A DNA stretch of 64,000 nt from Candidatus Magasanikiibacteriota bacterium (GTDB taxonomy: Bacteria > Patescibacteriota > Patescibacteriia > Magasanikbacterales > GWA2-37-8): contig JACOYB010000004.1 of the NCBI GenBank assembly GCA_016182085.1, positions 211,923-275,922 on the forward strand. The letters are read 5' to 3'. Below, piece by piece: positions 1-64,000 of the stretch. A model generated the notes under the pieces. That model saw only the letters and a list, made by a program, of their open reading frames with translations. It ran no database searches and was not told the origin of the DNA. Numbering within the stretch: the first letter of the stretch is position 1; every line of letters begins with the position of its first letter. The translations under genes and the position numbers were made by a program.

Positions 1-614
1 GGATAGGGAAGTCCGATAAGTTTTGCGCCCTTATCAAAACATTCTCCGGCTGCGTCATCTATGGTCGCGCCTAGAAGCTTGTATTTACCATGATTTTTCA
101 TCAAAATAAGTTCCGTGTGCCCGCCGCTGACCACCAAACATAAAGCAGGAAATTGTATCTCCTTTTTGTCATTCTGAGGTTTTGCCGAAGAATCCCTTTT
201 GTACGACCGAGAGGGATCCTTCACATTGTTCAGGATGACATTGTCGAAATTTTTAATCTGTGTAGAATAAATATGTCCTTCAATGTGGTTTGTAGATACG
301 ATTGGCAAATCAGTTATATAAGATAAAGTTCGAGCAGCTTCTACGCCTACCAGTAATCCGGTAATAAGTCCGGGGCCAGAGGTGACGGCGATAGCGTCTG
401 GTTTTGGTTGGTTCTCAAGTACGGCTTCAATAAGCGGTACGATTTTTTCCGCGTGCATGCGGCCGGCAATTTCCGGCACCACGCCGCCATATTTTTTATG
501 AATATCAATTTGCGAAGCGGTTTTTTCGGATAAAACAAAACAACCCTTATCAGAGCAGTCCAGTAGAGCAACCGAAGTGTCATCGCAAGATGATTCAATA
601 CCGAGTATTAACAT
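1..614 (-). CDS. tsaD: tRNA N6-adenosine threonylcarbamoyltransferase TsaD (Kae1/Gcp), N-terminal part; 3' end lies beyond the window start
   Basis: Reverse-strand translation from the ATG at 614 reads MLILGIESSCDDTSVALL..., the TsaD N-terminus. The frame stays open to position 1. Confidence 0.85.
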   Translation of the reverse strand, partial: MLILGIESSCDDTSVALLDCSDKGCFVLSEKTASQIDIHKKYGGVVPEIAGRMHAEKIVPLIEAVLENQPKPDAIAVTSGPGLITGLLVGVEAARTLSYITDLPIVSTNHIEGHIYSTQIKNFDNVILNNVKDPSRSYKRDSSAKPQNDKKEIQFPALCLVVSGGHTELILMKNHGKYKLLGATIDDAAGECFDKGAKLIGLPY

Positions 615-618
615 ATCG

Positions 619-692
619 TGTCAGGGGAGAGATTCGAACTCTCGACCTCAGCGTTATGAATGCTGTGCTCTAACCAACTGAGCTACCCTGAC
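619..692 (-). tRNA. tRNA with CAT anticodon (elongator Met or lysidine-modified Ile2); no encoded CCA
   Basis: Reverse complement GTCAGGGTAGCTCAGTTGGTTAGAGCACAGCATTCATAACGCTGAGGTCGAGAGTTCGAATCTCTCCCCTGACA folds as a cloverleaf with a 7-bp acceptor stem GTCAGGG/CCCTGAC, D-arm, T-arm GAGAG/CTCTC and a TTCATAA anticodon loop. Confidence 0.8.
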
Positions 693-864
693 TTTTACTC
701 TACAATTAGAGATAATCATACTAAAAATACTCTTCAAAGTCAACCCTGTTAAATTCTTTTATTTACTTCTTATTTCCCTTATGTATAATACATATAGCCG
801 TGGCAGGTGCCTGTAGTTTACAGGCATAAACTACGTAACGCATGGCTAAAGAAAGCGAGGAGTT

Positions 865-1482
865 ATGCGCGTTCTTTTTATCGCCATAGGATTGGTTCTT
901 AGTTTGGTTGCAGGTTGTGGCCGCTTCTCGTACATGAATTTGCGCGAACCTATCTATCTGGTAACAGAGGATAGCTTCTTCGCAGGTTGTGAGAAAGATT
1001 GGCAGGGCCAGGAACAGTGTCGCGAGTGGCGTCGGGATCAAGTAAAGGCAGGCATTAGTCAGTGGTTCAGGTTTTTCACCAAGAAAACTAGACCCAAGGT
1101 GTACATTGTTGGGTCAACTAGTGAAATTCCAAACGGCATGATTAACCGGCCGATTCGTTTGCGAGTCCAGCCGGGTCTTTGCAAAGACCCTGATCCAGGT
1201 GAAGCGGGCGCTTGTTACAGGCAGAATTATTTTTGGTCGTCGCCAGAGATGGTATTTGATACAGAACAGCAGATCTTGCAAGCTATGGTAGCTCACGAGT
1301 TTGGTCACGCGCTTGGGCTGAACCATTATGAAAGAGCAGGCAAAGATCGCTCTGTTATGTCGGCGGGCGAAGTAGGCGACAATGTGGTCTGGGATGATAT
1401 AGAGCAGGTGTGTAGGGAACATAGGGAATGCCCGGTTTTGGCAGACGCGGAAGAGTACAAGAATGTTGGATTCGTATATTAG
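865..1482 (+). CDS. metzincin-type zinc metalloprotease lipoprotein; GC-rich relative to the host
   Basis: HEFGHALGLNH matches the HExxHxxGxxH zinc-binding signature. The N-terminus has a signal peptide with an LVAGC lipobox. RBS AAGCGAGGAG lies upstream. GC is about 50 %. Confidence 0.7.
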   Translation: MRVLFIAIGLVLSLVAGCGRFSYMNLREPIYLVTEDSFFAGCEKDWQGQEQCREWRRDQVKAGISQWFRFFTKKTRPKVYIVGSTSEIPNGMINRPIRLRVQPGLCKDPDPGEAGACYRQNYFWSSPEMVFDTEQQILQAMVAHEFGHALGLNHYERAGKDRSVMSAGEVGDNVVWDDIEQVCREHRECPVLADAEEYKNVGFVY

Positions 1483-1496
1483 CCCTTCAAGGACCG

Positions 1497-1521
1497 TTCG
1501 TTATCTTGGTCTCGCAATCTT
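1497..1521 (+). terminator. hairpin after the metalloprotease gene
   Basis: GTCTCGC aatcttcggaaa GCGAGAC stem-loop. Confidence 0.4.
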
Positions 1522-1579
1522 CGGAAAGCGAGACTTGTAGTTTTTATCAAATTTTTAAATGGGTATTTTGGGTAACTTA

Positions 1580-1608
1580 TTGACTTTTGCTTTAAAATAT
1601 AGTAGAAT
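1580..1608 (+). promoter_or_regulatory. sigma70-like promoter upstream of tRNA-Glu
   Basis: TTGACT, 17-nt spacer, TAGAAT. Confidence 0.45.
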
Positions 1609-1640
1609 ATTTTCACGTTTATAAAAATTTAGCTATACAC

Positions 1641-1713
1641 GGCCTCATCGTCTAATGGTTAGGACATTGCCCTTTCAAGGCGAAAATACGGGTTCAATTC
1701 CCGTTGGGGCTAC
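1641..1713 (+). tRNA. tRNA-Glu (TTC)
   Basis: GGCCTCATCGTCTAATGGTTAGGAC...CTTTCAA anticodon loop...GGGTTCAATTCCCGTTGGGGCTA. Typical tRNA-Glu D-arm; acceptor stem has G-U wobbles. Confidence 0.8.
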
Positions 1714-1723
1714 AAATCGAAAC

Positions 1724-1766
1724 ACCTTCATGCAAATGATGGTGTTTTCGTGTAAGGTTACAGGTG
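1724..1766. repeat. hairpin repeat (aacaccTtcatgCaaatgatggtgttttcgtgtaagGttacag), copy 1, directly 3' of tRNA-Glu
   Basis: Near-identical copy at 4274-4316. Contains the perfect inverted repeat AACACCATCAT-gtaa-ATGATGGTGTT. Confidence 0.7.
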
Positions 1767-1844
1767 TAGTTGTATATGTGGCTACAACTTGTTGCTAGTT
1801 AAGGTATATGTTATTCTTAATTTAAGATTTTTAATCAAAATTTT

Positions 1845-2405
1845 ATGAATATGCGCGAAAGAGGAGGTCGTAGACAGAATGAGGCGCAGATGATTAAGGC
1901 AGAAATGGATAGTGATAATGAGAAGCATAACCCAAGTTGGGAGGAGTTAGAGAAAGAGGATATTTTAACTAAGCAAAAGGCGGAAGAGGAAAAGTTAAAA
2001 ACTAAACAAATAGAAGAGCAAAAGATAGAGCGGGAGAAGTTGTTGATTAAACAATTTGAGCAGTTGATAAAAAAATATCTTCAGCTTGTCCAAAAGTATA
2101 AAGCTACAGGTGAAATAATTGATGATAAGTTAAAAGATGAATTAATCCAGGATAGCCAAAGTATTTATCAGCAACTACTGAAATCGAAAGGACTGTTTGG
2201 TTATAATGGGGATGAATTCCTTTCTCTTCTGGGAAGAGCTTATAAGAACGTGGCAAAGCCAACAGCAGATGAAAAAAATTCCATTCTTTTTGCAAGAAGA
2301 AAAGAATCTTCAACTACAGAAGATGAAAATATTATAATTGGCAGGTATGTTGATGAAGGAATGGATTTGTTCTATGGTGATGTGATAGTAGGCTTACCTC
2401 ATTGA
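1845..2405 (+). CDS. hypothetical Lys/Glu-rich coiled-coil protein; low GC; first cassette of the array
   Basis: 186-aa ORF with host-like composition, followed by 33-bp repeat copy 1. Confidence 0.45.
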   Translation: MNMRERGGRRQNEAQMIKAEMDSDNEKHNPSWEELEKEDILTKQKAEEEKLKTKQIEEQKIEREKLLIKQFEQLIKKYLQLVQKYKATGEIIDDKLKDELIQDSQSIYQQLLKSKGLFGYNGDEFLSLLGRAYKNVAKPTADEKNSILFARRKESSTTEDENIIIGRYVDEGMDLFYGDVIVGLPH

Positions 2406-2457
2406 TGCTACGTATTAATAAGCTGGAATGGTTTATTGTGACATTATTAGATAGCTA

Positions 2458-2493
2458 GAATAAAGTTTGCCAAGTGTCTCGATTAACCCTACG
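2458..2493 (+). repeat. 33-bp cassette-boundary direct repeat, copy 1 (AAAGTTTGCCAAGTGTCTCGATTAACCCTACGG)
   Basis: Five copies in the same orientation, at 2458, 4231, 4983, 5546 and 6284. Confidence 0.9.
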
Positions 2494-2496
2494 GAT

Positions 2497-2531
2497 AAAA
2501 AAGACTCCAAATTTATAGGAGTCTTTTTTAT
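2497..2531 (+). terminator. rho-independent terminator-like hairpin
   Basis: AAAAAAGACTCC aaatttat AGGAGTCTTTTTT. Confidence 0.6.
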
Positions 2532-2547
2532 TTTAAAATAAACAATT

Positions 2548-2576
2548 GACGTGTGTTTCTATGTATGTTTAAATTG
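2548..2576 (+). promoter_or_regulatory. sigma70-like promoter ahead of purB
   Basis: TTGACG, 17 nt, near-consensus -10 TTAAAT. RBS GAAAGAAGG sits before the ATG at 2642. Confidence 0.4.
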
Positions 2577-2641
2577 CCATAATTCTGGCCAAAAGCCAGG
2601 CAACAGATTTCAACCAAGCGTACATCGAAAGAAGGCTTGTT

Positions 2642-4081
2642 ATGTCGAGCGACACCTCCCGTTTCCGTCACCCGCTTACGACCCGCTACACCTCGGACGC
2701 CATGCAGGCGCTCTTCTCCGAGGACAAGAAGTTCATGACCTGGCACGACATCTGGATCGTGATCGCGCAGATCCAACAGGCCCTCGGGATCCCGATCACC
2801 GATGGGCAGATCGGCGAGATGGTGGCGGCACGTGGTCATATCAACTACCCGCTCGCTGCCCGTCTGGAGAAGGAGAAGAAGCACGACGTGGTGGCACATG
2901 CCGGGGCGTTCGGGGCGGATTGCCCCAATGCGCAGGCGATCATTCATTACGGCGCGACGAGCTGTGAGGTCACGGACAACGCTGACCTCATCATCATGCG
3001 GGAAGCGCTGGATCTGATCTGCGTTTCTATTGCCAAGGTGATCAACCGGCTGAGTCGCTTCGCTGTACAGTACAGCAGCCTGCCAACGTTGGGTTACACC
3101 CACTTCCAGGCTGCACAGCTCACCACCGTGGGCAAGCGTGCCTGCATGTGGCTGCAAGATCTCGTGATGGATCTCGCGGAACTGGAACGGCTTCGTGCCG
3201 GACTTCGTTTCCGGGGCGCCAAGGGTACCACTGGTACCCAGGCGAGCTTTCTCGAGATCTTTGATGGCAATCACAAGAAGGTGGAAGAACTCGAATCCCG
3301 CTTCGCGGCGGCGTTCGGTTTCAATCACATTTTCGCCATCACTGGTCAGACCTACACGCGTAAGCAGGACTCGGTCGTGTTCCATGCGCTCGCCTCGCTG
3401 GGTGCCACCATCCACAAGATGGCGACGGATCTTCGCCTCCTCGCCCACGAGAAGGAGATCGAAGAACCGTTCGACAAGGATCAGGTGGGCTCTAGTGCCA
3501 TGGCCTACAAGCGCAATCCGATGCGCTGCGAGCGTGCCTGCGGCCTGGCCGAACTGCTCATGAAGTACGGTGGTGTCGGCGTTCACATTCACGCTGATCA
3601 GTGGATGGAACGTACGCTAGATGACAGCGCCATTCGACGGATTGCCATCGCCGAAGCGTTCCTCCTCGCCGACGCGATCCTTATGATCATGCAGAACGTC
3701 TGCGAGGGGCTGGTCGTCTACCCCAAGGTCATCGCACGGAATATTCGGGAGGAGCTGCCATTCATGGCCACCGAGAACTTCATCGTCGCCATGGTGAAGA
3801 AGGGTGGCGATCGTGGGAAAGTCCACGAGCGGATTCGTGTCCACAGCCAAGCCGCTGCACGACGAGTGAAGGAAGAAGGGCTCGATAACAATCTCATCGA
3901 TCTCATCCGGGTTGATTCGTACTTCAGCCCAATCCATGACGAGCTCGATGAGCTCATGAATCCGATCACGTTCATCGGCCGCGCGGCGGAGCAGGTGGAT
4001 CAGTTCCTGGAGACCCAAGTGAACCCGGCCCTCAAGCCCTACCATCAATGTCTCGGCGGAGCTGCTCAGCTCAACGTCTGA
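2642..4081 (+). CDS. purB: adenylosuccinate lyase, eukaryote-like PurB/ADSL clade; very high GC and GC3
   Basis: Fumarate-lyase superfamily motifs [15 protein letters not shown] and [20 protein letters not shown]. Long collinear similarity to human ADSL and B. subtilis PurB. About 62 % GC, with third codon positions almost all G/C. Confidence 0.9.
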   Translation: [479 protein letters not shown]

Positions 4082-4128
4082 TCTGTTCAACTAGTTCGCT
4101 TCACCTAACCGTGGTGGGGTGATCTTTC

Positions 4129-4186
4129 GAGATCTCCCTACCACAGCTTTGTCTATAAAGTTTATGTATAAAGCTGTGGAGATCTC
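4129..4186 (+). repeat. attC-like imperfect palindrome with unpaired bases, copy 1
   Basis: GAGATCTCC[CTAC]CACAGCTTT ... AAAGCTGTGGAGATCTC. The arms are complementary except for 4-5 extra bases on the left arm. Near-identical copy at 5439-5497. Confidence 0.7.
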
Positions 4187-4197
4187 TTCATAATATT

Positions 4198-4222
4198 AAA
4201 AAACACTCATCAGAGTGTTTTT
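4198..4222 (+). terminator. terminator hairpin AAAAACACTCatcaGAGTGTTTTTT
   Basis: Perfect 7-bp stem followed by a T-run. Duplicate at 5508-5535. Confidence 0.6.
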
Positions 4223-4230
4223 TAATATAT

Positions 4231-4264
4231 AGAATAAAGTTTGCCAAGTGTCTCGATTAACCCC
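4231..4264 (+). repeat. 33-bp cassette-boundary repeat, copy 2
   Basis: aaagtttgccaagtgtctcgattaacccc. Confidence 0.9.
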
Positions 4265-4273
4265 ACCATTCCA

Positions 4274-4316
4274 AAACACCATCATGTAAATGATGGTGTT
4301 TTCGTGTAAGATTACA
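4274..4316. repeat. hairpin repeat, copy 2 (see 1724-1766)
   Basis: aacaccatcatgtaaatgatggtgttttcgtgtaagattacag. Confidence 0.7.
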
Positions 4317-4365
4317 GACGTAACGGGTTTGCTTAAATTTAAGATATTTTCAACTCACCGTGCAC

Positions 4366-4394
4366 TTGACATATATCTAAGATATATGTATAAT
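4366..4394 (+). promoter_or_regulatory. perfect-consensus sigma70 promoter
   Basis: TTGACA at 4366-4371, exactly 17 nt, TATAAT at 4389-4394. It drives the toxin-antitoxin pair. Confidence 0.6.
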
Positions 4395-4426
4395 ATATAT
4401 AGTTAAATTAACTAATTTATACAGTT

Positions 4427-4702
4427 ATGACTACGCAAGTAATCTTTAAAATCGATAAAGCTCTTAAAAATAAAGCCATGGCCAAGGCTCAGCGTGAGGG
4501 TATAGCCTTTGCTTCTGTTCTTAAGTTGGCCACGAAAGCCTTTGTTAATGGTGATCTGAACCTAGGTCTGGTTGGTAGTGAACAGTTTAATGTCACCAGC
4601 AATAGAGAAATAAAACAGGCTTTAAAAGATATTGCTAAAAATAAGAATCTTTCGTCAGGTTTTTCTTCAGTCAAAGAAGCTAGGAAGTTCTTAAAAGCGT
4701 AA
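4427..4702 (+). CDS. type II antitoxin, RelB/DinJ family
   Basis: 91-aa protein with DinJ-like N-terminal ribbon-helix-helix region (IDKALKNKAMAKAQREGIAFASVL). Sits 3 nt upstream of a RelE-family toxin gene. Confidence 0.7.
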   Translation: MTTQVIFKIDKALKNKAMAKAQREGIAFASVLKLATKAFVNGDLNLGLVGSEQFNVTSNREIKQALKDIAKNKNLSSGFSSVKEARKFLKA

Positions 4703-4705
4703 TGT

Positions 4706-4960
4706 ATGGAAGTAAAATTCCATAAAAATTTTAAGAAAAGGTTTAAAAAGATTCCTGTAAAAATACAGGAGCAGTTTTACCAACGGTTAGAAGTGTTTTT
4801 AACAGATAAATTTGATAAAACCTTGAATAATCATTCAGTGGGTAAAGCTTTTCCAGATTGTAAAAGCATCAATGTAAGTGGTGACTATCGAGCTATTTTC
4901 CAAGAACAAGGAGATGTGGCTATATTTCTTACCGTCGGCACTCATTCTGAGCTTTATTAA
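4706..4960 (+). CDS. type II toxin, RelE/ParE (YafQ-like) family
   Basis: 84 aa. The C-terminal YRAIFQEQGDVAIFLTVGTHSELY matches the RelE/ParE fold signature. Operon arrangement with the preceding antitoxin. Confidence 0.75.
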   Translation: MEVKFHKNFKKRFKKIPVKIQEQFYQRLEVFLTDKFDKTLNNHSVGKAFPDCKSINVSGDYRAIFQEQGDVAIFLTVGTHSELY

Positions 4961-4982
4961 TATTTAATTGGGCGTTTTGTTA

Positions 4983-5016
4983 AAAAGTTTGCCAAGTGTC
5001 TCGATTAACCCTACGG
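4983..5016 (+). repeat. 33-bp cassette-boundary repeat, copy 3
   Basis: aaaagtttgccaagtgtctcgattaaccctacgg. Confidence 0.9.
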
Positions 5017-5100
5017 CTTTAGAACATGTAGAACCCATGTCTCTGAACAAAAAAGCAACGCAAATAGCGACTGCCTTTTTGTTTTTTAAACATTAGGGTA
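5017..5100 (+). repeat. second repeat family (P-type unit), intact copy
   Basis: CTTTAGAACATGTAGAACCCATGTCTC | TGAACAAAAAAGCAACGCAAATAGCGACTGCCTTTTTGTTTTTTAAACATTAGGGTA. The left half recurs at 6311-6345 and the right half at 6714-6772. Confidence 0.7.
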
Positions 5101-5125
5101 GGGGGATGGGATCGGTATAAGTATA

Positions 5126-5154
5126 TTGACAGACGGGTTAAATAATGGTATAAT
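5126..5154 (+). promoter_or_regulatory. perfect-consensus sigma70 promoter plus palindromic operator-like site
   Basis: TTGACA at 5126-5131, 17 nt, TATAAT at 5149-5154. Followed by the palindrome GTCTGTttgACAGAC, then RBS AAAGGAGG. Confidence 0.6.
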
Positions 5155-5188
5155 TGCCGGTCTGTTTGACAGACAAAGGAGGTCTGCC

Positions 5189-5398
5189 GTGAAAGAGCGT
5201 AAGCATCGGATCATCATCAAGAACCTCGAGGTTACCAACGAGCTCGTGGCCCAGATGACCAAGGATGACCTCGGTCAGATCGAGCTCATCAGCTGGTCGG
5301 TCGAAGATGCCTTCCATTTCCACAGCAGAGTGGCCAACGGCGGTGACACTCTGTACTCGCAGAGTATCATCATTGTGTTGGTCACGTACAGGGACTAA
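5189..5398 (+). CDS. hypothetical small protein (69 aa) in a GC-rich cassette; GTG start
   Basis: Consensus RBS AAAGGAGG lies 6 nt before the GTG at 5189, in frame with the track ORF 5126..5398. About 58 % GC. No recognisable family. Confidence 0.45.
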   Translation: MKERKHRIIIKNLEVTNELVAQMTKDDLGQIELISWSVEDAFHFHSRVANGGDTLYSQSIIIVLVTYRD

Positions 5399-5438
5399 CG
5401 TAGGTCGCCGCATAAGTAGGTGGAGCAATCATCAGTAC

Positions 5439-5497
5439 GAGATCTCCCATCACAGCTATATTCATAATTATTTTATGTATAAAGCTGTGGAGATCTC
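5439..5497 (+). repeat. attC-like imperfect palindrome, copy 2
   Basis: GAGATCTCC[CATC]ACAGCT...AAAGCTGTGGAGATCTC. Confidence 0.7.
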
Positions 5498-5507
5498 TTC
5501 ATAATAT

Positions 5508-5535
5508 TAAAAAACACTCATTAGAGTGTTTTTTA
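5508..5535 (+). terminator. terminator hairpin AAAAACACTCattaGAGTGTTTTTT
   Basis: Duplicate of 4198-4222. Confidence 0.6.
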
Positions 5536-5545
5536 ATATCTGGAA

Positions 5546-5578
5546 AAAAGTTTCCCAAGTGTCTCGATTAACCCTACA
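5546..5578 (+). repeat. 33-bp cassette-boundary repeat, copy 4 (degenerate)
   Basis: aaaaagtttCccaagtgtctcgattaaccctacAc. Confidence 0.85.
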
Positions 5579-5582
5579 CTTT

Positions 5583-5612
5583 TCAAAATCCGCTAACCAT
5601 AGCGGATTTTGT
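5583..5612 (+). terminator. hairpin AAAATCCGCTaaccatAGCGGATTTT
   Basis: Perfect 10-bp stem flanked by T-runs. Confidence 0.5.
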
Positions 5613-5622
5613 GTTTATCATG

Positions 5623-5651
5623 TTGACATAGAGTGCAATTTATGCTATATT
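5623..5651 (+). promoter_or_regulatory. sigma70 promoter
   Basis: TTGACA, 17 nt, TATATT. Confidence 0.5.
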
Positions 5652-5869
5652 ATTTTGTTCTCCTTCGGAGAGCCTGTCTCTGTGTGGGACAGTCAGGGTA
5701 GCGCATAAAAATTTATAAAACAAAGCTATGAGTAGTAGGCCCCCTGTCTAATTAATTTGGGGCTAAGTAAACGAACTATTTTTGTTTGTAGAGCGTTGCC
5801 AAAACCATCAGAACAACCATCTACCCCCTAAGTTTGAAAACTCTGGGGACTTGCCGAATGAGGTGCGTC

Positions 5870-6178
5870 ATGATGTTTGCTCCATGTTACCTTGCGGACA
5901 AATTCGGTGGTGGATTCAACGCCACCGAGCAGGATCACTGGCTGGTCGTACGCGGCCTGCTCATCATGTGGATCCGGGATGCTAATCCCGAAGGGGATTG
6001 GTACCAGCATCTCTCTCGTGCGGTCAACGAGACGAACCGGGTTCTTCGGTTGCTGGGTGTTCCAGACCCCAAGAAGGCTCTCCGTCCGTCCGCCGAACTG
6101 TTCGGCCACTACCACAACGAGGTGTCCAAGCAGTGGGACTGGCTGTACCAGTTGGCCCCCAACGGCTGGGGTCGCTAA
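5870..6178 (+). CDS. hypothetical protein (103 aa) in a GC-rich cassette
   Basis: ORF in the 5834 frame. The most plausible start is ATG 5870, with GAGG 6 nt upstream. About 60 % GC. No recognisable family. Confidence 0.4.
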   Translation: MMFAPCYLADKFGGGFNATEQDHWLVVRGLLIMWIRDANPEGDWYQHLSRAVNETNRVLRLLGVPDPKKALRPSAELFGHYHNEVSKQWDWLYQLAPNGWGR

Positions 6179-6248
6179 AGACGACCGGTGATTGCCCGCA
6201 CCTTAATCTGGCAAGCGACCGAACGAGCGCCTCTCGTTCAATGAACAA

Positions 6249-6282
6249 AAGCAGTCTTTAAGAAAAGGCTGTTTTTGTTTTA
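6249..6282 (+). terminator. terminator-like hairpin
   Basis: AAAAGCAGTCTTTaagaaAAGGCTGTTTTTGTTTT. Confidence 0.45.
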
Positions 6283-6283
6283 A

Positions 6284-6318
6284 AAAAGTTTGCCACCTGA
6301 CTCGATTAACTCTGCGGC
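6284..6318 (+). repeat. 33-bp cassette-boundary repeat, copy 5 (degenerate)
   Basis: aaaaagtttgccaCCtgActcgattaacTctGcgg. Confidence 0.8.
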
Positions 6319-6409
6319 CTTAGGACATGTAGAATTCATCTTTCTAAAAAATGTATGATTGAATATTCCGGTAATTTCTGGTATTGTTTCTGTGTAATTA
6401 CCATTACAT

Positions 6410-6706
6410 ATGCAAAAAGATTTTAACTATTATAATAATAAAGTACTCGATTTTTATGATAAGAAAATTTTTCGTGTTCGTTTAAAAGTTACGAAGTATT
6501 TTTTAATGATAGTGGGCCCGTTTAGTTTGCTTTGGGGATTTTTTGATTTTATACAGCTTTTAGGAGATCGGGTTGCTCCCGAACATATTGCAGACAAAGA
6601 GAGTGATGTGATAATTCGGATTGGGACAGGCGCTGTACTCATCTTAATCTGGTTTATTTTTTTTGTTATCCTAGATAAGGATAAGTCTGAGACATACAGA
6701 CAGTAA
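6410..6706 (+). CDS. hypothetical small membrane protein (two predicted TM helices); low GC
   Basis: 98-aa ORF with two hydrophobic segments. It lies inside a disrupted P-type repeat unit. Confidence 0.45.
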   Translation: MQKDFNYYNNKVLDFYDKKIFRVRLKVTKYFLMIVGPFSLLWGFFDFIQLLGDRVAPEHIADKESDVIIRIGTGAVLILIWFIFFVILDKDKSETYRQ

Positions 6707-6713
6707 CAGGTGT

Positions 6714-6772
6714 GAACAAAAAAGCAGCGCAACAAGCGACTGTTCTTTTGTTTTAATCTAACATTAGGGTTC
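6714..6772 (+). repeat. right half of the P-type repeat unit
   Basis: tgaacaaaaaagcagcgcaacaagcgactgttcttttgttttaatctaacattagggtt matches 5043-5100. Confidence 0.7.
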
Positions 6773-6904
6773 TTTTTATTTATATTTTATAATTATTTTA
6801 TCTGTTCTCTAGGAAAATGGGGATAAGGTTGCATTTATACGGGAGTCTAGCCTGGCGTGGGGCAAAAAGCGTGCTATAATATAGAAAATTTATTTTTATA
6901 CTAT

Positions 6905-7576
6905 ATGACCATTCTGATAATTGAAGATGAAAAAGATATAATAAAATTTTTAAAGCCCGGTTTGGAAGCCGAATGTTTTGCGGTAGATGTGGCCGAAGAC
7001 GGGGAAAAGGGATTGTTGTGCGCTTTATCCAAAGAGTATGATGTGATAATTTTAGATAACAACCTGCCTAAAAAATCAGGCCAGGAAGTTTGCGAGGAAT
7101 TACGGGCAAATAAAAAAACGACCCCCATCATTATGCTGTCGGTTCTTTCGGATGTAGATAAAAAAGTTGAACTGCTCAATACCGGAGCCGATGATTATTT
7201 AACCAAGCCTTTTTCTTTTCAAGAGTTGCTTGCCAGAATTAGAAGCCTTTTGCGCCGTCCCAAAAAAATAGAGGATGAAATTTTACGTATAGATGATTTG
7301 GAGTTAGATTCAAGACGTAATACGGTAAAACGAGGCGGTGAGGAAATTAGTCTGACGCGCAAGCAATTTATGCTCTTGGAGTATTTGATGCGTAATGCGG
7401 GTATGGTGCTGACGCGGGGGATGATTATGGAGCATGTCTGGGAAATGGATGCTGATCCGTTTTCTAACACCATTGAGACTCATATTTTGAGCTTGCGTAA
7501 AAAAATAAAAAATGCAAATAAGCCGCGCGAGTTTATTCAAACGGTGCCAGGCAGAGGGTATAAGCTAGAGGCGTAG
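6905..7576 (+). CDS. OmpR/PhoB-family response regulator
   Basis: Receiver domain (MTILIIEDE...D..LDNNLP...TTPIIMLS) plus winged-helix trans_reg_C domain (LTRKQFMLLEYL...VPGRGYKL). Extended -10 TGcTATAAT lies upstream. Confidence 0.85.
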   Translation: MTILIIEDEKDIIKFLKPGLEAECFAVDVAEDGEKGLLCALSKEYDVIILDNNLPKKSGQEVCEELRANKKTTPIIMLSVLSDVDKKVELLNTGADDYLTKPFSFQELLARIRSLLRRPKKIEDEILRIDDLELDSRRNTVKRGGEEISLTRKQFMLLEYLMRNAGMVLTRGMIMEHVWEMDADPFSNTIETHILSLRKKIKNANKPREFIQTVPGRGYKLEA

Positions 7577-7781
7577 AAATCTTCATTAAATTTTATTTTT
7601 ATTTTATCTATACTTTAATTTTTTTTATAAAAAACTTTAGAATAATTTTAAATTTATTTTTCCTTCGTTAGATTATAATAAAGCTTATCTAGTCTGTTCC
7701 TGCTCTGCCGCTCTTTTAAAATTCAAGATGGAGAAGGGGTGACATAGTAGCAGGATGGGATCGTGATAAAGGGAGGACATC

Positions 7782-8528
7782 ATGAGCGATCTTGATTTGC
7801 AAGTACGAAATGCGACGGCGACTGATCTAGACAGAATAGCGGAGCTAGAAACTAATATATTCGCCGCTCACAGTATTACGCCATTTGCGCGCGAGCACTT
7901 TTTCGCTTGGCTTGAAGTGTATCCACGGGGATTCTTCGTGGCCGAACAAGGCGGTGAAGTTGTAGGTTATACATACACCCAAGTCATCAATTGTGATTAC
8001 AGCGATCCATATGAACTGGATCGTTGGGTCTCCTTTGATGCTGTAAATGACAGGGGCTATACCCGTGCTTCGCATCGCTGCGATGGGGGCTATCACTTGG
8101 GTGTTAATATTGGTTCAATTGTTCCCGGAGCCGGCAAGCTGCTCGTGGAGGCTTTGGTCAGACTTGGGGAAAATACGCAAAAGCCCCTCCTGGGGATGTC
8201 GCGTATCAGCGGGCTTAAATCATACGCTGATCAGTTGACGCGGGCGGGTATAGTGGATGCCGCGGTTAGTCATGCTGCCAAACACGCGATTGCTTTATTT
8301 TACGTATTAGAGTGTGCTAAACTGGTGCATGGGTCTGTAAGGCTTATGCCAAAATGCGCGGGTCTAAATTGCTCTGGTTTGCCCACATTGCCAGTGCCGA
8401 GCGCGCCAGATCCGGTACTGTGCAAATACTTGCGCAATAAATATTTTGCGATTTGGGCGCTGCTTCCCGAGTTTATTAAAGATCCGGCCAGCCTTAACTA
8501 CGCAGTTCTGATTGGGCCGGCCAAGTAA
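7782..8528 (+). CDS. GNAT-family N-acetyltransferase domain protein; moderately GC-rich
   Basis: N-terminal acetyltransferase-like fold (VAEQGGEVVGYTYTQ). RBS AAGGGAGG. GC is above that of the flanking genes. Confidence 0.5.
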   Translation: MSDLDLQVRNATATDLDRIAELETNIFAAHSITPFAREHFFAWLEVYPRGFFVAEQGGEVVGYTYTQVINCDYSDPYELDRWVSFDAVNDRGYTRASHRCDGGYHLGVNIGSIVPGAGKLLVEALVRLGENTQKPLLGMSRISGLKSYADQLTRAGIVDAAVSHAAKHAIALFYVLECAKLVHGSVRLMPKCAGLNCSGLPTLPVPSAPDPVLCKYLRNKYFAIWALLPEFIKDPASLNYAVLIGPAK

Positions 8529-8575
8529 GGTGCGCGCCGGAGTTGTGGCTGTATTAAGAATAATATTTTTGTCTT

Positions 8576-10558
8576 GTGTTCCTCTTCTCCTATAGTGCCG
8601 CTGTTGTTGGAGCCATTTGTTTGGTAATGGCAGCAGTTATCTTAAATAAAAAGCGCGACCGCTTATCTTTATATTTGGTCTTATCCACAGTTGGTGTGGG
8701 TTTATGGAACATATCAAACGCTTTTGCCGATCTGGCTTGGAATAATTTAACAGCCAGGATTTGGTGCGGTTTCGCGCTTATTGGTTCAATGATTTTCATT
8801 GTATTTTATGTAATTTTCTTAGAACAATTTTTAACTCAGCGTCCCTTCAAGAACTATTTAGCGGCTATCTTTATTCTGATACCGGCTATATTTTTTTCCT
8901 CGCTTTCTTTTAGCGGCATCTATATTACCGATATTATAATCCAGGGTACCGCGCCCGCCATTACAATCCCGGGAAAGATTAATTATTTTATTTTAATTTA
9001 TTCTTTGCTTATTATTTTTTATGGTTTATGGCGACTGCAAAGTTTTTACGGGTCTTTATCGCTCGCTAAACGCAAGCAGATACTGTATGTAAAAGCCGGG
9101 TTTATTATAAGTCTTTGCGCCGGTATTATTTTTACGATTATTTTCCCTTTCCTTGGTAATTTCATGTTTTTTTCCCTGGCGGCGCAATTTACCATACTCT
9201 CCGTTGTTTTGACTATGTACACGATGTATAAGCATAATTTTCTTGATATTAATATTATTATCCAGCGCGGTTTGGTATACGCATTGTTGCTGGGTCTGGT
9301 AATTTTTTTCTATTTGGCGACCTTATTTATCGTTCAATCGTTATTTTTTAACCACGGACAAATTTTATATCTTATTGTAGCTATTATTACCTGCGCCGCC
9401 GGTATATTTTCCGTCCCGAAGATAGACGCTTGGCTGCGCCGCTTGACTGATAAAATTTTTTTTAAAGACAAATACGACCCCGCCGCCGTATTAAAAGAAT
9501 TAAGCGAAACCCTAAATAGCAATTTGGATTTACGCGATTTGGTATTGAAAACAACAAATACTTTGAAAAAAAATTTAAAAATCAAAGATATTTATTTGGA
9601 ATTTTTACCTTCGGATTGTACTCAGGCCCTGCAGAAGTTAGAGGATTTACAAAAAAAATACGACTCATATGTAATGTTGCGTTTGGAAAAATTAGAAAAG
9701 ACAGATAAACCGCTGGGGGTAATGTTTTTAAGCCCCAAACTCTCCGGGGATGGGTATAGTGACATGGATAATAGTTTGCTTAATATCTTTGCGCATCACA
9801 TGACGCTCGCCTTAGAGAAATCTCAGCTATATGAACAAGTCAAGGATTATTCTAAGAATTTAGAAATTAAAATAGAGCAGCGCATGGCCGAGCTTAAACA
9901 GCTGCAAGAAAAACAGTCTCAAGAACTATTTGATATTGCTCATCAGCTGCAAACACCGCTTACCGTGCTTAAAGGCCAGGTTCAAATACTCGCCGCGGAT
10001 TTGCAAGAAAAAGATAAAACCCAGCTTTTAGAGACTAATGTAGACAGAATATCGCGGTTTGTTTCAGGGCTGCTTAAACTTGCCAGGCTGGATTTTGAAG
10101 GTGAGCAACGCAGAGAAAAAATAAATTTTAGCGAGCTGCTTTCCGGTTTGGTAGAAGAGTTTTCGGTTATAGCCCAGGAGAGCAGGATTGTATTTGAACA
10201 TGATATTGAAAAGAATATTTTTGTGATGGGCGATACAAATAAATTGATTGAACTCGTCAGTAACTTGGTGAGTAACGCTATGAAGTATATCGCTCATGAA
10301 AGAAGGGTGGCAATCAATCTGAAAAAAGTTGACGCTTGGGCTAGGCTTGAAATTGTAGATACCGGAGCAGGTATTTCCGCAGAAGATCTATCAAACTTGT
10401 TTAAACGATTTTACCGCGGCCACACGGCTGCCGGCAGCGGCACCGGTCTCGGCTTGGCAATTTGTAAAAAAATTATTGATGTGCACCAAGGAAAAATTAG
10501 AATTACGAGCGAACTAAATAAAGGCACGCAGGCGGAGGTATTGTTGCCGCTTGCCTAA
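8576..10558 (+). CDS. sensor histidine kinase with polytopic N-terminal membrane domain
   Basis: HisKA H-box (FDIAHQLQTPLT) and HATPase_c G-boxes (DTGAGIS, GTGLGLAICKKII). GTG start at 8576, or possibly the internal ATG 8627. Confidence 0.85.
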   Translation: MFLFSYSAAVVGAICLVMAAVILNKKRDRLSLYLVLSTVGVGLWNISNAFADLAWNNLTARIWCGFALIGSMIFIVFYVIFLEQFLTQRPFKNYLAAIFILIPAIFFSSLSFSGIYITDIIIQGTAPAITIPGKINYFILIYSLLIIFYGLWRLQSFYGSLSLAKRKQILYVKAGFIISLCAGIIFTIIFPFLGNFMFFSLAAQFTILSVVLTMYTMYKHNFLDINIIIQRGLVYALLLGLVIFFYLATLFIVQSLFFNHGQILYLIVAIITCAAGIFSVPKIDAWLRRLTDKIFFKDKYDPAAVLKELSETLNSNLDLRDLVLKTTNTLKKNLKIKDIYLEFLPSDCTQALQKLEDLQKKYDSYVMLRLEKLEKTDKPLGVMFLSPKLSGDGYSDMDNSLLNIFAHHMTLALEKSQLYEQVKDYSKNLEIKIEQRMAELKQLQEKQSQELFDIAHQLQTPLTVLKGQVQILAADLQEKDKTQLLETNVDRISRFVSGLLKLARLDFEGEQRREKINFSELLSGLVEEFSVIAQESRIVFEHDIEKNIFVMGDTNKLIELVSNLVSNAMKYIAHERRVAINLKKVDAWARLEIVDTGAGISAEDLSNLFKRFYRGHTAAGSGTGLGLAICKKIIDVHQGKIRITSELNKGTQAEVLLPLA

Positions 10559-10679
10559 CACAAGCGGCATAGATCGAAGGGCTGTAATTAAAGACGGTTT
10601 ATTGTGTTTAGGCAGCCTTTCCTAATTTTAGGAAATAATGTATAATATGTTAACTAAATTTATTTTTAATAGATAAAAT

Positions 10680-11030
10680 ATGCAAGATCTGCAGGAAATT
10701 TTTAACCGTATTCAGGAAATCAAGAAAAAACAAAAAGATATTCGCAGCGCTTATAAAGACGCGTTAGACTCATCTTTAGAGTATAAAGAAGTTGGCGATA
10801 AAATTAAAACGCTTAGAGAAAGAAAGAAGCAAATTGAAAACACTACCAAAGAATCTTATGCCAGTGAATTTACCCAGCTTGATAATTTTAAGATTGATTT
10901 GGAGTCAGAGGCCACGGTATTAAATGATGTTGCTTTAACCAAGTTGATGAAAGGGGAGACCGTACAGGTAGTGGATGAATATAATAATACCTACGAACCG
11001 TTATTTACGGTTAAGTTTAAAAAGGCTTAG
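10680..11030 (+). CDS. hypothetical coiled-coil protein
   Basis: 116-aa charged ORF. Confidence 0.4.
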   Translation: MQDLQEIFNRIQEIKKKQKDIRSAYKDALDSSLEYKEVGDKIKTLRERKKQIENTTKESYASEFTQLDNFKIDLESEATVLNDVALTKLMKGETVQVVDEYNNTYEPLFTVKFKKA

Positions 11031-11059
11031 TCTAAGTCGGTTTTATTGGATCGTTACGT

Positions 11060-11515
11060 TTAGTCCTTTTTATGCAATAACGCATCCTGCATTTTATCTA
11101 AGTTTATTTTTACCTTCATTTTTCGCAACTCCGCGTCATCTTCCGCGGCCAGTCCCAAGTGGTCGTGAATTTCATCAAGCATATTGATTATTCTAGTAAT
11201 TTCCGCTTCAGCTTTAATGTTGATTTGCAGGTCCAACTCTTCTCTGAACTCATCTATTTTATTAGCTCGATTTTGGCTGATCAGAACAATAATGCTTAAA
11301 AAAATTGCTTCCAATGATACGGCTGTAGTTAAAAAACCATGCGGGTACGGATCAAAAATTGGTATATTTGGAATTAAGCCCGAATTAAGCAGAAGCCACA
11401 CCACAAAGATAATCGCGTTTAAAATCAAGAACCAAATAGTGCCAAATGAGTCTCGCAAAAAATCAGCCCAGCGATCGATGTGTGTTTTTTGTTTTTCCAG
11501 TTTTGTTCTAAACAT
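11060..11515 (-). CDS. DUF1003-like membrane protein
   Basis: N-terminal FGTIWFLILNAIIFVVWLLLN motif, two TM segments, C-terminal coiled coil. Confidence 0.4.
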   Translation of the reverse strand: MFRTKLEKQKTHIDRWADFLRDSFGTIWFLILNAIIFVVWLLLNSGLIPNIPIFDPYPHGFLTTAVSLEAIFLSIIVLISQNRANKIDEFREELDLQINIKAEAEITRIINMLDEIHDHLGLAAEDDAELRKMKVKINLDKMQDALLHKKD

Positions 11516-11631
11516 ATAAATTTATATAAGTTATTATTGTCAGTATAGCAAAGAGCCCGTAATCGGGCAATAATGTTTTGTCGGATTTTCCTTGACCCTT
11601 TGGGGTTAGGAAAGGTATTATAGCTGAATAT

Positions 11632-12165
11632 ATGAATTTTCCATTAAGACAAAAAATAACAATTCTACTTGCCAGCTTATTGCTGGTGGTTTTTTTAATT
11701 CCGTATATTGCCAGGGCCCAGACAACCACCGGCGATTTACCGCCAACTTCGGCCCCTTCTAGTGCGGCTGCCACATATAGTCCCGCAGCGCCTGTAAGCA
11801 GCGACATGTCTCCGGTTTACATTAGTTTATTACAAAATTTAATCACCTTTGGGGAAAGTACGGGGTTGGGTTCCACCGATCCAAGATTAATTGTGGCGCG
11901 CCTTATCCGGTTGGCTATGGGATTTGTAGGTATTATAGTCCTTGTAATGATACTCCTAAGCGGACTTGCAATGATGACTTCGGGCGGAGATGAAGAAAAG
12001 GTAAGCAGCGCCAAGAAAACATTTTTTAATGCTATTATCGGACTTGTGATTATGCTTTCGGCATATAGTATCGTGGTGTTTGTTTTTAATGCCATAACTG
12101 GCGCCAGCGGTGGCAGTAGTGCTGTTGAAGCTCCAACTACGCCAGATCCGGTGGTTAACCCCTAG
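11632..12165 (+). CDS. secreted two-TM protein, possible VirB2/TrbC-like pilin
   Basis: Signal peptide, Pro/Ser/Ala-rich segment, then two hydrophobic helices (LAMGFVGIIVLVMILLSGLAMM and AIIGLVIMLSAYSIVVFVF). This is the usual T4SS pilin architecture. Confidence 0.35.
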   Translation: MNFPLRQKITILLASLLLVVFLIPYIARAQTTTGDLPPTSAPSSAAATYSPAAPVSSDMSPVYISLLQNLITFGESTGLGSTDPRLIVARLIRLAMGFVGIIVLVMILLSGLAMMTSGGDEEKVSSAKKTFFNAIIGLVIMLSAYSIVVFVFNAITGASGGSSAVEAPTTPDPVVNP

Positions 12166-12167
12166 GT

Positions 12168-12971
12168 ATGAATTTCGTTAAACGAACCACAGAACGTGTT
12201 GTTATAGCCGTTTTCACTTTTATTGTCTGGTGGTTTGTTGTTACACAGATTTTTGATCGGCTGGAACAGCGAATGCCGGTTTTTTTGGCCGGAGTGCTGA
12301 CATATCTTCTGGCTGCTTATATTCTTCTACCGCGCGTAATTCAATTTTGTTTAATGATACTGCGCCGCGGCCGGGTGCCTCGGTTTGCCAGAGCCGCAGA
12401 TGGATTACCGGCTGATCCGGTTAATATTATTTTAATAGGTTCGCAGGAGATGTTGCGCAATATTTTTACAATTGCCGGCTGGCACGAAGCTGAGCCGATA
12501 ACATGGAGAAGTGTCATTAAGATGATGCATGCAATTATCCGAAACAAATCTTACGCCAACGCTCCGTTCAGTTCGTTGTATCTTTTTGGCCGTAAGCAAG
12601 ACCATGGATTCCAGCAGCCTATAGGTAAAAGCCCTCGTCATCGGCACCATGTCCGGTTTTGGGCCGCCAATCTTGACCCGGAAGCAGACATGACAAATTT
12701 TAAATATTGGATGCAAAAGCATAGCATAAATCCCAAAGAAGCAAGCATGTGGGTGGGAAGCGGAACAAAAGATATAGGCTTGGCCCTAAAAAGATTTACG
12801 TATCAAATTACTCACAAAGTTGATAAAAATGTTGATGAGGAACGTGATTATGTTATTTCTTCTTTACGCGAAACCGGTTTGCTTGCCAAAGAATACTATT
12901 CTAACGCGGAACAATTTATCATCGGAAAGTATAAGTCCGATGGGCGAATACTTACCGCTTATATAAAATAG
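12168..12971 (+). CDS. hypothetical membrane-anchored protein
   Basis: 267-aa ORF with two N-terminal TM segments. Confidence 0.45.
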   Translation: MNFVKRTTERVVIAVFTFIVWWFVVTQIFDRLEQRMPVFLAGVLTYLLAAYILLPRVIQFCLMILRRGRVPRFARAADGLPADPVNIILIGSQEMLRNIFTIAGWHEAEPITWRSVIKMMHAIIRNKSYANAPFSSLYLFGRKQDHGFQQPIGKSPRHRHHVRFWAANLDPEADMTNFKYWMQKHSINPKEASMWVGSGTKDIGLALKRFTYQITHKVDKNVDEERDYVISSLRETGLLAKEYYSNAEQFIIGKYKSDGRILTAYIK

Positions 12972-12989
12972 CCGCAGTTAGATAATTTT

Positions 12990-13048
12990 ATAAAACAAAA
13001 ATCCTCTGTTGAAACGGAGGATTTTTGTTTTTCTCTTGCGGAAGAGAA
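12990..13048. terminator. back-to-back terminator hairpins between convergent genes
   Basis: AAAAATCCTCtgttgaaacgGAGGATTTTT and TTTTTCTCTTgcggAAGAGAAAAA. Confidence 0.5.
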
Positions 13049-13176
13049 AAACATGTCTGAGTGAGCCGCAGCGAGCGAAGGCGATTCTTTCAGAATTCTA
13101 TAATTACTAGGGGTGAATAAAAAAGAAAATTTATTTTCTTTTTTGAAGCCCGACGTAATTATATGGGCTTTAGCCC

Positions 13177-13452
13177 TTATTTAAGAGCGTCTTTGAGGCC
13201 TTTACCAGCTTTGAATTTTGGTACGGTTACGGCTGGAATTTGAATTTTTTGAGAAGGGTTTTGTGGGTTTACGCCTTGTCTAGCCGCGCGTTTTTTGGCA
13301 GTGAAAGCGCCAAAACCCGTGAGTACTACTTCTCCACCATTCTTTAGTTGTTCCACAACTACGTCCAAGAGAGTGTTTAATGTATCTTCAACCTGGCGTT
13401 TTGGCAGGTTTAATTTTTCAGATACTTTTTGTGCTAAGTCTGCTTTGTTCAT
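13177..13452 (-). CDS. hup: DNA-binding protein HU
   Basis: MNKADLAQKVSEKLNLPKRQVEDTLNTLLDVVVEQLKNGGEVVLTGFGAFTAKKRAARQGVNPQ... is the canonical HU/IHF fold sequence. Confidence 0.95.
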   Translation of the reverse strand: MNKADLAQKVSEKLNLPKRQVEDTLNTLLDVVVEQLKNGGEVVLTGFGAFTAKKRAARQGVNPQNPSQKIQIPAVTVPKFKAGKGLKDALK

Positions 13453-13610
13453 AGTGTCACCCCCTTTCCAGTTTGAAGATCAAACATAGAAAATGATTAA
13501 ATTTTAACTAGTCTTAGCCTTAACTAAGGCTATTAAATTATATCATGAGAGAGTTTTTTTGCCTATGTTTAGCAATTTTAGTTATCCCCAACGCTTAGCG
13601 AATCCCAAAT

Positions 13611-15137
13611 TTATTTAGCGTATTCTACAACGCGAGTTTCACGGATAATCGTAACACGGATTTCACCAGGATATTGCAGTTCTTGTTCAATTTTTCTGGA
13701 AATATCTTTGGCAAGCTGGAAGGCAGAGTAGTCATCTACTTCATTTGGTTTTACAAATACGCGAATTTCACGACCGGCTTGAATAGCATATACCTTATCA
13801 ATACCAGGAAAGCTCTTAGCGGTTTTTTCCAGTTCTTCCAAGCGCGCCACAAATTGTTCGTAGCTATCTTTGCGAGCGCCAACTCTGGCACCGGAAATTG
13901 CATCTGCGGCCTTAGCAATAGAAGAGTAGATATTATATGGCTTGTCTTGGTGGTGGGTAAGCGCGGCTTGGCAAATATCTTCATCCATGTTGAATTTTTT
14001 CAGGATCATGTGGCCAATTTCCGGATGAGAGCCTTGAGTTTCTTGATCTACAGCTTTGCCAATGTCATGAAAGAAGCCGCACTTTTTGGCTTTGGCGCTA
14101 TCAAGGCCTAGTTCGGCCGCCATCATACCGGCCAGATAACCGGTTTCCATGGAATGATTGATGATATTTTGGCCATAGCTGGTGCGATATTTCAAACGAC
14201 CAACAATACTTACCAGTTTTGGATCAATACCGGTAATACCCATTTTATACAAAGCTTCTTCACCGGCCTTTTTGATGTCTATGGCCAAGTCTTGTTTGGC
14301 TTTCTCTACAAACTCTTCAATGCGAGCCGGTTGAATGCGGCCGTCAGCCATAAGTTTTTCTAAAGCTAATTTGGCAATTTGTCTGCGGATAGGGGAGAAT
14401 CCGGAAACCACAATCGCATCCGGAGTATCATCAATGATAAGTTCGCAACCGGTAAGTTTTTCAATGGTTTTAATGTTGCGTCCTTCTTTGCCGATAATGC
14501 GTCCCTTCATATCTTCGCTGGTCAGGTGCACGGTGGTAGAAGTAATTTCCGCCGCATGCGAAGAAGCGCAGCGCTGTGTCGCGTCGGCAATAAGTTCACG
14601 AGCCTTTTCGTCGTATACTTCAGTTGATTCTTTGTCCAATTTTAAGATTCTGGCCGTAAGGTCGGCTTTGCTTTGCTCTTCTATTCTTTTTAACAATTCT
14701 TCTTTTGCCTCCTCTTTTTTAAGATTGGCAATTTGTTGCAGCTTTTCTACTTCCTGATCTCTCATCTTTTCTATTTCTGCTTTTACTTGCTGAACTTTGT
14801 TTGCCTGATCCTGTAATTTTTGTTTATTATTCTCCAGTTCAATCAATTTTTGATCAAACATGCCCTCGCGTCTTTCCAGTCTCTCTTGAATATTGTGAAG
14901 TTCCTGGCGCACTTGTTTTTCTTCACGCTTGGCTTCATCCACAATTTGTGTGGCCTTTTCTTTGCCTTCCAAGATGAATTTCTGTTGCTGAGTTTTGGCT
15001 TCGGTGAGTAACTTCTCTGCCTTTGCCTCTATGGAATTAGCTTCAGCTTGGGCTATTTTTTTTCTTAAAAAATATCCAATGCCTATGCCTGTGCCAGTAC
15101 CGGCTATAGCCAAAATAGCCCAGATTAAATTATTCAT
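13611..15137 (-). CDS. rny: ribonuclease Y
   Basis: N-terminal TM helix, long coiled coil, KH domain (GRIIGKEGRNIKTIEKLTG) and HD domain (HSMETGYLAGMMAAELG...HDIGK). Confidence 0.95.
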   Translation of the reverse strand: MNNLIWAILAIAGTGTGIGIGYFLRKKIAQAEANSIEAKAEKLLTEAKTQQQKFILEGKEKATQIVDEAKREEKQVRQELHNIQERLERREGMFDQKLIELENNKQKLQDQANKVQQVKAEIEKMRDQEVEKLQQIANLKKEEAKEELLKRIEEQSKADLTARILKLDKESTEVYDEKARELIADATQRCASSHAAEITSTTVHLTSEDMKGRIIGKEGRNIKTIEKLTGCELIIDDTPDAIVVSGFSPIRRQIAKLALEKLMADGRIQPARIEEFVEKAKQDLAIDIKKAGEEALYKMGITGIDPKLVSIVGRLKYRTSYGQNIINHSMETGYLAGMMAAELGLDSAKAKKCGFFHDIGKAVDQETQGSHPEIGHMILKKFNMDEDICQAALTHHQDKPYNIYSSIAKAADAISGARVGARKDSYEQFVARLEELEKTAKSFPGIDKVYAIQAGREIRVFVKPNEVDDYSAFQLAKDISRKIEQELQYPGEIRVTIIRETRVVEYAK

Positions 15138-15499
15138 ATACGAAATGAGTGAGCCAATAAGTTAAATGTATTTAACTTATTGCGAACGAACGAGTATATA
15201 TGGTAAAACCTATATATCTAAAATTCCTCAAAATCTTGAGTAATTACTGATTATTTGAAGAAGAATTAATATTTACCAAGAAAACACAAAAAATTGCAGA
15301 ACACCCGTCTGTTTCCATTCTTTTTGGGAAGATTTTTGTAGTTTAGTTAGCATAATTTGCCGAACTGTAGCCTAAATCTTGTTTGGTCTTTTCGGTTTCT
15401 TCTTACTAATACCCGTAATTAAGCAAGATCAATTAATTAGTAAAACTGAGAATATGGTAGCATTTTAAGGCAGATCTGTCAAACTGCCTAGGCAGCTTC

Positions 15500-15724
15500 T
15501 TAAATATTTACACTAAATTGATCTGCGCTAAATTCATCCCTTGCATCGGGGGTTCCATCGCCGCTAATATCTATAGTTTCCACTCCTCGTTTGAGCTTAT
15601 TTTCTTTTTCAGCATCCTTGGTTGGAGGAGGTGGTAAGGGCACCTCGATTCTTGGTCGGTCGGCTGGCGGCTGGTCATCGTGTTTTCTTCTCCTATCTAT
15701 TCTTGGCGCTTCTGGGTTTGGCAT
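15500..15724 (-). CDS. hypothetical small Pro/Arg-rich protein
   Basis: 74-aa ORF immediately downstream of truB on the same strand. Confidence 0.3.
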   Translation of the reverse strand: MPNPEAPRIDRRRKHDDQPPADRPRIEVPLPPPPTKDAEKENKLKRGVETIDISGDGTPDARDEFSADQFSVNI

Positions 15725-15728
15725 ATGT

Positions 15729-16460
15729 TTATGTTATATCTTTAATGTTAGTAGCATGTTTAAGCGTGTAATCACCGATTTTAGTGCGCATAAGTTCTTG
15801 GCAATAGGCTCCAACTCCGAGTTTGGCGCCAATATCGTGGGCTAAGGTTCGGATGTAAGTTCCTGCCGAACATTGTACTTCAATTTTTAAAACAGGCCAA
15901 GCGTAGTTTAAAAGTTTTATTTTGTAGATTTCTATTTCGTTGGCCTGTCGTTCTACAGTTATTCCTTTTCTGGCCAATTGGTAAAGGCGCTGGCCGTTTA
16001 TTTGTTTGGCCGAAAACATGGGTGGAATTTGTAATTGTTTGCCGATAAACCCGGCCAACACCTCCTGAACCGCAACGAGCGGTTCACCCTCCTTATTAGG
16101 AGGGATTTTCGATTCCCCTCTATTAAGAGGGGTAGGGGTGTGTTCGTATGGAGTTATGTTTCCAGTTTTATCATATGTATCACTGGTCTCTCCCAGTTTG
16201 ATAGTGGCAATATATGTCTTTGGCATGTTTTTAAACTCATCCAATTTTTTGGTGGCTTCACGACCCACGCCTACAATTAAAAGACCGGTGGCAAACGGAT
16301 CAAGCGTACCAGCATGGCCGACTTTGACTCGTTTTTGTTTTTCGGGCAAAGCTGTTTTTTTAACCCGATTGCGCACAAAAGCCACGACATCAAAGCTCGT
16401 CCAGCCCCCAGGTTTGTTTATAAGTAAGAAATTCATATAGTTTATGGGCATATTATGCAA
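15729..16460 (-). CDS. truB: tRNA pseudouridine(55) synthase TruB, carrying an in-frame mini-element
   Basis: KPGGWTSFDVV...GHAGTLDPFATGLLIVGVG is the TruB catalytic motif. The true start is probably the internal ATG at 16436. The 46-bp double hairpin at 16087-16132 adds ...PLNRGESKIPPNKEGEP.... Confidence 0.9.
   Translation of the reverse strand: MHNMPINYMNFLLINKPGGWTSFDVVAFVRNRVKKTALPEKQKRVKVGHAGTLDPFATGLLIVGVGREATKKLDEFKNMPKTYIATIKLGETSDTYDKTGNITPYEHTPTPLNRGESKIPPNKEGEPLVAVQEVLAGFIGKQLQIPPMFSAKQINGQRLYQLARKGITVERQANEIEIYKIKLLNYAWPVLKIEVQCSAGTYIRTLAHDIGAKLGVGAYCQELMRTKIGDYTLKHATNIKDIT
16087..16132. repeat. 46-bp double-hairpin mini-element inside truB (CCCCTCTtaataGAGGGG aatcgaaaat CCCTCCTaataaGGAGGG on the coding strand)
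   Basis: About 84 % identical to the element at 38898-38943 inside tsaC. Confidence 0.75.
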
Positions 16461-16490
16461 GAGTTTAGAGAAAAGGACAAGAACCCCAAA

Positions 16491-16519
16491 TTGACTTTTT
16501 AGCCCTTCTTCTATATAAT
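16491..16519 (+). promoter_or_regulatory. sigma70 promoter upstream of infB
   Basis: TTGACT, 17 nt, TATAAT. Confidence 0.5.
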
Positions 16520-16657
16520 ACGACCTATTCTAAGGGGCTTAGCCACATATATTCTCATTCGCTCGGAAATATCCAACTAAAATATTTATAGATGCTTAAA
16601 TTATATAAATATTTTCTTGTCTATTTCACTCACTCATTTCGAATATAACCAAATCCT

Positions 16658-18673
16658 GTGAACGTATCCGAATTAGCCCGACAACTCCGAATTCATCCGC
16701 AAAAGCTTTTGCAAATTCTGCCTGAGTTTGGTTTTGATATTGGCGCCCGTGCGGTAAAAATAGACGATCGAGTGGCTCAGCAAATCCAGCGCCAGTGGAA
16801 ACGAATGAAGTTTGTCATGGAAGAGCGAGAGCAAAAGGAAAAAGAAAAGCAGAAAGAATTAGAAAAAGAAGCCCGCAAAAGCAGCGGTGTGACCGTAAAC
16901 ATTGCCGATAAGCTAACTGTAAAAGAGTTGGCTGATTTGTTGCAAATGCCAGTTACCAGACTGATTATGGAATTCATGAAAAACGGTATTTTGGCTACTC
17001 AAAATGAAAATATAGATCGTGATACAGCGGCACTGGTAGCCCAAGAGCTTGGGTTTACCGTGGCCGAAGGAAATGGCGAAACCAAGGCTGAAGAAACTTC
17101 GCATGTGGAAAATTTGGAAAATATTTTAACAACAGAGGGTGGATCTGCCAGACCGCCGGTAATTGTCGTGATGGGTCATGTTGATCATGGTAAGACCAAA
17201 TTACTAGACTCTATTCGCAATGCCAATGTAATGGCGCAAGAAGCGGGCGGTATTACTCAGCATATCGGTGCGTACCAAGTTGTCTGGAATAATCCAAAAA
17301 CAAAAGAAAAATCACCTCTCACTTTTATTGATACTCCTGGTCACGAAGCGTTTTCGGTGATGCGCGGTCGCGGTGCCAAGGTGGCCGATATTGCCGTGCT
17401 AGTGGTGGCGGCCGATGATAGTGTGAAGCCGCAAACCATAGAAGCGATAAATATTATTAAAGCGGTAAAGCTGCCGGTAGTGGTGGCAATAAACAAAATG
17501 GATAAAGAAGGCGCTGATCCAAAAAAAGTACGAGCCGATTTGTCTCAGCATAATATTTTGGCCGAAGAGTGGGGCGGCGATGTGCCGATGGTAGAAATTT
17601 CCGCTAAAAATAATTTAAATATAGATAAGCTTTTGGATGTTCTGCTTTTGGTTGCTGATGTTCATGCCGATGAAATAAAAGCCAATCCGGATAGGGCTGC
17701 GGCTGGAACAGTCATTGAAGCGCATGTAGACAAAGGCGAAGGACCCGTGGCCACTGTGCTTGTGCAAACCGGAACTCTAAAACTAAACGATCCGCTAGTG
17801 GTAAACGGAGAAATTTACGGCAAAGTGCGCGCCATGAGAGATTATAAAGGAGAAAATTTAAAAGAAGCCGTGCCCAGCTGTCCGGTAAGAATTTTGGGTT
17901 TCAAGGTAGCGCCGCAGGTAGGAGATATTTTGGATGTGGGCAGCGCCGATTCCGCCACTTTGATTAGCATTAAAGAAAAAAGAAATATCCAATCGGGAGC
18001 GGAAAAGAAAACTGTTTCTAGAACTGCCGACCCGGAAGAAGAGGAGCAGAAAAAAGTTTTAAATTTGATAATTAAAGCCGATACCCTCGGGTCTTTGGAA
18101 GCGATTATTGGGTCTTTGGAAAAAATAAAAAACGAAGAAGTGGGCGTGCGCGTGGTAGGCAAAGGTTTGGGAAATGTTATGGCCGACGATGTGGCTAAAG
18201 CCGAAACCACTCACGCCGTAATTTGTGGTTTTAATGTAACTCCGGTAGTGCTTGCCAAAAACATGATTCAAGATAAAAATATACAATTTTTGCAATTTAG
18301 TGTAATATACGATCTCATAGATTTCGTGAAAGGTGAATTGAAAAAACTCCTCAATCCGGAAAAAATTGTTATTGAATTGGGTAGTTTGCGGGTGGCGGCC
18401 ATATTTAGAACGACCAAAAATAGCATGATTGTAGGCGGAAGGGTAGAATCTGGAAAATTAAAAAAAGATGCCAAAATACGAGTAAAGAGAGGCGGAGAAG
18501 TAATTGGTATTGGTAAGTTAGCCCAGCTTCAATCTGGTAAACAAGCAGTGAACGAATTGCCAGAAGGAAACGAGGGCGGTTTGCAATTTGACGGCAAAAT
18601 AAAGTTGGAAGTAGGCGACGTTTTAGAAGCTTATAAAGAAGAAGAAAAGGAAAAGAAATTGATTTTGGAGTAG
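16658..18673 (+). CDS. infB: translation initiation factor IF-2
   Basis: GTP-binding domain (VVMGHVDHGKTKLLD, DTPGHEAF, NKMD) and a typical C-terminal IF-2 domain. GTG start. Confidence 0.95.
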   Translation: MNVSELARQLRIHPQKLLQILPEFGFDIGARAVKIDDRVAQQIQRQWKRMKFVMEEREQKEKEKQKELEKEARKSSGVTVNIADKLTVKELADLLQMPVTRLIMEFMKNGILATQNENIDRDTAALVAQELGFTVAEGNGETKAEETSHVENLENILTTEGGSARPPVIVVMGHVDHGKTKLLDSIRNANVMAQEAGGITQHIGAYQVVWNNPKTKEKSPLTFIDTPGHEAFSVMRGRGAKVADIAVLVVAADDSVKPQTIEAINIIKAVKLPVVVAINKMDKEGADPKKVRADLSQHNILAEEWGGDVPMVEISAKNNLNIDKLLDVLLLVADVHADEIKANPDRAAAGTVIEAHVDKGEGPVATVLVQTGTLKLNDPLVVNGEIYGKVRAMRDYKGENLKEAVPSCPVRILGFKVAPQVGDILDVGSADSATLISIKEKRNIQSGAEKKTVSRTADPEEEEQKKVLNLIIKADTLGSLEAIIGSLEKIKNEEVGVRVVGKGLGNVMADDVAKAETTHAVICGFNVTPVVLAKNMIQDKNIQFLQFSVIYDLIDFVKGELKKLLNPEKIVIELGSLRVAAIFRTTKNSMIVGGRVESGKLKKDAKIRVKRGGEVIGIGKLAQLQSGKQAVNELPEGNEGGLQFDGKIKLEVGDVLEAYKEEEKEKKLILE

Positions 18674-18691
18674 TTGTTGTCTAGTGTCATT

Positions 18692-18792
18692 GCGAACCTC
18701 GCTTTTGCGAGGTGTGGCAATCCCAAAGTTTGGTAGTGGTACAAAATTAACGGGATTGCCGCGTCGCTACGGCTCCTCGCAATGACAAAAAT
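18692..18792. repeat. structured palindromic element (GTCATTGCGA...TCGCAATGAC, with nested GCAATCCC/GGGATTGC and CCTCGC/GCGAGG hairpins)
   Basis: Same architecture as the GTCATTCCCGC family but divergent sequence. Sits between infB and trxA. Confidence 0.6.
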
Positions 18793-18821
18793 GCATAATT
18801 TATAATTTTTTCTTAAACTAT

Positions 18822-19142
18822 ATGGAACACATATTTACCGAAGCAAATTTTAATGAAGAAGTTTTAAAATCAAAGACGCCAGTATTTATTGATTTTTGGG
18901 CAGCTTGGTGCGGGCCATGCCAAATGATGTCTCCGATTGTAGAAGAAATGGCCAAATCTTACGAAGGTAAAAATATCAAAATCGGCAAATGCAATGTAGA
19001 TGAAAATCCGGAGATTTCTTCAAAGTATAATATCATGAGCATCCCTTCTTTTATGTTGTTTAAAAATGGCGAGCCGGTAGATCAAGTAGTGGGTGGCGTG
19101 CCAAAAGAAAAGTTGCAGAGCATGATAGATAAGCATCTATAA
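18822..19142 (+). CDS. trxA: thioredoxin
   Basis: WCGPC active site; 106 aa. Confidence 0.95.
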   Translation: MEHIFTEANFNEEVLKSKTPVFIDFWAAWCGPCQMMSPIVEEMAKSYEGKNIKIGKCNVDENPEISSKYNIMSIPSFMLFKNGEPVDQVVGGVPKEKLQSMIDKHL

Positions 19143-19246
19143 AAAATTAAACCTTAAACTGAAAGACGGCGACCCCGTCTTTCTTGATTTTTTACCCTAA
19201 GTTCGGTAACATAAATGAATAAAATTGTTTTTATATGGGCTCAGCT

Positions 19247-22200
19247 ATGAAAAAGTACGACCCGAAAAAAATTGAAAAAAAGTGGCAAACTTATTGGGCT
19301 AAAAATAAGACTTTTGAAGTTAAAGAAGATAAGAAGAAAGAAAAATTTTATTCACTCATAGAATTCCCTTACCCAAGCGGAGAAGGACTTCATGTTGGCC
19401 ACCCGCGTCCATTTACGGCCATGGACGTAATTTCTCGTAAAAAAAGAATGGAAGGCAAAAATGTTTTATTCCCAATTGGTTTTGATGCGTTTGGACTGCC
19501 TACCGAAAATTTTGCCATTAAAACCGGCAAGCCGCCGGCCGAAGTAACCAAAAAAAATATTGCCAATTTTACGCGCCAACTCAAGATGTTGGGCTTTAGC
19601 TTTGATTGGTCTCGTGCTGTTGATACTACCGACCCAAATTATTATAAATGGACGCAAGAGATTTTTTTACAATTTTTCAAACATGGACTTGCTTACAAAA
19701 AAAACCAACCGATAAATTGGTGTCCAAAAGATAAAATCGGTCTGGCTAACGAAGAAGTAGTAAACGGAAATTGTGAGCGTTGTGGTACGGCCGTGGAAAA
19801 AAGAAATAAGGAACAGTGGATGCTGGCGATTACCAAATATGCGGATAAACTTTTACAAGGATTAAAAAATGTAGATTATATTGAGCGAGCCAGATTGCAG
19901 CAAGAGAATTGGATCGGCAAAAGCGAAGGTGCGCTGGTTCGTTTTTCGGTTGTCATTCCCGCCAAAGCGGGAATCCAGACAATTCAATCGGACGCTGGAT
20001 TCCCGATCAAGTCGGGAATGACAACGGTTGAAGTATTTACTACCCGCCCAGATACAATTTTTGGAGCTACTTTTTTGGCTATCTCTCCGGAGTTGGCCAA
20101 GAGTTGGTTAGAAGTGGGTTGGCAGGCTAGCGAAGAAGTTAAAAAATATATAACTCAAGCGCTGGAAGCTCGAAGCGCGGCCACTACTCGCGAAGAGCAA
20201 GAAAAAACAGGTATTAGCGCTGGTATTGTAGCCATTAATCCAGTTTCCAAAAAAGAAATTCCAGTTTGGATTACCAATTATGTAATGGGCGAAGTCGGTA
20301 CAGGCGCGATTATGGGTGTGCCGGCACACGATGAGCGTGATTTTGATTTTGCCAAGAAGTTTGGTTTGCCAGTTAAGCAAGTGGTTATGCAAAATATTGT
20401 GGTGGCAGGCGCTGCCGCACCACGAGATAATAAGGGTTTAATACAACGTAAAGTAGTTACAGGTATTATTCGCAATCCAAAAAATGATTCTTTTTTACTT
20501 TTACGACGCGCAGATAAAGAAAGTTCTTTTGTCGGTGGTACCATTGAAGATGGAGAGGATGCTATTGCAGCATTACGTCGTGAAATTGTAGAGGAAACTG
20601 GATATACAGATTTTGAAATTAAAAATACTGTTTTTCCTAATTTTTTTGGTAATGGTTATAAATTACGCGTTGATAAAAATTGCCTTGATTTTGAATATTT
20701 TTATGCGGTTGAATTAAATAGCGAACTTCACCAAGAGGTCAGTAAGGAAGAAATGGCAAAGCACGAGCCATTTTGGGTACCACGTGCGGATGTGTCTAAA
20801 ACAGTCACGCTTACAACGCATCAATACATGTGGAATCTTTATCAAGAAAATAAATACTGCTTCTCTGAAGATGGTATTGCTGTAAGTTCTGATTTTTTAA
20901 ATGGATTAAAAACACCGGAGGCCAAAGAAAAAATGATTAGCTGGCTTGAAGAACATAAGATAGGCAAAAAACAAATAAATTATAAATTGCGCGATTGGGT
21001 ATTTTCTCGCCAGCGTTATTGGGGTGAGCCTATCCCATTGGTATATTGTGAACATTGTAAAAATAAAAAACAGAAAGCTTTATTAATTCATGGTTTTGAA
21101 GCTACTGGAGATAGTAATTGGTTACCGTGGATGAAAATAGAATTAGAAAAACAAGGCTTTGAAGTAATGGTGCCAGCTCTGCCGGATAGTAGTCATCCTG
21201 ATCTTGGAAAATGGCTAGCAGTGTTGCAGCCGTATTTTGATAAATTGGGAGAAAATGATGTTATTGTTGGCCATAGTCTTGGCAGCAAAGCAGCCTTGCA
21301 CCTGCTAGAGACAAGTAAAAAGAAAATTGGTCATGTTTATTTAGTTGCTTCGGCTATTGGGCTTTTGGAGGAGCGGGATTGGAGTAAATTTGAACGCGAA
21401 TGGAAAGGGTCTGATGTAAAAGCGTTGCAAAAATTTTGGGAGAAGCCAGTTAAGTGGGAAGCGGTGGAAAAGTCAGTTGGTAATAAAAATTTAATTTTAT
21501 CTTCTGATGATCCATACATTAAAAAAGAAACTCATAAAAATTTGCCACCAGGATGGTTTTATCAGTTATGGTCTGGCTTTGGTCATTTCCAGCAAAAACA
21601 AATTCCTGAATTGTTAAATTTAATTTTGCAGAGTAAAAACACTGGCTGGGTACCTCTTCCCGAAAGTGAATTGCCGCTCAAACTTCCAAAAGTAGAAAAG
21701 TATCAGCCTACCGATACAGGCGAATCTCCGTTGGCGGCAATGGAAAAATGGGTAAAAACTAAATGTCCAAATTGTGGTGGCCCGGCCAAACGAGAAACAG
21801 ATACCATGCCAAATTGGGCCGGCTCAAGCTGGTATTTTTTGGCGTATGCGATGGGTGGGAAAAAAAGATTAAAAGAAAAAGGCGATAAATTTTGGGATAA
21901 AGAAATGCTAAAACATTGGCAACCGGTAGATTGGTACAATGGGGGAATGGAGCATACAGTTTTGCATTTGCTCTACTCTCGTTTTTGGAATCAATTTTTG
22001 TATGATATTGGCATGGTGCCAACACCGGAGCCATACGCCAAACGCACTTCGCACGGCATGATTCTGGCCAAAGGCGGAGAAAAGATGAGTAAATCGCGCG
22101 GCAATGTGGTAAACCCGGATGAGATGGTAGAACAGTTTGGCGCCGATGCTTTGCGTACCTATATTATGTTTATGGGTCCGTTTGATCAGGCGGTAGAGTG

Positions 22201-22765
22201 GGATACAAATGGGTTGGTGGGAGTAAAAAGATTTTTGGATAAAGTTTGGCGTTTAGGGAATAGGATCGGGGAGCATAAATTAGATCATCCTTGGGCAATG
22301 CATAAAACAATAGCTGCCGTTTCTGCAAGAATTGACAGTATGAGTTTTAATACCGCCATTTCAGAAATGATGGTTTATGCAAATTTATTAGAAAATCATT
22401 TAGGAGAAAATAAAGAGAATGGCACAGTTTCTCGTGAGGCAGTTGAAGCACTTGTGCTGCTTTTATCACCTTTTGCTCCACACTTATGTGAGCAAATATG
22501 GAGCCAGCTTGGTCATGAAAAAAGTATTGCCTTTGAAAAATGGCCAGAAGCTAATCAGGAAGAGTTAGAAAAAAAACAGAATATTAATTTGGCCGTGCAA
22601 GTAAACGGTAAATTACGTGACACTGTAACTGCTTGGTCCGATATTTCAGAGGAAGAAGCAAAGAAAGCGGCACTCGCTAGTGAAAAAATCCAAAAGTGGC
22701 TGGAAGGCAAAGAGCCGAAAAAAGTTATTTATGTAAAAGGCAAGTTAGTGAGTATCGTGGTTTAG
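19247..22765 (+). CDS. leuS: leucyl-tRNA synthetase with embedded Nudix and YdeN/RBBP9-type hydrolase domains and one in-frame palindromic element
   Basis: HIGH motif (HVGHPR), CP1 editing-domain motifs (TTRPDTIFGATFLAISPE), KMSKS (KMSKSRGN) and the anticodon-binding region are all present. One uninterrupted ORF of about 1170 aa (from 19235/19247), versus about 800-860 aa in typical LeuS. See findings. Confidence 0.9.
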   Translation: MKKYDPKKIEKKWQTYWAKNKTFEVKEDKKKEKFYSLIEFPYPSGEGLHVGHPRPFTAMDVISRKKRMEGKNVLFPIGFDAFGLPTENFAIKTGKPPAEVTKKNIANFTRQLKMLGFSFDWSRAVDTTDPNYYKWTQEIFLQFFKHGLAYKKNQPINWCPKDKIGLANEEVVNGNCERCGTAVEKRNKEQWMLAITKYADKLLQGLKNVDYIERARLQQENWIGKSEGALVRFSVVIPAKAGIQTIQSDAGFPIKSGMTTVEVFTTRPDTIFGATFLAISPELAKSWLEVGWQASEEVKKYITQALEARSAATTREEQEKTGISAGIVAINPVSKKEIPVWITNYVMGEVGTGAIMGVPAHDERDFDFAKKFGLPVKQVVMQNIVVAGAAAPRDNKGLIQRKVVTGIIRNPKNDSFLLLRRADKESSFVGGTIEDGEDAIAALRREIVEETGYTDFEIKNTVFPNFFGNGYKLRVDKNCLDFEYFYAVELNSELHQEVSKEEMAKHEPFWVPRADVSKTVTLTTHQYMWNLYQENKYCFSEDGIAVSSDFLNGLKTPEAKEKMISWLEEHKIGKKQINYKLRDWVFSRQRYWGEPIPLVYCEHCKNKKQKALLIHGFEATGDSNWLPWMKIELEKQGFEVMVPALPDSSHPDLGKWLAVLQPYFDKLGENDVIVGHSLGSKAALHLLETSKKKIGHVYLVASAIGLLEERDWSKFEREWKGSDVKALQKFWEKPVKWEAVEKSVGNKNLILSSDDPYIKKETHKNLPPGWFYQLWSGFGHFQQKQIPELLNLILQSKNTGWVPLPESELPLKLPKVEKYQPTDTGESPLAAMEKWVKTKCPNCGGPAKRETDTMPNWAGSSWYFLAYAMGGKKRLKEKGDKFWDKEMLKHWQPVDWYNGGMEHTVLHLLYSRFWNQFLYDIGMVPTPEPYAKRTSHGMILAKGGEKMSKSRGNVVNPDEMVEQFGADALRTYIMFMGPFDQAVEWDTNGLVGVKRFLDKVWRLGNRIGEHKLDHPWAMHKTIAAVSARIDSMSFNTAISEMMVYANLLENHLGENKENGTVSREAVEALVLLLSPFAPHLCEQIWSQLGHEKSIAFEKWPEANQEELEKKQNINLAVQVNGKLRDTVTAWSDISEEEAKKAALASEKIQKWLEGKEPKKVIYVKGKLVSIVV
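19952..20022. repeat. GTCATTCCCGC-family palindromic element, copy A, in-frame in leuS
   Basis: GTCATTCCCGccaaagCGGGAATCCAG...CTGGATTCCCGatcaagtCGGGAATGAC encodes VIPAKAGIQTIQSDAGFPIKSGMTT. Confidence 0.85.
20400..20830 (+). other. Nudix hydrolase domain embedded in LeuS
   Basis: The Nudix box GX5EX7REUXEEXGU is matched exactly by G TIEDG E DAIAALR RE I V EE T G Y. It lies between the editing domain and the NYKLRDWVFSRQRYWGEPIP motif. Confidence 0.7.
21060..21640 (+). other. YdeN/RBBP9-family alpha/beta serine hydrolase domain embedded in LeuS
   Basis: LLIHGFEATGDSNWLPWMKIELEKQGFEV...VIVGHSLGSKAALHLLE...GFGHF resembles B. subtilis YdeN (HWFPWLKK...AHSLG...GGHF). It is inserted between the zinc-knuckle cysteines CEHC and CPNCGG. 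Confidence 0.65.
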
Positions 22766-22868
22766 GCAGGCCAATTTAGTTTTATTAATGTTGGTTATTG
22801 TGGTAGAATAACAGAAAGTTAACTGTATTTGATTATGTCTGCCAAAGCTGAAAAAAGGATTATTTATT

Positions 22869-24878
22869 ATGCAAACAAGCAGCCAGTTAACCCAGATAGC
22901 CAAAAATATTTCCGAGGCATTGGCAATAACCGTGTTTTTAATTGGAGTTTTGGTTTTAATCGGCTGGCAATTTAATATCGAGATCTTAAAAAGCGTCTCT
23001 CGTGATTTTGTAACCATGAAGTCAAATACGGCTTTAAGCCTAGTATTTTTGGGTATATCTTTATGGTCTTTGCAAGAAAAACGAGCGCAAAGCCGGACGA
23101 GTTATATAGGTTGGGTGAGCGCGGTAGCGGCGATGTTTGTAGGCGGGATTACAATACTGGAATATATCATAAAAGTTAATTTAGGCATCGATAAATTTTT
23201 ATTTCAAGAATCTTCATCGGCATTTCTTACCATTTATCCGGGCAGGATGGCTTTAAACACGGCCTTTAGTTTTGTTTTTTTAGGTGTTTCTCTTTTGTAT
23301 TTAAACATAAAAACTAAGCGTGGCTTATATCTATCTATCGTTCCAGCTATTTTGGTCATGTTGGCGGCGACACTCGTAATAATAGGGTATTTTTTTGACG
23401 TATCGGAGTTTTATCTGGGGAATATTTCCTATACGCCCATGGCTTTGCACACGGCCATTTCATTTTTTTTAATAAGTTTTGGGATTTTATTTGCTCATCC
23501 CGAAGGCAATTTGACCAGAGTTTTTGTTAGTAGTAGTTTGGCGGGCAGTACAGTTCGCCGTTTGCTGCCCATGGCTTTTGTGGTGCCGGTAATTTTTGGT
23601 TTGCTGGAAGAACTTAGCGATCATTATGATTTTTTTAGCGTTGATTTCGGTCGGTCTGTTACGGCTTTTGTTAGTATTATAGTGCTAGCCGCGCTTATTT
23701 GGCTTAATGCTATTTTAATGGAGAAAAAAGAGGAAGCTCGGTCGCGGGCGGAGGAAAAATTAGAAAAAGAAAAACAAATATCCCAGTCTCTGTCTAAGGA
23801 TTTAGAAAAATTTAAATTAGCGGCAGATACGGTGGCCGACCATGTGATTATTACCGACGCTAATGGCATAATTTTATATGCCAATAAAGCCGTGGAAATT
23901 ATTACTGGCTATAAAATAGAAGAAGTGGTGGGCAAAAAGGCCGGCCAGGTTTGGGGCGGCCACATGTCAAAAAAGTTTTATGAAAATTTGTGGCATAAAA
24001 TCAAAAAAGAAAAGAAATTATTTGTGGGAGAATTGACCAATTATAAAAAAGACGGCACTCCTTATATAGCCGAAGTAAGAATAAGTCCTATTTTATATGA
24101 TGGCGGAGTAGTCCATTTTTTTGTCGGCATTGAAAGAGATGTTACCAAAATAAGAGAATTAGATAAAATGAGAGCTGAATTCATATCACTCGCGTCTCAC
24201 CAGCTGCGCACGCCGCTTACGGCTATAAAATGGTATGTTGAAATTTTGTTGAAAACAAAAAGAGAACACCAAGAGGATGGGTATTTGCGGCAGGTTTATG
24301 CCAGTAATGAGCGGATGATAAAGCTGGTTAACGATTTGTTGGATGTTTCGCATATTGAGTCAGGAAAAAAATTCAGCGTTATTTTAAAAATAGTTGATCT
24401 TGTTCCTGTTGTGAAAGATGTTGTTGAAATGATATCCGTTTCTTTAAGGAGCCGCCAGAATAAAGGAGAGATAAATTTAGATAGCGGATTCCCTAAAGAG
24501 CTCAAATTAGATATTGATGAGATTAAGATACGCCAGGTTTTTCAAAATCTTATTGATAATGCGGTTAATTATTCCTTGGATAAATTTAAAATAATAGTTG
24601 GCTATAAGCAGGAAGGCGATATGGCCATTTTTTATGTCAAAGACCATGGGCTTGGCATACCAAAAAATCAACAGTCGCGCGTTTTTGAAAAATTTTTTCG
24701 CGCCGATAATACGACGGCCGTTAATACTACGGGGACAGGTTTGGGACTGTACATAGCCAAAGCCATTGTGGAAAGGCACGGCGGGAAAATTTGGTTTGAA
24801 TCAGAAGAGAGGGTCGGCACTACCTTCTACTTTTCTTTGCCGTTAAATCGTGATATGCTATTAGCTAGCAAGGAGTAA
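22869..24878 (+). CDS. sensor histidine kinase with membrane N-terminus and PAS domain
   Basis: Multiple N-terminal TM segments, PAS-like region (ADHVIITDANGIILYANKA), H-box (ISLASHQLRTPLTAI) and HATPase_c (GTGLGLYIAKAIVERHGG). Confidence 0.85.
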   Translation: MQTSSQLTQIAKNISEALAITVFLIGVLVLIGWQFNIEILKSVSRDFVTMKSNTALSLVFLGISLWSLQEKRAQSRTSYIGWVSAVAAMFVGGITILEYIIKVNLGIDKFLFQESSSAFLTIYPGRMALNTAFSFVFLGVSLLYLNIKTKRGLYLSIVPAILVMLAATLVIIGYFFDVSEFYLGNISYTPMALHTAISFFLISFGILFAHPEGNLTRVFVSSSLAGSTVRRLLPMAFVVPVIFGLLEELSDHYDFFSVDFGRSVTAFVSIIVLAALIWLNAILMEKKEEARSRAEEKLEKEKQISQSLSKDLEKFKLAADTVADHVIITDANGIILYANKAVEIITGYKIEEVVGKKAGQVWGGHMSKKFYENLWHKIKKEKKLFVGELTNYKKDGTPYIAEVRISPILYDGGVVHFFVGIERDVTKIRELDKMRAEFISLASHQLRTPLTAIKWYVEILLKTKREHQEDGYLRQVYASNERMIKLVNDLLDVSHIESGKKFSVILKIVDLVPVVKDVVEMISVSLRSRQNKGEINLDSGFPKELKLDIDEIKIRQVFQNLIDNAVNYSLDKFKIIVGYKQEGDMAIFYVKDHGLGIPKNQQSRVFEKFFRADNTTAVNTTGTGLGLYIAKAIVERHGGKIWFESEERVGTTFYFSLPLNRDMLLASKE

Positions 24879-24894
24879 TTTTGTATCTCTAAGT

Positions 24895-25266
24895 ATGAAG
24901 AAAATTCTTATAGTTGAGGACGAGTTAGCGCTGTTGTACGCTTTGGCATCCCAATTTAGTAAAAAGCAATTTACAGTCTTTGAAGCTGTAGATGGCGAAG
25001 AGGGCTTGAAAAAAGCCATAGATGAGCAGCCGGATTTAATTTTATTGGATTTATTGATGCCAAAAAAAGACGGCATGTCCATGTTAAAAGATTTGCGCAA
25101 GCATCCGTGGGGCAAAAACGCGAAAGTTATAATTTTAACCAATTTAAGCGATGCCGAAAAAGTTGACGAAGCGCTTAAAAATGGCACCTATGATTATTTG
25201 GTAAAAACCGATTGGAACATCACTCAAGTCATTGAAAAAGTAAAGGCTAGTTTGGGAATGAAATAG
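24895..25266 (+). CDS. single-domain response regulator (CheY-like receiver)
   Basis: MKKILIVEDE...DLILLDLLMPKKDG...KVIILTNLSD...K. Confidence 0.85.
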   Translation: MKKILIVEDELALLYALASQFSKKQFTVFEAVDGEEGLKKAIDEQPDLILLDLLMPKKDGMSMLKDLRKHPWGKNAKVIILTNLSDAEKVDEALKNGTYDYLVKTDWNITQVIEKVKASLGMK

Positions 25267-25273
25267 CCGGACT

Positions 25274-26848
25274 ATGTCTTTGTTGGACATAGACGTAATA
25301 AAACGCGCCGCGCTTCAATGGACGATTGCGCGGCATGATTTCGCTAAATCAAAAAGCAAAACGTTTCTCGCGTTTTGTTTTTGTTTTATAGCCGGCGCGG
25401 GCAGTTTTTCTTTCTTAGAAAGCGCAAATCTTTTATTTTATCTGTATATTTTTGTCTTTGTTATTTTATTTTTTACTATTATTTTCTGGTATAAAAAGTC
25501 GCATAGATTTTTATGGTTATGTCTGTTATTTTTTATTTTAGGAGCCGTTAGATTTTTAATTACCATTCCGGAAAAAAATAATTCCAGAGTAGAATTTTAT
25601 AATGGCGAGAAAAAGATTGTTCAAGGATTTATTATCAAAGAACCGGATAGAGGTGTAAGTGACGTGCGATATATCGTGCGTGTTGAAAAATTAAAAGAGG
25701 GTAGAAATTTTATTCCGGTAACAGGTAATATTGCGATCAAAACTCTGATTTATCCGGAATATAATTACGGCGATAATTTGGAAGTAGAATGTTTGTTGCA
25801 AGAGCCGGCAAATTTTGAAGATAGTAGATTTAATTACCAAAAATATTTGGCTAAACAAGATGTGCGGTCTATCTGCAGCAATCCAAAAATAAAAATATTA
25901 AAAGGCAGTAGCGGAAACTGGTTTATTAAAACTATGCTGGGTTTTAAGAAAAAAATACAAATCAATATTTCTCGGTTATGGCCCGAACCAGACGGCAGTC
26001 TAATGGCCGGAATACTCTATGGCAGCCGCAGCGGCTTGCCCGCAGATATAGCCGATAATTTTAGTCGTACAGGCATCAGTCATATTATTGCGGTATCCGG
26101 GTATAACGTAAGTATTATTATCGTGGCTTTAAATGCTATTTTAATTTATGTAGGATTTTTTCGCCGGCAATCATTTTGGCTTTTGGCATTTTTAATTTTA
26201 GCGTTTGTATTTTTTACCGGTGCCAGCGCTTCGGTGGTGCGCGCGGGAGTTATGGCGCTGGTAGTTTTGGTTGCGGGTCGGGTCGGCAGGCTGTCAGCTA
26301 TAGGACGGGTGTTGGTATATGCGTGTGTGATTATGCTTATTTTTAATCCGTATATACTTTTGTGGGATGCCGGGTTTCAACTATCATTTCTAGCCACGAT
26401 AGGTCTGGTGTATATATCGCCAATTATACAAAATTTTATTGATGGTAAATTTATTCTTAAAAATTCAGCTGTTTTAATTGTTCTAGAAGTATTTAGCACC
26501 ACCATGGCCGCGATTATCGCCACTCTGCCGCTTATTATGTATCAATTTGGCCGGGTGTCGCTCGTAGCGCCGCTTGTGAATATCCTAATTTTATGGGTCA
26601 TACCTTGGCTTATGTTGTTTGGATTTTTGGCGCTAATTTCTAGCTTTATAATTTTCCCCATCGGGCAACTTATTGCTTGGTTAACAGAAGTTGGTATACG
26701 GTATGTTATAATGGTAGTAAATTGGTTTGGGAATAAAAGCTGGAGCGCATTTGATATGCGAATTTCCTTGCCAGTTATGATTATTATTTACTTAATCTTA
26801 TTTATTTTTGTATGGCTAAAAAAGCCAAAGTTTTATCTTCAGAAATAG
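25274..26848 (+). CDS. comEC: ComEC/Rec2 competence channel protein (membrane core, no MBL domain)
   Basis: DUF4131-like N-terminus plus Competence domain (GISHIIAVSGYNVSII...FTGASASVVRAGVMALVVL). Confidence 0.75.
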   Translation: MSLLDIDVIKRAALQWTIARHDFAKSKSKTFLAFCFCFIAGAGSFSFLESANLLFYLYIFVFVILFFTIIFWYKKSHRFLWLCLLFFILGAVRFLITIPEKNNSRVEFYNGEKKIVQGFIIKEPDRGVSDVRYIVRVEKLKEGRNFIPVTGNIAIKTLIYPEYNYGDNLEVECLLQEPANFEDSRFNYQKYLAKQDVRSICSNPKIKILKGSSGNWFIKTMLGFKKKIQINISRLWPEPDGSLMAGILYGSRSGLPADIADNFSRTGISHIIAVSGYNVSIIIVALNAILIYVGFFRRQSFWLLAFLILAFVFFTGASASVVRAGVMALVVLVAGRVGRLSAIGRVLVYACVIMLIFNPYILLWDAGFQLSFLATIGLVYISPIIQNFIDGKFILKNSAVLIVLEVFSTTMAAIIATLPLIMYQFGRVSLVAPLVNILILWVIPWLMLFGFLALISSFIIFPIGQLIAWLTEVGIRYVIMVVNWFGNKSWSAFDMRISLPVMIIIYLILFIFVWLKKPKFYLQK

Positions 26849-27420
26849 GCTATAATTTGGCCGCTGCTGTGTATGATGAAAATGAAAATTATTTAAATAG
26901 TTTTGAACAAGGTGAGCTTATTCCTTTGCTTGGCGCTCTGGCTGACAAGAAGATTTTGGATGTTGGGGCTGGTACGGGCCGCCTATCCTTGCCCTTGGCA
27001 AATAGGGGGGCAAAAGTCACCGCTTTAGATGTCTCGTCCAACATGTTAGATTTAATAAAGAAAAAAAATAGTAAAATTGAAATTATTGTAGGTGATGCGG
27101 AAAGCCTGCCTTTTGAAGATAATACATTTGATATTGTGACGGCCGCATTTTTAATTGTGCATCTCAAAAACCCAACCAGATTTTTTGATGAAGCGTATAG
27201 AATCTTAAAAGACGGAGGGATTTTGGCGGTGACCAACATTAATCAGAAGGATCCGCCGCAAGTAAAAACAAAACAAGGTAATATTATAATTGAATCTTTT
27301 TATCATCGTCCGGAAAAAATAATAGAAATATTAAAATCGTTGGCTTTTAGCATTGCAGAAAATATTTTTGTAAAGGAAAAAGAGCTTTGGATAAATCAAG
27401 TTGTGGTGGCGAGAAAGTAA
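26812..27420 (+). CDS. class I SAM-dependent methyltransferase
   Basis: Motif I ILDVGAGTGRLSLPLA and post-I acidic residue (ALDVS). Overlaps the comEC 3' end. Confidence 0.7.
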   Translation: MAKKAKVLSSEIGYNLAAAVYDENENYLNSFEQGELIPLLGALADKKILDVGAGTGRLSLPLANRGAKVTALDVSSNMLDLIKKKNSKIEIIVGDAESLPFEDNTFDIVTAAFLIVHLKNPTRFFDEAYRILKDGGILAVTNINQKDPPQVKTKQGNIIIESFYHRPEKIIEILKSLAFSIAENIFVKEKELWINQVVVARK

Positions 27421-27423
27421 AAT

Positions 27424-27490
27424 AAAAACACATCCTCCTTCCCATGTTTACAAAATTTTATAAAAATGGGAAGGCCGAAGGATGTGTGTT
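27424..27490. terminator. long bidirectional hairpin (CACATCCTCCTTCCCATG...CATGGGAAGGCCGAAGGATGTG)
   Basis: Duplicated at 27991-28052. Confidence 0.5.
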
Positions 27491-27508
27491 TGTCCGGCGG
27501 CCTGCACG

Positions 27509-27850
27509 CTACTTAGGAAAAGTAATGACGGGATGGGTTCTGAGAATAAGAGGCGGACATTTGGCCTTGGCATCGTAATCTACCGATCTCTTTTGCAACC
27601 AAGGCATCTGTTTACAGCGAGGACAGTCTTCGCCCTCATTGTGCCATTCACCTTCTTCGCTTTGAGATTCGCTGCAGTAAGCCTTTTCACATTCGGGGCA
27701 TTGCAGGTTCGGACTTTGAGAAATATCCTGCGAATTACATCCCGGACATCTTACGATCATTCCCAAGGCCGTTTTATTTTTTAGTAGCGATGACTCCTTG
27801 GTGACGCAGCCGCATTTCGCGCATATCCAGATTTGTTCTGGGTGGGACAT
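27509..27850 (-). CDS. Cys-rich zinc-ribbon protein; GC-rich
   Basis: 113 aa with four CxxC pairs (CAKCG, CPGCN, CPECE, CPRCK). RBS AAGGAG. About 50 % GC in an otherwise roughly 33 % GC neighbourhood. Confidence 0.5.
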   Translation of the reverse strand: MSHPEQIWICAKCGCVTKESSLLKNKTALGMIVRCPGCNSQDISQSPNLQCPECEKAYCSESQSEEGEWHNEGEDCPRCKQMPWLQKRSVDYDAKAKCPPLILRTHPVITFPK

Positions 27851-27899
27851 CTATGGGTGCTCCTTATCAGGAATTTAACATAATTTTAAATATAAATCA

Positions 27900-28097
27900 A
27901 TGGATAAGAGTAAAAAAATTCTTTTGGCAGCCGGTGTGATTTTGGCGGTAACTAATATTAACCAGAAAGATTCGCCGCAAGTAAAAACAAAAACACATCC
28001 TTCTTCCTATGTCTACAAATTTTATAGACATGGGAAGGCCGAAGGATGTGATGTTGTTTGCTGCGGCCTTGAATTTACTGTTTATGGTAAGATGTAG
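27900..28097 (+). pseudogene. chimeric pseudo-ORF created by segmental duplication
   Basis: The N-terminus MDKSKKILLAAGVIL copies the start of the 28304 gene (MLKSKKILLAASIVL). The next part, AVTNINQKDSPQVKTK, copies the methyltransferase C-terminus (AVTNINQKDPPQVKTK). The remainder is read through the duplicated terminator hairpin. Confidence 0.6.
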
Positions 28098-28259
28098 TCA
28101 GTCGCTATACGCCCACGCCACGAACCGAGCGTAGTCATCGTTGTAGCTACTACGTCGTTGGCCGCCACCCTGGGTAGTCTTGGGACGTGGTTTGGTCCTT
28201 GGCTTCGGAGCCTTTGTCTTGGGTTTGGCTTTTGTCTTAGCTTTGGAACGGTTCGTCAT
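28098..28259 (-). CDS. small highly basic protein (53 aa); GC-rich; below the ORF-track size cutoff
   Basis: RBS AGGAGG lies 4 nt from the ATG at 28259. Translation: MTNRSKAKTKAKPKTKAPKPRTKPRPKTTQGGGQRRSSYNDDYARFVAWAYSD. About 55 % GC. Confidence 0.4.
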   Translation of the reverse strand: MTNRSKAKTKAKPKTKAPKPRTKPRPKTTQGGGQRRSSYNDDYARFVAWAYSD

Positions 28260-28303
28260 GTTTCCTCCTAAAAAGAATTTAACATAACTAAAATTTTAAA
28301 TCA

Positions 28304-29173
28304 ATGCTCAAGAGCAAAAAAATCCTATTGGCCGCCAGTATAGTTTTGATTACTTCATTGGGTCTGGTTTTGTATTTTTTGTACAAACAAAATACTCAGC
28401 ATAAATTTCAAGTTACGTTTTTTGATATTGGCCAGGGAGATGCCGCTCTAATTCAATTTGGCAATGGCCAAAAAATGCTGGTGGATTGCGGCGCGGATAA
28501 AAAAATTCTGGCCAAACTTGGGCGCGCGCTGCCTTTTTATGATCGCAACATAGATTTTCTTTTAGCCACACATCCAGACCTGGATCACTACGGCGGTTGT
28601 GTGGATGTTTTAAAAAATTATAAAGTAAAAGAAATTATTATAAATGGCCATAAAAAAGAATATGATGCGTATTGGAGAACTTGGGACGAGGCGGTAAAAA
28701 ATGAAGGGGCGAATATAAAAATTATAAACAGTCCCGAAGTTTTGATAATCGCCAGTTCAACTTTGGAATTTTTATCACCCGACAGTTCCTTGGATTTGGA
28801 TGTGGCCAGTGATGATAATAATAATTATTCCATAGTTTTTAGATTAAAAAATCAGGAAAAAAGCTTTTTGTTTACAGGTGATATGGAAATACCTTTGGAA
28901 AATGCTTTGATGAAAAAATATTGTTCTCCCACTTCAAGTTCCACGTCTGTCTGTCCAGCTTTGGAATCCAAGGTTCTTAAAGTTGGGCATCATGGCAGCG
29001 ATAGCTCCTCAGGGGAAGATTTTTTGCGGCTAGTCAGTCCCGAGAAGGCGGTTATTTCCAGCGGCAAAAATAATAAATATGGCCATCCATCATTGCGAGT
29101 ATTGAGAAAAGCGGAAAGGAGTGGCGCGGAAATACTGCGAACGGATACTTTGGGCGATATTATAAAATATTGA
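28304..29173 (+). CDS. ComEC C-terminal metallo-beta-lactamase domain protein
   Basis: MBL motifs HPDLDHYGG and VGHHGS. N-terminal TM anchor. Confidence 0.75.
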   Translation: MLKSKKILLAASIVLITSLGLVLYFLYKQNTQHKFQVTFFDIGQGDAALIQFGNGQKMLVDCGADKKILAKLGRALPFYDRNIDFLLATHPDLDHYGGCVDVLKNYKVKEIIINGHKKEYDAYWRTWDEAVKNEGANIKIINSPEVLIIASSTLEFLSPDSSLDLDVASDDNNNYSIVFRLKNQEKSFLFTGDMEIPLENALMKKYCSPTSSSTSVCPALESKVLKVGHHGSDSSSGEDFLRLVSPEKAVISSGKNNKYGHPSLRVLRKAERSGAEILRTDTLGDIIKY

Positions 29174-29346
29174 CCCGGTTAAATCCGGCAAGGCCGGTCT
29201 GCGCAGCAGAATTTAACGGGGTTGACATAAGTCGGTATAGATGATAACATATCATTATTAAAGAGCTTTCATAAAGAAACGCTCTTTTTTGTTAGCAATT
29301 TTTGTGCTAAACTATTAACTAACTACCTTAATTTAAGAAAATACAT

Positions 29347-30576
29347 ATGTCAGATATCACTAAGGCCATGCAAGTATTATGTGAGGAAAAAAACCTTTCT
29401 TATGAATCCGTATTAGAGGCAATTGAGTTTGCCCTTGCGGCCGCGTATCGCAAGGATTTTGGCAATAAACAGCAAAATATCAAGGTAAAGTTTGATCCGG
29501 AGACTTCGGATATGAAAGCTTGGGACGTTAAAACTGTTGTGGAGGATATCCCCGAAGAAACCTTGCTTGCCGCCCAAGAAGAATTAACCAAACGACGTGA
29601 AAAAGCCAAAGAGGAAAAACGTGAATTGACCGATGAAGAAACTGAAGACTTGCCTCGTTTCAACCCAAAGACCGAGCTGATGATTTCCGCCGCTAAAGAA
29701 ATAGATAAAAAAGCAAAAGTAGGGGATGTTTTGGAAATTCCACTTGAAATTCAACACGAATTTGGTCGTATGGCCGCGCAAACCGCCAAACAAGTTATTA
29801 TCCAAAAAATTCGCGAAGCCGAACGCGGTATCATGTTTAATGATTTCAAAGGCCAGGAAGGTCAATTGATCATGGGTACGATCCAAAGAGCCGAAGCCCG
29901 CAAAGTTTTGGTTGATTTTGGAAAAGTAACCGGCGTGTTGCTCGCAGATCAGCAAAATCCTCGCGACCACTATCGCCCGGGCGCGCGTATGAAGTTTTTG
30001 TTATTGTCCGTAGAAATGACACCGCGCGGTTTGGAAGTGTTATTGTCTCGCAGCGATGTCGGTATGGTGCGTGAAATTTTCAAACAAGAAATTCCGGAAA
30101 TTAACGACGGTGTCATAGAAATAAAAGGCGTTGCCCGTGAGTCCGGTTTCCGTTCCAAAGTATCTGTATTTACGACTGATAAATCAATTGATCCGATCGG
30201 CTCTTGTATCGGACAGAAAGGCAGCCGCATAAATACAATTATTGAAGAACTGGGCGGAGAAAAAATTGATATCATCCAATATAGCGAGGATGCGAAAGAG
30301 TATATTGCCCATGCTTTGGCTCCGGCAAAAATCTTGGGAGTAAAATTAAATGAGGCTGAAAAAATTGCCGAAGTATCCGTGGTTACGGATCAATTCTCTT
30401 TGGCTATTGGCCGCAATGGGCAAAATGTTCGTTTGGCTGCCAATTTGACCGGTTGGAGAATAGATGTGGTAGAAGAAGGTGGAAAACAAGAAGTTTCAAG
30501 CGATAAAGTTGAACCGGAAGCATCAGAAGAAGCCGCCGTTGAAGAAGTCAAAGAAGAAGAAAAAGCCGTGGAGTAA
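29347..30576 (+). CDS. nusA: transcription termination/antitermination factor NusA
   Basis: NusA N-terminal domain, S1 and two KH domains (GSCIGQKGSRINTIIEELGGEKIDI). Acidic tail. Confidence 0.95.
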   Translation: MSDITKAMQVLCEEKNLSYESVLEAIEFALAAAYRKDFGNKQQNIKVKFDPETSDMKAWDVKTVVEDIPEETLLAAQEELTKRREKAKEEKRELTDEETEDLPRFNPKTELMISAAKEIDKKAKVGDVLEIPLEIQHEFGRMAAQTAKQVIIQKIREAERGIMFNDFKGQEGQLIMGTIQRAEARKVLVDFGKVTGVLLADQQNPRDHYRPGARMKFLLLSVEMTPRGLEVLLSRSDVGMVREIFKQEIPEINDGVIEIKGVARESGFRSKVSVFTTDKSIDPIGSCIGQKGSRINTIIEELGGEKIDIIQYSEDAKEYIAHALAPAKILGVKLNEAEKIAEVSVVTDQFSLAIGRNGQNVRLAANLTGWRIDVVEEGGKQEVSSDKVEPEASEEAAVEEVKEEEKAVE

Positions 30577-30581
30577 CCCAT

Positions 30582-30608
30582 GTCATCCTGAACTTGTTTC
30601 AGAATGAC
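30582..30608. repeat. GTCATyCTGAAC-family hairpin, short copy G, acting as nusA terminator
   Basis: GTCATCCTGAACttgtttCAGAATGAC. Confidence 0.6.
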
Positions 30609-30633
30609 AATTATTTAGTCATTAGAAATTTTT

Positions 30634-31386
30634 ATGTTAGCTTTGTTTAACACCATTCTATACCAACCAATATTCAATCTCTTTGTTTTTTTGTATAACA
30701 TTTTGCCCGGACACGATGTTGGTTTGGTAATTTTGGCAATTACGATTTTAGTGCGACTGGCCGTGTATCCGCTTACGAGCGCTTCCATAAAATCCCAGCG
30801 CGCCTTACAGGATTTGCAACCAAAGTTAGCGGCTATAAAACAACAATACGCCGATGATAAACAAAAGCAAACGGTGGCTATCATGGAGATGTATAAAAAT
30901 AACAAAGTAAACCCGCTGGCTTCTTGTTTGCCAATGTTAATTCAGTTGCCGATTTTGATTGCCTTGTATATGGTATTGCAGGATGGGTTGAATTCAAAAA
31001 ATTTAGCAGATTCTCTGTATTCGTTTATCAGTAATCCGGGTACCATAAATCAAATTTCTCTTGGCGTCCTTAATATGGCCAAACCAAACTATGTTTTGGC
31101 TATTTTAGCCGGTTTGGCGCAGTATTTCCAAGCTAAAACTTTGAGTACAAAAAATCCCCCTCTTCAAGCCGGTGAAGGTTCAAAAGACGAGGCGATGATG
31201 TCTATGATGAACAAGCAGATGCTTTATTTTATGCCAGTGATGACCGTGGTAATTGGTTTTAATTTGCCCGGCGGACTTACCCTGTATTGGTTCTTCAGCA
31301 CACTGCTTATGGTGTTGCAGCAGCTATGGATTTCTAAGAATTTCAAAAGCAAGGGCAGCGTCATTGAAGGGCAAATCGTTAAATAA
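30634..31386 (+). CDS. yidC: YidC/Oxa1-family membrane protein insertase (short form)
   Basis: Five-TM core with conserved LPILIALYMVL and GLTLYWFFSTLL segments. Confidence 0.85.
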   Translation: MLALFNTILYQPIFNLFVFLYNILPGHDVGLVILAITILVRLAVYPLTSASIKSQRALQDLQPKLAAIKQQYADDKQKQTVAIMEMYKNNKVNPLASCLPMLIQLPILIALYMVLQDGLNSKNLADSLYSFISNPGTINQISLGVLNMAKPNYVLAILAGLAQYFQAKTLSTKNPPLQAGEGSKDEAMMSMMNKQMLYFMPVMTVVIGFNLPGGLTLYWFFSTLLMVLQQLWISKNFKSKGSVIEGQIVK

Positions 31387-31427
31387 ACTCGGTGTTAATT
31401 TAATTAAAACCCATCGGCACATATTGT

Positions 31428-31694
31428 ATGATTATTAATCTGCGTACATTATTGCATCTGCCGGTTTATACCGAGTCTGGAACGAAACTCGGTACGGTTT
31501 TTGATTTAGAATTGGATGCCGAAGGGCATGTCATAATGAAATATTTTGTTAAAGCGAATTTTTTAAGCGTAAAATATTTTCTGATTGAGAAAAGTTTGGT
31601 AAAAGAAATTACAGAAGACAAAATAGTTGTATATGATAGCGTGGAAAGGGGTAGTTTGCTTGAAATGCCGCCCAATATGGCTTTAGGGGAGTAA
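31428..31694 (+). CDS. PRC-barrel-like domain protein
   Basis: 88 aa. A LG.V.D..D...G.V..Y.V pattern typical of PRC barrels. Confidence 0.35.
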   Translation: MIINLRTLLHLPVYTESGTKLGTVFDLELDAEGHVIMKYFVKANFLSVKYFLIEKSLVKEITEDKIVVYDSVERGSLLEMPPNMALGE

Positions 31695-31698
31695 CTTT

Positions 31699-32634
31699 AT
31701 GATTCAAGTTGAAACGCTGCAGCGTTCCATAAAAAATACCCTAACTTATTTTGATATAGCTGATTTTCCTCTTACCAAAGAGGAACTTTTTGTTTTTCTT
31801 TGGCAACCGCCCAGGGTTAGTTATGCGGATTTTTTAGAATTTTTACAGATAAATAATTCTGGATTTGAAACCAGACAGGGTTTTTATTTTTTGCCGGGCA
31901 GATCCGAACTTATAGAAACGAGGCAGCGCCGGCTGCTTATTTCCGAAAAAAAACTTAAGATCGCTCGTCGGGCGGCCGGAATAATTAGATCGGTTCCGTT
32001 TCTCAAAGCCGTGTTTGTCTGTAATACGGTCGGATCCGAACAAGCCAAAGAAGATAGTGATATAGATTTTTTTATAATTACGGCCAAAAATAGAATCTGG
32101 GTTACCAGATTGTTTGTTACATTTTTATTGAGTTTGTTTAGGTTAAGACGTGTTAAAGATCGCGTTAAAGATAAAATCTGCCTTAGTTTTTATGTGACCG
32201 AAGATAATTTGGATTTGTCTAAATTTAGAGTGGCTGACGATGATATTCACTTTGCTTTTTGGATAAACCAAATGTTGCCGCTATATGACCCGGATAATTA
32301 CTTCGCCAAATTTTTAGAGGCAAATAGCTGGACAAAAAAGTATTTACCGAATATAAATATTAGCAGCAGTGCATCTTATATTTTTAAAGTTTCCGATTCC
32401 CGCCTCGGGAAAATTTGGAAAAGTATCTGGGAAAAAATGTGGACAGGTGCTTATGGGGATTTGGTAAATGGTGAAGCCAAGAAAATACAATTATCCAAAA
32501 TGAAGTTTTCCGGCAATAAAATAGACAGAGGCGAAGATAAAGGCGTGGTAATTTCCGATTCTATTTTGAAGTTTCATGAGAAGGACACTAGGCTGCAATA
32601 TAGAGAATTATGGCAACACAAAATCGCATCCTAA
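31699..32634 (+). CDS. nucleotidyltransferase-domain protein (Pol-beta superfamily)
   Basis: The hG[GS]x9-13Dh[DE]h motif is present: CNTVGSEQAKEDSDIDFFII. Confidence 0.5.
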   Translation: MIQVETLQRSIKNTLTYFDIADFPLTKEELFVFLWQPPRVSYADFLEFLQINNSGFETRQGFYFLPGRSELIETRQRRLLISEKKLKIARRAAGIIRSVPFLKAVFVCNTVGSEQAKEDSDIDFFIITAKNRIWVTRLFVTFLLSLFRLRRVKDRVKDKICLSFYVTEDNLDLSKFRVADDDIHFAFWINQMLPLYDPDNYFAKFLEANSWTKKYLPNINISSSASYIFKVSDSRLGKIWKSIWEKMWTGAYGDLVNGEAKKIQLSKMKFSGNKIDRGEDKGVVISDSILKFHEKDTRLQYRELWQHKIAS

Positions 32635-34061
32635 TTTTAAAAAAAGCACAGGATTTGATCCTGATTGCGTTTTTGTTTTTGTTGCCTTGGCAGACCAGGT
32701 ACATTTGGCATTATGGCCAGTTGAATGGCGGGTATTGGGAGTATGGCACCGGCAGTATTTATGCGACCGAGATATTGTTGTGGATTATTTTAATTCTATT
32801 TTTTGTTAATAATTTTCTAAACAAAGAAGTTTGGGCGGGACTCATAAGGAGAAAAAATATTTTAGCACCTGTGTTTTTGCTGTTTTTGGCGGTACTTGGT
32901 TTTTCGGTAGTTTTTAGTGAAAATATTGGCGTGTCTTATGGTTATGTTTTTCACATCTTAGAAGGTATGGCTCTAATGACAGTGCTGGTGCGAAGTGGAC
33001 AATCGTTCGCTGTCATCCCGACCGCAGTGGAGGGATCCCTTATACCAAATCAAAAAGATTCCTCTATTACGCTTCGTTCCAATTGGAACGACAAATATTT
33101 GTATGCTATTTGGCTGGGCGCAGTAGGGCAGGGCATGTTGGCAATGTATCAATTTTTAAACCAAAGTGTTTTTGCGAGCAAATGGTTGGGGATGGCCGGG
33201 CAGGAGGCATATAATTTAGGTCCAAGCGTGATAGAGTTTGCCGACCAAAGATGGTTGCGCGCGTATGGAAGTTTTGGTTCGCCAAATTCACTCGGAATTT
33301 ATCTGGCAGTTTTGTTTGTCTTAGGTCTTATATTGTATTTAAAAACAGAATCCCCGCGTTATAAAATTTTAATCAGTATTGGCCAGCTATTTGTTTTGTC
33401 AGGTTTACTAGTCTCTTTTTCCCGAGGAGCGTGGCTCGCGGCTGTAGCCGGGGTGTTATGTTTATTTATAATTTTAATTTATAAGCGCAAACCGTCATTC
33501 CCGCCGCAAGCGGGAATCCAGGCAATCGGATCGGATACTAGATTCCCGCTTGCGGCGGGAATGACAAATTTGAAAGAATTTGCCAAACAAATAGTTTTTG
33601 TTTTAGCAGTAGTTGTATTTTGGGTAGCTATTTTTTATCCGGTATTTAACGCTCGGTTTAATCTGCAAAATCGCTTAGAAATAAAATCCGTTGCTGAAAG
33701 GCAGGAGCAGTATAGCGGGTCACTGGCGTTTATTAAAGTAAATTCAGTCTTAGGTGTTGGCCCGGGTGCATATACGTATGCGTTATATAAAAAATATTCA
33801 AATTTAGCTTCCTGGCAATATCAGCCAATCCACAATATTTATCTGCTTGGCGTAGTAGAAATGGGCGTAGTTGCGGCCGTGCTGCTTGCGTTCTTAATAG
33901 CAAATTTTGCTAAAATGATTATAAAAAATAATATTATTTATCTTCCGGTTCTAACTGCCCTGCTTGTTTCTGGCCTGTTTGATCATTGGCTTGCCAGCTT
34001 GTTTACGGGCATAATGTTGTGGTGGGTAATCTGGGGTCTAGGTCTAAAAAGAAACTCTTGA
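32610..34061 (+). CDS. O-antigen ligase / Wzy_C-family polytopic membrane protein with two in-frame palindromic-element insertions
   Basis: At least 10 TM segments and the SRGAW motif (LLVSFSRGAWLAAVAG). Elements at 33003-33031 and 33494-33565 are translated within the ORF. Confidence 0.65.
   Translation: MATQNRILILKKAQDLILIAFLFLLPWQTRYIWHYGQLNGGYWEYGTGSIYATEILLWIILILFFVNNFLNKEVWAGLIRRKNILAPVFLLFLAVLGFSVVFSENIGVSYGYVFHILEGMALMTVLVRSGQSFAVIPTAVEGSLIPNQKDSSITLRSNWNDKYLYAIWLGAVGQGMLAMYQFLNQSVFASKWLGMAGQEAYNLGPSVIEFADQRWLRAYGSFGSPNSLGIYLAVLFVLGLILYLKTESPRYKILISIGQLFVLSGLLVSFSRGAWLAAVAGVLCLFIILIYKRKPSFPPQAGIQAIGSDTRFPLAAGMTNLKEFAKQIVFVLAVVVFWVAIFYPVFNARFNLQNRLEIKSVAERQEQYSGSLAFIKVNSVLGVGPGAYTYALYKKYSNLASWQYQPIHNIYLLGVVEMGVVAAVLLAFLIANFAKMIIKNNIIYLPVLTALLVSGLFDHWLASLFTGIMLWWVIWGLGLKRNS
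33494..33565. repeat. GTCATTCCCGC-family palindromic element, copy B, in-frame
   Basis: Perfect 28-bp inverted repeat GTCATTCCCGCCGCAAGCGGGAATCCAG / CTAGATTCCCGCTTGCGGCGGGAATGAC. Encodes FPPQAGIQAIGSDTRFPLAAGMT. Confidence 0.85.
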
Positions 34062-34153
34062 CACCCGGTTTTTCTTCTAGTAAAATGAGTTCACTCTTAT
34101 CACTCTATTATTTTGAGTGCTAATACTTCTAAATAATTTAATTATTTTAGTAT

Positions 34154-34438
34154 ATGCAAATCAAGCCATTAGGAGACAACGTTTTAGTTAAGCAAATCAA
34201 AGCCGATGAAGTTACTTCTTTCGGTTTGGTTTTGCCGGATAAAGACGAGAAAAAAGCCGAAGCCGAAGTAGTGGCCGTTGGCCCGGGCAAATTGCTTGAA
34301 AACGGACAGCGAAGCAATATGGAAGTAAAAGTTGGCGACAAAGTACTATTAAAAAATTGGGGTGGAGAAAAAGTAGAATTAAATAAGGAAGAATATAAAA
34401 TTGTTTCACAGGATGATATTTTAGCAGTAATTCAATAA
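34154..34438 (+). CDS. groES: co-chaperonin GroES
   Basis: MQIKPLGDNVLVKQ...VVAVGPGK...GDKVLL is the canonical Cpn10 sequence. Confidence 0.95.
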   Translation: MQIKPLGDNVLVKQIKADEVTSFGLVLPDKDEKKAEAEVVAVGPGKLLENGQRSNMEVKVGDKVLLKNWGGEKVELNKEEYKIVSQDDILAVIQ

Positions 34439-34562
34439 ATAAGAGTCTCATTGATATTAATTTTCTTGCAGCCAAACTACCCCTAAAGGGGATGCTCGCT
34501 GCGGCGAGTGCGATGGCTGCCGCAAAAATCAATATCAACTCGCCTTGTATCTTAATTCATAA

Positions 34563-36227
<1,665 letters not shown>

Positions 36228-36240
36228 ACAAAACTATTTT

Positions 36241-36306
36241 GTCATGCCGAACTTGTTTCGGCATCCCGTTATTAGCAAGGAGATCCCGAAACAAGTTCGG
36301 GATGAC
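36241..36306. repeat. GTCATyCTGAAC-family palindromic element, copy H
   Basis: GTCATGCCGAACTTGTTTCGGCATCCCG...CCCGAAACAAGTTCGGGATGAC. Followed by the terminator AAAAGCGCTCCgaaaGGGGCGTTTTTT. Confidence 0.7.
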
Positions 36307-36402
36307 AGAAAAACAAAAGCGCTCCGAAAGGGGCGTTTTTTGTTTGTAAAATGTTAGAATACAGAGTAGAATTAATTTAACTATTTAAATCATTTATAAA
36401 TT

Positions 36403-36894
36403 ATGAGCAGCTATATAATTTCATTTTTTTCCTCATTTCCCCCAGAACTCGCCACTTTTCTTATTGGTATGACACCTGTTGGCGAAATTCGCCTGGCTTT
36501 ACCGGTGGCAATTTTGGGATACAAACTCCCGATTTGGGAGGCGTTTTTTTGGGGAGTAATGGGGAATATGGTTCCGGTAACTATAATTTTGTCTTTCGCT
36601 AAATATTTTCATTTATGGATTCACAAAAGATCCGGATGGTTTGCCTCGGCCTGGGTTAAATATCTGGATAGAGCCCAGCATAAATTTGCGGGGGATTATC
36701 AAAAATACGGATTAATCGGACTGATGATTTTTGTGGGCATCCCACTGCCTATGACCGGAGCGTGGACCGGCGCTTTGGCCGCTTTTGTTTTTGCTTTGCC
36801 TTTTGGCAAATCATGGTTTTCTATTTTAGCCGGCGTAATTATTTCCGGCATGGCTACATTGCTTATAACCGTTGGAGCGGGCAGGATATTTTGA
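36403..36894 (+). CDS. small membrane protein, putative small multidrug-export (COG2426-like) family
   Basis: Four TM segments; N-terminal GMTPVGEIRLALPVAILGY motif. Confidence 0.4.
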   Translation: MSSYIISFFSSFPPELATFLIGMTPVGEIRLALPVAILGYKLPIWEAFFWGVMGNMVPVTIILSFAKYFHLWIHKRSGWFASAWVKYLDRAQHKFAGDYQKYGLIGLMIFVGIPLPMTGAWTGALAAFVFALPFGKSWFSILAGVIISGMATLLITVGAGRIF

Positions 36895-36917
36895 GTTTCC
36901 ATTTTTGGCTTCTCACC

Positions 36918-36951
36918 CTATAAGGGGGAGGATATAGGAGGGGGTTTCGGA
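36918..36951 (+). repeat. 32-bp direct repeat (left copy) flanking the DUF559 gene
   Basis: ccctataagggggaggatataggagggggttt compared with 37476-37507 ccctataagggggaggacagaggagggggttt. Confidence 0.75.
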
Positions 36952-36958
36952 TATTATT

Positions 36959-37336
36959 ATGACCATAAAGAGAACATATCAAAACGAACCGACACTAAAG
37001 GATGTGAGGCGTTTCCTGCGCGCAGAAGGCACGTCCGCAGAAAAAATTTTATGGAAGTATATTCGCAAAAATCAATTAGGTTATAAATTTCGTAGGCAGT
37101 TTAGCATTGGAAATTTTGTGGCTGATTTTTACTGCCACGAGCTTAAATTAATTATTGAATTGGATGGGTGGACACACGATAGTTCTCAGACTAAAATTAA
37201 AGATTTGCGGAAACAACAATTTTTTGAAGGTAAGGGTTATACAGTAATTAGACTTACGAACGAAGAGATTTATGGAGATCCGGAAAAATTTATTGCTCGT
37301 ATTAAAGAGATTTGTGATAAATTATCAAAATACTAA
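36959..37336 (+). CDS. DUF559 (Vsr-like / restriction-endonuclease-like) endonuclease domain protein
   Basis: 125-aa protein with ...FVADFYCHELKLIIELDGWTHD...TVIRLTNEEI..., the DUF559 fold signature. Confidence 0.6.
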   Translation: MTIKRTYQNEPTLKDVRRFLRAEGTSAEKILWKYIRKNQLGYKFRRQFSIGNFVADFYCHELKLIIELDGWTHDSSQTKIKDLRKQQFFEGKGYTVIRLTNEEIYGDPEKFIARIKEICDKLSKY

Positions 37337-37475
37337 ACCCCACCCTTTATCCCTCCCCTTGTAGGGTAGGGAACGAACGAAACAAAGAATAATAACTATT
37401 CTCTTCACACACCTCTTTACTTATAAGGGAGGGAGCGAACAGGTAAGCGGCTGGAGTAAGTTTGTTGTAAGTCCT

Positions 37476-37507
37476 CCCCCTATAAGGGGGAGGACAGAGG
37501 AGGGGGT
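37476..37507 (+). repeat. 32-bp direct repeat (right copy), immediately 5' of prfB
   Basis: Contains the perfect hairpin CCTCCCCCTataAGGGGGAGG followed by AGGAGGGGG. Confidence 0.75.
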
Positions 37508-37521
37508 TTTGTGCTAATACT

Positions 37522-38598
37522 ATGTCCATAGATGATTTAAAACAATTACAATCTAAAATACAATCCACCAAAAAACTTCTTAACATAGAAAGTCTGCAAA
37601 AAAAGATGGAACAGTTGGCGGAAGAAATGAACGCGCCTGATTTTTGGAACAACCAAGAAAATGCGCAAGCGGTTAGCCAGGATTATCAGGATATAAAAAA
37701 AGAAATAGATAAGTTTGAAGATTTGGAAAAAAGAATAAATGACCTGCTAGAATTATCGCAATCGCAAGACGAATCCTTGGCTAGTGAAATAGAAGATCAA
37801 ACCAAAAAATTGCAAAAAGAATTTGATGATTATGAATTTTTGGTTTTGCTTTCGGGGCCGTATGATAAAAGTAACGCAATTATTAGTATTCACGCCGGCG
37901 CGGGTGGTACTGAAGCGCAAGATTGGGCCGAAATGTTGTTGCGCATGATTATGCGTTTTGCGGATAAGATGGGTTGGAAAACCAGAATTTTAGACGAATC
38001 TCGCGGTGCCGAAGCCGGTTATAAATCGGTCATGTTAGAAATAAAAGGACGGTATGCGTATGGTTATTTAAAATCCGAACACGGCGTGCATAGACTAGTG
38101 CGCATTTCTCCATTTGATGCCGAAAAAATGCGCCATACCTCTTTTGCGCTTATAGAAGTTTTGCCAGAGCTGGATGATAAAGTAAAAATTGAAATTGATC
38201 CAAAAGATTTGAGGATTGATACATTTATGTCCGGGGGCAAGGGCGGACAAAGTGTAAACACTACTTATTCGGCGGTGCGGATTGTGCATATTCCTACCGG
38301 CATTTCTGTTTCTTGCCAAAACGAACGGTCGCAGCAGCAAAACAAAGATATGGCCATGAAAATTTTACAATCAAAATTAAATATTTTAGAAGAAGAAAAG
38401 AAAGCCAAAGAACGCCAGGAAATGCGCGGAGAATACAAATCCGCCGAATGGGGCAACCAAATTCGTTCGTATGTGTTGCACCCATATCATTTGGTAAAAG
38501 ATAATAGATCCGAATACGAATCTGCCGATCCGGAATCAGTTTTAGAAGGTGAGCTACTGCCGCTTAGCGAAGCGTATTTAAAGTGGATAAAAAGCTAG
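37522..38598 (+). CDS. prfB: peptide chain release factor 2, encoded without programmed frameshift
   Basis: SPF tripeptide motif (RISPFDAEKMRHTSFA) and GGQ motif (SGGKGGQSVNTTYSAVRIVHIPTGI). Continuous 358-aa ORF. Confidence 0.9.
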   Translation: MSIDDLKQLQSKIQSTKKLLNIESLQKKMEQLAEEMNAPDFWNNQENAQAVSQDYQDIKKEIDKFEDLEKRINDLLELSQSQDESLASEIEDQTKKLQKEFDDYEFLVLLSGPYDKSNAIISIHAGAGGTEAQDWAEMLLRMIMRFADKMGWKTRILDESRGAEAGYKSVMLEIKGRYAYGYLKSEHGVHRLVRISPFDAEKMRHTSFALIEVLPELDDKVKIEIDPKDLRIDTFMSGGKGGQSVNTTYSAVRIVHIPTGISVSCQNERSQQQNKDMAMKILQSKLNILEEEKKAKERQEMRGEYKSAEWGNQIRSYVLHPYHLVKDNRSEYESADPESVLEGELLPLSEAYLKWIKS

Positions 38599-38599
38599 T

Positions 38600-39256
38600 A
38601 TGGAAGTTTTAAAAGAATGTGATTTAGCCAAAATAGCTGTTTCCTTATTTGAAGGTAAGACTATTGTGTTTCCCACAGAGACTTCTTATGGTTTGGGATG
38701 TGACGCAACTAATCAAGAAGCAGTAGATAAAATTTTTAGCATTAAAGACAGGGCAGATGATAAGCCGCTTCTTATTGTAGTGCCAAGCGTAGAGATGGCA
38801 AAAAAATATTTGGTATGGAATAATACTATAGAAAAATTAGCCAAGGCGTATTGGCCAGGCGCTTTAACAATTATTGGAAAATATAACGCACCCCCGGCCC
38901 CTCTTTATAGAGGGGAATCGACAATCCCTCCTAAAAAGGAGGGTGGGGAGGTGTTGGCTAGTGGTGTAGTCTCAAAAAATAATACTGTGGCCGTGCGTGT
39001 CAGCAAACATGATTTAGTAAAGTTTTTAAGTGAAAGTTTGGGTAAACCGCTCGTGGCAACTTCGGCCAATATCTCTGGTGCCGGGGAAGTGTATAGCGGC
39101 CGCGCTGCCAAAATTATGTTTGCAGAAAAAGAATACCAGCCGGATATTATTTTGGATTACGGAGAGTTGGAGCACCGTCCTCCCACAACCCTGGTTGATG
39201 CAAGTAGTGATACAATTAATATCATAAGACAAGGCCAAGTAGAAATAAACATCTAA
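38600..39256 (+). CDS. tsaC: L-threonylcarbamoyladenylate synthase TsaC/YrdC with in-frame mini-element
   Basis: YrdC fold motifs (VFPTETSYGLGCDA, KPLLI, ATSANISG). The element at 38898-38943 encodes PLYRGESTIPPKKEGG. Confidence 0.85.
   Translation: MEVLKECDLAKIAVSLFEGKTIVFPTETSYGLGCDATNQEAVDKIFSIKDRADDKPLLIVVPSVEMAKKYLVWNNTIEKLAKAYWPGALTIIGKYNAPPAPLYRGESTIPPKKEGGEVLASGVVSKNNTVAVRVSKHDLVKFLSESLGKPLVATSANISGAGEVYSGRAAKIMFAEKEYQPDIILDYGELEHRPPTTLVDASSDTINIIRQGQVEINI
38898..38943. repeat. 46-bp double-hairpin mini-element inside tsaC
   Basis: CCCCTCTttataGAGGGG aatcgacaat CCCTCCTaaaaaGGAGGG. Confidence 0.75.
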
Positions 39257-39258
39257 AC

Positions 39259-40407
39259 ATGTTTTCCATAAAAATTAAAGGCTGGGTAGCTTGGATGGTA
39301 ATCGGCATGGGTGCCGTAATTTTTTCTATTATATTTTTGATCCAGTATATGGTCTCGGTGGCCGAAACCGAATCCATGAGTGTAATGACCTTATTTCAGG
39401 CAGATCTTATTTCCGGTTATCAACCAAGAGATAAAAAAGAGCCGATCAAAGTAAAGGGGGTATATCTTACGGCCTACTCGGCCGGCAGCGATAAAAAGTT
39501 GGGTTCAATCATTGATTTGATAAATAAAACCGAACTCAACGCGGTGGTAATTGACGTAAAAGATTATAGCGGCAAGGTGCTGTATGATTCAAAAGTTGCC
39601 TTGGTTGATGACTTGAAGTTGCAGGATGTTAGAATAAAAGACCCTTCAAAATTATTAGCAACATTAGATGATAATCATATTTATAAAATAGCCCGCATCA
39701 GCGTTTTTCAGGATCCAATTTTGGCTGAACGCAAACCCGAATGGGCCATAAAATCAAAAAAAGGCGGGTTGTGGCGGGATAAAAATCATCTAGCTTGGGT
39801 AGATCCGACTAATAGAGAAGTTTGGGCCTATGTGGTATCTGTGGCCAAAGAAACGGCGCGTTTGGGCTTTGATGAAATAAATTTTGATTATATTCGTTTC
39901 CCGACCGATGGCCCAATGGCCGATATTGTTTATACCAACGCCAATAATAAACGGTATGAAGTTGTTGAAAACTTTTTTAAATATGTTTCGCAGCAAATGC
40001 AAGGTGAATCAGTTTACATTTCCGCTGATTTGTTTGGACTTACTACCGAAAAAAAGGGCCAGGATGACATGCGAATTGGCCAGCGCCTCGCTGATGCGAT
40101 TTTATATTTTGATTATGTGATGCCGATGGTGTATCCGTCACATTACCCGAAAGGCTATCGCGGCTACAAAAATCCGGCAGACTATCCGTACGAAGTGGTA
40201 TATAATGCCATGAAAGCCGGAGCTACACAAGCCGAGGGTAAAAAAGCTAAACTCAGGGCCTGGATACAGGCATTTAATTTAGGGGCGGTTTATGATGGAA
40301 CCAAAATCCGCGCGCAAATAAAAGCGTCCGATGACGCGGGGGCTGAGGGCTGGGTCTTGTGGAATGCCGCCAACAGGTATACGGATGCGGGTTTGGAAAA
40401 GGAATAA
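39259..40407 (+). CDS. DUF4015/COG1306-like TIM-barrel protein (putative glycoside hydrolase) with N-terminal TM anchor
   Basis: VKGVYLTAYSAGS...LNAVVIDVKDYSG...WVDP...FDEINFDYIRFP pattern. Confidence 0.45.
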   Translation: MFSIKIKGWVAWMVIGMGAVIFSIIFLIQYMVSVAETESMSVMTLFQADLISGYQPRDKKEPIKVKGVYLTAYSAGSDKKLGSIIDLINKTELNAVVIDVKDYSGKVLYDSKVALVDDLKLQDVRIKDPSKLLATLDDNHIYKIARISVFQDPILAERKPEWAIKSKKGGLWRDKNHLAWVDPTNREVWAYVVSVAKETARLGFDEINFDYIRFPTDGPMADIVYTNANNKRYEVVENFFKYVSQQMQGESVYISADLFGLTTEKKGQDDMRIGQRLADAILYFDYVMPMVYPSHYPKGYRGYKNPADYPYEVVYNAMKAGATQAEGKKAKLRAWIQAFNLGAVYDGTKIRAQIKASDDAGAEGWVLWNAANRYTDAGLEKE

Positions 40408-40416
40408 TAAAAAGTT

Positions 40417-41637
40417 ATGCCTGATGACAGAAAGACTAAACTAGAAAAGAACCTATTTAAAATTTTTTTCATCAACGCCCTTCTTAATGTAAAGATGATA
40501 AACGTTATCATTTCTTTGTTTTACGTTTACCGCAGTTTAACGGTTCCGGATATTTTTTATTTAGGTGTTGTATATTCGGCGGCAGTGGTTTTAAGCGAAA
40601 TACCATCCAGTTATTTAGCTGATAAATTTGGCCGAAAACGCACTGTAATTATAGCTACTTTTTTTGGTTTATTGCACTGGGTGTTTTATTTGATTGCCGA
40701 CTCATTTTTACTTTTTGCCGTGGGCACGATATTTTACGCTTTGGCAGAATCATGTATGAGCGGCACCGATGAAGCTTTTGTTTATGATACTAATAAAGAG
40801 TTAGGCAACCAAGGTTCTTCTTTGCAAAAATTAAGCCATTATTTTTCCTCTGAGCGTATTTTTAAAATTGCCTCCGCTTTTTTAGGAGCTCTTATTGCCA
40901 AAGATTTAGCGCAATGGCAGTTTTCTCTGGTGATTATGGTAGATATTATAGCAACGCTTGTGGCAATAGTTTTTGCTTTTACGCTGGTTGAACCGAATCA
41001 TTTTATGGATGTAGAAAAACAAGAAGCCGGTCTGATAAAGGATGCGTATAAAATTTTATCTAAAGATAAGCGTTTATTATTCGCGATTTTTAATAAGTGG
41101 ATTGTGGCTATTATGGCCATGACCTGCTGGCGTTATTCCGCAGTTTTATTTATTGATAATCTGGGTGTGTCAATTATTATTTTCGGTATTGTTTGGAGCG
41201 CCTATCACGCGGTAGTTTTTGCCGGTAATTATTTCGGCCATTTTTTATGGCCAAATAAGGAAGATACCTTTAAAATTAATATTTTAAATATTCTATTTTC
41301 AATTTCTTTGGCCATATTTCTTATGAGCTGGTTTTTTGCTCCAGAAAAATATATTCTTTTTGGTTTATATACCATCGTGCTTATCACCAGCGCCTTAAGA
41401 GACCCCTTCTTTTCTCATATGTTCAATAAGCAGTTTAATTCTTATAATAGAGCCACGGCCTTATCTTTAGCTAATTTTATTAGGTATGTATTTGAGATTC
41501 CATTTTTGCCCATCATCGGCTTGCTTGTTAGTATAAATATTATTTATCCATATGTAGTCGCTTTAATATTTGGGTTGTCTGCCATTTTTTATTTCCGAAT
41601 TAAAGAAGAAAAAGTATATGAATCAAAAACTGTTTAA
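40417..41637 (+). CDS. MFS transporter
   Basis: Twelve hydrophobic segments. MFS signature-like loop SYLADKFGRKRTVII after TM2. Confidence 0.7.
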   Translation: MPDDRKTKLEKNLFKIFFINALLNVKMINVIISLFYVYRSLTVPDIFYLGVVYSAAVVLSEIPSSYLADKFGRKRTVIIATFFGLLHWVFYLIADSFLLFAVGTIFYALAESCMSGTDEAFVYDTNKELGNQGSSLQKLSHYFSSERIFKIASAFLGALIAKDLAQWQFSLVIMVDIIATLVAIVFAFTLVEPNHFMDVEKQEAGLIKDAYKILSKDKRLLFAIFNKWIVAIMAMTCWRYSAVLFIDNLGVSIIIFGIVWSAYHAVVFAGNYFGHFLWPNKEDTFKINILNILFSISLAIFLMSWFFAPEKYILFGLYTIVLITSALRDPFFSHMFNKQFNSYNRATALSLANFIRYVFEIPFLPIIGLLVSINIIYPYVVALIFGLSAIFYFRIKEEKVYESKTV

Positions 41638-42523
41638 CGAAGATTATCTAAAACATCTCTGCAAACAATATGGCCTTGTCCCTTCCAAAAAATATGGACA
41701 GAATTTTTTGATAAATCCGGAAGTGGTGGAAAAAATGGTGGAAGCGGCTGAAATAAAAAAAGACGACATGGTTATAGAAGTTGGCCCGGGTTTTGGCGTG
41801 CTTACATTTGCTTTGGCCGAATATGCAAAAAAGGTATTGTCTTTTGAAATTGAAAAAAAATTAGAACCTTATTGGCAAGAACAAGTTGACCAGCATAAAA
41901 ATATAGAAGTAGTTTGGGGAAATATATTATACGAATTTAAAGGCGATGGATTAAAAGCGGGGGAGTACAAAGTAGTAGCAAATCTGCCGTATCAGATTAC
42001 CTCGCATGTAATTAGAAAATTTTTGGAGATGGAAAATAATCCAGACATATTAGTTTTGATGGTGCAAAAAGAAGTGGCCGAAAGAATTTGCGCGCCGGCG
42101 GGGGAAATGTCGGTGTTGGCTGTGTCGGTTCAATATTACGGCGAACCGGAAATTGTTACGCTTGTGCCAAGGTCGGATTTTTGGCCGGCTCCGGCGGTAG
42201 ATTCGGCGGTGATAAGGATTAAGATAAAGAATCTAAACTGTCATTCTGAACGGAGTGAAGAATCTCTGTCTCAATCGACGAACGGACAGAGATCCTTCGC
42301 TAAAGCTCAGGATGACAAGTGTGTTGACCCAGTATCCTTTTTCAAAATAGTAAAAGCCGGGTTTGTTAGCCGCCGCAAAATGCTTATAAAAAATTTGAGC
42401 GCAATAGCTGACAAAAACAATTTACGCGCTATTTTTCAAGAACTAGGCATAGATGAAAAGGTGCGGGCGCAGGAGTTGAGTGTGGAGCAGTGGCAACAGA
42501 TAGTCGCCAAATTGTCGCCCTGA
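41618..42523 (+). CDS. rsmA: 16S rRNA (adenine1518/1519-N6)-dimethyltransferase RsmA/KsgA with in-frame palindromic element
   Basis: KKYGQNFLINPEVV and VIEVGPGFGVLT motifs. The element at 42240-42316 adds ...NCHSERSEESLSQSTNGQRSFAKAQDDKC.... Confidence 0.85.
   Translation: MNQKLFNEDYLKHLCKQYGLVPSKKYGQNFLINPEVVEKMVEAAEIKKDDMVIEVGPGFGVLTFALAEYAKKVLSFEIEKKLEPYWQEQVDQHKNIEVVWGNILYEFKGDGLKAGEYKVVANLPYQITSHVIRKFLEMENNPDILVLMVQKEVAERICAPAGEMSVLAVSVQYYGEPEIVTLVPRSDFWPAPAVDSAVIRIKIKNLNCHSERSEESLSQSTNGQRSFAKAQDDKCVDPVSFFKIVKAGFVSRRKMLIKNLSAIADKNNLRAIFQELGIDEKVRAQELSVEQWQQIVAKLSP
42240..42316. repeat. GTCATyCTGAAC-family palindromic element, copy I, in-frame in rsmA
   Basis: GTCATTCTGAACGGAGTGAAGAATCTCTGTC...GACAGAGATCCTTCGCTAAAGCTCAGGATGAC. 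Confidence 0.75.
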
Positions 42524-42546
42524 ACCAAATGAAGAATTACTTTCGT

Positions 42547-42616
42547 TGTCATTCCCGCCAAAGCGGGAATCCAGCCAAATCAACAATTGTCTGGATTCCC
42601 GTTGTTATGGGAATGA
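42547..42616. repeat. GTCATTCCCGC-family palindromic element, copy C
   Basis: GTCATTCCCGccaaagCGGGAATCCAG...CTGGATTCCCGttgttatGGGAATGAC. Followed at 42640-42672 by a right-arm fragment of the second family. Confidence 0.8.
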
Positions 42617-42738
42617 CAACAAAACGGATAGGGATCCTTCGCGCCGCTCAGGATGATTCGCCGTGGGCGAATCACTTATCCCCATTATTTTTTTACTTTG
42701 TTTGTGTTATACTACAGTTACTTTAACCGATTGTTCGT

Positions 42739-43329
42739 ATGCCAGAGGAGCAAGATGAGAGACGGCTCTCTAAGGAACAAAAGACGGGCATAATTTTGCT
42801 CTCTATTTTTGCTGTATTTGCGATTGGTCTCGGATTTTTACAGATACGCAACACCATGTATGCGCCGTTTGCGCTCAATAATAAAGTTCCGTATGTAGTC
42901 AAAGATGATATAGAAACAAACGAAGCATTAATGTATCGCGACACAGATAAAGACGGCCTTAATGATTTTGATGAATTGTACGTATATATCACCAGTCCGT
43001 ATTTAGCTGATACCGACTCCGACGGTATAAATGATAAAACCGAAATAGAAAAAGGATCAAACCCAATTTGTCCGGAAGGCCAAGTTTGTTCCGAAGCAGC
43101 GCTAAGCGGCGATACGCTCCCCAACACCACACCAATCGCGTCGGCCAGTTCAACATTGGGGCCGCCGCCTTCGGCTGAAGAATTAGAAAAAATCTTAAGT
43201 AGTCCGGCCGAGACTCGCAAGATGCTGCTGGCCGCGGGCTTTGATAAAAAGATTTTAGATCAAACATCCGACGAGGAATTAATGAAGATGATCAAAGAAA
43301 TTTTAAGTTCTACGAGTACTCAATTTTAG
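42739..43329 (+). CDS. membrane-anchored protein with two thrombospondin-type-3-like Ca-binding repeats
   Basis: N-terminal TM segment. DTDKDGLNDFDE and DTDSDGINDKTE repeats. Confidence 0.5.
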   Translation: MPEEQDERRLSKEQKTGIILLSIFAVFAIGLGFLQIRNTMYAPFALNNKVPYVVKDDIETNEALMYRDTDKDGLNDFDELYVYITSPYLADTDSDGINDKTEIEKGSNPICPEGQVCSEAALSGDTLPNTTPIASASSTLGPPPSAEELEKILSSPAETRKMLLAAGFDKKILDQTSDEELMKMIKEILSSTSTQF

Positions 43330-43355
43330 TATGTTAGTTGCCAGTTTGGCGTAAT

Positions 43356-46300
43356 ATGACAAAGTTTCAAAAATTCGGAATAAAATTCTTGTTAGCAGTA
43401 TTTACCTTTATCACAATCGGCGGATCTTTGTTTTATGCTCGTCCGGCTCAAGCCTTTCCCGTAGAAATTACCTGGGATCCGGGCTATGTTTGGAGTGTAT
43501 ATAAAAGTTTTATAAAAGACGCGGCCGTAAGTATCAGCATTCAAACTTTTTCTTATTTTTTACGCCGAGTCGCGTATGATTCGGCAGTTTGGCTGGCTTC
43601 CGGAGGAAAGGGGCAGGCATCTTTTGCGTATGGAAAAAACTTCGGTGATTATTTAAAAGACGTGGGTGATAGCGCCGCGGGTGTGGCCATTGAAGCTTTG
43701 GGCGAAGACTTTGGTTTTAATTTATGTAAGATTCCGGACCCAAAAATAGATTTGGCTATGCGTATCGGGCTTACGCATAAATTCATGGATTTAAAGCCGG
43801 ATTTAAATACCGGACCGGGAGTGCGCGAGCCAACTTGTACCTGGTCAACATTTCAAAACGACGTCTTAAGCGTGGATAATTGGCAAAGCCAGTTTGGCAG
43901 CTCCGATAGTATAGCTCGTAAATTTAACGTGGCTTTTTCCGTAGAACAAACAGATATTGGTATCTTGCGCGGCGCTACAGATAAGATCAATCAATATGTG
44001 GCAAAGAAAATTGAAGCCGAGACGCTGCAAAGACAAGAAGGGGATGGCTATTTGCCTAAAACCACGCTTATTTCCGGAGATATTCTTACTCCGGGCAAAA
44101 ATATTTCCGAAGAAGCCCAAGCGCAGAATCCTAACAAACAAACCGAGTCAGCTCAGGCTGGATTTTTATCTACTCTTGGCACGGGCGCGGTCGGCACGAT
44201 TGCCAGCGCCGGTTCGATATTTTTTAACACCTTAGCTTCACAAATGTTAAAAAATTGGCAGAATAAAGGCATGCTGCCGTTTGGTATTGGTTGTGTGGCT
44301 GGCGTGGGTACCGAATGTAAAGATTTGCAAGATACGTTAAGTGATTTACAGGGACAGGTTTCTCGCGGCGGCAGGCAGGCCGCGCAGGCTTTGTTTAACG
44401 ATCTCTTAACGCCGCCAAATATCGCGGTTGATCAGTATAATGTTTTAGTAAATTTTACCAATTGTCCTACCAGTCCCGGTCCGGATAATTGTGTGGCGGA
44501 TGCCGGTTTGGCCCAGGCCGCTCAAGAGGCAAATTCTGGCCGCACCGTTACGATCGCTGAAGCTTTAGAAAAAAATTGGCTTCATAGTGAGTGGAGGTTA
44601 GTTTCTCCGGATAGGGTAGCCGATAATGTAGACCCAAGCTGTCACCAGCGAGCATATTGTTATGCCAATATCGCCAAACTGCGTAAAGCGCGAATTTTGC
44701 CGCTTGGTTTTGAAATCGCAGCCTTAAACAGCAACCCGGATCAGCCATGGACGCTCAAACAGGTTGTAGACGGATTTAACGATTGTAATTTTATTAGAGA
44801 TGTAAATGGTAATGTGGTGGGAGTTGAAAACGATCCGGTCAATAAACCGTTCTGTAGATTGATTGATCCAAATTGGGTCTTGAAAGCGCCGCCGTCAAAG
44901 TGTAATTTCCTGGCTTATGGAACCAGTCCGTATTTTTCCGGTACGCCAAATCGTATTCAGGAGTGTGTAAATATGAGTACCTGTGTGGCCTATGATAAGG
45001 ATGGAAATTGCGCCACGCAAGGATATTGCACCCGAGAAAAAAATGTTTGGAAAATAGACGCGGCTAAATGTGATTCGCAAAATCGCACCTGCCGTACATT
45101 CCAGGATAGTACCGGCAAGACCGTAAGCTATCTGTACAGAACCTTGGATACCGGTTTTTGTAATCAAGATACCGTAGGTTGCGCCGAGTATAGTTTAAAG
45201 CAAAATACTGCCGGCAATTGGATTGGATACGCGGAAAATGATCTGGGCTCTTTAGGAGAAAATTCTTCCGTTTACTTTAATAATAAAGTTTCCACCAACT
45301 GTTCATCTAATTCAGACGGATGCTCTTCTTTCCAGGTGGCCAACAGTTCAGAAAAATTATATCTCAAAAAAGCGCCATATTACTCGCAGTGTTATGATAC
45401 CGATCAAACTACCGCAGTTATAGATTGGCCGCGAACCGCCAGCGATTTAAACAGGCTCCCAAATAAACCAGCCTGTAACAATTATTCTCAGGCTTGTATT
45501 GAGAGTGAAGTAAACTGTAATTGGTACGCGCCAAGCAGTTACACTGGCGATGCTATTCCGGGTAAGTTTACGCCAGCGTCGGTAAACGAAGGTCAGATAG
45601 TTTGGAATGATCAGTGTGATGCCAGGTGCGTAGGGTATGCCGCATACAGGGAAATGCCAAGCAATTATTCCAACGGTCAACCTGTTTCTTACGTTATTCC
45701 TTCATCCGGCAATTCCTGTAGCGCCGCAGATGAGGGCTGTGCCAGCTTTACAAACCTCGGCACAACCGAAGGCGGTTTGGAAAAAGTTGAGCACTATTCT
45801 TATTTGCGACCTTGTATTTTGCCCGACACCACTAAACAAAAGACATTCTATACATACGAAGGATCGGCTGTGGGCGGTTTCCAACTGAAGAGTTTTATTT
45901 TAGAAAAAGATACGGATGGCAGTCCTAAATATTTTTATCGCACTGCCGATGATTTGGCTACGTATGCGGCTACTTGCAGTCAAAACCTCTATCAACAAGG
46001 TTTAGCCAGTCCGGATTGCCGCCAATTTAATGATGATCAAGGGGCTGTATATTACAAATTATTGTCAAAGACTATCGCGGTTGCCAGTAACTGTACGCCA
46101 TTTAGATTAAATGATACCGAACTACACGATGTTGCGTTAAATGAAGTCAATTGTTTGGCGCAAAGAGGAAAATGGGATGCAGCTGCCGGAAGTTGTCAGG
46201 TATGTTTCCAAAACGGAGAATACAGAGACGGCGAGTGTTTCTATTATGGCCTGCCCGGAAATACGCCTAATACGGCCGGTACCAGCAAACCATGCGCCGC

Positions 46301-49300
46301 GGCGGCAAATACCTGCCGTGCTTATAAAGGAAACACCGGCAACAATGTCCGTAATATTTTTACCAATAATTTTGAACAATCGGTCGCGTCCGATGCTTTA
46401 GCCGGCTGGGGACCATCTTCGGATATCGCGCAATCACTTGAATCAACCCGGTCCGGAGAACATTCCTTGTCATATAATGGCACAGGCGCAGTATACAAGG
46501 ATATAGTATTAACTCCAGGTGAAAGTTATGATCTTACGTTCTGGGCCAAAGGAGCGGTGGGAGAAACAGTTACAGTTACTTTAGAAAATAATCAAGTTTC
46601 TAATTTAGGCACAATCAGTGTCGGCGATGCTTGGCAAAATTATCACCTCGGTCCAGTAGAATTAACCGGAAATGTTTCCAGTACCAAATTGCAATTTGCA
46701 GTTAACGGCCGGTTGTTCCTGGATAATGTTCACCTCAAAGAAGTTACCGATTTTATCTATCTTGTTAAAAATTCCCTTAGTGTTGATCCGGTTTGTGATA
46801 GCAATCTAAACGATAATTTACCGGGCGAAGCCTTGGGTTGTTCGCAGTATCAGACCCCGGATAACAGGCCAATTTATTTAACCGGTTTTACTTCGCTGTG
46901 TCGTGAAAAAGCAATCGGTTGTACGGCAGTATATGATACGCGCAATACGCCGGATGAAGTCGGCCCACGAGCGTATAATGTTTGGCTATCCGGGCCGGAA
47001 GGTCAAAGTACCAGCCGAAATATTGTTGGCACGGAATATAGATGCCAGGTTGCGCTTGGTCAAAAAGGTTGTTATGTACATGTAACCGGCGCAAATTTAA
47101 GCTCTATAGTTGCCGGCGGAGGCGCGATAGTTACTTCAACTATATACGTGCAGCCAGATTCGCCAACTACCACGCCTCTATATTTAGTAGCTAGCCGTGA
47201 AGCGACCTGTAGTCCGGTTGATTTAGGCTGTACGAAAGCCGGAAAACTAGTACAGACTCCAACCGGCCCAACGTATACCGAGGTAACAGTTAAAAAAGAT
47301 CCAAGCAGCTTTAATACCACGCTTTGTCAGCAGGAAGCGGTCGGTTGTAACGCATACTCTTCAAGCGATGGGGCGCTGTACTTTAAAGATCCGCAGTATT
47401 TAGGTCAAAAAGTTTGCGCTTACAGAGATAACGTAACTAAAAACGGTGTTAGATATAACGGTTGGTTCTGGAAAGGCGTAGGCAAGTGTGGCGCCGGAAA
47501 CGCCAGCGATCCATTCTGCACCAAAGACAGCGATTGCGCGTCCGGAGTTACCTGTAATCAAAAAGATGAACAGCCATGCTATCCAAATTATTTGCAATCC
47601 GGAAATAACTATGGCCTGTGGTCTTATGGCGTAAGCAGTTCATATAATAATTTTGTCGGTGAATGTCCGGCTACCCAAAATGGCTGTACGGAATTTATAG
47701 ATCGCAATGAAAATAATAAGACCTACTATCTTATCAATGATGATAGATTAAAGACACAGCAAACCGAATGTAATGGACAGATCAGTGAAAAAAACGGCTG
47801 TATTCTGCTTGATAGAACTGATTCACCAAACAAATTATGGAACACGGCCGCTTCCTATGCTGTCAGCGCGGGCCAAAATAATAATTTGGTGGCGCCAGTG
47901 GCTGGAACAGGCACAGTGACAAATGATGCCAATGTTATTTTGAAAGTTAGTAGAGATAGAGAATGTGGAGAATGGCTCCAATGCCGCTCTTCGCATCGTG
48001 TCTTCGACACGCAATCGGGCAGCTACAAAGAAGTTTGTGACGCCATCGGCCGCTGTAATAAATCTTCGGATTCATACAGCAACGCTGACTTCATCAATTG
48101 CTCCAATTGGCTTGATAATAATCACGAACTCAGCAATCAGATTTTAACTGATGACGCGTACCGCAATCGCAATACCACTTGGAAAGGTCAGGACTTTAGC
48201 GGTTACAGTATTTTAAATACGTTCCCGATTGAAGAATTGTCAGAAGTAAATGTGGGCAACGCTACGGCGGCCGATTGGCGTTTGGCCAAGACGCTCGCTT
48301 GCGGCGGAGGTCCTAACTGCAGATCTGCCACCGACCCTAATAGTCCATCTTGCGGATTAACCAGTGTTGGGTTGCCATGCGGTCGCAATAATGCCGGTGT
48401 TTGTTTGGGTTCGGTAAATCCAGTTTGTGTCCAGGATTTAGACAGTCCGGTTGTTGGTGTTCCTCGTCAATCCATAGCGCCAAGTTGTCGCGCTTATCCG
48501 GAAGAAACTTCGCCATTCCCAAATAGCCAAGCTATCAGTGATTCGCTGGCATTTAATTCGGTAAATACCTGTAACGAAACATCTGGATTTAGCACCGATC
48601 CGGGTAAATATAACAGCTGTGAATGTAATTACACCAAAGTTACGTATGGAGACGCAGTCACCAAATATTGGAATTTCAAAAATCCGAACAATGAGGGTAT
48701 CTTGGATACCAATAATCAAAATATACAAGGCGTGGTAAGTGGAATTTGTGTTGGCGGAGATAGTGCCGACCGGGCTTGTGATTCAGATAGTGATTGTACC
48801 GGTGGCAGCTGTCAAAAATTAAAGAAACAATCCCGCCTTATCGGCTGGCAAGGCTATTGTATTGAATATGATTATTCCAGACCGCTCAATGCCGAACAAA
48901 ATAGTTTTGCTTGTTTAACTTGGTTCCCGAAAGATAATATTACTGGCGCGTTTGATATAAACAATCAGCATGTGGAGGCAGGGTTCCAGGCGACCGAAAC
49001 AAACGGTAAATATTACTGCTTGGAAGCAAAAGGTTATCAGGAAACCAATAGCAATCCAGCTGTAAATGGTAGCGGCGCGCTTACATATAACAGATTTTTG
49101 GGTGGTGGAAATATTTCTAAACCGGGTTCTAGTGATGATCCAGCTGATCCAGATAGAGCTAAGAGAGTTGTGGTTGCTGACCCAGCCAAGCCAATTTATC
49201 GGGATGAAATTGATTATATATTAGTATCTCCCGTAGGCGGTGGCGGTAGTTGGTTCCCAAATACTTCACAATCCTTCTATATTAGAAATGGTCTTATTAC

Positions 49301-50960
49301 TAAATATCAAGGAGCTTTATGGAATGTGCTTGAAGAACCGGATGGCCAACCTATCCAAGGAGCTCAACGATTATTTGGTGAAGCCATCAGTTTATCACCC
49401 GGACAGTATGTTTGGTCTGATGGGCGTGATAGGAACGCATGGTATATGCGTCATGATGATGGTCAAGGTGACGGGAACGACGACTATCAATTTATTGGCC
49501 CAAGTTCTGAGGTAATGGGGCAGTATGCTGATCTGCTAAGATCGGATTGTGCCGGTCCGATAGATGTACCGCAAAATTGTTGGACAAACAATACCGGTCC
49601 TAATTGCAGGGATCGTTATCAACGTGATTGTATAGTCGGTGGTGCCGACAATAGTGACGACGGCTGTTCTGTAAAAGTCGTATTTGATCCGAATGGTCGT
49701 TTAAATAGAATAAATTTAGTTTGTTTAACCGGTGATTCCCGACATGAAGAAGGTAGAAACTTCAACTTCTATGTTGGTTTGCGCGAACCTTGCGCCAACA
49801 TTGCTCAAACCGAAACAAATTCGTATACATCCGTTGGTTGGACAGACAGGTTGTGGCGTCAAAGTACATTTGCAATCCCAACATTAAATTATCGTAATTC
49901 ACTTATCAGTTCTCCGTATGGTAGTTTGGCTATGCCAAGTTCACTTGTGTCGGATAAACTGATTAATATATTTACCCACTATAATGCTGACACATTTGAT
50001 CCGCCGCCAGCCATAGCCGGCGCTCCATATTCTTGCGCAGGCACTTGTTTGCAAACTAACCCAACCGCGCAGGAAGGTTTGTCTGGCACGGCCAGCCAAA
50101 GAACCTCGGCGCAAGGACGGGATAGCCTGGCACAAATTTTTGCCAAAATTGATAATGTTTGGAATTGGGGCTTTAGTACTGCCAATTCAGCCTGGTCGTA
50201 TCAAGCAAATACAAGTCTTCCATATAACTTTACTGAAACTTTAACTTCAGCCGTAAATACGCCGCAAGTGCATACCTTGGGAGCCTGCAGACCCGGAGGA
50301 AAATGTTTGGAAGGTAATGTTGCCGGTATAAGTATAAACGATAGAGCCAGCGGTGATCTTGTGTTTAATAGCAATGTTGGTGTTGTTAATGCCAAATTCT
50401 TTGGCTTCGCCAACAAAGATCAAATGCCAATCAGAAAAATTAAATTGGATTGGGGAGACGGCAATGTTGTTTCTCTAGACGGTTATTTCCGTAATCAGCG
50501 CGGTACGGTAAATGGAACTTGTGGAACAGGAGGCAAATGTTTGGTCGGTTCTACCGATACCGGTAAATCATGTACATCAAATAGTGATTGTACAAACATA
50601 GATAATTGTTTTGCCGAAAGCCAAGCGCCAAACTTTGGACAAATAGTCGGCAAGACTTGCGACTCTGCCTATTTCCGATTTGATCATGTCTATCAGTGTT
50701 CTCGCGAAAGCAGTAATTGGACAAATAGTTGTCCAAACGCGCAAGCCCAGAGTTTGTATGGCGGTTGTTGTGTCTTCCAGCCAAAAGTTCAGCTCAAGGA
50801 TAATTGGGGATGGTGCAATGGGGTTTGTGGGGATGCGGGAAGTCCAGGTGGAACAGGTTGTTACGATGCAAATGTAGGCACAGGAATAAAGGAATGTGAA
50901 ACTTTGCCATCTGCATATACACCTTCTTCTGCCAGAGTAATTGTTGCACCTGCTGATTAA
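43356..50960 (+). CDS. giant (about 2535 aa) secreted Cys/Asn/Gly/Thr-rich surface protein
   Basis: Single uninterrupted ORF. The track starts at TTG 43338; ATG 43356 gives signal peptide MTKFQKFGIKFLLAVFTFITIGGSLFYARPAQA. Roughly 150 or more cysteines, many as CxxC and C-x(n)-C pairs. No catalytic motifs recognised. Confidence 0.8.
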   Translation: MTKFQKFGIKFLLAVFTFITIGGSLFYARPAQAFPVEITWDPGYVWSVYKSFIKDAAVSISIQTFSYFLRRVAYDSAVWLASGGKGQASFAYGKNFGDYLKDVGDSAAGVAIEALGEDFGFNLCKIPDPKIDLAMRIGLTHKFMDLKPDLNTGPGVREPTCTWSTFQNDVLSVDNWQSQFGSSDSIARKFNVAFSVEQTDIGILRGATDKINQYVAKKIEAETLQRQEGDGYLPKTTLISGDILTPGKNISEEAQAQNPNKQTESAQAGFLSTLGTGAVGTIASAGSIFFNTLASQMLKNWQNKGMLPFGIGCVAGVGTECKDLQDTLSDLQGQVSRGGRQAAQALFNDLLTPPNIAVDQYNVLVNFTNCPTSPGPDNCVADAGLAQAAQEANSGRTVTIAEALEKNWLHSEWRLVSPDRVADNVDPSCHQRAYCYANIAKLRKARILPLGFEIAALNSNPDQPWTLKQVVDGFNDCNFIRDVNGNVVGVENDPVNKPFCRLIDPNWVLKAPPSKCNFLAYGTSPYFSGTPNRIQECVNMSTCVAYDKDGNCATQGYCTREKNVWKIDAAKCDSQNRTCRTFQDSTGKTVSYLYRTLDTGFCNQDTVGCAEYSLKQNTAGNWIGYAENDLGSLGENSSVYFNNKVSTNCSSNSDGCSSFQVANSSEKLYLKKAPYYSQCYDTDQTTAVIDWPRTASDLNRLPNKPACNNYSQACIESEVNCNWYAPSSYTGDAIPGKFTPASVNEGQIVWNDQCDARCVGYAAYREMPSNYSNGQPVSYVIPSSGNSCSAADEGCASFTNLGTTEGGLEKVEHYSYLRPCILPDTTKQKTFYTYEGSAVGGFQLKSFILEKDTDGSPKYFYRTADDLATYAATCSQNLYQQGLASPDCRQFNDDQGAVYYKLLSKTIAVASNCTPFRLNDTELHDVALNEVNCLAQRGKWDAAAGSCQVCFQNGEYRDGECFYYGLPGNTPNTAGTSKPCAAAANTCRAYKGNTGNNVRNIFTNNFEQSVASDALAGWGPSSDIAQSLESTRSGEHSLSYNGTGAVYKDIVLTPGESYDLTFWAKGAVGETVTVTLENNQVSNLGTISVGDAWQNYHLGPVELTGNVSSTKLQFAVNGRLFLDNVHLKEVTDFIYLVKNSLSVDPVCDSNLNDNLPGEALGCSQYQTPDNRPIYLTGFTSLCREKAIGCTAVYDTRNTPDEVGPRAYNVWLSGPEGQSTSRNIVGTEYRCQVALGQKGCYVHVTGANLSSIVAGGGAIVTSTIYVQPDSPTTTPLYLVASREATCSPVDLGCTKAGKLVQTPTGPTYTEVTVKKDPSSFNTTLCQQEAVGCNAYSSSDGALYFKDPQYLGQKVCAYRDNVTKNGVRYNGWFWKGVGKCGAGNASDPFCTKDSDCASGVTCNQKDEQPCYPNYLQSGNNYGLWSYGVSSSYNNFVGECPATQNGCTEFIDRNENNKTYYLINDDRLKTQQTECNGQISEKNGCILLDRTDSPNKLWNTAASYAVSAGQNNNLVAPVAGTGTVTNDANVILKVSRDRECGEWLQCRSSHRVFDTQSGSYKEVCDAIGRCNKSSDSYSNADFINCSNWLDNNHELSNQILTDDAYRNRNTTWKGQDFSGYSILNTFPIEELSEVNVGNATAADWRLAKTLACGGGPNCRSATDPNSPSCGLTSVGLPCGRNNAGVCLGSVNPVCVQDLDSPVVGVPRQSIAPSCRAYPEETSPFPNSQAISDSLAFNSVNTCNETSGFSTDPGKYNSCECNYTKVTYGDAVTKYWNFKNPNNEGILDTNNQNIQGVVSGICVGGDSADRACDSDSDCTGGSCQKLKKQSRLIGWQGYCIEYDYSRPLNAEQNSFACLTWFPKDNITGAFDINNQHVEAGFQATETNGKYYCLEAKGYQETNSNPAVNGSGALTYNRFLGGGNISKPGSSDDPADPDRAKRVVVADPAKPIYRDEIDYILVSPVGGGGSWFPNTSQSFYIRNGLITKYQGALWNVLEEPDGQPIQGAQRLFGEAISLSPGQYVWSDGRDRNAWYMRHDDGQGDGNDDYQFIGPSSEVMGQYADLLRSDCAGPIDVPQNCWTNNTGPNCRDRYQRDCIVGGADNSDDGCSVKVVFDPNGRLNRINLVCLTGDSRHEEGRNFNFYVGLREPCANIAQTETNSYTSVGWTDRLWRQSTFAIPTLNYRNSLISSPYGSLAMPSSLVSDKLINIFTHYNADTFDPPPAIAGAPYSCAGTCLQTNPTAQEGLSGTASQRTSAQGRDSLAQIFAKIDNVWNWGFSTANSAWSYQANTSLPYNFTETLTSAVNTPQVHTLGACRPGGKCLEGNVAGISINDRASGDLVFNSNVGVVNAKFFGFANKDQMPIRKIKLDWGDGNVVSLDGYFRNQRGTVNGTCGTGGKCLVGSTDTGKSCTSNSDCTNIDNCFAESQAPNFGQIVGKTCDSAYFRFDHVYQCSRESSNWTNSCPNAQAQSLYGGCCVFQPKVQLKDNWGWCNGVCGDAGSPGGTGCYDANVGTGIKECETLPSAYTPSSARVIVAPAD

Positions 50961-51039
50961 TCAACTCATTTTAAATAGCGGAAATAAAAAATCACTGACT
51001 AGTTCAGTGATTTTTTATTCTACTTAAAAGACGAAATTT

Positions 51040-51080
51040 TTCTTCTGTTAAGCTGATGGTTGACCGCCTGCGCTTGCCGT
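51040..51080. terminator. GC-rich hairpin GTTGACCGCCT...AGGCGGTCAAC
   Basis: Perfect 11-bp stem immediately 3' of the minus-strand lipoprotein gene. Confidence 0.5.
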
Positions 51081-51101
51081 TGGCGAGCGAGAGGCGGTCA
51101 A

Positions 51102-51551
51102 CTAGTTTGATGGTGGTGAGAAGTTGCCGCGCAACTGCTCCGTATTGAGCCTGATGTGGACGATAGTGCCGTTGGTCAAGTCGATGTTCAGCGTGCCCTG
51201 GCCTTCCTGCAGAGGAAGATTGAACACGAAGCCGCCGTCTGAACCGTTCAGCAGGTTGCAGTCGAGCTGGCAGCTATCCGTCTGGTTGGGCGGCATGTCG
51301 GCCACTCGGCAGTCGAACTGAACCGGTGCGCTGACCGAGATCGTAATGCCAGACAGCTGGATGGCCTGCGCGCAGATCTCGGTTGGCATCGAGCCATCGG
51401 TCTGCACCATGTTGCCGGCGTCCACCATGACATCGTCGTCGCCATCGTCGGGCGGGCTGCCGCAGGCCGTGGCGCCGATGCCGACTGCCAGGAACAGAAT
51501 CGACGTGATGACGTTGAACCAGAACAGGGTCAGTTTGCTTTCCGGGTGCAT
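51102..51551 (-). CDS. GC-rich lipoprotein of unknown function
   Basis: Signal peptide with lipobox (LAVGIGATAC). RBS GAGGAG. About 58 % GC, versus roughly 35 % in the flanking DNA. Confidence 0.55.
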   Translation of the reverse strand: MHPESKLTLFWFNVITSILFLAVGIGATACGSPPDDGDDDVMVDAGNMVQTDGSMPTEICAQAIQLSGITISVSAPVQFDCRVADMPPNQTDSCQLDCNLLNGSDGGFVFNLPLQEGQGTLNIDLTNGTIVHIRLNTEQLRGNFSPPSN

Positions 51552-52125
51552 GATACGCTCCTCTGTCGCTTATAGGCGACTCAGTGAGAATTGTGTCGCC
51601 TTAAGCGACGTTGGTAAAGCGGTGAGTTACCTAGGTCATTAACTGCCTCGTTTTTACGGAGCAATTAGCGACCTCGGTAATTTCGCTTTACTTACTATTT
51701 TCCACCATCAATTTATTGGCTAAATTTGGAGTTTCCTCTAAACTTAGCACTTTTGTAAAGAGCGGGTTATCTTGCGATAACGACAAATTATAGCATATTT
51801 TGGGGATTTTGTCAACCCCGCTTAGCGGGGTCAACCCTATATATACTATATGGCACATTACCATTCTTCGTTAGATAATACCAATTTTTATCAAACAAAG
51901 AATAGGCACTTGCTATGTATGCGCCTACCGGAAAAATCATTCGTTTCTTATTTCTTAAATCATTATACACCCGATTGCCGCTATTGTTACATAGGGACTT
52001 ATGCACAGGTCTTCAGGGTTCGAAAAAGTAAATTATTTTTATCCACAAGTGATTTTTTTGACCATGTTTTTAATTGTTGACTGAGCCAAAATATGATACA
52101 ATTACTTTACCATAATTGATACAGA

Positions 52126-55100
52126 ATGCTTGCGAGACTTAAAAATAGTTTACTTTTAATTTTCAGTAGAAGCTGGAATTTTTTGCGTCCTCGTCAGAAG
52201 CTTGGGTTAGTCAGTTTTGTAATTATTTCAAGTTTAATTATAGCTGTTTGGTTTATATTTACTCCCGTATCTTACGCGCAGAGTTTGGCTGGGGCGGGTG
52301 AGTGGCTTCTGGAATTATTTTCTGATCTTCTTTTTGCGCTTGCCGGTCTTTTTATTAAGCTAACTTTTTTCTCTCTAAAATTTATTATAGAAGTAGCCGG
52401 CTACAATGGCTTTATAGATTCTCCGGCGGTTATTGTTGGCTGGGTAATGGTGCGCGACATTACCAATATGTTTTTTGTGGTGGTTTTGCTCATTATATCA
52501 TTCGGCACGATTTTGGGCTTAGAACAATATGAATATAAAAAATTATTGGTCAAGCTTCTCATGGCTGCAGTTATCGTAAATTTTAGCCGCCTTATCTGCG
52601 GACTAATTATAGATATTGCCCAAGTGGTGATGGTAACATTTGTAAACGGGATTGCCGCCACGGCCAGCGGCAATTTGGTAAACATGTTTCAGGTGGATCA
52701 GATATTTAAATTGGCAGAAGGGCAAACAACCAAGGTTGGTTCTACCTTTGAAATTTTTTTGGCAGCTGTAGCCGCGATTGTGTTTGCTACCATGATGCTT
52801 GTTACCATGCTAACTTTTTTGGTTTTACTCTTGGCGCGCATGGCCATGCTTTGGGTGCTCATCGTTTTATCTCCGTTTGCCTTTGTGTTAAATGTTTTGC
52901 CGCAGACAGAAAAATACGCCAGTCAGTGGTGGGAGCAGTTTGGAGGTCATGTCGTAGCTGGCCCCATTATCGCTTTTTTTCTTTGGTTGTCATTTGTAAC
53001 CGTCGGCGCGGGCACGGCTTTTGATGAAATTAAAAAACATAATGCTTTGCCGCAAAGTCAAACTGCCGCCTCGCCGGAAGAAGAGCAAACCGGTATTACT
53101 CAAATCATGAGTTGGGCAAAGATGGCCAATTTTGCGATTGCAATTGCGATGCTGCTTGCCGGCGCGAAAATGGCCCAACAGCTTGGTGTGGTTGGCGGAG
53201 GTTTGATGGGCAAGGCCGGAGATTTGGGAAAGAAAGTAGCGATGTATGCCTCCGGTTTACAGGCTGCCAGATGGACTGCGAGTAATGTGTTAAAGCCAGC
53301 AGCTAAGTATGGTTTAATGAAAATGCCGCTTGGCGGTGAATTTTGGCAGAGAAGGGGCAGGTCTATTAAAGCCTGGGCTTCTTATAAGACTACTAAAAAA
53401 GGCTGGCTTGGGCTGCCTTCCACAGAATCTAGACTAATAGCGGCTGGAGAAAGGATAGACAAGGCTTATGGCAAAGAAACTCAAGATATAGGTAAGCAAT
53501 CACAAGAAGTCCAGGATTTAGTAGCTGCTCGCGATGCGGCTTTGCAGAGTGAAGATTATCATAAAGCCGATGAGCTTGGTAAGAAACTCAAAAAGGCAGG
53601 TTTTGATGTTGGTGAAGCAGAAGAAGGGCCAAGAGAAGGGCTGACAGAGTTAAAAAAAGCTTATGGCGGTGGTACAAGAGCGTGGGCCCGTATTGGTTTG
53701 GCCCTGTGGACAACCAGCGAGTTTGATAAAGAATATACCAACGATAAAGAAGCGAGGGCAAAATATGCCAAAGAACAAATGGAGCATATTGTTAGTACCA
53801 GTAAAACTCCTATCGGTAAAGAAAAAACCGAGGCCGAACAAGATCTAGAAAGAGCCAAAGAAACAGGAGGTAGAATTAAAAAAAGAAAATTGGCAGACGT
53901 AGCAGAAAAAAGAAGCAAAATAGATAAAAAAATAGAAGCAGATCTAGCGGCAGGAAAGTCAGTAGAAGACGTAAAAAATAAATATGGTGAAAGGCGGTAT
54001 TGGGATTATACTCGTTTGAAAAACGCGGATAAATCGGCAGTACAGGCAGAGGAAATTACACATGCGATGGCGGAAGATGAAAAGCTTAGAGCGGCTGAAG
54101 CTAGACACGCTGAACGCGGGAGTGTCAAGGGCCATCTAAGAGAAGAAGAGGCGCATACAGCCAAGGCTAAATCAAAGCAGATCGAAGAAGGATTACAAGC
54201 TGAAAAAGAACTGGAAGAATTAAAAGAGATAAAGAAATTATTGGAAGGAAAAGGCGCCTCGCAGCAGGCAGTTATTAATTTTACCAAAGCGCAAACCGCC
54301 AATATAAAAGAAGATTTTGATATTTCTAAAGAAGAGGCGGAAGTAGAACAGCGCGCCGAATCATTTAGACAAATGGGAGATGATTTAAGAGCCAATCAGG
54401 TGCTGGCAGAAATGCAGTCAAAGGCCGCTAAAAGAGAAGGTGACCGCGTGTCGGCAATGAGTTGGGAAGATAAGACCTTTGCCTTGCAAGCCTTGCCGGT
54501 AAAAATACAGCAATTAGAACAAGATATTGCGGCGGCTTATGTTGGGGGAAATGCAGAAGAAGCAACTCGTTTAAAGGAAATAAAAAATAAAACAGTTAAG
54601 CGAACAATGGCTTTGCAGACATCTCTTAAATCAGAAGGTAAAGAAGCGGCAGAATTGGCTGATAGTGGAGCGTTAAAAGCAATCGGTTGGAACGAAGTTA
54701 TTGATGATGCTAATCGTATTAGAGCGGAGCTAAGTAAAATTTTAGGCAAAGTAGTAGCAGTCGGAGACGAGGCAGCGGCAGCTGAGGATGTCTATAGAGC
54801 ATTTGGCGGTATAGAAAAAGCTCAAGGGGCTATGACATTGTATAGTAATGCCAATAAAACAGCGGGCTTAAAGGGCGCTGGCTCACTCTTTGGTTTGGTT
54901 GGGGATAGAAGAAATGCCTCGGGACAACTAGAAAGATTTTTTGGACAATATGATCAAGCCACAAATACTGTTAATGCTGGACGGGTAAAAGTTGGAGATG
55001 GTTTTTATCCTACAAAAATAGCAGAGGTAGATCATAGAAAATGGATAACTGCTAATGGATATGGAAAAATAAATGTAGACAATAAAATTGTAGGGTTTGA

Positions 55101-55359
55101 TAGTCAGAGAGCGGAACAGTTGGCGGAAGTTTTTAATGGTAAAAATGACTTATTTATATCACAGATGCAGAATGGGTTTTTTGATTCTTTAAATTCAGCT
55201 ATTATTGACAGAAATAATCCGGCAAATGTTGCTGAATATACAAATTTATTAAATAAGATTAAGGCAGTATTAAAAGACCCTCAGGCTCAGGCTAGGTTTT
55301 TACAGAGGTCTGAAGGGCTGTTAACAAATCTGGGATTACCAGCAGGACAATGGCCTTAA
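52126..55359 (+). CDS. VirB6/TrbL-like polytopic membrane protein with long coiled-coil C-terminal extension
   Basis: Seven or more TM segments in the first 350 aa. The remaining roughly 700 aa are charged and coiled-coil. The gene lies in a T4SS-like neighbourhood. Confidence 0.45.
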   Translation: MLARLKNSLLLIFSRSWNFLRPRQKLGLVSFVIISSLIIAVWFIFTPVSYAQSLAGAGEWLLELFSDLLFALAGLFIKLTFFSLKFIIEVAGYNGFIDSPAVIVGWVMVRDITNMFFVVVLLIISFGTILGLEQYEYKKLLVKLLMAAVIVNFSRLICGLIIDIAQVVMVTFVNGIAATASGNLVNMFQVDQIFKLAEGQTTKVGSTFEIFLAAVAAIVFATMMLVTMLTFLVLLLARMAMLWVLIVLSPFAFVLNVLPQTEKYASQWWEQFGGHVVAGPIIAFFLWLSFVTVGAGTAFDEIKKHNALPQSQTAASPEEEQTGITQIMSWAKMANFAIAIAMLLAGAKMAQQLGVVGGGLMGKAGDLGKKVAMYASGLQAARWTASNVLKPAAKYGLMKMPLGGEFWQRRGRSIKAWASYKTTKKGWLGLPSTESRLIAAGERIDKAYGKETQDIGKQSQEVQDLVAARDAALQSEDYHKADELGKKLKKAGFDVGEAEEGPREGLTELKKAYGGGTRAWARIGLALWTTSEFDKEYTNDKEARAKYAKEQMEHIVSTSKTPIGKEKTEAEQDLERAKETGGRIKKRKLADVAEKRSKIDKKIEADLAAGKSVEDVKNKYGERRYWDYTRLKNADKSAVQAEEITHAMAEDEKLRAAEARHAERGSVKGHLREEEAHTAKAKSKQIEEGLQAEKELEELKEIKKLLEGKGASQQAVINFTKAQTANIKEDFDISKEEAEVEQRAESFRQMGDDLRANQVLAEMQSKAAKREGDRVSAMSWEDKTFALQALPVKIQQLEQDIAAAYVGGNAEEATRLKEIKNKTVKRTMALQTSLKSEGKEAAELADSGALKAIGWNEVIDDANRIRAELSKILGKVVAVGDEAAAAEDVYRAFGGIEKAQGAMTLYSNANKTAGLKGAGSLFGLVGDRRNASGQLERFFGQYDQATNTVNAGRVKVGDGFYPTKIAEVDHRKWITANGYGKINVDNKIVGFDSQRAEQLAEVFNGKNDLFISQMQNGFFDSLNSAIIDRNNPANVAEYTNLLNKIKAVLKDPQAQARFLQRSEGLLTNLGLPAGQWP

Positions 55360-55365
55360 AAAAAT

Positions 55366-56355
55366 ATGTTTTTTGATCAAAAAAATTTAACCGACGAAGA
55401 GATTAAGGTGAAAGAATTGGAATTTCAACGCCTGTCTTCGGATATAGGTGCGGCAACTAAATTGCGGCAAGAATTAAAAAATTATTTTTCCTTTGCATCC
55501 ACAGAAGAAAAAGAGGCTCTTAGGTGGACTTATTGGAGGTGGTACGTAGAGTTAACATGGAAGAATTTTAATTCCCTTTCTAAAGATGGGGTGGTAGACG
55601 CTTTTTCAAAACAGGTGCCAATGGCTATAGTAAATAGCTATAACATTCTTGACAGTCTGATGTGGTATCTAACCTTTCATCTTTACGAAGAGGCAGAAAT
55701 GCAAAGTTTTTATCTTAAAGTTAAACCTGCGTTTATTAATTCAGAAGCAGTTTTGGGAAAATGGCAAGGTAAAAGTATCCTTGTTAAGGAAATTGTATCA
55801 GAATATTATTTACTCCAGCAGCGCCGCGCTTCTTCCATGGAAGAAGCCGAATTTCTTACAAAATTAAAACAAATAATGTTTCCTAAAGAGTTCGAGTCCT
55901 ATATTTTGGTGGACAAGGATGTTGGAGTAGATAATTTTTTAGCGATAGTCGAATTATTCCAGGAGATTGACCAAGAAAAAATTTGGTTTTTGGTAGAAAT
56001 GTTTTCAGATCCAGAAAAATACCAAGAAAATAATTTTAAATCTAAAGAAAAAAAACAAACTGAAGAAAATAACGAAGAAAAAGAAGGTCTAATAAAAGAA
56101 GAAATCACAAATCAGGCAAAAAATGTCCAACCGCTGGTACAATTTCCCGCGAAAGAGGTTTCCAAAATACCGACCCCCCAGCAAATAAAATCCCAGATAG
56201 AACAAGAATTTAAAAAAGACGAAAAGGGCAATTTTGTCGATATCGACGGCGTCATGCAAAAACTGGCTGAATTATCGGAAAAATATAACGATTCGGCGAT
56301 TGCAGACATGTTGTATTTTGATGAGCAGTCGGGCGGTTTTAAGTGGAATATATAA
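55366..56355 (+). CDS. hypothetical protein in the T4SS-like cluster
   Basis: 329-aa ORF. Confidence 0.45.
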   Translation: MFFDQKNLTDEEIKVKELEFQRLSSDIGAATKLRQELKNYFSFASTEEKEALRWTYWRWYVELTWKNFNSLSKDGVVDAFSKQVPMAIVNSYNILDSLMWYLTFHLYEEAEMQSFYLKVKPAFINSEAVLGKWQGKSILVKEIVSEYYLLQQRRASSMEEAEFLTKLKQIMFPKEFESYILVDKDVGVDNFLAIVELFQEIDQEKIWFLVEMFSDPEKYQENNFKSKEKKQTEENNEEKEGLIKEEITNQAKNVQPLVQFPAKEVSKIPTPQQIKSQIEQEFKKDEKGNFVDIDGVMQKLAELSEKYNDSAIADMLYFDEQSGGFKWNI

Positions 56356-57578
56356 AAAATAGTATGGCCGAACCAATGATACAAATTAAAAAACCTGATG
56401 GAACTTTTACAAAAGTTCCGCTTAGTGAATTTAAAAAAATGCAGGCAAAACCTGCGCCAAGCCCTGTGGCTGCGCTTGCTCCTGCTCCGGTAGCAGAAGT
56501 AAAAGAGGTAAAAAAAGAAATGGAAGAAAAAGTTGAGCTGCCGCAAATTAAGCCGGAATCAGAAATTGAAAAACCAAAAGCCGAAACGCCTCATGCTCAT
56601 CGTGCTCATGTTGCTCATACGGTACTCAAACATCCGGTAGAAATTAAAAAACATACACCCGCGCATCACGCAACTCACGCTCATAAAAAATTAACTCGTG
56701 AAGATGCCAAATCTCCGTTGGAGGAAAAGATGCCGGTAAAAACTGATGCGCCTATGGTGAGCGCTAAACGTGAAAATCAAGTGGAAGAAGTAATAAGGAA
56801 AATTGGTTTTGGCGTGGCTCCGGATTTGCAAGGCAGATTGAAAAGTCTGATTCTGGCCAGGTTAAAAGATATAAAAAGCGAAGATGAGATACGAGATATT
56901 CTTTTGCGTCCGGTAAAAAATAGCGGCTTGGGATTATCCGAAGGACAGGTAGAAAAAATTATTAAATTGTGTCGAGAAGTATTGGGAGCTGATGCCGCAA
57001 AAGCTGCAAGTGATAATGCGCAGACGCCAATTTTGAAAGGCAAATCCGGCGGCATGGCGCTTATGGTTGAACCGCCTGAATTACCAATGGTGATACCCGT
57101 AAAAAGCAGCTTTTCTGTGAAAAATTCCACTCCGCCGGCACCGCTCAACAAATTCGCAACCGATACCATTGTTTCAAGGATAATAAAGGAAAACATGGCT
57201 GACGAGCCGATGTTTAAAATTAGCAATAAGCCCGCAGTCAGACAAGTAGTGCAAGATATTTCTGTTCCGGATATGGAAATGGGGCCGGTGGAAGAGTTTA
57301 AATCAATAACTATCACTGAATTTAGAAGATTATCCAGCAATCCGGAAGAAGCGGCCAAACGACTGTATCAAAAAATGTCCAATTTGCAAGAAGAATCATT
57401 CGTGTGGTATTTGGATGCGGTCGCGGCATATCATAACTCGCCGCTATATTTGGAATATATGTCGGCGGTAAGCCAGTCGCTGGCGGAAAGAAAATCACTG
57501 GCGAATGTACTTGCGGCAAAAAATGGTATAAAATTAAATGAGGTGATGGCAATTATTGAAATGGAAAAAACATTATAG
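56343..57578 (+). CDS. hypothetical His/Ala/Pro-rich protein in the T4SS-like cluster
   Basis: 411-aa ORF. Short overlap with the neighbouring ORFs suggests translational coupling. Confidence 0.45.
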   Translation: MEYIKNSMAEPMIQIKKPDGTFTKVPLSEFKKMQAKPAPSPVAALAPAPVAEVKEVKKEMEEKVELPQIKPESEIEKPKAETPHAHRAHVAHTVLKHPVEIKKHTPAHHATHAHKKLTREDAKSPLEEKMPVKTDAPMVSAKRENQVEEVIRKIGFGVAPDLQGRLKSLILARLKDIKSEDEIRDILLRPVKNSGLGLSEGQVEKIIKLCREVLGADAAKAASDNAQTPILKGKSGGMALMVEPPELPMVIPVKSSFSVKNSTPPAPLNKFATDTIVSRIIKENMADEPMFKISNKPAVRQVVQDISVPDMEMGPVEEFKSITITEFRRLSSNPEEAAKRLYQKMSNLQEESFVWYLDAVAAYHNSPLYLEYMSAVSQSLAERKSLANVLAAKNGIKLNEVMAIIEMEKTL

Positions 57579-58035
57579 CTGTCATCCTGACAATAAACGT
57601 ATGGATCAATTCGTAGTGCCACAATTTATAGAAGTAGAAGATAAGATTTTTGGCCCAATTACGACCAGGCAGTTTATTATTTTGCTTGTCACGGCCTTGA
57701 TTTTATTTATCACTTTCAAATTGGCGGATACGGTCCTATTTATTTTTTTGGCTGCAGTTATTGGCGGATCCTCACTGGTTATCGCGTTTGTAAAAATAAA
57801 CGGCCAGCCGTTTCATTATTTTTTACTAAATCTAGTTCAAACCGTTCGCCGCCCCAGTCGTAGGATTTGGTACAAAGATTTTACCAAGGCCGAACTGACG
57901 GAATCAATTAAATCGGGGAAAATAGAGGTTGTAGAAGCTGTAAAAGAAGTGCCAAAAATGTCATATAGCCGTATTCGCGATCTGTCATTAATTGTTAATA
58001 CGGGTGGGTACTATAGTGGAAGCGAGCGAGAATAA
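57556..58035 (+). CDS. PrgI / VirB3-like small membrane protein
   Basis: VPQFIEVEDKIFGPITTRQFIILLVTALILF resembles the PrgI-family N-terminus, followed by two TM helices. Confidence 0.5.
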   Translation: MKWKKHYSCHPDNKRMDQFVVPQFIEVEDKIFGPITTRQFIILLVTALILFITFKLADTVLFIFLAAVIGGSSLVIAFVKINGQPFHYFLLNLVQTVRRPSRRIWYKDFTKAELTESIKSGKIEVVEAVKEVPKMSYSRIRDLSLIVNTGGYYSGSERE

Positions 58036-58113
58036 TACATTATGTATAATGTATTATCGAGCGAACGACACTATATGCGGCCTTTAGGCCCATATAAGCC
58101 GGAGTAGCACACT

Positions 58114-58186
58114 GTCATTCCCGCCCGGGAGCGGGAATCCAGGCAATTCGACCGGATACTAGATTCCCGCTTGCGGCGGGAATGAC
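58114..58186. repeat. GTCATTCCCGC-family palindromic element, copy D
   Basis: GTCATTCCCGCCCGGGAGCGGGAATCCAG...CTAGATTCCCGCTTGCGGCGGGAATGAC. Confidence 0.8.
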
Positions 58187-58209
58187 AACAAAAACGTAAA
58201 ATAAAAAGT

Positions 58210-58887
58210 ATGAAAGAAAAGCCAAAGAAAAAGAAAATTAAAGTTCCCAGCGCTCAAAGCCATCTCCCGTTCGCGGAGGTGAAGTTTGATACCGTAATCA
58301 TGAAAGATGGAACATTGCGGGCGGTGCTTATGGTGTCCAGTATAAATTTTGCTTTAAAGAACGAAGATGAGCAAAACGCGATTATTTCTTCGTATGTTTC
58401 TTTTCTAAATGGCATTGATTTTCCGCTGCAGATTGTGGTGCAATCTCGGCAGCTATACATTAAACCATATTTGGAAAAATTGTTAAAAAAAGAACGTGAA
58501 CAAACTAATGAATTATTGCGCGTACAGATAGCCGATTACAGATCATTCGTATCCGAACTCGTAAGCCTGGGAAATATTATGAGCAAACAATTCTTTGTAG
58601 TTGTTTCGTACGATCCGCTTTCCAACAGAAAAAAAGGTTTTTGGTCTAGAATGAAAGAAGTCGTAAATCCGGCAGTGACTATAAAATTAAAAGATGAACG
58701 GTTTCAGCTGCGCAAACACGATCTTGATATGAGGGTGCGCCAAATAGAATCAGGATTAACCAGCATGAATTTAGAAGTGGTCAGGCTGGACACGCAATCA
58801 TTAATAGAACTATTCTATTCCACCTATAATCCCGATATCGCGTTTAGCGAGCATTTGCCGCCAGTGGGTGAGCTGCGAGTAGAATAG
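58210..58887 (+). CDS. VirB4/CagE/TrbE-type conjugal ATPase, N-terminal domain encoded as a separate ORF
   Basis: FAEVKFDTVIMKDGTLRAVLMVSSINFALKNEDEQNAI matches the VirB4 N-terminal domain pattern. Confidence 0.5.
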   Translation: MKEKPKKKKIKVPSAQSHLPFAEVKFDTVIMKDGTLRAVLMVSSINFALKNEDEQNAIISSYVSFLNGIDFPLQIVVQSRQLYIKPYLEKLLKKEREQTNELLRVQIADYRSFVSELVSLGNIMSKQFFVVVSYDPLSNRKKGFWSRMKEVVNPAVTIKLKDERFQLRKHDLDMRVRQIESGLTSMNLEVVRLDTQSLIELFYSTYNPDIAFSEHLPPVGELRVE

Positions 58888-58921
58888 GATTTAGTACTTA
58901 GAATTTAGGATTTAATATTGT

Positions 58922-60799
58922 ATGGCTTTTAAACCAAAATTTGCTACCGGATCATTTTCCAAACAGAAAGGGCCTTTGACTAGCAAGGAAGAAGATATCA
59001 GTAAAAAATCCGGTGAGGAACTTATAACCCTGGAAGAAGAAAGGGTATATCGTGAAGGCACGGTTTCCATTAAGGATTTGCTTGCGCCTTCGGCTTTTAA
59101 TGTTGAATCAAATTTTGTAAAGTTGGGCGATATATTTTGCCGGACGATTTTTGTTGTAACGTACCCGAGGTATATTTCCATCGGTTGGAGTTCGCCGGTA
59201 TTAAATTTATCCATCACGATGGATGTGGGAATGTTTTTCTATCCCGTGAAATCCGCTATTATTTTAAAACAGTTAAAAAATAAAGTCGGCGCCTTGGAAG
59301 CGCAGCTTAACGCGGATTCGGAAAAAGGCGCGCCGCGCGACCCGGTGCGTGAAACGGCTTTGCGTGATATTGAACAGTTGCGTGATGATCTAACTCAAGG
59401 TATTGAACACTTTTTTCAATTCTCATTTTACGTAACCCTTTACGCCAAAAGCAAAGAAGAGCTTGATCAAACTTCGGAAGACGTGGAAAATATTTTTGGC
59501 TCCAAACTTATTACCAGCCGTAAAGTTTTATATCAGGCTGAGCAGGGTTTTAATTCCACCTTGCCGCTGGCCAATGACGAACTGATGATTTCATTTAACT
59601 TAAACTCTTCGCCGATTGCCGCGTCTTTTCCATTTACTTCCGCCGAACTTACTTCCGATGATGGTATTTTGTACGGCGTCAATCGCCACAATAACAGTCT
59701 TATTTTGTTTGATAGATTTTCTTTACAGAATGCCAACATGGCTGTGTTTGCGACCTCCGGTGCCGGTAAAAGTTACGCGATCAAATTGGAAATTTTACGC
59801 AGTATGATGATGGGGGTTGATGTTATCGTAATTGACCCGGAAATGGAATACAAACATTTGGCCGATGCCGTGGGCGGAACCTATATAAACATTTCTCTTT
59901 CTTCCGAAGCCAAAGTAAATCCGTTTGATTTGCCCAGACCAACCGGCGGAGAAGATTTTTCCACCGAAGATATTATTCGCGGCGCGGTGATAACCGTAAA
60001 AGGTTTGCTTCGTATCATGCTTGGCAATCTCACCACGGAGCAGGATTCTATTATAGACAGGGCGCTTATTGAAACATACGCTAAAAAAGATATTACGCCC
60101 GAAGCAGACCTCAGTGTTGTACAGGCGCCGATAGTGCAAGATTTGCAAGAAATTTTGGAAGGCATGGAAGGCTCCGGAGATTTGGTATTAAGACTTAAAA
60201 AATATACTGAAGGTACGTTTAGCGGGCTCTTCAACGCCCCAACCAATGTGGACATGAAAAATCAACTCGTGGTATTTAGCGTGCGTGATTTAGAAGACGA
60301 GCTTCGTCCGATGGCTATATACGCGATCGTTAACTATATTTGGAATGTTGTACGTTCGGAACGAAAGAAGAGAATTTTGGTAATTGATGAGGCGTGGTGG
60401 CTGATGCAGCACGAAGATAGCGCACGGTTTATTTTTGCCCTGGTTAAACGCGCCCGCAAGTATTATTTGGGGGTTACAACCATTACCCAGGATGTAAATG
60501 ACTTTTTAAAATCACAGTACGGTCAGGCTATAGTTACAAACTCCGCTTTGCAGCTCTTGCTCCGTCAGTCACCGGCGGCCATTGATTTGGTGCAAAAAGT
60601 TTTTATCCTTACCGAAGGCGAAAAATATTTGCTCTTAGAGAGTGGAGTAGGGGAGGGAATATTTTTCGCCGGTAATAAGCATGCGGCTATAAAGGTGGTA
60701 GCATCGTATACCGAAGATCAACTCGTAACCACCAACCCGGAGCAGCTCTTAGAAATAGAAAGGTCTAAAAAAGAATTTGAAAAACAAACCGGACAATAA
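58922..60799 (+). CDS. VirB4/TraC-type ATPase, C-terminal ATPase domain
   Basis: Walker A FATSGAGKSYAIK and Walker B RILVIDEAWWLM. 625 aa. Confidence 0.7.
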   Translation: MAFKPKFATGSFSKQKGPLTSKEEDISKKSGEELITLEEERVYREGTVSIKDLLAPSAFNVESNFVKLGDIFCRTIFVVTYPRYISIGWSSPVLNLSITMDVGMFFYPVKSAIILKQLKNKVGALEAQLNADSEKGAPRDPVRETALRDIEQLRDDLTQGIEHFFQFSFYVTLYAKSKEELDQTSEDVENIFGSKLITSRKVLYQAEQGFNSTLPLANDELMISFNLNSSPIAASFPFTSAELTSDDGILYGVNRHNNSLILFDRFSLQNANMAVFATSGAGKSYAIKLEILRSMMMGVDVIVIDPEMEYKHLADAVGGTYINISLSSEAKVNPFDLPRPTGGEDFSTEDIIRGAVITVKGLLRIMLGNLTTEQDSIIDRALIETYAKKDITPEADLSVVQAPIVQDLQEILEGMEGSGDLVLRLKKYTEGTFSGLFNAPTNVDMKNQLVVFSVRDLEDELRPMAIYAIVNYIWNVVRSERKKRILVIDEAWWLMQHEDSARFIFALVKRARKYYLGVTTITQDVNDFLKSQYGQAIVTNSALQLLLRQSPAAIDLVQKVFILTEGEKYLLLESGVGEGIFFAGNKHAAIKVVASYTEDQLVTTNPEQLLEIERSKKEFEKQTGQ

Positions 60800-60838
60800 G
60801 AATATAGAATTTAGAAATTAGAATTTAACACAAAACGT

Positions 60839-61426
60839 ATGTCACTTCGCGCTCGTATTTTCATTATTATCAGTGTTGTAATATTTTTGGTTTTAGCGAT
60901 AAGCATATTCTTAATCGTAAGAAACAAAAATAAAAAAACCGAAAATGCAAATCCGACAACTACCACTACCACCAGCACAAGTAACAATACTCAGTCGGGC
61001 AGTCAGGTCGTGGTAGATGGCCAGCTGCCAACCGGACTAACGGCCCGAACACCAACCTCGCTAGAGGTGGAAAAAAACAACGTAGAACAGCTCGCTAAAA
61101 TTTTTGTAGAGCGATACGGATCGTATTCTACGGATAATGAATTTCAAAATATTAAAGAATCAGAGTCTTTGGTTACAAAGTCGTTATGGACAAAAATCAG
61201 CGCTGGCATGAACGTAAAAAGTACCAGTCAAGGTTTTTTGGGGGTTACTACCAAGGTAGTTAGCGCTAGTATTACCGACTGGTCTGCGAGCAAAGCTACG
61301 GTGCAGCTGCGGCTCATGAGGGAAGAAAATAAAGATGGCACGGTTTCCAATCGCTATCAAAATGCAACTGTGGAGATGGTTAAACAAGGTAATGTATGGT
61401 TGGCAAACGCGCTCGCTTGGAACTAA
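60839..61426 (+). CDS. hypothetical membrane-anchored protein with poly-Thr linker
   Basis: N-terminal TM helix followed by TTTTTTSTSNNTQ. Confidence 0.45.
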   Translation: MSLRARIFIIISVVIFLVLAISIFLIVRNKNKKTENANPTTTTTTSTSNNTQSGSQVVVDGQLPTGLTARTPTSLEVEKNNVEQLAKIFVERYGSYSTDNEFQNIKESESLVTKSLWTKISAGMNVKSTSQGFLGVTTKVVSASITDWSASKATVQLRLMREENKDGTVSNRYQNATVEMVKQGNVWLANALAWN

Positions 61427-62061
61427 TTAAAGGCTGGGTAAAAGACTGCCTCTTTCCCAAATTTTGTGTCGGTTGCAAAGCAGAAGATCTGTGGTTGTGC
61501 GATGGTTGCGCTGGTAAAATTATCAAGATAAAAAACACTTCTTCTTCGGAAGGTAAGACCGTGGCCCATATTGATAGGGTGATGGCCTTGTTTGATTATG
61601 GCGAAAATATAGTTTCAGAATTGATTAAACTGTTCAAGTATAATTATATAACAGAACTTACGGAAGTATTTAGAAAAATTGTTAATGATATTAATATAGA
61701 GTTTGATGATAAAAATTTTATGATTATGCCGGTGCCGCTGCATGCGCGGCGCCAGCGGGAAAGAGGGTTTAATCAGTCTGAAATTTTGGCAGAAATTTTT
61801 GCTGAAAAATTACATTTGCAAGTAAATAAGGATTTGCGCCGCGTTATTTTTACGCAGCAGCAAGCGGCGCTATCGGCCGAAAAGCGGTTGGTTAATTTAA
61901 AAGATGCCTTTGCTTTTGACGCTGTGGGGCAAGCAGTTCCGGAGAGAGTTTTATTGGTAGATGATGTATTTACGACTGGAGCCACAATGAGCGAGTGTGC
62001 CAAGGCGCTGAAAAATAAAGGAGTAAAGACTGTTTATTGTTTAGCGCTGGCTAAAGGCTGA
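61396..62061 (+). CDS. comF: ComF-family competence protein (phosphoribosyltransferase domain)
   Basis: N-terminal Cys4 (CVGCKA...CDGCAG) and PRTase motif VLLVDDVFTTGAT. Confidence 0.8.
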   Translation: MVGKRARLELIKGWVKDCLFPKFCVGCKAEDLWLCDGCAGKIIKIKNTSSSEGKTVAHIDRVMALFDYGENIVSELIKLFKYNYITELTEVFRKIVNDINIEFDDKNFMIMPVPLHARRQRERGFNQSEILAEIFAEKLHLQVNKDLRRVIFTQQQAALSAEKRLVNLKDAFAFDAVGQAVPERVLLVDDVFTTGATMSECAKALKNKGVKTVYCLALAKG

Positions 62062-62065
62062 GGCC

Positions 62066-62407
62066 TTAAAAAGGCAGTAGGGCGCGAGCGTCAGGATCCA
62101 TTCTGTCTAGTGTCCATATTGGCTCCCATACCAAATCTACCACAACCTTTTTTACTTTGGGTAATTTTTTCATCTCTTCTTTTATCTGTTCAATAAGACT
62201 AGCGCCATACGGACACCCCATGCTGGTAAAAGTCATAGTAACAAGCGCTTGGCCGTTTTTTATTTCTACGTTATAGATCAACCCCAATTCTACGATTCCC
62301 ATACCCATTTCGGGATCAAAAATAGTATTGAGTATTTTCCAATATTCCTGGGTTCGTTTTTCCGGCGGAATGGGAAAAGTTTTTTTGTTCAACATATAAC
62401 TTACCAA
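62066..62407 (-). CDS. DUF59 / MIP18-family Fe-S assembly protein (SufT-like)
   Basis: DPEMGMGIVELGLIYNVEI...TFTSMGCPYGASL motif. Confidence 0.7.
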   Translation of the reverse strand: MVSYMLNKKTFPIPPEKRTQEYWKILNTIFDPEMGMGIVELGLIYNVEIKNGQALVTMTFTSMGCPYGASLIEQIKEEMKKLPKVKKVVVDLVWEPIWTLDRMDPDARALLPF

Positions 62408-62500
62408 TATTGTTTCAATTGCTATGAAGCCTCTGGAGAAAAAGATGGTTTATCTTAATCAAACTGCAAATACGCCAAAAAGTCAAGAAAACTACATTAA

Positions 62501-63049
62501 TTACGGAATGTACTGTTCCTCAATCTTGATGATGCTACCGTCTTTTGTTGTAAAGATGAAAGGAATCTGCTCGGCGAAATCGTGGTTTTCGAGCATTTTT
62601 GCAAGATCGGCAAGGTTGATTTCGCGATGAACCGTATTGAGTTGCTCATCTTGTTTGATTTCGCCGGATGGACCGGGGGAGAGAACTTGAATCTTTATAT
62701 CGGGCGTCATTGGCAAGGTCAGTGTTTTTTGCGTTTCGCGGATGAAAAACGGATTGGGCAGACATTCATCCTTCTCGATGCGTTCAAGCGTACAGCGCCC
62801 GGTTTCAAATGCGGTCTGCTCTTGATTATCAGAGCCTTGAACCCACTCGACCAAGCGCAACTCTGCATTTTTGCTGTCGAGTTTTACAATCTTTCCGTAA
62901 AGCTTGGCGGTATCAGTAACGGCTCTGGTCGTGGCGTTCTCCGTTTGAGTGGGTTCGGAGGAGGGCACCTTTTTTACCGACAGAGATCCGAAAAAGTAAG
63001 CGGCTACGATAACGGCAACATAACCGAAAATAATTAAAGTTTTTTTCAT
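62501..63049 (-). CDS. hypothetical secreted protein
   Basis: N-terminal TM/signal segment; 182 aa. Confidence 0.45.
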   Translation of the reverse strand: MKKTLIIFGYVAVIVAAYFFGSLSVKKVPSSEPTQTENATTRAVTDTAKLYGKIVKLDSKNAELRLVEWVQGSDNQEQTAFETGRCTLERIEKDECLPNPFFIRETQKTLTLPMTPDIKIQVLSPGPSGEIKQDEQLNTVHREINLADLAKMLENHDFAEQIPFIFTTKDGSIIKIEEQYIP

Positions 63050-63084
63050 ATTTATTTAAAAATTATTTTTTTATTATCTGATTT

Positions 63085-63453
63085 TTAATTTTTTGTTAAT
63101 TTTAACGCCTTTTGTAGAGCACTTAATCCAAGTAGCGCGCATTTTATTCTGCCAGGGCTTATAGTTACCCCTAATAAATCATAAATATCTTTTGGCTTTA
63201 ATTTTTTTAGGGACGAAATTTTTTTACCTTCAACCGCATCGCAAAGTAATGATATAGATGCTTGGCTGATAGCGCAGCCATTGCCTACAAATCCAATTTT
63301 TTCTACAACATTATTTTTTATTTTTAAATCAAGTTTTATCACATCCCCGCAGAGCGGGTTGTGTTCGGTAGCACTCACTGTTGCATCGTTAAGCGCGCCC
63401 GTATGGTGCGGATGCTGATAGTGATCCAAAATTGTTTCTGTGTATATGTCCAT
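63085..63453 (-). CDS. sufU: SUF system Fe-S scaffold protein SufU/IscU (NifU-like)
   Basis: HYQHPHHTGALNDA...NPLCGDVIKL...GNGCAISQAS motifs. Confidence 0.85.
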   Translation of the reverse strand: MDIYTETILDHYQHPHHTGALNDATVSATEHNPLCGDVIKLDLKIKNNVVEKIGFVGNGCAISQASISLLCDAVEGKKISSLKKLKPKDIYDLLGVTISPGRIKCALLGLSALQKALKLTKN

Positions 63454-63490
63454 AAACTAGGTAGTAGAGGGTAGTGAGTGAGGAGTAGTT

Positions 63491-63647
63491 GTCATCCCTT
63501 CGACAGGCTCAGGGCAGGCTCTGAATGAAGTGAAGGATATCCGTCAGTTCAATTGTCATTCCCATTGCAATGGGAATCCAGACAATCGTCGACTGGATTC
63601 CCGCTTTGGCGGGAATGACAGAGATTCTTCGCTCTGCTCAGAATGAC
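63491..63647. mobile_element. nested palindromic elements: GTCATTCCCGC-family copy E (63555-63619) inserted into a GTCATyCTGAAC-family element
   Basis: Left arm GTCATCCCTTCGACAGG...CTGAATGAAGTGAAGGATATCCGTC and right arm GACAGAGATTCTTCGCTCTGCTCAGAATGAC match copy I (42240-42316). Copy E replaces the central loop. Confidence 0.7.
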
Positions 63648-63662
63648 AGCCTGTGGGTATGA

Positions 63663-64000
63663 CTATAATTTAAATGTTTTTAATACTTTTTTCAAAGCTT
63701 TTTCAGCCGTATCAATATCTTTTTTTGTATTATATATATAAAAACTCATGCGCGCGGTGCCGTATACTCCCAGATAATTCATGAGCGGTTCAGCACAATG
63801 CAAACCAGATCGAATGGCTATGCCTTCGTTGTTAAATATCGTGGCAATGTCATGCGGGTGCACTCCGCTAATTGCAAAAGAAATTATGCCGCCCGCGTGT
63901 TTTTGAGAAGGTGAAAAGATTTTTACCTGCGGATACTTTGCCAGCATTTTTTTGGCATAGGCAAGCAGTTCTTGTTCGTGGGCCATAATTTTTTTAAATC
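63663..64000 (-). CDS. sufS: cysteine desulfurase (SufS / class V aminotransferase), C-terminal part; 5' end beyond window end
   Basis: HAGGIISF...GIAIRSGLHCAEPLM...GTARMSFYIYNTKKDID is a typical SufS C-terminus. The frame is open to the window edge. Confidence 0.8.
   Translation of the reverse strand, partial: FKKIMAHEQELLAYAKKMLAKYPQVKIFSPSQKHAGGIISFAISGVHPHDIATIFNNEGIAIRSGLHCAEPLMNYLGVYGTARMSFYIYNTKKDIDTAEKALKKVLKTFKL

Follow-up and report, generated by a model that had tools for sequence, protein, structure and literature searches.

Within the window, the 64-kb stretch of DNA that was analysed as a whole, we identified a single copy of leuS, the gene for leucyl-tRNA synthetase (LeuRS), in the neighbourhood of trxA, a histidine kinase, a response regulator and ComEC. 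The leuS ORF occupies positions 19235–22765 of the plus strand, stop codon included, and encodes 1,176 residues in one uninterrupted frame. The probable start is the ATG at 19247 (M5), where the alignment to T. thermophilus (Tt) LeuRS and to homologues begins. The Tt enzyme (PDB 1h3n) was matched with an E-value of 8e-181, and the profile of bacterial-type LeuRS (TIGR00396) reached 920.5 bits against a cut-off of 548.4, the match being split over four stretches because inserts interrupt the synthetase. An earlier note on this DNA had described a single LeuS ORF with the HIGH, CP1, KMSKS and anticodon-binding elements, and we found all of these intact in the one frame.

The N-terminal half of the Rossmann catalytic domain and the ZN-1 region, delimited by Pfam, the 1h3n alignment and motifs, span 19247–19915 on the plus strand, as do all features below, and carry the HIGH motif in the form HVGH (residues 53–56, nt 19391–19402). 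The first part of the CP1 editing domain follows (19916–20389, residues 228–385) and was detected by PF13603 with 168 bits over residues 224–387, which cover profile positions 1–143 of 185. It features TTRPDT (residues 269–274, nt 20039–20056) and the GTG...HDxRD motif GTGAIMGVPAHDERD (residues 355–369), both near-invariant among the homologues. CP1 is completed within 20858–21058, a segment that also encodes the return linker NYKLRDWVFSRQRYWG and CEHC (residues 605–608), the first of the two ZN-2 zinc-knuckle halves; here residues 542–608 correspond to Tt 376–442. The second halves of ZN-2 (CPNC, residues 844–847, nt 21764–21775) and of the catalytic domain, the latter as far as KMSKS (residues 950–954, nt 22082–22096), occupy 21644–22096, where residues 804–956 correspond to Tt 443–590. 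The remainder of the gene (22097–22762; residues 950–1176 aligned with Tt 637–876) encodes the anticodon-binding domain, represented by Anticodon_1 (PF08264) at residues 1022–1131, and the C-terminal tRNA-binding domain.

This arrangement is consistent with characterised bacterial LeuRS enzymes from T. thermophilus (1H3N, 2BYT) and E. coli (4AQ7), with which the protein shares the module order Rossmann half 1, ZN-1, CP1, ZN-2, Rossmann half 2 with KMSKS, anticodon-binding domain and C-terminal domain, together with the HIGH, TTRPDT, GTG...HDxRD and KMSKS motifs. By its sequence, the gene product is a real, intact bacterial-type LeuRS of a Patescibacteria (CPR) bacterium. It is best explained as the working leucyl-tRNA synthetase of the organism, and is predicted to catalyse leucylation.

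Unlike these enzymes, however, this LeuRS contains an additional 156 residues in place of a CP1 loop, an additional 195 residues at Tt 442|443 and a repeat-derived peptide of 19–24 residues at the start of CP1, and it lacks the leucine-specific domain (approximately Tt 591–636, just before KMSKS), for which the 1h3n alignment shows no counterpart. Both T. thermophilus and E. coli LeuRS have this domain, which is not universal. The spacing between GGxEH and KMSKS is 47 residues here and 47–50 residues in all 120 homologues. The small insert at CP1, which we refer to as site D, is encoded by a 72-bp palindromic repeat element (19952–20023) that is read in frame as VIPAKAGIQTIQSDAGFPIKSGMT (residues 240–263) and faces a 19-residue gap in the Tt sequence in the 1h3n alignment. 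Five copies of this repeat occur in the window against none expected by chance, and about 30 of the 120 homologues, as well as this gene, carry repeat-derived peptides at site D.

The first large insert (site A; 20390–20857, residues 386–541) is a Nudix hydrolase cassette. PF00293 matched residues 405–522 with 57.6 bits (cut-off 21.1, E 1.7e-15), and the Nudix box GTIEDGEDAIAALRREIVEETGY (residues 435–457, nt 20537–20605) is complete with respect to the GX5EX7REUXEEXGU consensus, reading G435-x5-E441-x7-R449-E450-I-x-E453-E454-x-G456-Y457. The earlier note had reported an exact box within an insert of about 140 residues, and our boundaries give 156. It had placed this insert where the leucyl-specific insertion normally sits; the 1h3n alignment corrects this, as the Nudix segment takes the place of the 12-residue CP1 loop Tt 364–375, a net gain of 144 residues. 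G435, E450, E454 and G456 are conserved in 71 of 71 sequences, E453 in 70, R449 in 69 and E441 in 67. The predicted structure (pLDDT 91.4) is a complete alpha/beta/alpha sandwich, a fold that, like the full Nudix box, is shared with MutT, NudI/YfaO, RppH and Ap4A hydrolases. It retrieved 565 Nudix-type PDB matches at E<=1e-3, with top TM scores of 0.64–0.71. Its best matches (TM 0.6–0.7) are NTP pyrophosphohydrolases, Ap4A hydrolases and RppH, which fit equally well at 13–22% identity, and no NCBIfam equivalog cut-off was reached (MutT, 31.8 versus 148; RppH, 29.5 versus 118; NudI, 20.6 versus 95). In contrast to the single-domain MutT, NudI/YfaO and RppH enzymes, this Nudix domain is embedded in LeuRS. 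A Nudix domain matching the insert is also part of an M17 aminopeptidase that has GNAT domains (P0182), and another is joined to His_Phos_1 (P0230).

The second large insert (site B; 21059–21643, residues 609–803, 195 residues as compared with the 190 or so first proposed) is a YdeN/RBBP9-type alpha/beta serine hydrolase cassette. It interrupts LeuRS exactly at Tt 442|443, between the CEHC and CPNC halves of the zinc knuckle, as the earlier note had it. PF06821 matched residues 616–776 with 49.5 bits (cut-off 22, E 6e-13), so that both families named at the outset exceed their cut-offs in the Pfam profile search. In sequence it comes closest, among solved structures, to YdeN (1uxo, E 1.6e-12) and RBBP9 (E 1e-8). 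The LLIHGF, GHSLG and GFGHF motifs are all present, with the HG oxyanion motif at residues 619–620, Ser681 in GHSLG (nt 21269–21283), Asp759 at nt 21509–21511 and His784 at nt 21584–21586. S681, H784 and the H619-G620 pair are conserved in 60 of 60 sequences, three stand-alone members included, and D759 in 56. The model (pLDDT 94.5) forms a complete, compact and lid-less alpha/beta hydrolase. Foldseek placed 1uxo (E 4e-14) and RBBP9 (E 5e-13) well ahead of other alpha/beta hydrolases (next family, E 7e-9), and YdeN superposed with TM scores of 0.76/0.85 and an rmsd of 2.2. The Ser-Asp-His triad, HG motif, GHSxG elbow and lid-less fold are common to B. subtilis YdeN (1UXO), RBBP9 and ML-005, the last being a PF06821-family short-chain esterase (PMC6119806). 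Unlike these proteins, the cassette is embedded in another enzyme, and it is 22–24% identical to solved members; the stand-alone relatives that we found are only 32–36% identical.

Such a composite gene could be put down to a chimeric assembly, an undetected frameshift or an intein-like element that is removed, and GC content is indeed 0.32–0.40 over the inserts against 0.40–0.46 over much of the core. The gene nonetheless reads in one clean frame, and the same architecture with conserved junctions is found in dozens of independent ENA, NCBI, JGI and Logan assemblies, contigs of 120–830 kb among them. The near-invariance of the catalytic residues and dN/dS values of both modules (0.07–0.18) in line with the core (0.08–0.09) also speak against an artefact. 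Pfam searches for Hint, intein or homing-endonuclease families returned nothing at E<=0.1, and an intein or homing element was rejected, as the Nudix and alpha/beta-hydrolase folds account for both inserts fully. The probability of an artefact is thus practically nil.

The LeuRS architecture with Nudix and hydrolase is represented by dozens of 90%-identity clusters and by many metagenome-assembled genomes deposited since 2015. At 78–85% core identity we observed LeuRS with Nudix and hydrolase, Nudix and HAD, HAD and hydrolase, all three, hydrolase only or HAD only, and some close relatives have neither insert. Cassettes sit at four or more sites (A–D), with HAD cassettes sharing site A with Nudix, and other cargo in the LeuRS loops comprises methyltransferase, Ham1-like and PD-(D/E)XK_3 domains and an unknown domain of about 180 residues. 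Two relatives (L001 and L007; core identity 78–80%) carry a Nudix of only 28–29% identity at the same site, which indicates cassette replacement. Furthermore, dS is low over the CP1 and Nudix tract (0.54–0.74) relative to the rest of the gene (1.1–2.3). The mosaic presence, the replacement and the low-dS tract suggest exchange. Both modules are facultative cassettes that LeuRS loops gain, lose and exchange across the Patescibacteria. The claim that this architecture was undescribed stands for the literature searched, in which we found no paper on an enzyme-cassette LeuRS, but not for the databases, in which it is neither rare nor new. Cassette loading of LeuRS in Patescibacteria is widespread and apparently undescribed.

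Because these loops also accept meaningless repeat-derived peptides, and either insert is missing in some relatives, the inserts might be decaying or might be structural or binding domains devoid of catalysis. This is very improbable given that the catalytic residues are near-invariant among 60–74 homologues, the models are compact and of high confidence, and dN/dS is low throughout (0.13–0.18 for Nudix and 0.07 for the hydrolase). With a core value of 0.08–0.09, purifying selection on either cassette matches that on the core in strength.

The same exchange could reflect a conflict in which the cassettes protect the enzyme that carries them, by detoxifying aminoacyl-adenylate-mimic inhibitors of LeuRS or by repairing toxin-modified Leu-tRNA on the target enzyme. 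Such inhibitors include the agrocin-84, microcin-C and aminoacyl-sulfamoyl-adenosine types, and the analogous immunity enzymes are the MccF peptidase, the MccE GNAT and the HinT phosphoramidase. The mosaic distribution, the replacement of a cassette by a distant homologue and the low-dS CP1 and Nudix tract would all fit. By analogy, a serine hydrolase cleaving aminoacyl-X, Nudix, HAD, methyltransferase and GNAT (the last in related hosts, P0182 and NCBIfam ileS_w_GNAT) would also fit, as these cargo types resemble known detoxifying enzymes. However, the dN/dS values are those of purifying rather than diversifying selection, and among the genes adjoining leuS we saw none for a toxin or for immunity. 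We regard such protection as unlikely.

The cassettes may instead serve LeuRS itself through quality control or product clearance in cis, as the earlier note had proposed. Here, the Nudix domain would hydrolyse nucleotides derived from adenylate, such as the Ap4A or ApnA that LeuRS makes, and the RBBP9-like hydrolase would deacylate mis-acylated tRNA-Leu or hydrolyse non-cognate aminoacyl-adenylate beside the enzyme that produces them. The distribution of the Nudix family argues for this: among the best 150 cluster representatives (50% identity) of the Nudix relatives, 93 contain a LeuS core and at least three more are LeuS fragments (93–96 LeuS-embedded), and the domain occupies all four sites (A, B, C and D) with up to three copies per protein. 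Such a pattern suggests that Nudix activity on LeuRS was selected repeatedly, but common descent and intragenic duplication could also give rise to it. Site-A HAD cassettes, for their part, could act on PPi as pyrophosphatases or on AMP as nucleotidases. The top fold matches of the Nudix model include Ap4A/Ap6A hydrolases (3i7u, 1vc8, 4ijx), with the NTPases and RppH matching alike. ApnA hydrolases are marked by an X-loop tyrosine that is conserved some 17 residues past the Nudix box (Dunn 1999, summarised in PMC5389931). Y475, a possible counterpart in this region 18 residues past the box, is Y or F in 64 of 65 sequences, but is located in a strand of the model (E79-86). As a lead for the second cassette, RBBP9 is an aminopeptidase that cuts aminoacyl-X bonds with a free alpha-amine, Leu/Ile adducts having been trapped (PMC8866121). 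In the phmmer sequence alignment, the RBBP9 residues that hold the alpha-amine, E108, S76 and Y99, pair with the second E of LLEERD, L682 and a valine, respectively, and the family alignment shows no conservation in these columns.

Several observations weigh against a role in proofreading. Every homologue retains intact CP1 editing motifs whatever its cassettes, so nothing is being replaced. Cassettes come and go between near-identical cores, methyltransferase, Ham1 and PD-(D/E)XK domains without an obvious link to leucylation use the same loops, and so do the repeat-derived peptides. By established Nudix chemistry, aminoacyl-adenylate is not a typical substrate because it is a mixed anhydride rather than a nucleoside-diphosphate-X compound. 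We found no tie of the modules to LeuRS quality control; proofreading in cis and the clearance of Ap4A are unsupported possibilities, and we hold the overall proposal to be rather unlikely.

We favour a reading in which LeuRS doubles as a carrier for two self-contained, predicted catalytically competent hydrolase cassettes, one looped out from a CP1 surface loop and the other from the tip of the ZN-2 zinc knuckle. Each would fold and work alone as a small-molecule hydrolase. The Nudix cassette would be a Mg-dependent pyrophosphohydrolase acting on an NTP- or ApnA-type nucleotide in a house-cleaning role, and the second cassette would hydrolyse esters or aminoacyl bonds. Instead of forming an integral proofreading step, the two would simply share the expression of the LeuRS chain to which they are tethered, an essential protein that tolerates insertions and is encoded in a very small genome. 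Nudix, Ham1/ITPase and HAD nucleotidases make up the classic set of house-cleaning enzymes, and the resemblance of the cassettes to this set counts for independent cassettes, as do their facultative distribution, the varied cargo of these loops and the matching Nudix domains in other host proteins. The strikingly LeuS-specific distribution of the closest Nudix relatives, which occupy four sites with as many as three copies per LeuRS, counts against them, as does the suitability of RBBP9 chemistry for aminoacyl esters. On the sequences and structural models together, we put the chances of this reading as a whole at about even.

Precedents for hydrolytic proofreading modules in or near aminoacyl-tRNA synthetases are CP1 and the free-standing trans-editing proteins AlaX, YbaK and DTD, and class I synthetases with an added enzyme domain include those with CP1 and an IleRS with N-acetyltransferase (NCBIfam NF040702, compared by model name alone). 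These modules, the IleRS-GNAT one included, are fixed and have a defined role, whereas the LeuRS cassettes are unrelated enzymes in several loops, combinatorial and fast-changing. A broader hypothesis, which we consider rather unlikely, is that patescibacterial LeuRS would serve as a dedicated docking platform for exchangeable cassettes that act on its own active-site chemistry, by clearing non-cognate aminoacyl compounds or adenylate by-products such as ApnA, PPi and AMP, or by destroying aminoacyl-adenylate-mimic toxins on the target enzyme. If true, this would represent a modular, horizontally shuffled system of in-cis protection or quality control on an aminoacyl-tRNA synthetase, with no described counterpart.

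The leuS ORF (nt 19235..22765, + strand) encodes 1176 aa in one unbroken frame in the window. Its residue Met5 (nt 19247) is the first to align with solved LeuRS and with the homologues, in agreement with the start proposed in the earlier note. Pfam identified tRNA-synt_1, the LeuRS editing domain (PF13603, residues 224-387, ending at profile position 143 of 185) and Anticodon_1 (residues 1022-1131), and the bacterial LeuRS equivalog of NCBIfam matched at 920 bits (cut-off 548) in four separate stretches. The motifs HVGH (residue 53), TTRPDT (269), GTGAIMGVPAHDERD (355), CEHC (605), CPNC (844) and KMSKS (950) are all present, and the protein keeps intact synthetic and editing sites. The central claim of that note, a LeuRS with Nudix and YdeN/RBBP9-type hydrolase domains in one ORF, was borne out by Pfam, NCBIfam, the motifs and the single frame. 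Both inserted domains score above their curated cut-offs: NUDIX (PF00293) on residues 405-522 with 57.6 bits (cut-off 21.1) and Ser_hydrolase (PF06821) on residues 616-776 with 49.5 bits (cut-off 22).

Alignment with LeuRS from T. thermophilus (Tt; 1h3n, E 8e-181) is composed of four blocks. Residues 5-385 correspond to Tt 1-363, with a Tt gap of 19 residues facing residues ~237-255, and are followed by the Nudix cassette (residues 386-541, 156 aa), which takes the place of a 12-residue loop (Tt 364-375) within the CP1 editing domain. Residues 542-608 correspond to Tt 376-442 and end in the first CxxC of ZN-2. The hydrolase cassette (residues 609-803, 195 aa) follows between Tt 442 and 443, directly after CEHC and with no Tt residue displaced, exactly between the halves of the zinc knuckle as had been claimed. 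The remaining blocks are residues 804-956 (Tt 443-590) and 950-1176 (Tt 637-876). The leucine-specific domain (Tt ~591-636) has no counterpart in this protein or in any of 120 homologues, in which the GGxEH-KMSKS spacing is 47-50 residues. The earlier note was thus right about the presence of the Nudix domain but not about its location at the leucyl-specific insertion, since the domain belongs to CP1 and this protein has no leucine-specific domain.

The two-hydrolase LeuRS is not an artefact. The two-insert architecture, with identical junctions, was found in independent ENA, NCBI, JGI and Logan assemblies. The related protein P0001 is 78% identical. Both PF00293 and PF06821 are present in dozens more clusters, at identities reaching down to 48% and in some cases on contigs of 120-830 kb, and a trxA-leuS...ComEC synteny is common to the window and the contigs of P0001 and a second relative, P0003. 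A look-up of the exact LeuS sequence of the window returned no record. We rejected the idea that the hydrolase insert, which starts after CEHC and ends with '...SKN' before T, is an intein or mobile element: Pfam detected neither Hint nor endonuclease families, and the fold is wholly that of an alpha/beta hydrolase. We also rejected a LeuS split by intervening genes at site D, the loop at the start of CP1, in four related loci (L023, L032, L035 and L042) where the tblastn match extends over several ORFs: by Pfam the upstream ORF is the class-I paralogue MetS, and PNP/TatD/HAD genes separate it from a LeuS of ordinary form. In L032, from a Liptonbacteria MAG, a stand-alone HAD_2 gene (4760-5401, - strand) lies just upstream of the LeuS locus, in the order MetS - HAD - TatD - LeuS. 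Within the window we found no second Nudix, YdeN-like or LeuS ORF. No leader of T-box size precedes leuS, the trxA-leuS spacer of ~92 nt being too short for one; a hairpin resembling a terminator (GACGGCGACCCCGTC and then a T-run) lies at 19163-19200, directly after trxA and ~40 nt before leuS.

Both domains appear, from their conservation, to be maintained as working enzymes. Across the LeuRS homologues that carry the Nudix domain, G435, E450, E454 and G456 of the Nudix box are conserved in 71/71, E453 in 70/71, R449 in 69/71 and E441 in 67/71. In the hydrolase, Ser681, His784 and the HG oxyanion motif are found in 60/60 sequences and Asp759 in 56/60, a set that includes three stand-alone relatives. 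In comparisons with relatives whose cassettes are orthologous, the LeuRS core has a dN/dS of 0.08-0.09, the hydrolase 0.07 and the Nudix domain 0.13-0.18; these ratios are rough because dS is near saturation, but the dN values can be compared directly.

Structure models were predicted for each domain from homologue alignments (pLDDT 91.4 for Nudix and 94.5 for the hydrolase). The Nudix model matches the MutT/Nudix protein 2azw, YfaO/NudI, the Aquifex and human Ap4A hydrolases and RppH (TM 0.6-0.7, identity 13-22%). For the hydrolase model the matches are YdeN of B. subtilis (1uxo; TM 0.76/0.85 with an rmsd of 2.2 A) and RBBP9 of human (TM ~0.72/0.82), ahead of the next alpha/beta hydrolases by a factor of 10^4-10^5 in E-value, and sequence searches concur. 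None of the NCBIfam equivalog cut-offs was reached by the Nudix, hydrolase or HAD cassettes; for Nudix, MutT scored 31.8 bits against 148 and RppH 29.5 against 118. From family knowledge, the Nudix domain is predicted to be a Mg-dependent pyrophosphohydrolase acting on nucleoside-diphosphate-X substrates, with the small NTP or ApnA class likeliest from the fold matches. An aromatic residue is conserved at +18 from the Nudix box in the homologue alignment, and ApnA hydrolases have a marker tyrosine in this region (PMC5389931), to which the aromatic may correspond. The hydrolase, again by family, would be an esterase or aminoacyl-bond hydrolase. The characterised YdeN/RBBP9-family member ML-005 is a short-chain esterase (PMC6119806), and RBBP9 removes N-terminal hydrophobic or aromatic residues, requires a free alpha-amine and has been trapped with Leu/Ile/Phe/Tyr/Trp acyl adducts (PMC8866121).

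To survey inserts, the spacing of conserved LeuRS motifs was measured in the 120 homologues and domains were placed by Pfam. Site A, the CP1 loop, spans ~70 residues when empty, ~215 with Nudix, ~275 with HAD_2 and ~421 with Nudix and HAD in tandem, and holds a methyltransferase in one homologue. Site B (ZN-2) measures 14 residues when empty and ~208 with the hydrolase. At site C, before GGxEH, four homologues (P0025, P0039, P0048 and P0118) share a conserved insert of ~180 aa between SSWYFLRY and VDWYNGG, which had no Pfam match at E<=0.1. Site D of other LeuRS holds Ham1-like domains, Nudix copies or hydrolases. Another insert, with a faint nucleotidyltransferase-like match, occupies residues 580-800 of the relative P0058.

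The modules of this LeuRS family behave as facultative, exchangeable cassettes, because near-identical cores differ in their combination, and because replacement and a recombination-like tract were encountered as well. Among the top 120 relatives, both domains occur together in 37; 34 have Nudix but lack the hydrolase, 37 have the hydrolase but lack Nudix, and of the 13 with neither, 10 carry HAD only and 3 are empty. Cores 78-85% identical to ours occur with Nudix+hydrolase, Nudix+HAD, HAD+hydrolase, all three, hydrolase only or HAD only. In the loci L001 and L007 the core is 78-80% identical and the site-A Nudix only 28-29%, which indicates cassette replacement; rapid drift of the cassettes was rejected as the cause, since the orthologous cassettes of P0001, P0003 and the locus L002 are under normal purifying selection. 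Against L002, dS is 0.54-0.74 over CP1 and Nudix (nt 20039-20857) versus 1.1-2.3 elsewhere in the gene, a pattern that suggests intragenic recombination. On the contig of the closest relative P0001 (L082, 552-935), a free PD-(D/E)XK_3 gene (PF13366) lies between trxA and leuS, and the same domain is found within a LeuS protein (P0142, residues 25-138); together these may hint at a route by which cargo enters leuS.

Site D is a recurrent landing place for small mobile repeats, and its loop is insertion-tolerant. A palindromic repeat of ~72 bp (GTCATTCCCGCC..GCGGGAATCCAG...CTGGATTCCCG..CGGGAATGAC) is present in five copies across the window, against a chance expectation of zero. The first (19952-20023) lies in frame within leuS at site D, its 72 bp translating into 24 residues (VIPAKAGIQTIQSDAGFPIKSGMT). 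The second (33495-33570) is inside a Wzy_C-like ORF (32610..34061), and the others (42548-42620, 58116-58190 and 63548-63619) are intergenic. Approximately 30 of the 120 LeuS homologues have in-frame peptides of 15-55 residues at site D, between QENWIG and TTRPDT (among them P0012, P0023, P0038, P0039, P0043, P0051, P0061, P0070, P0077, P0094, P0097, P0107 and P0115). These peptides (e.g. VIASEAKQS...APRND, VILNEAKRSEESLSQ..., VILNEAKRSEE..., VIPAEAGIQ...SGMT and VIARSEATSQS...) resemble translations of other palindromic repeat families, direct evidence that the loop tolerates insertions and that mobile repeats bring DNA into it. Elsewhere in the window, a 2540-aa ORF (43338-50960) has a weak CBM_4_9 match only, and a 1077-aa ORF without a Pfam match (52126-55359) is followed by TraG-like ATPase genes at 58922-60799.

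Searching 1.84 billion cluster representatives exhaustively with phmmer, we found 319 relatives of the Nudix insert. Word-indexed searches with the single domains had returned three stand-alone proteins for the hydrolase and none for Nudix, an effect of the word index and not of biology. Of the best 150 of the 319, 93 have a LeuRS core, 42 are short (stand-alone proteins or fragments) and 15 are longer with no LeuRS core detected. Among the 10 of these longer proteins that were scanned with Pfam, three match the editing domain weakly and probably represent additional LeuRS fragments; the rest are proteins with several Nudix domains, a fusion of His_Phos_1 with Nudix and an M17 aminopeptidase with a Nudix domain and GNAT domains. 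The last of these (P0182, 1318 aa) is a leucyl aminopeptidase whose Nudix matches our insert at E 9e-10, so that the insertion of cassettes extends beyond LeuRS. Within LeuRS, the Nudix instances were located mostly at site A (140), then at D (20), B (5) and C (5), and a single LeuRS has up to three copies; site-D copies are often most closely related to site-A copies. The hydrolase lies at site B in 76 cases, D in 5 and A in 3.

The strongest case for a functional link between cassette and carrier comes from this LeuRS-centred Nudix distribution, which is one of three observations in favour of the in-cis quality control that the earlier note proposed. The others are the chemistry of RBBP9 (PMC8866121) and the resemblance of the Nudix fold matches to Ap4A hydrolases. 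Long residence in LeuRS with intragenic duplication can also explain the distribution, because close relatives are expected in the same host protein. We regard in-cis quality control as possible but rather unlikely.

The reading that we rate highest, at about an even chance, is that the cassettes are autonomous accessory enzymes on an essential, insertion-tolerant carrier. Nudix, Ham1-like and HAD proteins form the classic nucleotide house-cleaning set, and the cargo list matches it. The same reading is favoured because unrelated enzymes occupy identical slots, the slots accept even junk repeat peptides and the editing site is never degenerate. A role of the cassettes in conflict or detoxification, with which their mosaic distribution is consistent, seems improbable.

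Among species-representative genomes, cassette-bearing LeuRS occur in MAGs named Magasanikbacteria, Harrisonbacteria, Doudnabacteria, Parcubacteria, 'Patescibacteria group' and Saccharibacteria; the nearest named relative is Candidatus Magasanikbacteria RIFOXYD1_FULL_40_23 (core 86% identical). Three loci from MAGs labelled Bacilli, Bacillales or Tenericutes (L026, L030 and L033) encode a LeuS of ~938 aa with a site-A Nudix and 40-44% identity to ours, reflecting either spread past Patescibacteria or mislabelled bins. Firmicutes LeuRS of ~800 aa in the species-representative genomes have no inserts.

Our literature search found no description of LeuRS with Nudix or alpha/beta-hydrolase inserts, or of cassette insertion in Patescibacteria aaRS. 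Cassette LeuRS have long been in public databases, inconsistently labelled as 'leucine--tRNA ligase', 'class I tRNA ligase family protein', 'alpha/beta fold hydrolase' or 'hypothetical protein'. The aaRS are among the most-studied enzymes, and their bacterial forms are held to be architecturally fixed. Added domains are already known in aaRS, and it is the combinatorial behaviour of the cassettes that is surprising. Across an entire bacterial radiation, at least four LeuRS loops serve as slots for at least six enzyme types (recognisable cargo being Nudix, YdeN/RBBP9 hydrolase, HAD, Ham1-like, methyltransferase and PD-(D/E)XK) and for unknown domains, in combinations that vary between near-identical cores. 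The loops would also give protein engineers a map of insertion-tolerant sites in LeuRS. Should the cassettes act on LeuRS chemistry, they would represent a novel, modular form of proofreading or self-protection; should they be passengers, they would provide a clear natural example of ultra-small genomes packing accessory enzymes into an essential protein, and of the origin and turnover of domain insertions.

Follow-up and report, generated by a model that had tools for sequence, protein, structure and literature searches.

Judged from their sequence, the repeats of the window (the whole 64-kb stretch of DNA analysed) consist of CGTC-tagged palindromic repeats paired head to head as dimers and belong to the CGTC-1/dRS3/NTS/SRM/RPE-6 family. 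We consider it probable (about 0.7) that these dimers are gene-less, MITE-like derivatives of Ssn cassettes, propagated or maintained in trans. Several of them sit in frame within surface loops of housekeeping proteins. The host had been described as CPR-like and is a CPR bacterium: the Wzy_C protein of the window is 100% identical to one named Candidatus Magasanikbacteria.

The window contains 14 listed element sites (Table 1): nine elements have two arms, three are lone arms, one is weak-armed and one is a doubtful remnant. Five elements are in frame, distributed over four genes: tsaD, leuS, the Wzy_C gene (two elements) and rsmA. All five GTCATTCCCGC…GCGGGAATGAC copies of the preliminary description (A to E) were recovered, with coordinates off by 1-2 nt at most. 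The 11-mer GTCATTCCCGC, with up to one mismatch, occurred 8 times against 0.69 expected, a count reached in 0/100 shuffles, and the fold z-scores of copies A to E as single-stranded DNA ranged from -5.9 to -9.8. The earlier list of members was incomplete, having overlooked the elements at 166-241, 42238-42319 and 36240-36308, the hairpin at 30580-30610 and the lone arms at 42622-42660 and 63620-63648. What had been taken for a "partial copy" (33003-33031) proved to be the left arm of a complete, in-frame, two-arm element of another arm type (33010-33095). The "diverged relative" at 18692-18792 exists with a true span of 18684-18796. The window was scanned with a covariance model derived from 18 arms, and nothing further was clearly found beyond the listed sites; matches to the training arms themselves are given by construction.

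Table 1. Palindromic element sites in the 64-kb window
Element	Coordinates	Strand	Location and remarks
Two-arm element, arms ATTCTGAGG / ATCCTGAAC	166..241	.	In frame in tsaD, minus-strand ORF 3-620
Two-arm 113-nt element, ATTGCGA arm type	18684..18796	.	Intergenic, infB/trxA; sequence
Copy A	19951..20023	.	In frame in leuS ORF 19235-22765
Single hairpin TGTCATCCTGAACTTGTTTCAGAATGACA	30580..30610	.	Intergenic, nusA/yidC
Two-arm element, left arm ATCCCGACC, right arm decayed	33010..33095	.	In frame, Wzy_C site 1, residues about 134-162
Copy B	33493..33566	.	In frame, Wzy_C ORF 32610-34061, site 2, residues about 295-319
Two-arm element, arms ATGCCGAAC / ATCCCGAAC	36240..36308	.	Intergenic, after groEL
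Two-arm element, ATTCTGAAC…ATCTCTGTC / GACAGAGAT…CAGGATGAC	42238..42319	.	In frame in rsmA
Copy C	42547..42618	.	Intergenic, 24 nt past rsmA stop codon
Lone arm GGGATCCTTCGCGCCGCTCAGGATGA	42622..42660	-	Repeat family D11; arm-model match 42630-42656 (-)
Copy D	58113..58187	.	Intergenic, PrgI-like/TraC-like genes
Possible degenerate member, start TGTCATCCC, end GAAGGATATCC	63489..63553	.	Sequence only; adjoins copy E
Copy E	63554..63620	.	Intergenic, nifU-like/class-V aminotransferase genes, both minus strand
Lone arm GAGATTCTTCGCTCTGCTCAGAATGACA	63620..63648	-	Abuts copy E; arm-model match E = 9e-5

Each arm consists of a (T/C)GTC tag, a hairpin of 8-9 bp that opens with an A-T and then a T-A pair, and an ATC(C/T)AG tail. 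Two arms placed face to face and separated by a spacer of 11-16 nt make up an element of about 70 bp, and the tags face outward in all arm pairs. GTCAT and ATC were invariant in a set of 18 arms that covered every type, and stem pairs 7-24 (UA9/CG5/GC1/UG2) and 9-22 (CG9/UA8) covaried. The published NTS or SRM definitions (PMC11893778) were matched by 6/10 arms: 3/10 matched the neisserial NTS CGTCATTCCCGCGMAVGCGGGAATCYRG with two mismatches at most, and 3/10 fitted the degenerate SRM pattern, for which 0.16 matches were expected. In Neisseria, cleavage by SsnA is reported to depend on the 3 nt ahead of the palindrome and binding on the C immediately after it (PMC11893778); these are the positions that are invariant in the arms, which supports family identity.

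CGTC-tagged REPs were defined by Di Nocera, De Gregorio & Rocco in 2013, who equated the CGTC-1 family with neisserial dRS3 and with RPE-6 of Rickettsia conorii (PMC3733652). The window elements agree with their description in the unpaired CGTC or TGTC tag, the 8-bp stem opening with A-T and T-A pairs, the 4-5-nt loop, the CCA-type tail, the predominance of head-to-head dimers with spacers conserved per family, and the occurrence of some intragenic dimers encoding 20-30 residues (PMC3733652). They differ from CGTC-1 REPs in that 5/14 listed sites are intragenic and in that several arm types lie side by side within one 64-kb stretch; in 2013, moreover, CGTC REPs were described as having no dedicated enzyme (PMC3733652). 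More than 100 genomes, drawn from many phyla, contain the same dimer core.

The preliminary description had likened the repeats to Rickettsia palindromic elements and their core to neisserial dRS3, and both resemblances turned out to be true family relationships, the former through the identity of CGTC-1 with RPE-6 and the latter through the arms that match NTS or SRM. As with RPEs, palindromic repeats are found in frame in housekeeping genes and the extra peptide is tolerated by the protein; the RPE host is an intracellular alphaproteobacterium, whereas the window host is a CPR bacterium. The classic RPE, RPE-1, is longer, about 100-150 bp, and represents a different sequence family from the window elements. 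RPE-6 and RPE-4 (the latter equal to CGTC-4) fall, by published class, into one CGTC superfamily with them (PMC3733652).

A further close parallel is found in the neisserial dRS3/NTS and SRM repeats with SsnA (Chenal et al. 2025, PMC11893778). The window contains arms within two mismatches of NTS, the upstream GTC and the post-palindrome C are invariant, and the NTS-ssn-NTS cassette architecture was recovered in public loci with the same arms. Only 2% of N. meningitidis NTS lie within genes, and they are clustered in long mosaic arrays (PMC11893778), whereas the window form is typically a compact gene-less dimer of 65-80 nt, often in frame and presumably translated, and the cognate Ssn was not seen in the 64-kb window.

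Single-domain, Ssn-like GIY-YIG genes (PF01541, 93-107 aa) located between the same inverted arms were identified at six metagenomic loci (L126, L129, L142, L144, L187 and L188), a link to Ssn nuclease cassettes that was absent from the preliminary description. The L144 contig has a low G+C content and is probably from a CPR relative. The left arms of the rsmA element and of the L144 cassette agree at 29/32 positions, and the right arms show a similarity ratio of 0.89. In the decayed cassettes L149 and L151, CCCGCC-type arms, a type present in the window, surround remnants 70 and 46 codons long, which still match the Ssn profile with E = 8e-22 and 2e-11, the profile having been seeded from a hand-written consensus and validated only by its matches (PF01541 proteins of about 95 aa, 71-83% identity). 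The Y-Y-E spacing of the profile matches agrees with Y6/Y17/E64 of SsnA.

The cassette is small and looks mobile: an arm is followed by a gene of about 95 codons, whose product is a single-domain GIY-YIG nuclease of the Ssn type acting on single-strand DNA, and then by the inverted arm. Since the dimer architecture corresponds to the two ends of such a cassette, the window copies are best read as its gene-less derivatives. They would be propagated or maintained in trans by Ssn nucleases whose genes lie elsewhere in the genome and which would recognise the hairpin and nick beside the tag. Searches of the window (HMM over six frames and Pfam scans) detected no Ssn, GIY-YIG or transposase gene, and no Ssn gene was present at 122 public loci around gene-less dimers (0/122); the link therefore holds at the genome and family level, not at the locus level. 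No target-site duplication was visible at any window copy. The only activity known for Ssn is that of a nuclease on single-stranded DNA, and it is not known to cause transposition. Nuclease-driven mobility of the elements is something we infer. An inverted dimer has only one recognisable arm per strand, which counts against such mobility.

Bacterial MITEs (Correia/NEMIS, RUP, Nezha) share with the window elements their short, non-coding nature, the variable presence among relatives and terminal inverted repeats that are the ends of a gene-bearing parent unit. Unlike MITEs, the window elements lack target-site duplications, their parent unit encodes a GIY-YIG nuclease and no known transposase, and each terminal repeat is a hairpin by itself. 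REP/BIME elements with RAYT (REPtrons) also form hairpin dimers, have inverted copies bracketing a small gene and imply single-stranded-hairpin chemistry; they carry a GTAG tag and a tyrosine (HUH) transposase in place of the CGTC tag and GIY-YIG nuclease found here.

The peptides IPAKAGIQTIQSDAGFPIKSGMT and FPPQAGIQAIGSDTRFPLAAGMT were confirmed in the leuS and Wzy_C ORFs, both of which stay open. In LeuRS, copy A is located in a beta-hairpin at the start of the CP1 editing domain and adds 19 residues relative to the E. coli enzyme. The preliminary description had set insertion against a peptide segment shared by the orthologues of all relatives; the insert was absent from the five LeuRS orthologues nearest to that of the window (5/5). 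Compared with L268, a native loop-coding tract of about 64 nt was exchanged for about 105 nt (19933-20037), and the event reads as a replacement of the native loop, with new flanking codons, rather than a simple insertion. Such a replacement indicates recombination at least as much as insertion. The left arm of copy A is 95% identical to that of copy C, and its right arm resembles the element at the same LeuRS site in L002.

The tsaD element encodes NVILNNVKDPSRSYKRDSSAKPQNDKK and gave arm-model matches at 167-197 (+) and 212-240 (-); the Pfam TsaD match is in two stretches, the first of which stops at residue 123, just ahead of the element. The rsmA element encodes CHSERSEESLSQSTNGQRSFAKAQDDK and lies within residues 221-255. 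This stretch, like the LeuRS insert, is unaligned to the solved structures (KsgA/RsmA and LeuRS, respectively), and the rsmA peptide SLSQSTNGQRSFAKAQDD was found again in the LeuRS proteins P0038 and P0043. Of the genes that the repeats occupy, leuS is essential, tsaD and rsmA are probably so, and the Wzy_C gene is at most a candidate for that label.

At Wzy_C site 1 the left arm gave a clear arm-model match and the right arm a weak one (33072-33093, E 4.6). An orthologous copy with about 70% nucleotide identity is present in L269, where one stem pair has undergone a compensatory change from C-G to T-A on both sides, and the site is empty in most orthologues; the site-1 copy looks vertically inherited, hence not every copy would be recent. 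At site 2, the window gene has a net, clean 72 nt more than that of L269, the closest orthologue lacking the insert, with conserved flanks. L124 and L123 carry an element of the same family at site 2, and L125 has a 27-nt single-hairpin form there; the spacer subfamily at the site varies from genome to genome. Window leuS and the Wzy_C gene of L123 have the spacer ACAATTCAATCGGAC in common. Mapping onto the AlphaFold model (mean pLDDT 89) placed both inserts in disordered loops between helices, with pLDDT of 54-55 at site 1 and 52-62 at site 2.

Intragenic copies with clean boundaries measured 72, 72 and 78 nt; the intergenic copies C, D and E measured 70, 73 and 65 nt. As read from the sequence, the left end of the element has a stop codon in no frame and the right end in one frame only, the arm-adjacent tails contributing none. 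A copy with a length divisible by three that landed in a tolerant surface loop would persist within its gene and be translated as a disordered peptide of 24-27 residues. Some orthologues have the same or other arm types at identical loops, whole units including the spacer recur across different genes of different genomes, and intergenic copies are missing from the corresponding L269 spacers.

It is possible, if doubtful, that homologous recombination or gene conversion, and not cut-and-paste or copy-and-paste transposition, is the main way in which the elements spread: DNA imported by competence would bring filled alleles from one lineage to another, Ssn nicks at the arms would stimulate or limit exchange, and copies would interconvert. 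The new flanking codons of the leuS tract, flanks (GALVRFSV…VEVF) resembling element-bearing LeuRS of other lineages, the mixed affinities of the arms of copy A, the different spacer subfamilies found at one site among genomes and a ComEC competence gene at 25274-26848 all fit such exchange, as do the reports that neisserial NTS and SsnA modulate integration of transforming DNA and that dRS3 is linked to local recombination (PMC11893778). Allele exchange, however, cannot bring one unit into the non-homologous leuS, Wzy_C gene, rsmA and intergenic spacers, and Wzy_C site 2 differs cleanly between conserved flanks. Recombination likely acts beside the propagation of gene-less Ssn derivatives instead of displacing it.

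Retention of the hairpins for host use (transcript ends or mRNA stability, nucleoid or DNA-structure sites, uptake or transformation signals), with spread being secondary, is improbable. The covarying stem pairs and the compensatory change at Wzy_C site 1 would suit it, although covariation is equally expected from nuclease co-evolution or within-palindrome repair. Copy C and the 36240-36308 element lie just 3' of genes, and REPs and MITEs are reported to be active at the RNA level (PMC3733652), but no T run follows the intergenic copies, no Rfam match was obtained, the same sites are empty in close relatives, and five copies lie within CDSs of unrelated proteins, where terminators would do harm. 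Classical REPs or BIMEs moved by RAYT, a tyrosine transposase of the IS200/IS605 type, are disfavoured and very unlikely, as are MITEs derived from an ordinary insertion sequence: the dimers and small mosaic clusters recall REP/BIME organisation, but the tag is not GTAG, the window has no tyrosine or other transposase, CGTC repeats are reported not to flank RAYT genes (PMC3733652), genes between such arms encode GIY-YIG proteins, and no target-site duplications were seen. The open reading frames are the one point in favour of ordinary conserved protein regions, a reading ruled out by the absence of the segments from 80/114 LeuRS orthologues and from most Wzy_C orthologues; near-identical nucleotide units at non-homologous loci also argue against it. 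Assembly artefacts, which have scarcely any probability, disagree with the same-site elements found in independent ENA, JGI and NCBI assemblies.

Among the intergenic elements, that at 18684-18796 had a DNA fold z of -6.7 and weak arm-model matches at 18685-18725 (+) and 18751-18787 (-), with E 0.14-0.25. The segment 63489-63553 gave no arm-model match and is an uncertain member of the family. For the hairpin at 30580-30610, the equivalent L269 spacer is unrelated sequence. The 36240-36308 element (DNA fold z = -10.1, with arm-model matches) is not present in the matching L269 spacer and is followed by a conserved terminator-like hairpin. Copies D and B are 92% identical over 64 nt, and the lone arm at 42622-42660 directly adjoins copy C, forming a small mosaic cluster.

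Five closely related palindromic elements had been reported in the preliminary description, two of them within genes. All five could be read in the window sequence (copies A-E in the table below), and copies A and B were found to lie within unbroken ORFs that encode the peptides quoted for them. The motif GTCATTCCCGC, at no more than one mismatch, occurred 8 times in the window against 0.69 expected, a number reached in 0 of 100 dinucleotide-preserving shuffles. When folded as single-stranded DNA, copies A-E gave z values of -5.9 to -9.8 relative to shuffled sequences. For copies A-D the lowest-energy structure was one long hairpin; copy E folded into two local hairpins.

Reading around every GTCAT/ATGAC pair in the window revealed more two-arm elements, which have the ends TGTCAT…ATGACA and other stems. 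The sequence at 33003-33031, previously taken for a partial copy, proved to be the left arm of one of these. A covariance model trained on 18 arms and run over the whole 64 kb recovered the listed arms and nothing else convincing. An Rfam scan of the window detected two tRNAs only, and the elements matched no RNA family.

Palindromic elements and other features of the window
Feature	Position	Remarks
Copy A	19951-20023	inside ORF of 1176-residue LeuRS
Copy B	33493-33566	inside ORF of 483-residue Wzy_C/O-antigen-ligase protein (Wzy_C site 2)
Copy C	42547-42618	intergenic
Copy D	58113-58187	intergenic
Copy E	63554-63620	intergenic
Two-arm element	166-241	in frame in tsaD (Pfam/PDB comparison)
Two-arm element	18684-18796	ends TGTCAT…ATGACA; stem unlike copies A-E
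Two-arm element	33010-33095	Wzy_C site 1; right arm decayed
Two-arm element	36240-36308	intergenic
Two-arm element	42238-42319	in frame in rsmA (Pfam/PDB comparison)
Single hairpin	30580-30610	intergenic
Lone arm	42622-42660	adjoins copy C
Lone arm	63620-63648	adjoins copy E
trxA-leuS spacer	19143-19234	empty
leuS	19235-22765	1176 residues
DUF559 gene	36959-37336	Vsr-like endonuclease
Hairpin repeats flanking the DUF559 gene	36908-36945, 37336-37375, 37470-37510	CCTCCCCCTATAAGGGGGAGG…GGAGGGGGTTT
AAAGTTTGCCAAGTGTCTCGATTAACCCTACGG repeats	2455-2528, 4977-5050, 5540-5613, 6278-6351	four copies
Duplicated module	4161-4266/5472-5577
Duplicated module	1720-1768/4274-4322
Toxin gene	4706-4960	ParE/YafQ-like
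Type IV secretion-like genes	11632-12165, 57556-58035, 58210-58887, 58922-60799	scattered
Long ORF	43338-50960	2540 residues
Direct-repeat pairs	27210-27273/27929-27992, 27871-27944/28275-28348	64-74 nt, 78-86% identical

The arms of copies A-E are laid out as ATTCCCGC, CAAA or CGCAA, and GCGGGAAT, followed by CCAG or CTAG. All 10 begin with TGTC (nine) or CGTC (one), an unpaired tag that the other arm types share, except for the decayed right arm of Wzy_C site 1, which has GTCGTT instead of GTCAT. The window arms have a stem of 8-9 bp, a loop of 4-5 nt and a CCA-type tail, as in the CGTC-1 type, and in all two-arm elements of the window the tags point outward. When all arm types are taken together (18 arms), GTCAT and the ATC following the stem are invariant, the first two stem pairs (A-T, T-A) are kept in 16-17, and stem pairs covary (UA9/CG5/GC1/UG2; CG9/UA8). 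Two spacer subfamilies are common to the window and other genomes.

These properties are those of CGTC-tagged REPs, which carry a CGTC or TGTC tag (variant CCTC), an 8-9-bp stem starting with A-T and T-A and a CCA-type tail, and occur mostly as head-to-head dimers whose spacers are conserved within each family, some dimers being intragenic and encoding 20-30 residues (Di Nocera et al. 2013, PMC3733652). The same study equates CGTC-1 with dRS3 in Neisseria and RPE-6 in Rickettsia conorii, and CGTC-4 with RPE-4. Since each of these features was found in the window arms, the likenesses to dRS3 and to Rickettsia palindromic elements (RPEs) that had been suggested from the sequence reflect true kinship; the link to the RPE sequence families (RPE-1 to RPE-8) goes through the RPE-6 and RPE-4 equivalence in PMC3733652. 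The neisserial repeat NTS, CGTCATTCCCGCGMAVGCGGGAATCYRG, contains dRS3, and a degenerate Ssn-related motif (SRM) has also been defined (Chenal et al. 2025, PMC11893778). Three window arms match the SRM pattern, against 0.16 expected by chance, and three further arms match NTS with 2 mismatches, the others having a different loop length. The elements are head-to-head CGTC-tagged REP dimers of the dRS3/NTS/SRM/RPE-6 family in a genome of the Candidate Phyla Radiation (CPR), from a Candidatus Magasanikbacteria bacterium. They differ from the REP/RAYT system (REPtron), in which a GTAG tag is combined with a tyrosine transposase of IS200/IS605 type: the tag here is (C/T)GTC, and no Y1 transposase was found in the window or beside the arms.

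In-frame elements number five copies in four genes, that is, 5 of 14 element sites, whereas only 2% of NTS in Neisseria lie inside genes. For leuS, the segment between NWIG and TTRPDT was compared in 114 sequences, the window protein and 113 orthologues. A short native loop was present in 80 and an expanded one in 34. In at least 20 of the latter, CGTC-REP peptides can be recognised, which belong to three arm types (VIPAxAGIQ…SGMT, VILNEAKRSEESL…QDD and VIASEAKQS…PRND). The five LeuRS proteins nearest to that of the window are all empty at the element site, and parsimony on a rough neighbour-joining tree required at least 25 gains or losses. In alignment with E. coli LeuRS, the insert accounts for 19 extra residues, located in the editing domain's first beta-hairpin.

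Copy A and the copy at the LeuRS site of two other loci (L002, L003) share the right-arm loop GATCARGTC and could descend from one old insertion; this is not the simplest reading because the five nearest proteins are empty. Compared with the nearest relative (locus L268), leuS DNA is 80-93% identical except at 19933-20037, where a native loop tract of about 64 nt is swapped for about 105 nt comprising the element and new flanking codons. From this alignment the event looks like a short replacement tract; the native loop replaced is 14 residues long (same interval, L268 and L001). A common 37-residue native loop, PLRMIPGQTDDKH, aligns weakly to the right arm, and one may speculate that it is a decayed single arm. 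The replaced native loop DNA, …ATGATTCCTGGTCAGCCGGACAATAAA…, likewise aligns weakly to an element arm and might, speculatively, be an old decayed arm.

The window LeuRS also contains embedded NUDIX and Ser_hydrolase/alpha-beta-hydrolase domains (residues 405-522 and 616-776), and its relatives have differing sets of NUDIX, HAD_2 and hydrolase modules. The trxA-leuS spacer holds a PDDEXK_3 nuclease-fold gene in L001 (552-935) and an unannotated ORF in L268 (886-1344), and is another variable slot for small selfish-looking genes.

Most Wzy_C orthologues are empty at both element sites; in others, precisely these two loops hold arms of the same or a different type. Had all relatives contained these segments, the inserts would have been ordinary conserved protein regions; LeuRS and Wzy_C orthologues without them exist. 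Site 2 shows a clean net difference of 72 nt from a close relative (L269). At site 1, L269 has an orthologous copy of about 70% nucleotide identity; between the two copies a stem pair has been altered on both strands of the stem, C-G to T-A. An AlphaFold model of the Wzy_C protein, confident overall (mean pLDDT 89.3, pTM 0.90), places the inserts in loops: pLDDT falls to 52-62 for just the insert regions, residues ~130-160 and 291-320, each of which lies between helices. The rsmA element lies within a segment (residues 221-255) that has no aligned counterpart in solved KsgA structures, and the tsaD element starts directly after the end of the first Pfam TsaD stretch. The behaviour is thus that of RPEs: an in-frame palindromic repeat, absent from orthologues, in a tolerant region of LeuRS, Wzy_C, RsmA or TsaD. 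The inserts are presumably translated within their host proteins; peptides expected across insert junctions include …RFSVVIPAKAGIQ… and …SGMTTVEVF….

Similarities among copies show that elements are copied as units. Copy B shares 92% identity with copy D over 64 nt, and the left arm of copy A shares 95% with that of copy C. In another genome (L123), Wzy_C site 2 holds the spacer and right arm known from copy A (ACAATTCAATCGGAC… GATCAAGTC), and in L124 this site has the B/D spacer type; in L125 it contains no more than a single hairpin of 27 nt, encoding SFPPQAGMT. The peptide of the rsmA element, SLSQSTNGQRSFAKAQDD, is also found inside two LeuRS proteins (P0038, P0043). The intergenic elements at 30580-30610 and 36240-36308 are missing from the matching L269 spacers.

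The dimer core, GGGAATCCAG-N5-30-CTRGATTCCC, was present in more than 100 genomes among the matches listed, including Alpha-, Beta-, Gamma- and Deltaproteobacteria, Planctomycetes, Nitrospirae, Acidobacteria, Gemmatimonadota, Chloroflexi, Elusimicrobia, Omnitrophota, Zixibacteria and CPR. Across these genomes the arms are close to NTS and the spacers unrelated.

NTS and SRM hairpins flank genes for Ssn, small single-domain GIY-YIG nucleases of the cd10448 type that cut the hairpins as single-stranded DNA; the upstream GTC is critical for cleavage by SsnA and the C after the palindrome for binding (PMC11893778). Both are invariant positions in the window arms, which would accordingly be predicted to serve as Ssn binding and cleavage sites. 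No GIY-YIG or transposase gene was found in the 64-kb window with Pfam and HMM searches. A regular expression for the GIY-YIG motif yielded no credible match, either in the window or among 122 public loci, in agreement with tblastn probes and an HMM built from 120 real Ssn-like proteins, which found no Ssn-like gene in either. One GIY-YIG ORF near a dimer (L082, 3398-3646, minus strand) was rejected as an Ssn gene: it lacks CGTC arms and separates duplicated halves of a tRNA gene. We judge it an apparent intron or homing-type gene in a tRNA gene, on a low-G+C CPR-like contig.

A search with what we take to be the consensus of small GIY-YIG nucleases retrieved more than 8000 proteins of about 95 residues with PF01541, whose Tyr-Tyr-Glu spacing matches Y6/Y17/E64 of SsnA; PF01541 and this catalytic-residue spacing define the proteins called Ssn-like here. 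In other contigs (L126, L129, L142, L144, L187, L188), Ssn-like genes are bracketed by the same inverted arms. The gene lies between TGTCATTCCCGCGCAAGCGGGAATCCAG and TGGATCCCCGCTTTCGCGGGGATGACA in L126, with L129 alike. A metagenome scan with the CCCGCC-type arm of the window yielded 120 stretches, 7 of them with Ssn-profile matches. L142 and L188 hold full cassettes with ATTCCCGC arms, L187 a cassette with another arm type, and L149 and L151 decayed cassettes, in which remnants of 70 and 46 codons remain between CCCGCC-type arms.

In L144 the Ssn-like gene stands between TGTCATTCTGAGCAGAGCGAAGAATCTCTGTC … GACAGAGATCCTTCACTGCGTTCAGGATGACA, arms that resemble those of the rsmA element (left, 29/32 identical; right, similarity ratio 0.89). 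This contig (37% G+C) is probably a Magasanikbacteria-like CPR relative. The locus of LeuRS P0033, read on another contig that carries this protein, is syntenic with the window; tblastn with window proteins against L141, L144, L147, L161, L142 and L149 found no shared genes. Directly after the Ssn-like gene of L144 come a second GIY-YIG gene (6811-7092/7049-8707 region), YhbQ-like by eye and assigned by Pfam to GIY-YIG (PF01541) only, and next a PIF1-type helicase gene; upstream of the Ssn-like gene there is a stack of three further CGTC-type arms.

A series thus runs from full cassettes through decayed cassettes and dimers of 65-80 nt to single hairpins, as would be expected of MITE-like derivatives, and the window elements most likely represent gene-less forms derived from Ssn GIY-YIG cassettes. 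As in MITEs, their arms are the ends of gene-bearing elements, with decayed intermediates in L149 and L151. They depart from MITEs in that the parent gene encodes a nuclease and in the absence of target-site duplication: no direct repeats were seen in the sequence flanking any window copy. To our knowledge, an Ssn-type nuclease is not known to transpose DNA. Such nucleases might nick single-stranded DNA beside the tags, which would lead to copying, conversion or loss. Each strand of a dimer has only one recognisable arm.

Exchange of elements by recombination following transformation is a serious complementary route, because the window encodes ComEC. Phages are no obvious vector, since only 16 stretches matched the dimer core among 2.9 million viral contigs and few of these were true dimers. 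As to the choice of sites, no frame of the left end, TGTCATTCC, has a stop codon, and the right end, GGAATGACA, contains TGA in one frame only. Clean intragenic copies measure 72, 72 and 78 nt, and the intergenic copies C, D and E 70, 73 and 65 nt. In a genome that is about 86% coding, these lengths and stops fit random landings filtered by frame and stop codons.

Tentatively, and with the balance against it, Ssn cassettes could form an unrecognised class of mobile elements driven by a single-strand-specific GIY-YIG nuclease, with CPR dimers still active and integrating preferentially into hairpin-prone sites or replacing one another there. Such a preference would explain the repeated use of the same LeuRS and Wzy_C loops, and a measurable share of loop sequence in CPR housekeeping proteins would then be repeat-derived.

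CGTC-REP/NTS dimers as a kind are already known. What goes beyond PMC3733652 and PMC11893778 is the CPR host, which extends the range of the family to the Candidate Phyla Radiation, the high fraction of in-frame, presumably translated copies with reuse of the same loops, and the cassette-to-dimer series at the sequence level. CGTC repeats were once said to lack a dedicated enzyme (PMC3733652); the series supports the open suggestion that they are non-autonomous partners of Ssn cassettes. The preliminary view of inserted repeats akin to dRS3 and RPEs in a CPR genome is upheld. Repeat peptides such as VIPAKAGIQ…, SFPPQAGIQ…GMT, VILNEAKRSEESL… and CHSERSEESL… matter for annotation: they make proteins longer, give rise to spurious protein families and cause breaks in metagenome assemblies. 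For LeuRS, RsmA, TsaD and Wzy-type proteins, the reused loops offer a natural map of where insertions are tolerated.

Other repeats and variable slots were noted in the window. A different hairpin family encloses the DUF559 gene, a further case of a small nuclease gene flanked by repeats of its own; at the same position relatives have a bAvd/23S_rRNA_IVP gene (L125) or an unknown ORF (L269). The AAAGTTTGCCAAGTGTCTCGATTAACCCTACGG repeats and the two duplicated modules bound small cassettes, one with the toxin gene. The layout looks like a cassette array; no integrase was seen in this region and it gave no Rfam match. The type IV secretion-like set comprises a T4SS pilin and PrgI-like, TraC-like and TraG/VirB4-like ATPase genes. 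The only domain match of the 2540-residue ORF is a carbohydrate-binding module, and the direct-repeat pairs mark tandemly duplicated 5' regions of small adjacent genes (27210-28348).

Follow-up and report, generated by a model that had tools for sequence, protein, structure and literature searches.

The window analysed here is a stretch of 64,000 nucleotides from a Candidatus Magasanikiibacteriota bacterium. Its comEC locus encodes the same three domains (DUF4131, Competence and a metallo-β-lactamase fold, MBL) as ComEC of Firmicutes and Proteobacteria. In contrast to that prototype, which is one polypeptide, MBL is here a separate membrane-anchored ORF, and in the window's clade a methyltransferase gene lies between it and the ComEC core (Table 1). 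This methyltransferase has the same position in related loci L003-L009, L083-L086 and L092-L097. Of 49 loci scored, 47 keep core and MBL as separate ORFs, and the other two, in which they are fused, are Firmicutes records; the split is ancient and near-universal in the Patescibacteria loci examined. In the window, the slot between the methyltransferase and MBL genes holds two small minus-strand ORFs, a zinc-ribbon gene (the cargo of unit 1) and a polybasic orphan ORF (the cargo of unit 2), interspersed with copies of flanking sequence. PADLOC matched only a generic methyltransferase domain at the locus, which gives no support for membership of a defence system, and Rfam matches in the window were limited to two tRNAs, neither of them in the duplicated region.

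Table 1. Features of the comEC locus and of the duplicated slot. Positions are those of the window; a prime marks a duplicated fragment, and promoters and terminators are predictions.
Feature	Position	Strand	Basis or remark
ComEC core (DUF4131 + Competence)	25274..26848	+	Pfam PF03772 E=8.6e-49, PF13567 E=4.2e-20
Class I SAM methyltransferase, parent of MT'	26812..27420	+	Pfam Methyltransf_11 E=3.5e-28
Methyltransferase parent segment, codons ~133-154	27210..27273	+	Template of the copy at 27929-27992
Repeat D2, methyltransferase fragment	27210-27273 vs 27929-27992		64 nt, 86% identity, z = 27
Repeats D4/D5, hairpin	27419-27493 vs 27984-28057		~75 nt, 88% identity
Hairpin terminator 1 (predicted)	27420..27491	.	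-33.9 kcal/mol, z = -5.05; minus-strand UUUUUAUUUU
Zinc-ribbon gene, 113 aa	27509..27850	-	ORF; eight Cys (Cx4C, CPxC, CxxC, CPxC); cargo of unit 1
Zinc-ribbon Shine-Dalgarno AAGGAG	27860..27865	-	Read from sequence; aligned with relatives' sites
MBL' stub (leader copy 1 + first 11-15 MBL codons)	27871..27944	+	Repeat D1
Repeat D1, leader + MBL start	27871-27944 vs 28275-28348		74 nt, 78% identity, z = 21
Predicted promoter 1, TTGATT-N17-(TGT)TAAATT	27872..27900	-	-35 box overlaps ATG of MBL' stub
Chimeric pseudo-ORF, 65 aa	27900..28097	+	MBL' codons 1 to ~11-15, in-frame MT' codons, hairpin 2 read-through
Novel joint MBL'::MT'	27929..27944	.	D1/D2 overlap; three-way junction alignment
MT' fragment, copy of methyltransferase codons ~133-154	27929..27992	+	Abuts hairpin 2 via 154-nt deletion
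Hairpin terminator 2 (predicted)	27984..28059	.	-40.6 kcal/mol, z = -6.21; minus-strand U-tract UUUUUGUUUUU
Polybasic orphan ORF, 53 aa	28098..28259	-	ORF; cargo of unit 2
Polybasic ORF Shine-Dalgarno AGGAGG	28264..28269	-	Read from sequence and alignment
Leader copy 2 + start of functional MBL gene	28275..28348	+	Repeat D1
Predicted promoter 2, TTGATT-N17-(TGT)TAAATT	28276..28304	-	-35 box overlaps MBL start codon
Membrane-anchored MBL gene, ComEC nuclease part	28304..29173	+	Lactamase_B PF00753 E=6.9e-16; orthologues

Three collinear direct-repeat blocks run through the slot, with local alignment scores of 68-107 against shuffle means of 14-18 (z = 21-42). Motifs diagnostic of the repeats have exactly two occurrences in the 64 kb, where approximately zero are expected by chance, and the methyltransferase and hairpin copies lie at diagonal offsets of 719 and 565. 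A preliminary description of this DNA had claimed a tandem duplication and, in each unit, a single small gene on the minus strand preceded by a ribosome-binding site. Both claims stand: all three repeats were found at nearly the positions proposed, and AAGGAG and AGGAGG precede the two genes. The internal deletion within the unit 2 copy had been put at 151 bp, but the difference between the diagonal offsets makes it 154 nt; it is flanked by imperfect 15-nt direct repeats, AAGTAAAAACAAAAC (27260) and AAGTAAAATAAAAAC (27415). At the other end of the copied fragment, MBL codon ~11-15 is joined to methyltransferase codon ~132. The crossover lies inside a 16-nt stretch compatible with both parents, which have the microhomology TTTTG in common. 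The ORF across this joint is a mosaic, as previously suggested, and its translation and the junction alignment agree; it matches no Pfam family, and the MBL'-MT' fusion is probably a functionless by-product.

Could the joint be an artefact, with two strain alleles of the slot concatenated by the assembler? The Logan assembly of run SRR12113430 does break inside hairpin 2, where contigs L001 (window 24333-28026) and L002 (28018-33040) overlap by only 9 nt. However, the break is bridged by contig L090 (27108-28041) from run SRR12113420, which is recorded in two samples, and the joint lies wholly inside both L001 and L090, which come from different runs. All three contigs are 100% identical to the window and jointly cover both units, and the arms of hairpin 2, divided between L001 and L002, pair together. 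Furthermore, the longest exact run between the repeats, ~21 nt, is too short to confuse a k=31 graph, and an assembler could not by itself join two genes in frame at a microhomology of 5 nt. The contigs probably derive from the window's own study, and hence are independent only at the level of run and assembler. Together, these observations make an assembly artefact extremely improbable.

The duplicated pieces appear to be the expression signals of a minus-strand gene, namely a promoter, a Shine-Dalgarno sequence and a hairpin. The promoter pattern occurs exactly twice in the window, against 0.06 occurrences expected. Of L003, L083, L085 and L086, all four keep its -35 element and 17-nt spacer in place, and all except L086 keep the extended -10 element. 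With its extended -10 TG, TTGATT-N17-TAAATT matches the consensus at 8 of 12 positions; a generic promoter scan, with a threshold of 9, found nothing. Both hairpins have U-tracts on the minus strand only, and the combination of a stable, GC-containing stem with a U-tract on the transcribed strand is consistent with intrinsic termination at each; a generic terminator scan missed both because of their long loop and stem. Hairpin 1 would terminate the zinc-ribbon gene, since UUUUUAUUUU follows it on the minus strand, and may serve as a weaker terminator for the methyltransferase; hairpin 2 would terminate the polybasic ORF. L003 and L083 have a homologous hairpin; none was found in L004-L009, relatives that lack the zinc-ribbon gene. 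We infer from these signals that the polybasic ORF has a promoter and a terminator and is translated.

The N-terminal two thirds of the polybasic ORF are rich in K, P, T and R, and its C-terminus is acidic-aromatic; by composition, the protein looks nucleic-acid-binding. Among 5.8 billion proteins it matched only itself, and there was no viral, PDB, Pfam or PHROG match. Neither DNA nor six-frame comparison gave similarity above shuffles to the zinc-ribbon gene, of which it might have been a decayed copy, or to the second small gene of L003. It is conceivable that unit 2 encodes no protein, and that a chance ORF in GC-rich filler yields a non-coding transcript or nothing. An orphan ORF that is short and of low complexity, with codon-position GC (0.46/0.59/0.59) unlike that of host genes, would fit this explanation. 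However, the ORF starts 4 nt past a perfect AGGAGG, at a position homologous to the zinc-ribbon Shine-Dalgarno sequence, and fills the space to 38 nt before the terminator. Moreover, unit 2 has no excess RNA structure (z = +0.39) of the kind that would hint at a structured small RNA. We therefore consider a non-coding unit 2 unlikely.

The zinc-ribbon gene, in contrast, has relatives. An exhaustive HMMER search over 1.84 billion representative proteins returned four homologues (P0003-P0006), to which the L003 copy is additional. Orthologues occupy the same opposite-strand slot, from methyltransferase to MBL, in L003, L083/L084, L085 and L086, and in the short contig L087 a further orthologue adjoins the methyltransferase; the duplication is absent from all of these carriers. 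The gene is thus an old resident, and it is probably the ancestral cargo of the slot rather than a recent foreign insertion. All eight cysteines are invariant in a six-sequence alignment that includes L003, and pN is 0.255 against a pS of 0.83 (pN/pS ~0.3). By composition the protein looks zinc-binding. All of its Pfam matches fall below the gathering cut-offs: the best, TackOD1, scores 20.5 bits (cut-off 32), and Zn_Ribbon_TF, zf-AN1 and DUF6510 score 13-17 bits (cut-offs 26-29). Profile comparison matched bL33, the TFIIB ribbon and PhnA weakly (E = 0.006-0.01). The AF2 model has a mean pLDDT of 74, and a Foldseek search gave no significant structural match (best E-value 0.26). The four Cys pairs, and the all-beta knuckle architecture predicted here, resemble those of small stand-alone zinc-ribbon proteins (TFIIB-type ribbon, bL33, PhnA-like, rubredoxin-like knuckles). 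Unlike these, the family is known from ~6 members that all occupy a single genomic slot. Distant homologues have polybasic tails at both termini, which are missing from the protein of the window.

The preliminary description attributed the slot to two foreign small genes that had inserted one after the other, each with a long target duplication, and had split comEC. Both genes do lie on the opposite strand, the polybasic ORF has no relatives, and their GC contents of 47% (zinc ribbon) and 55% (polybasic) exceed the 36-39% of their neighbours. They are GC-rich only in this relative sense, the window mean being 41% with a standard deviation of 6% per 200 nt. Nor does the composition of the zinc-ribbon gene mark it as foreign, since the excess recurs in five of six orthologues (0.46-0.50 vs 0.38-0.42 for their loci; 0.41 vs 0.39 in L086). 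Two insertions are also difficult to reconcile with the syntenic zinc-ribbon gene in at least five related genomes without duplication, and the core/MBL split and the intervening methyltransferase predate the event. Target duplications would be short, and identical when formed, whereas the repeats here span 64-75 nt and have only 78-88% identity. No transposase, integrase or recombinase gene was matched by Pfam or PHROG in 27420-28303, and the only inverted repeats around the inserts are the two hairpins, which leaves no terminal inverted repeats. Neither small protein, nor the 884-nt region, matched any phage, plasmid or viral contig. The homology search proposed for the two proteins gave a divided answer: the homologues of the zinc-ribbon protein lie only in this slot, and the polybasic protein has none in any context. 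We consider this two-insertion model very improbable, and for the zinc-ribbon gene it is contradicted.

How, then, did the two modules come to lie in tandem? We propose that the lineage had a small, self-contained minus-strand transcription unit between methyltransferase and MBL. It would have had a promoter of the form TTGAYT-N17-TGnTAAnnT, with the -35 box over the MBL start codon, followed by a Shine-Dalgarno sequence. Its ancestral cargo would have been a fast-evolving, dispensable double zinc-ribbon gene of 107-116 aa, and a long hairpin with a U-tract would have ended the unit. One recombination event may have placed two such units in tandem, with a single illegitimate joint at short microhomology; then, or simultaneously, the 154-nt deletion between 15-nt direct repeats would have eliminated the remainder of that methyltransferase copy. 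The outcome would be two complete antisense modules, of which unit 1 keeps the zinc-ribbon gene and unit 2 drives the polybasic ORF. We favour a route in which two diverged alleles of the slot recombined unequally, the first carrying the zinc-ribbon gene and the second, from a related strain, the polybasic ORF. We give this account a somewhat better than even chance.

Several observations point to diverged alleles. The cargos of units 1 and 2 have no similarity (alignment score 21; shuffle mean 17, maximum 28), which gives no sign of homology between the interiors. The divergence between the repeat copies (73-88% identity) is on a par with that of each copy from its counterpart in the sister genome; window and L003 orthologues have 63-93% nucleotide identity. 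The repeats have thus reached the divergence seen between orthologues of different species, which a recent duplication of identical units would not show. Repeats with 12-22% divergence from the outset would also resist RecA-mediated deletion.

The same divergence could have accumulated in place. Illegitimate recombination between sister chromosomes would have duplicated the segment MT'-terminator-zinc ribbon-leader-MBL' at approximately the time of the window/L003 split, the copies would have diverged since then, and the redundant zinc-ribbon gene of unit 2 would later have been replaced or overwritten by the polybasic sequence. The structure, with one novel joint, is that of a classical tandem duplication. 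A quartet analysis with L003, and with L083 as outgroup, gave 4:3:3, a star that fits this history and the diverged-allele route equally well and that is predicted for a duplication near speciation. Two paired stem positions, including a derived A-U pair, and the leader motif GAATTTAACATAA are common to both window copies and differ from L003 and L083, which hints at common descent within the lineage or at gene conversion. The methyltransferase-fragment differences, five of six at third codon positions, are not decisive on donor origin once assigned to branches, and neither are the identities of the methyltransferase fragment and terminator of unit 2, 84-94% to L003 and 86-88% to unit 1. A weak 18-nt repeat pair (D9), detected inside the polybasic ORF by a repeat search, could mean local growth of a young ORF, but Tandem Repeats Finder gives nothing there. 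However, duplication in place needs an additional, precise cargo swap between an intact Shine-Dalgarno sequence and an intact terminator, and unit 2 has no trace of a zinc ribbon although its flanks are still 78-88% identical. Furthermore, a streamlined genome would normally shed identical 75-nt direct repeats quickly through recombination. We consider it possible, but not probable, that identical units were duplicated and diverged afterwards, and favour recombination between diverged alleles.

In its collinear direct repeats, its single head-to-tail joint at microhomology and its secondary deletion between short direct repeats, the locus resembles tandem segmental duplications formed by illegitimate recombination; it differs from these in that its units carry unrelated cargo. 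Recombination between diverged alleles may also be an example of homology-facilitated illegitimate recombination of transformed DNA, as described for Acinetobacter, Streptococcus pneumoniae and Pseudomonas stutzeri, a process that yields precisely one joint of each kind, homologous and illegitimate (PMC3240628). Here, leader and MBL would form the homologous anchor, and the left end would be illegitimate, joined at a microhomology of a few nucleotides. Natural competence has been described in the Patescibacteria (PMC10633639). In this case, the donor would contribute another, diverged allele of the locus, and the product would be a duplication rather than a foreign insertion. The donor is hypothetical, since a single-unit allele with the polybasic ORF was found in none of the collections searched, and a scan of metagenome contigs for the hairpin motif gave no matches.

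The contents of the slot vary among relatives. It is empty in L004, L005, L006, L008, L092 and L095, holds only the zinc-ribbon gene in L083-L086, and holds that gene and a second orphan zinc ribbon in L003; in L091 it contains a truncated dihydroorotate-dehydrogenase-like gene. The slot is thus a hot spot of gain and loss in related genomes. Sliding-window identity, from which the ComEC columns of taxa other than L003 were left out, and neighbour-joining trees both place the window as sister to L003 at every gene. Divergence in ComEC-methyltransferase-MBL is three to four times that in NusA-YidC, which suggests a mosaic history.

What is the functional significance of an antisense module in this position? 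One speculation, which we consider quite improbable, is that the slot is a “gene nursery” in a DNA-uptake locus. A portable antisense module would repeatedly gain, or give birth to, tiny orphan proteins (the zinc ribbon, the second zinc ribbon of L003 and the polybasic ORF), and would have been duplicated here to fix a new or captured polybasic nucleic-acid-binding protein. The products would modulate DNA uptake or degradation that depends on ComEC and MBL, and the polybasic ORF could take over in trans the role of the polybasic tails of distant zinc-ribbon homologues.

Most of the architecture that had suggested foreign insertions into comEC is old and was inherited vertically. The tandem duplication itself is genuine but ordinary, and it leaves the current view of competence and of the candidate phyla radiation unchanged. 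Nonetheless, our analysis documents a tiny, uncharacterised zinc-ribbon family with ~6 members, confined to one slot between the halves of ComEC in Patescibacteria. A duplicated antisense module that may drive an orphan ORF also bears on the origin of small genes in streamlined genomes.

At a variable slot in its split ComEC locus, this Patescibacteria genome carries a putative antisense expression module in tandem duplicate; the duplication is genuine and fixed, and its copies have diverged. Sequence reading and repeat detection identified three collinear direct repeats in 26900-28700, with local alignment scores 21-42 standard deviations above those of shuffled sequences. Diagnostic motifs of the repeats occur exactly twice in 64 kb, against approximately zero expected. 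Hence, self-comparison bears out the tandem duplication proposed in the preliminary description. The internal deletion proposed for the copied methyltransferase segment is also real, but diagonal offsets of 719 versus 565 give a size of 154 nt rather than 151 bp. Each of its ends falls within one copy of an imperfect 15-nt direct repeat, AAGTAAAAACAAAAC (27260) or AAGTAAAATAAAAAC (27415). The chimeric mosaic ORF and the two minus-strand small ORFs were likewise confirmed, and Pfam identifies the ComEC core (PF03772 and PF13567). The GC content of the zinc-ribbon gene is 47% and that of the polybasic ORF 55%, versus 36-39% for neighbouring genes and a window mean of 41%.

Features of the duplicated region, matching Logan contigs and a relative's slot gene (window numbering except for L091)
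Feature	Coordinates	Strand	Size	Identity or annotation
Methyltransferase ORF	26812..27420	+		Pfam class I SAM methyltransferase
Four-CxxC zinc-ribbon ORF	27509..27850	-	113 aa	none above Pfam threshold
Mosaic ORF	27900..28097	+	65 aa	none above Pfam threshold
Polybasic ORF	28098..28259	-	53 aa	none above Pfam threshold
MBL (metallo-beta-lactamase-fold) ORF	28304..29173	+		Pfam MBL fold
Methyltransferase-internal repeat	27210-27273 vs 27929-27992		64 nt	86% identity
Long-hairpin repeat	27419-27493 vs 27984-28057		~75 nt	88% identity
Leader + first MBL codons repeat	27871-27944 vs 28275-28348		74 nt	78% identity
Logan contig L001	24333-28026			run SRR12113430
Logan contig L002	28018-33040			run SRR12113430
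Logan contig L090	27108-28041			run SRR12113420, recorded in two samples
Truncated dihydroorotate-dehydrogenase-like gene, L091	152-940	-		PF01180, profile positions 2-122 of 291

The copied MBL start and the copied methyltransferase fragment meet at a joint (MBL'::MT') within 27929-27944, where TTTTG is common to both parents. MBL codons 1-11 lie to its left, and the methyltransferase from about codon 132 to its right. The fusion is in frame and yields the mosaic ORF, which continues through the second hairpin and which we regard as a meaningless by-product. Exact-protein look-up recovered three Logan contigs, each 100% identical to the window. Two of these, L001 and L090, come from different runs and contain the entire joint. 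The 9-nt break between L001 and L002 sits in the loop of hairpin 2, whose arms, on separate contigs, still pair with each other, and L090 bridges it. Moreover, the longest exact runs common to the repeats are too short to mislead a k=31 graph. These observations make an assembly artefact very unlikely as the source of the duplication.

What might the duplicated flanks do? The two hairpins fold strongly, with energies of -33.9 and -40.6 kcal/mol (z = -5.05 and -6.21). UUUUUAUUUU and UUUUUGUUUUU follow them on the minus strand, and the plus-strand tail is poor; hence, the hairpins are predicted to act mainly as terminators for the genes on the minus strand. The sister genome, L003, and another relative, L083, have a homologous hairpin, and none was found in L004-L009, relatives that lack the zinc-ribbon gene. 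In minus-strand orientation, each leader includes TTGATT-N17-(TGT)TAAATT, with a Shine-Dalgarno sequence and ATG after it. The window has exactly two occurrences of this pattern, against 0.06 expected; a generic promoter scan missed it (8 of 12 consensus positions versus a threshold of 9). The -35 box of the putative promoter overlaps the MBL start codon, with a T-run from MBL Lys codons just upstream. L003, L083, L085 and L086 all have the -35 element and the 17-nt spacer conserved at the corresponding position; the extended -10 is likewise conserved, except in L086. From these sequence features we infer that the duplicated flanks supply the antisense gene with its promoter, Shine-Dalgarno site and terminator. 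Such a role would account for the extension of the repeat into the opening codons of MBL. With the zinc-ribbon gene in unit 1 and the polybasic ORF in unit 2, each is predicted to be transcribed from the minus strand as a complete unit.

Unit 2 has a cargo of 200 nt that resembles neither the cargo of unit 1 nor that of L003, nor anything else in the window or the fetched loci. The polybasic protein matched only itself among 5.8 billion proteins; no match was found in viral contigs, PDB, Pfam or PHROGs, and its RNA has no excess structure. The ORF starts 4 nt past a perfect AGGAGG, at a position homologous to the Shine-Dalgarno site of the zinc-ribbon gene, and takes up unit 2 to 38 nt before the terminator. 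We consider it probably translated.

The zinc-ribbon protein, too, matched only itself when 5.8 billion proteins were searched by word index. Exhaustive comparison by HMMER with 1.84 billion cluster representatives returned four homologues (P0003-P0006) with 33-50% identity. P0003 (L083/L084), P0004 (L085) and P0005 (L086) are encoded on the opposite strand between the methyltransferase and MBL genes, and the gene for P0006 adjoins the methyltransferase gene in a short contig (L087). None of these contigs has the duplication, and a family HMM detected no further zinc-ribbon copy in any fetched locus. Eight Cys residues (Cx4C, CPxC, CxxC, CPxC) are invariant in a six-sequence alignment that includes L003. 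For the window versus L003, pN is 0.255 and pS is 0.83 (saturated), and dN is 2-5 times that of three neighbouring locus genes; therefore, this is a real coding gene that evolves fast. Five of six orthologues have elevated GC content (0.46-0.50 versus 0.38-0.42 for their loci); the values for L086 are 0.41 and 0.39. The GC excess is thus mostly a family trait and no sign of recent transfer. The AF2 model (mean pLDDT 74) had no significant Foldseek match in PDB (best E-value 0.26), and a PDB profile search returned generic zinc ribbons only. PADLOC, PHROGs, viral contigs, phages and plasmids yielded nothing. The distant homologues P0004-P0006 carry Lys/Pro/Arg-rich N- and C-terminal tails (e.g. 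KLKLKPPRKLSSLPKPKRK) that the window, L003 and L083 proteins lack. The polybasic ORF is similar in composition to these tails, which may be coincidence.

To find relatives, we scanned GTDB species genomes with the MBL protein and then searched with all proteins of the window by tblastn. In L003, whose NusA is 98% identical to that of the window, the sensor kinase and response regulator come first, then the ComEC core and methyltransferase, then the hairpin, the minus-strand zinc-ribbon gene, the leader and MBL. Its zinc-ribbon protein is 57% identical to that of the window, and its locus lacks the duplication. A second small orphan zinc-ribbon gene is inserted upstream of the first, with overlapping stop and start. 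MBL directly follows the methyltransferase in L004, L005, L006 and L008, and in more distant Patescibacteria MBL follows the ComEC core. Of 49 loci scored, 47 encode core and MBL in separate ORFs, and both loci with a fusion are Firmicutes records. Together with the gene order, this indicates that the comEC split and the intervening methyltransferase long predate the duplication, contrary to the suggestion that the same event had split comEC. The nearest GTDB records (L003, L004, L005, L007 and L008) are titled “uncultured Gammaproteobacteria” or “Candidatus Udaeobacter”; this taxonomy looks unreliable, as gene order and remoter matches are typical of Patescibacteria.

The slot between the methyltransferase and MBL genes is empty in L004, L005, L006, L008, L092 and L095. 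It holds the zinc-ribbon gene alone in L083-L086, that gene plus the second orphan in L003, and that gene plus the polybasic unit in the window. In L091 it holds a truncated dihydroorotate-dehydrogenase-like gene, and the zinc-ribbon gene is absent. These forms support a hot spot of gain and loss, not a mobile element. Gene trees place the zinc-ribbon gene in both sub-clades, with several members lacking it; the gene is ancestral and has been lost repeatedly. The preliminary description envisaged successive insertions of foreign small genes, including the zinc-ribbon gene. For the zinc-ribbon gene, this is contradicted by its residence in the same slot of relatives without the duplication, by the recurrence of its GC excess in most orthologues, and by the slot forms, which fit gain and loss. 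The interval between MBL and NusA looks like a second variable slot beside the first: ~2.5 kb of L003 (6865-9370), absent from the window, encode three ORFs (187-233 aa) whose N-termini are hydrophobic and for which Pfam gives no significant match, and L083 has one 334-aa gene (4031-5035) at this position.

How did the duplication arise? For each repeat, the two copies were aligned with L003 and, as outgroup, L083. Informative sites divide 4:3:3 over the three possible groupings. Copy-to-copy identity is 73-88%, the same range as for either copy versus L003, and comparable to the 63-93% nucleotide identity of genes that are orthologous in the window and L003. Hence, either the duplication dates from about the time when the window and L003 lineages separated, or the source of unit 2 was a third lineage that had diverged to a similar degree. 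We favour the latter, with unequal recombination between two diverged slot alleles; homology-facilitated illegitimate recombination following DNA uptake would be one such route. This scenario needs one event fewer and explains the unrelated cargos directly. Repeats that had already diverged would also be spared recombinational deletion. Further in its favour, homology-facilitated illegitimate recombination leaves one joint that is homologous and one that is illegitimate (PMC3240628), and Patescibacteria are naturally competent (PMC10633639). Two observations count against recombination of diverged alleles: protein, metagenome-contig and relative-genome searches found no single-unit polybasic allele, and a compensatory stem pair and the GAATTTAACATAA motif are common to both copies, to the exclusion of L003 and L083. 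The shared stem pair and motif would fit duplication in situ at around the time of that separation, which we consider the less likely origin.

Divergence between the window and L003 is very uneven across 22869-31386. NusA and YidC proteins are 97-98% identical (NusA dS 0.33), whereas the ComEC core, methyltransferase and MBL are 80-88% identical (dS 0.6-1.2), and the response regulator is 95% identical yet has a dS of ~2. This suggests a mosaic, recombining history of the region. Elsewhere in the window, a GC-rich island at 2571-4176 (up to 0.65 versus a mean of 0.41) is foreign to the genome by composition and contains an adenylosuccinate lyase ORF (479 aa, 2642..4081, +, PF00206 and PF10397). 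At 4427-4960, a 91-aa ORF with no Pfam match precedes an 84-aa ParE/YafQ-type toxin (PF05016, E=3e-07), probably forming a type II toxin-antitoxin module. A Cys-rich giant ORF (2540 aa, 43338..50960, +) is followed by an island of GC 0.67 (51029-51659); within it lies a further GC-rich antisense small gene, a 149-aa ORF (51102..51551, -) with an N-terminal hydrophobic segment.

It is conceivable that the slot is a nursery for small genes whose products modulate DNA uptake, although we think this improbable. The duplication itself adds a case to processes that are already known, namely illegitimate recombination, repeat-mediated deletion and orphan-gene turnover.
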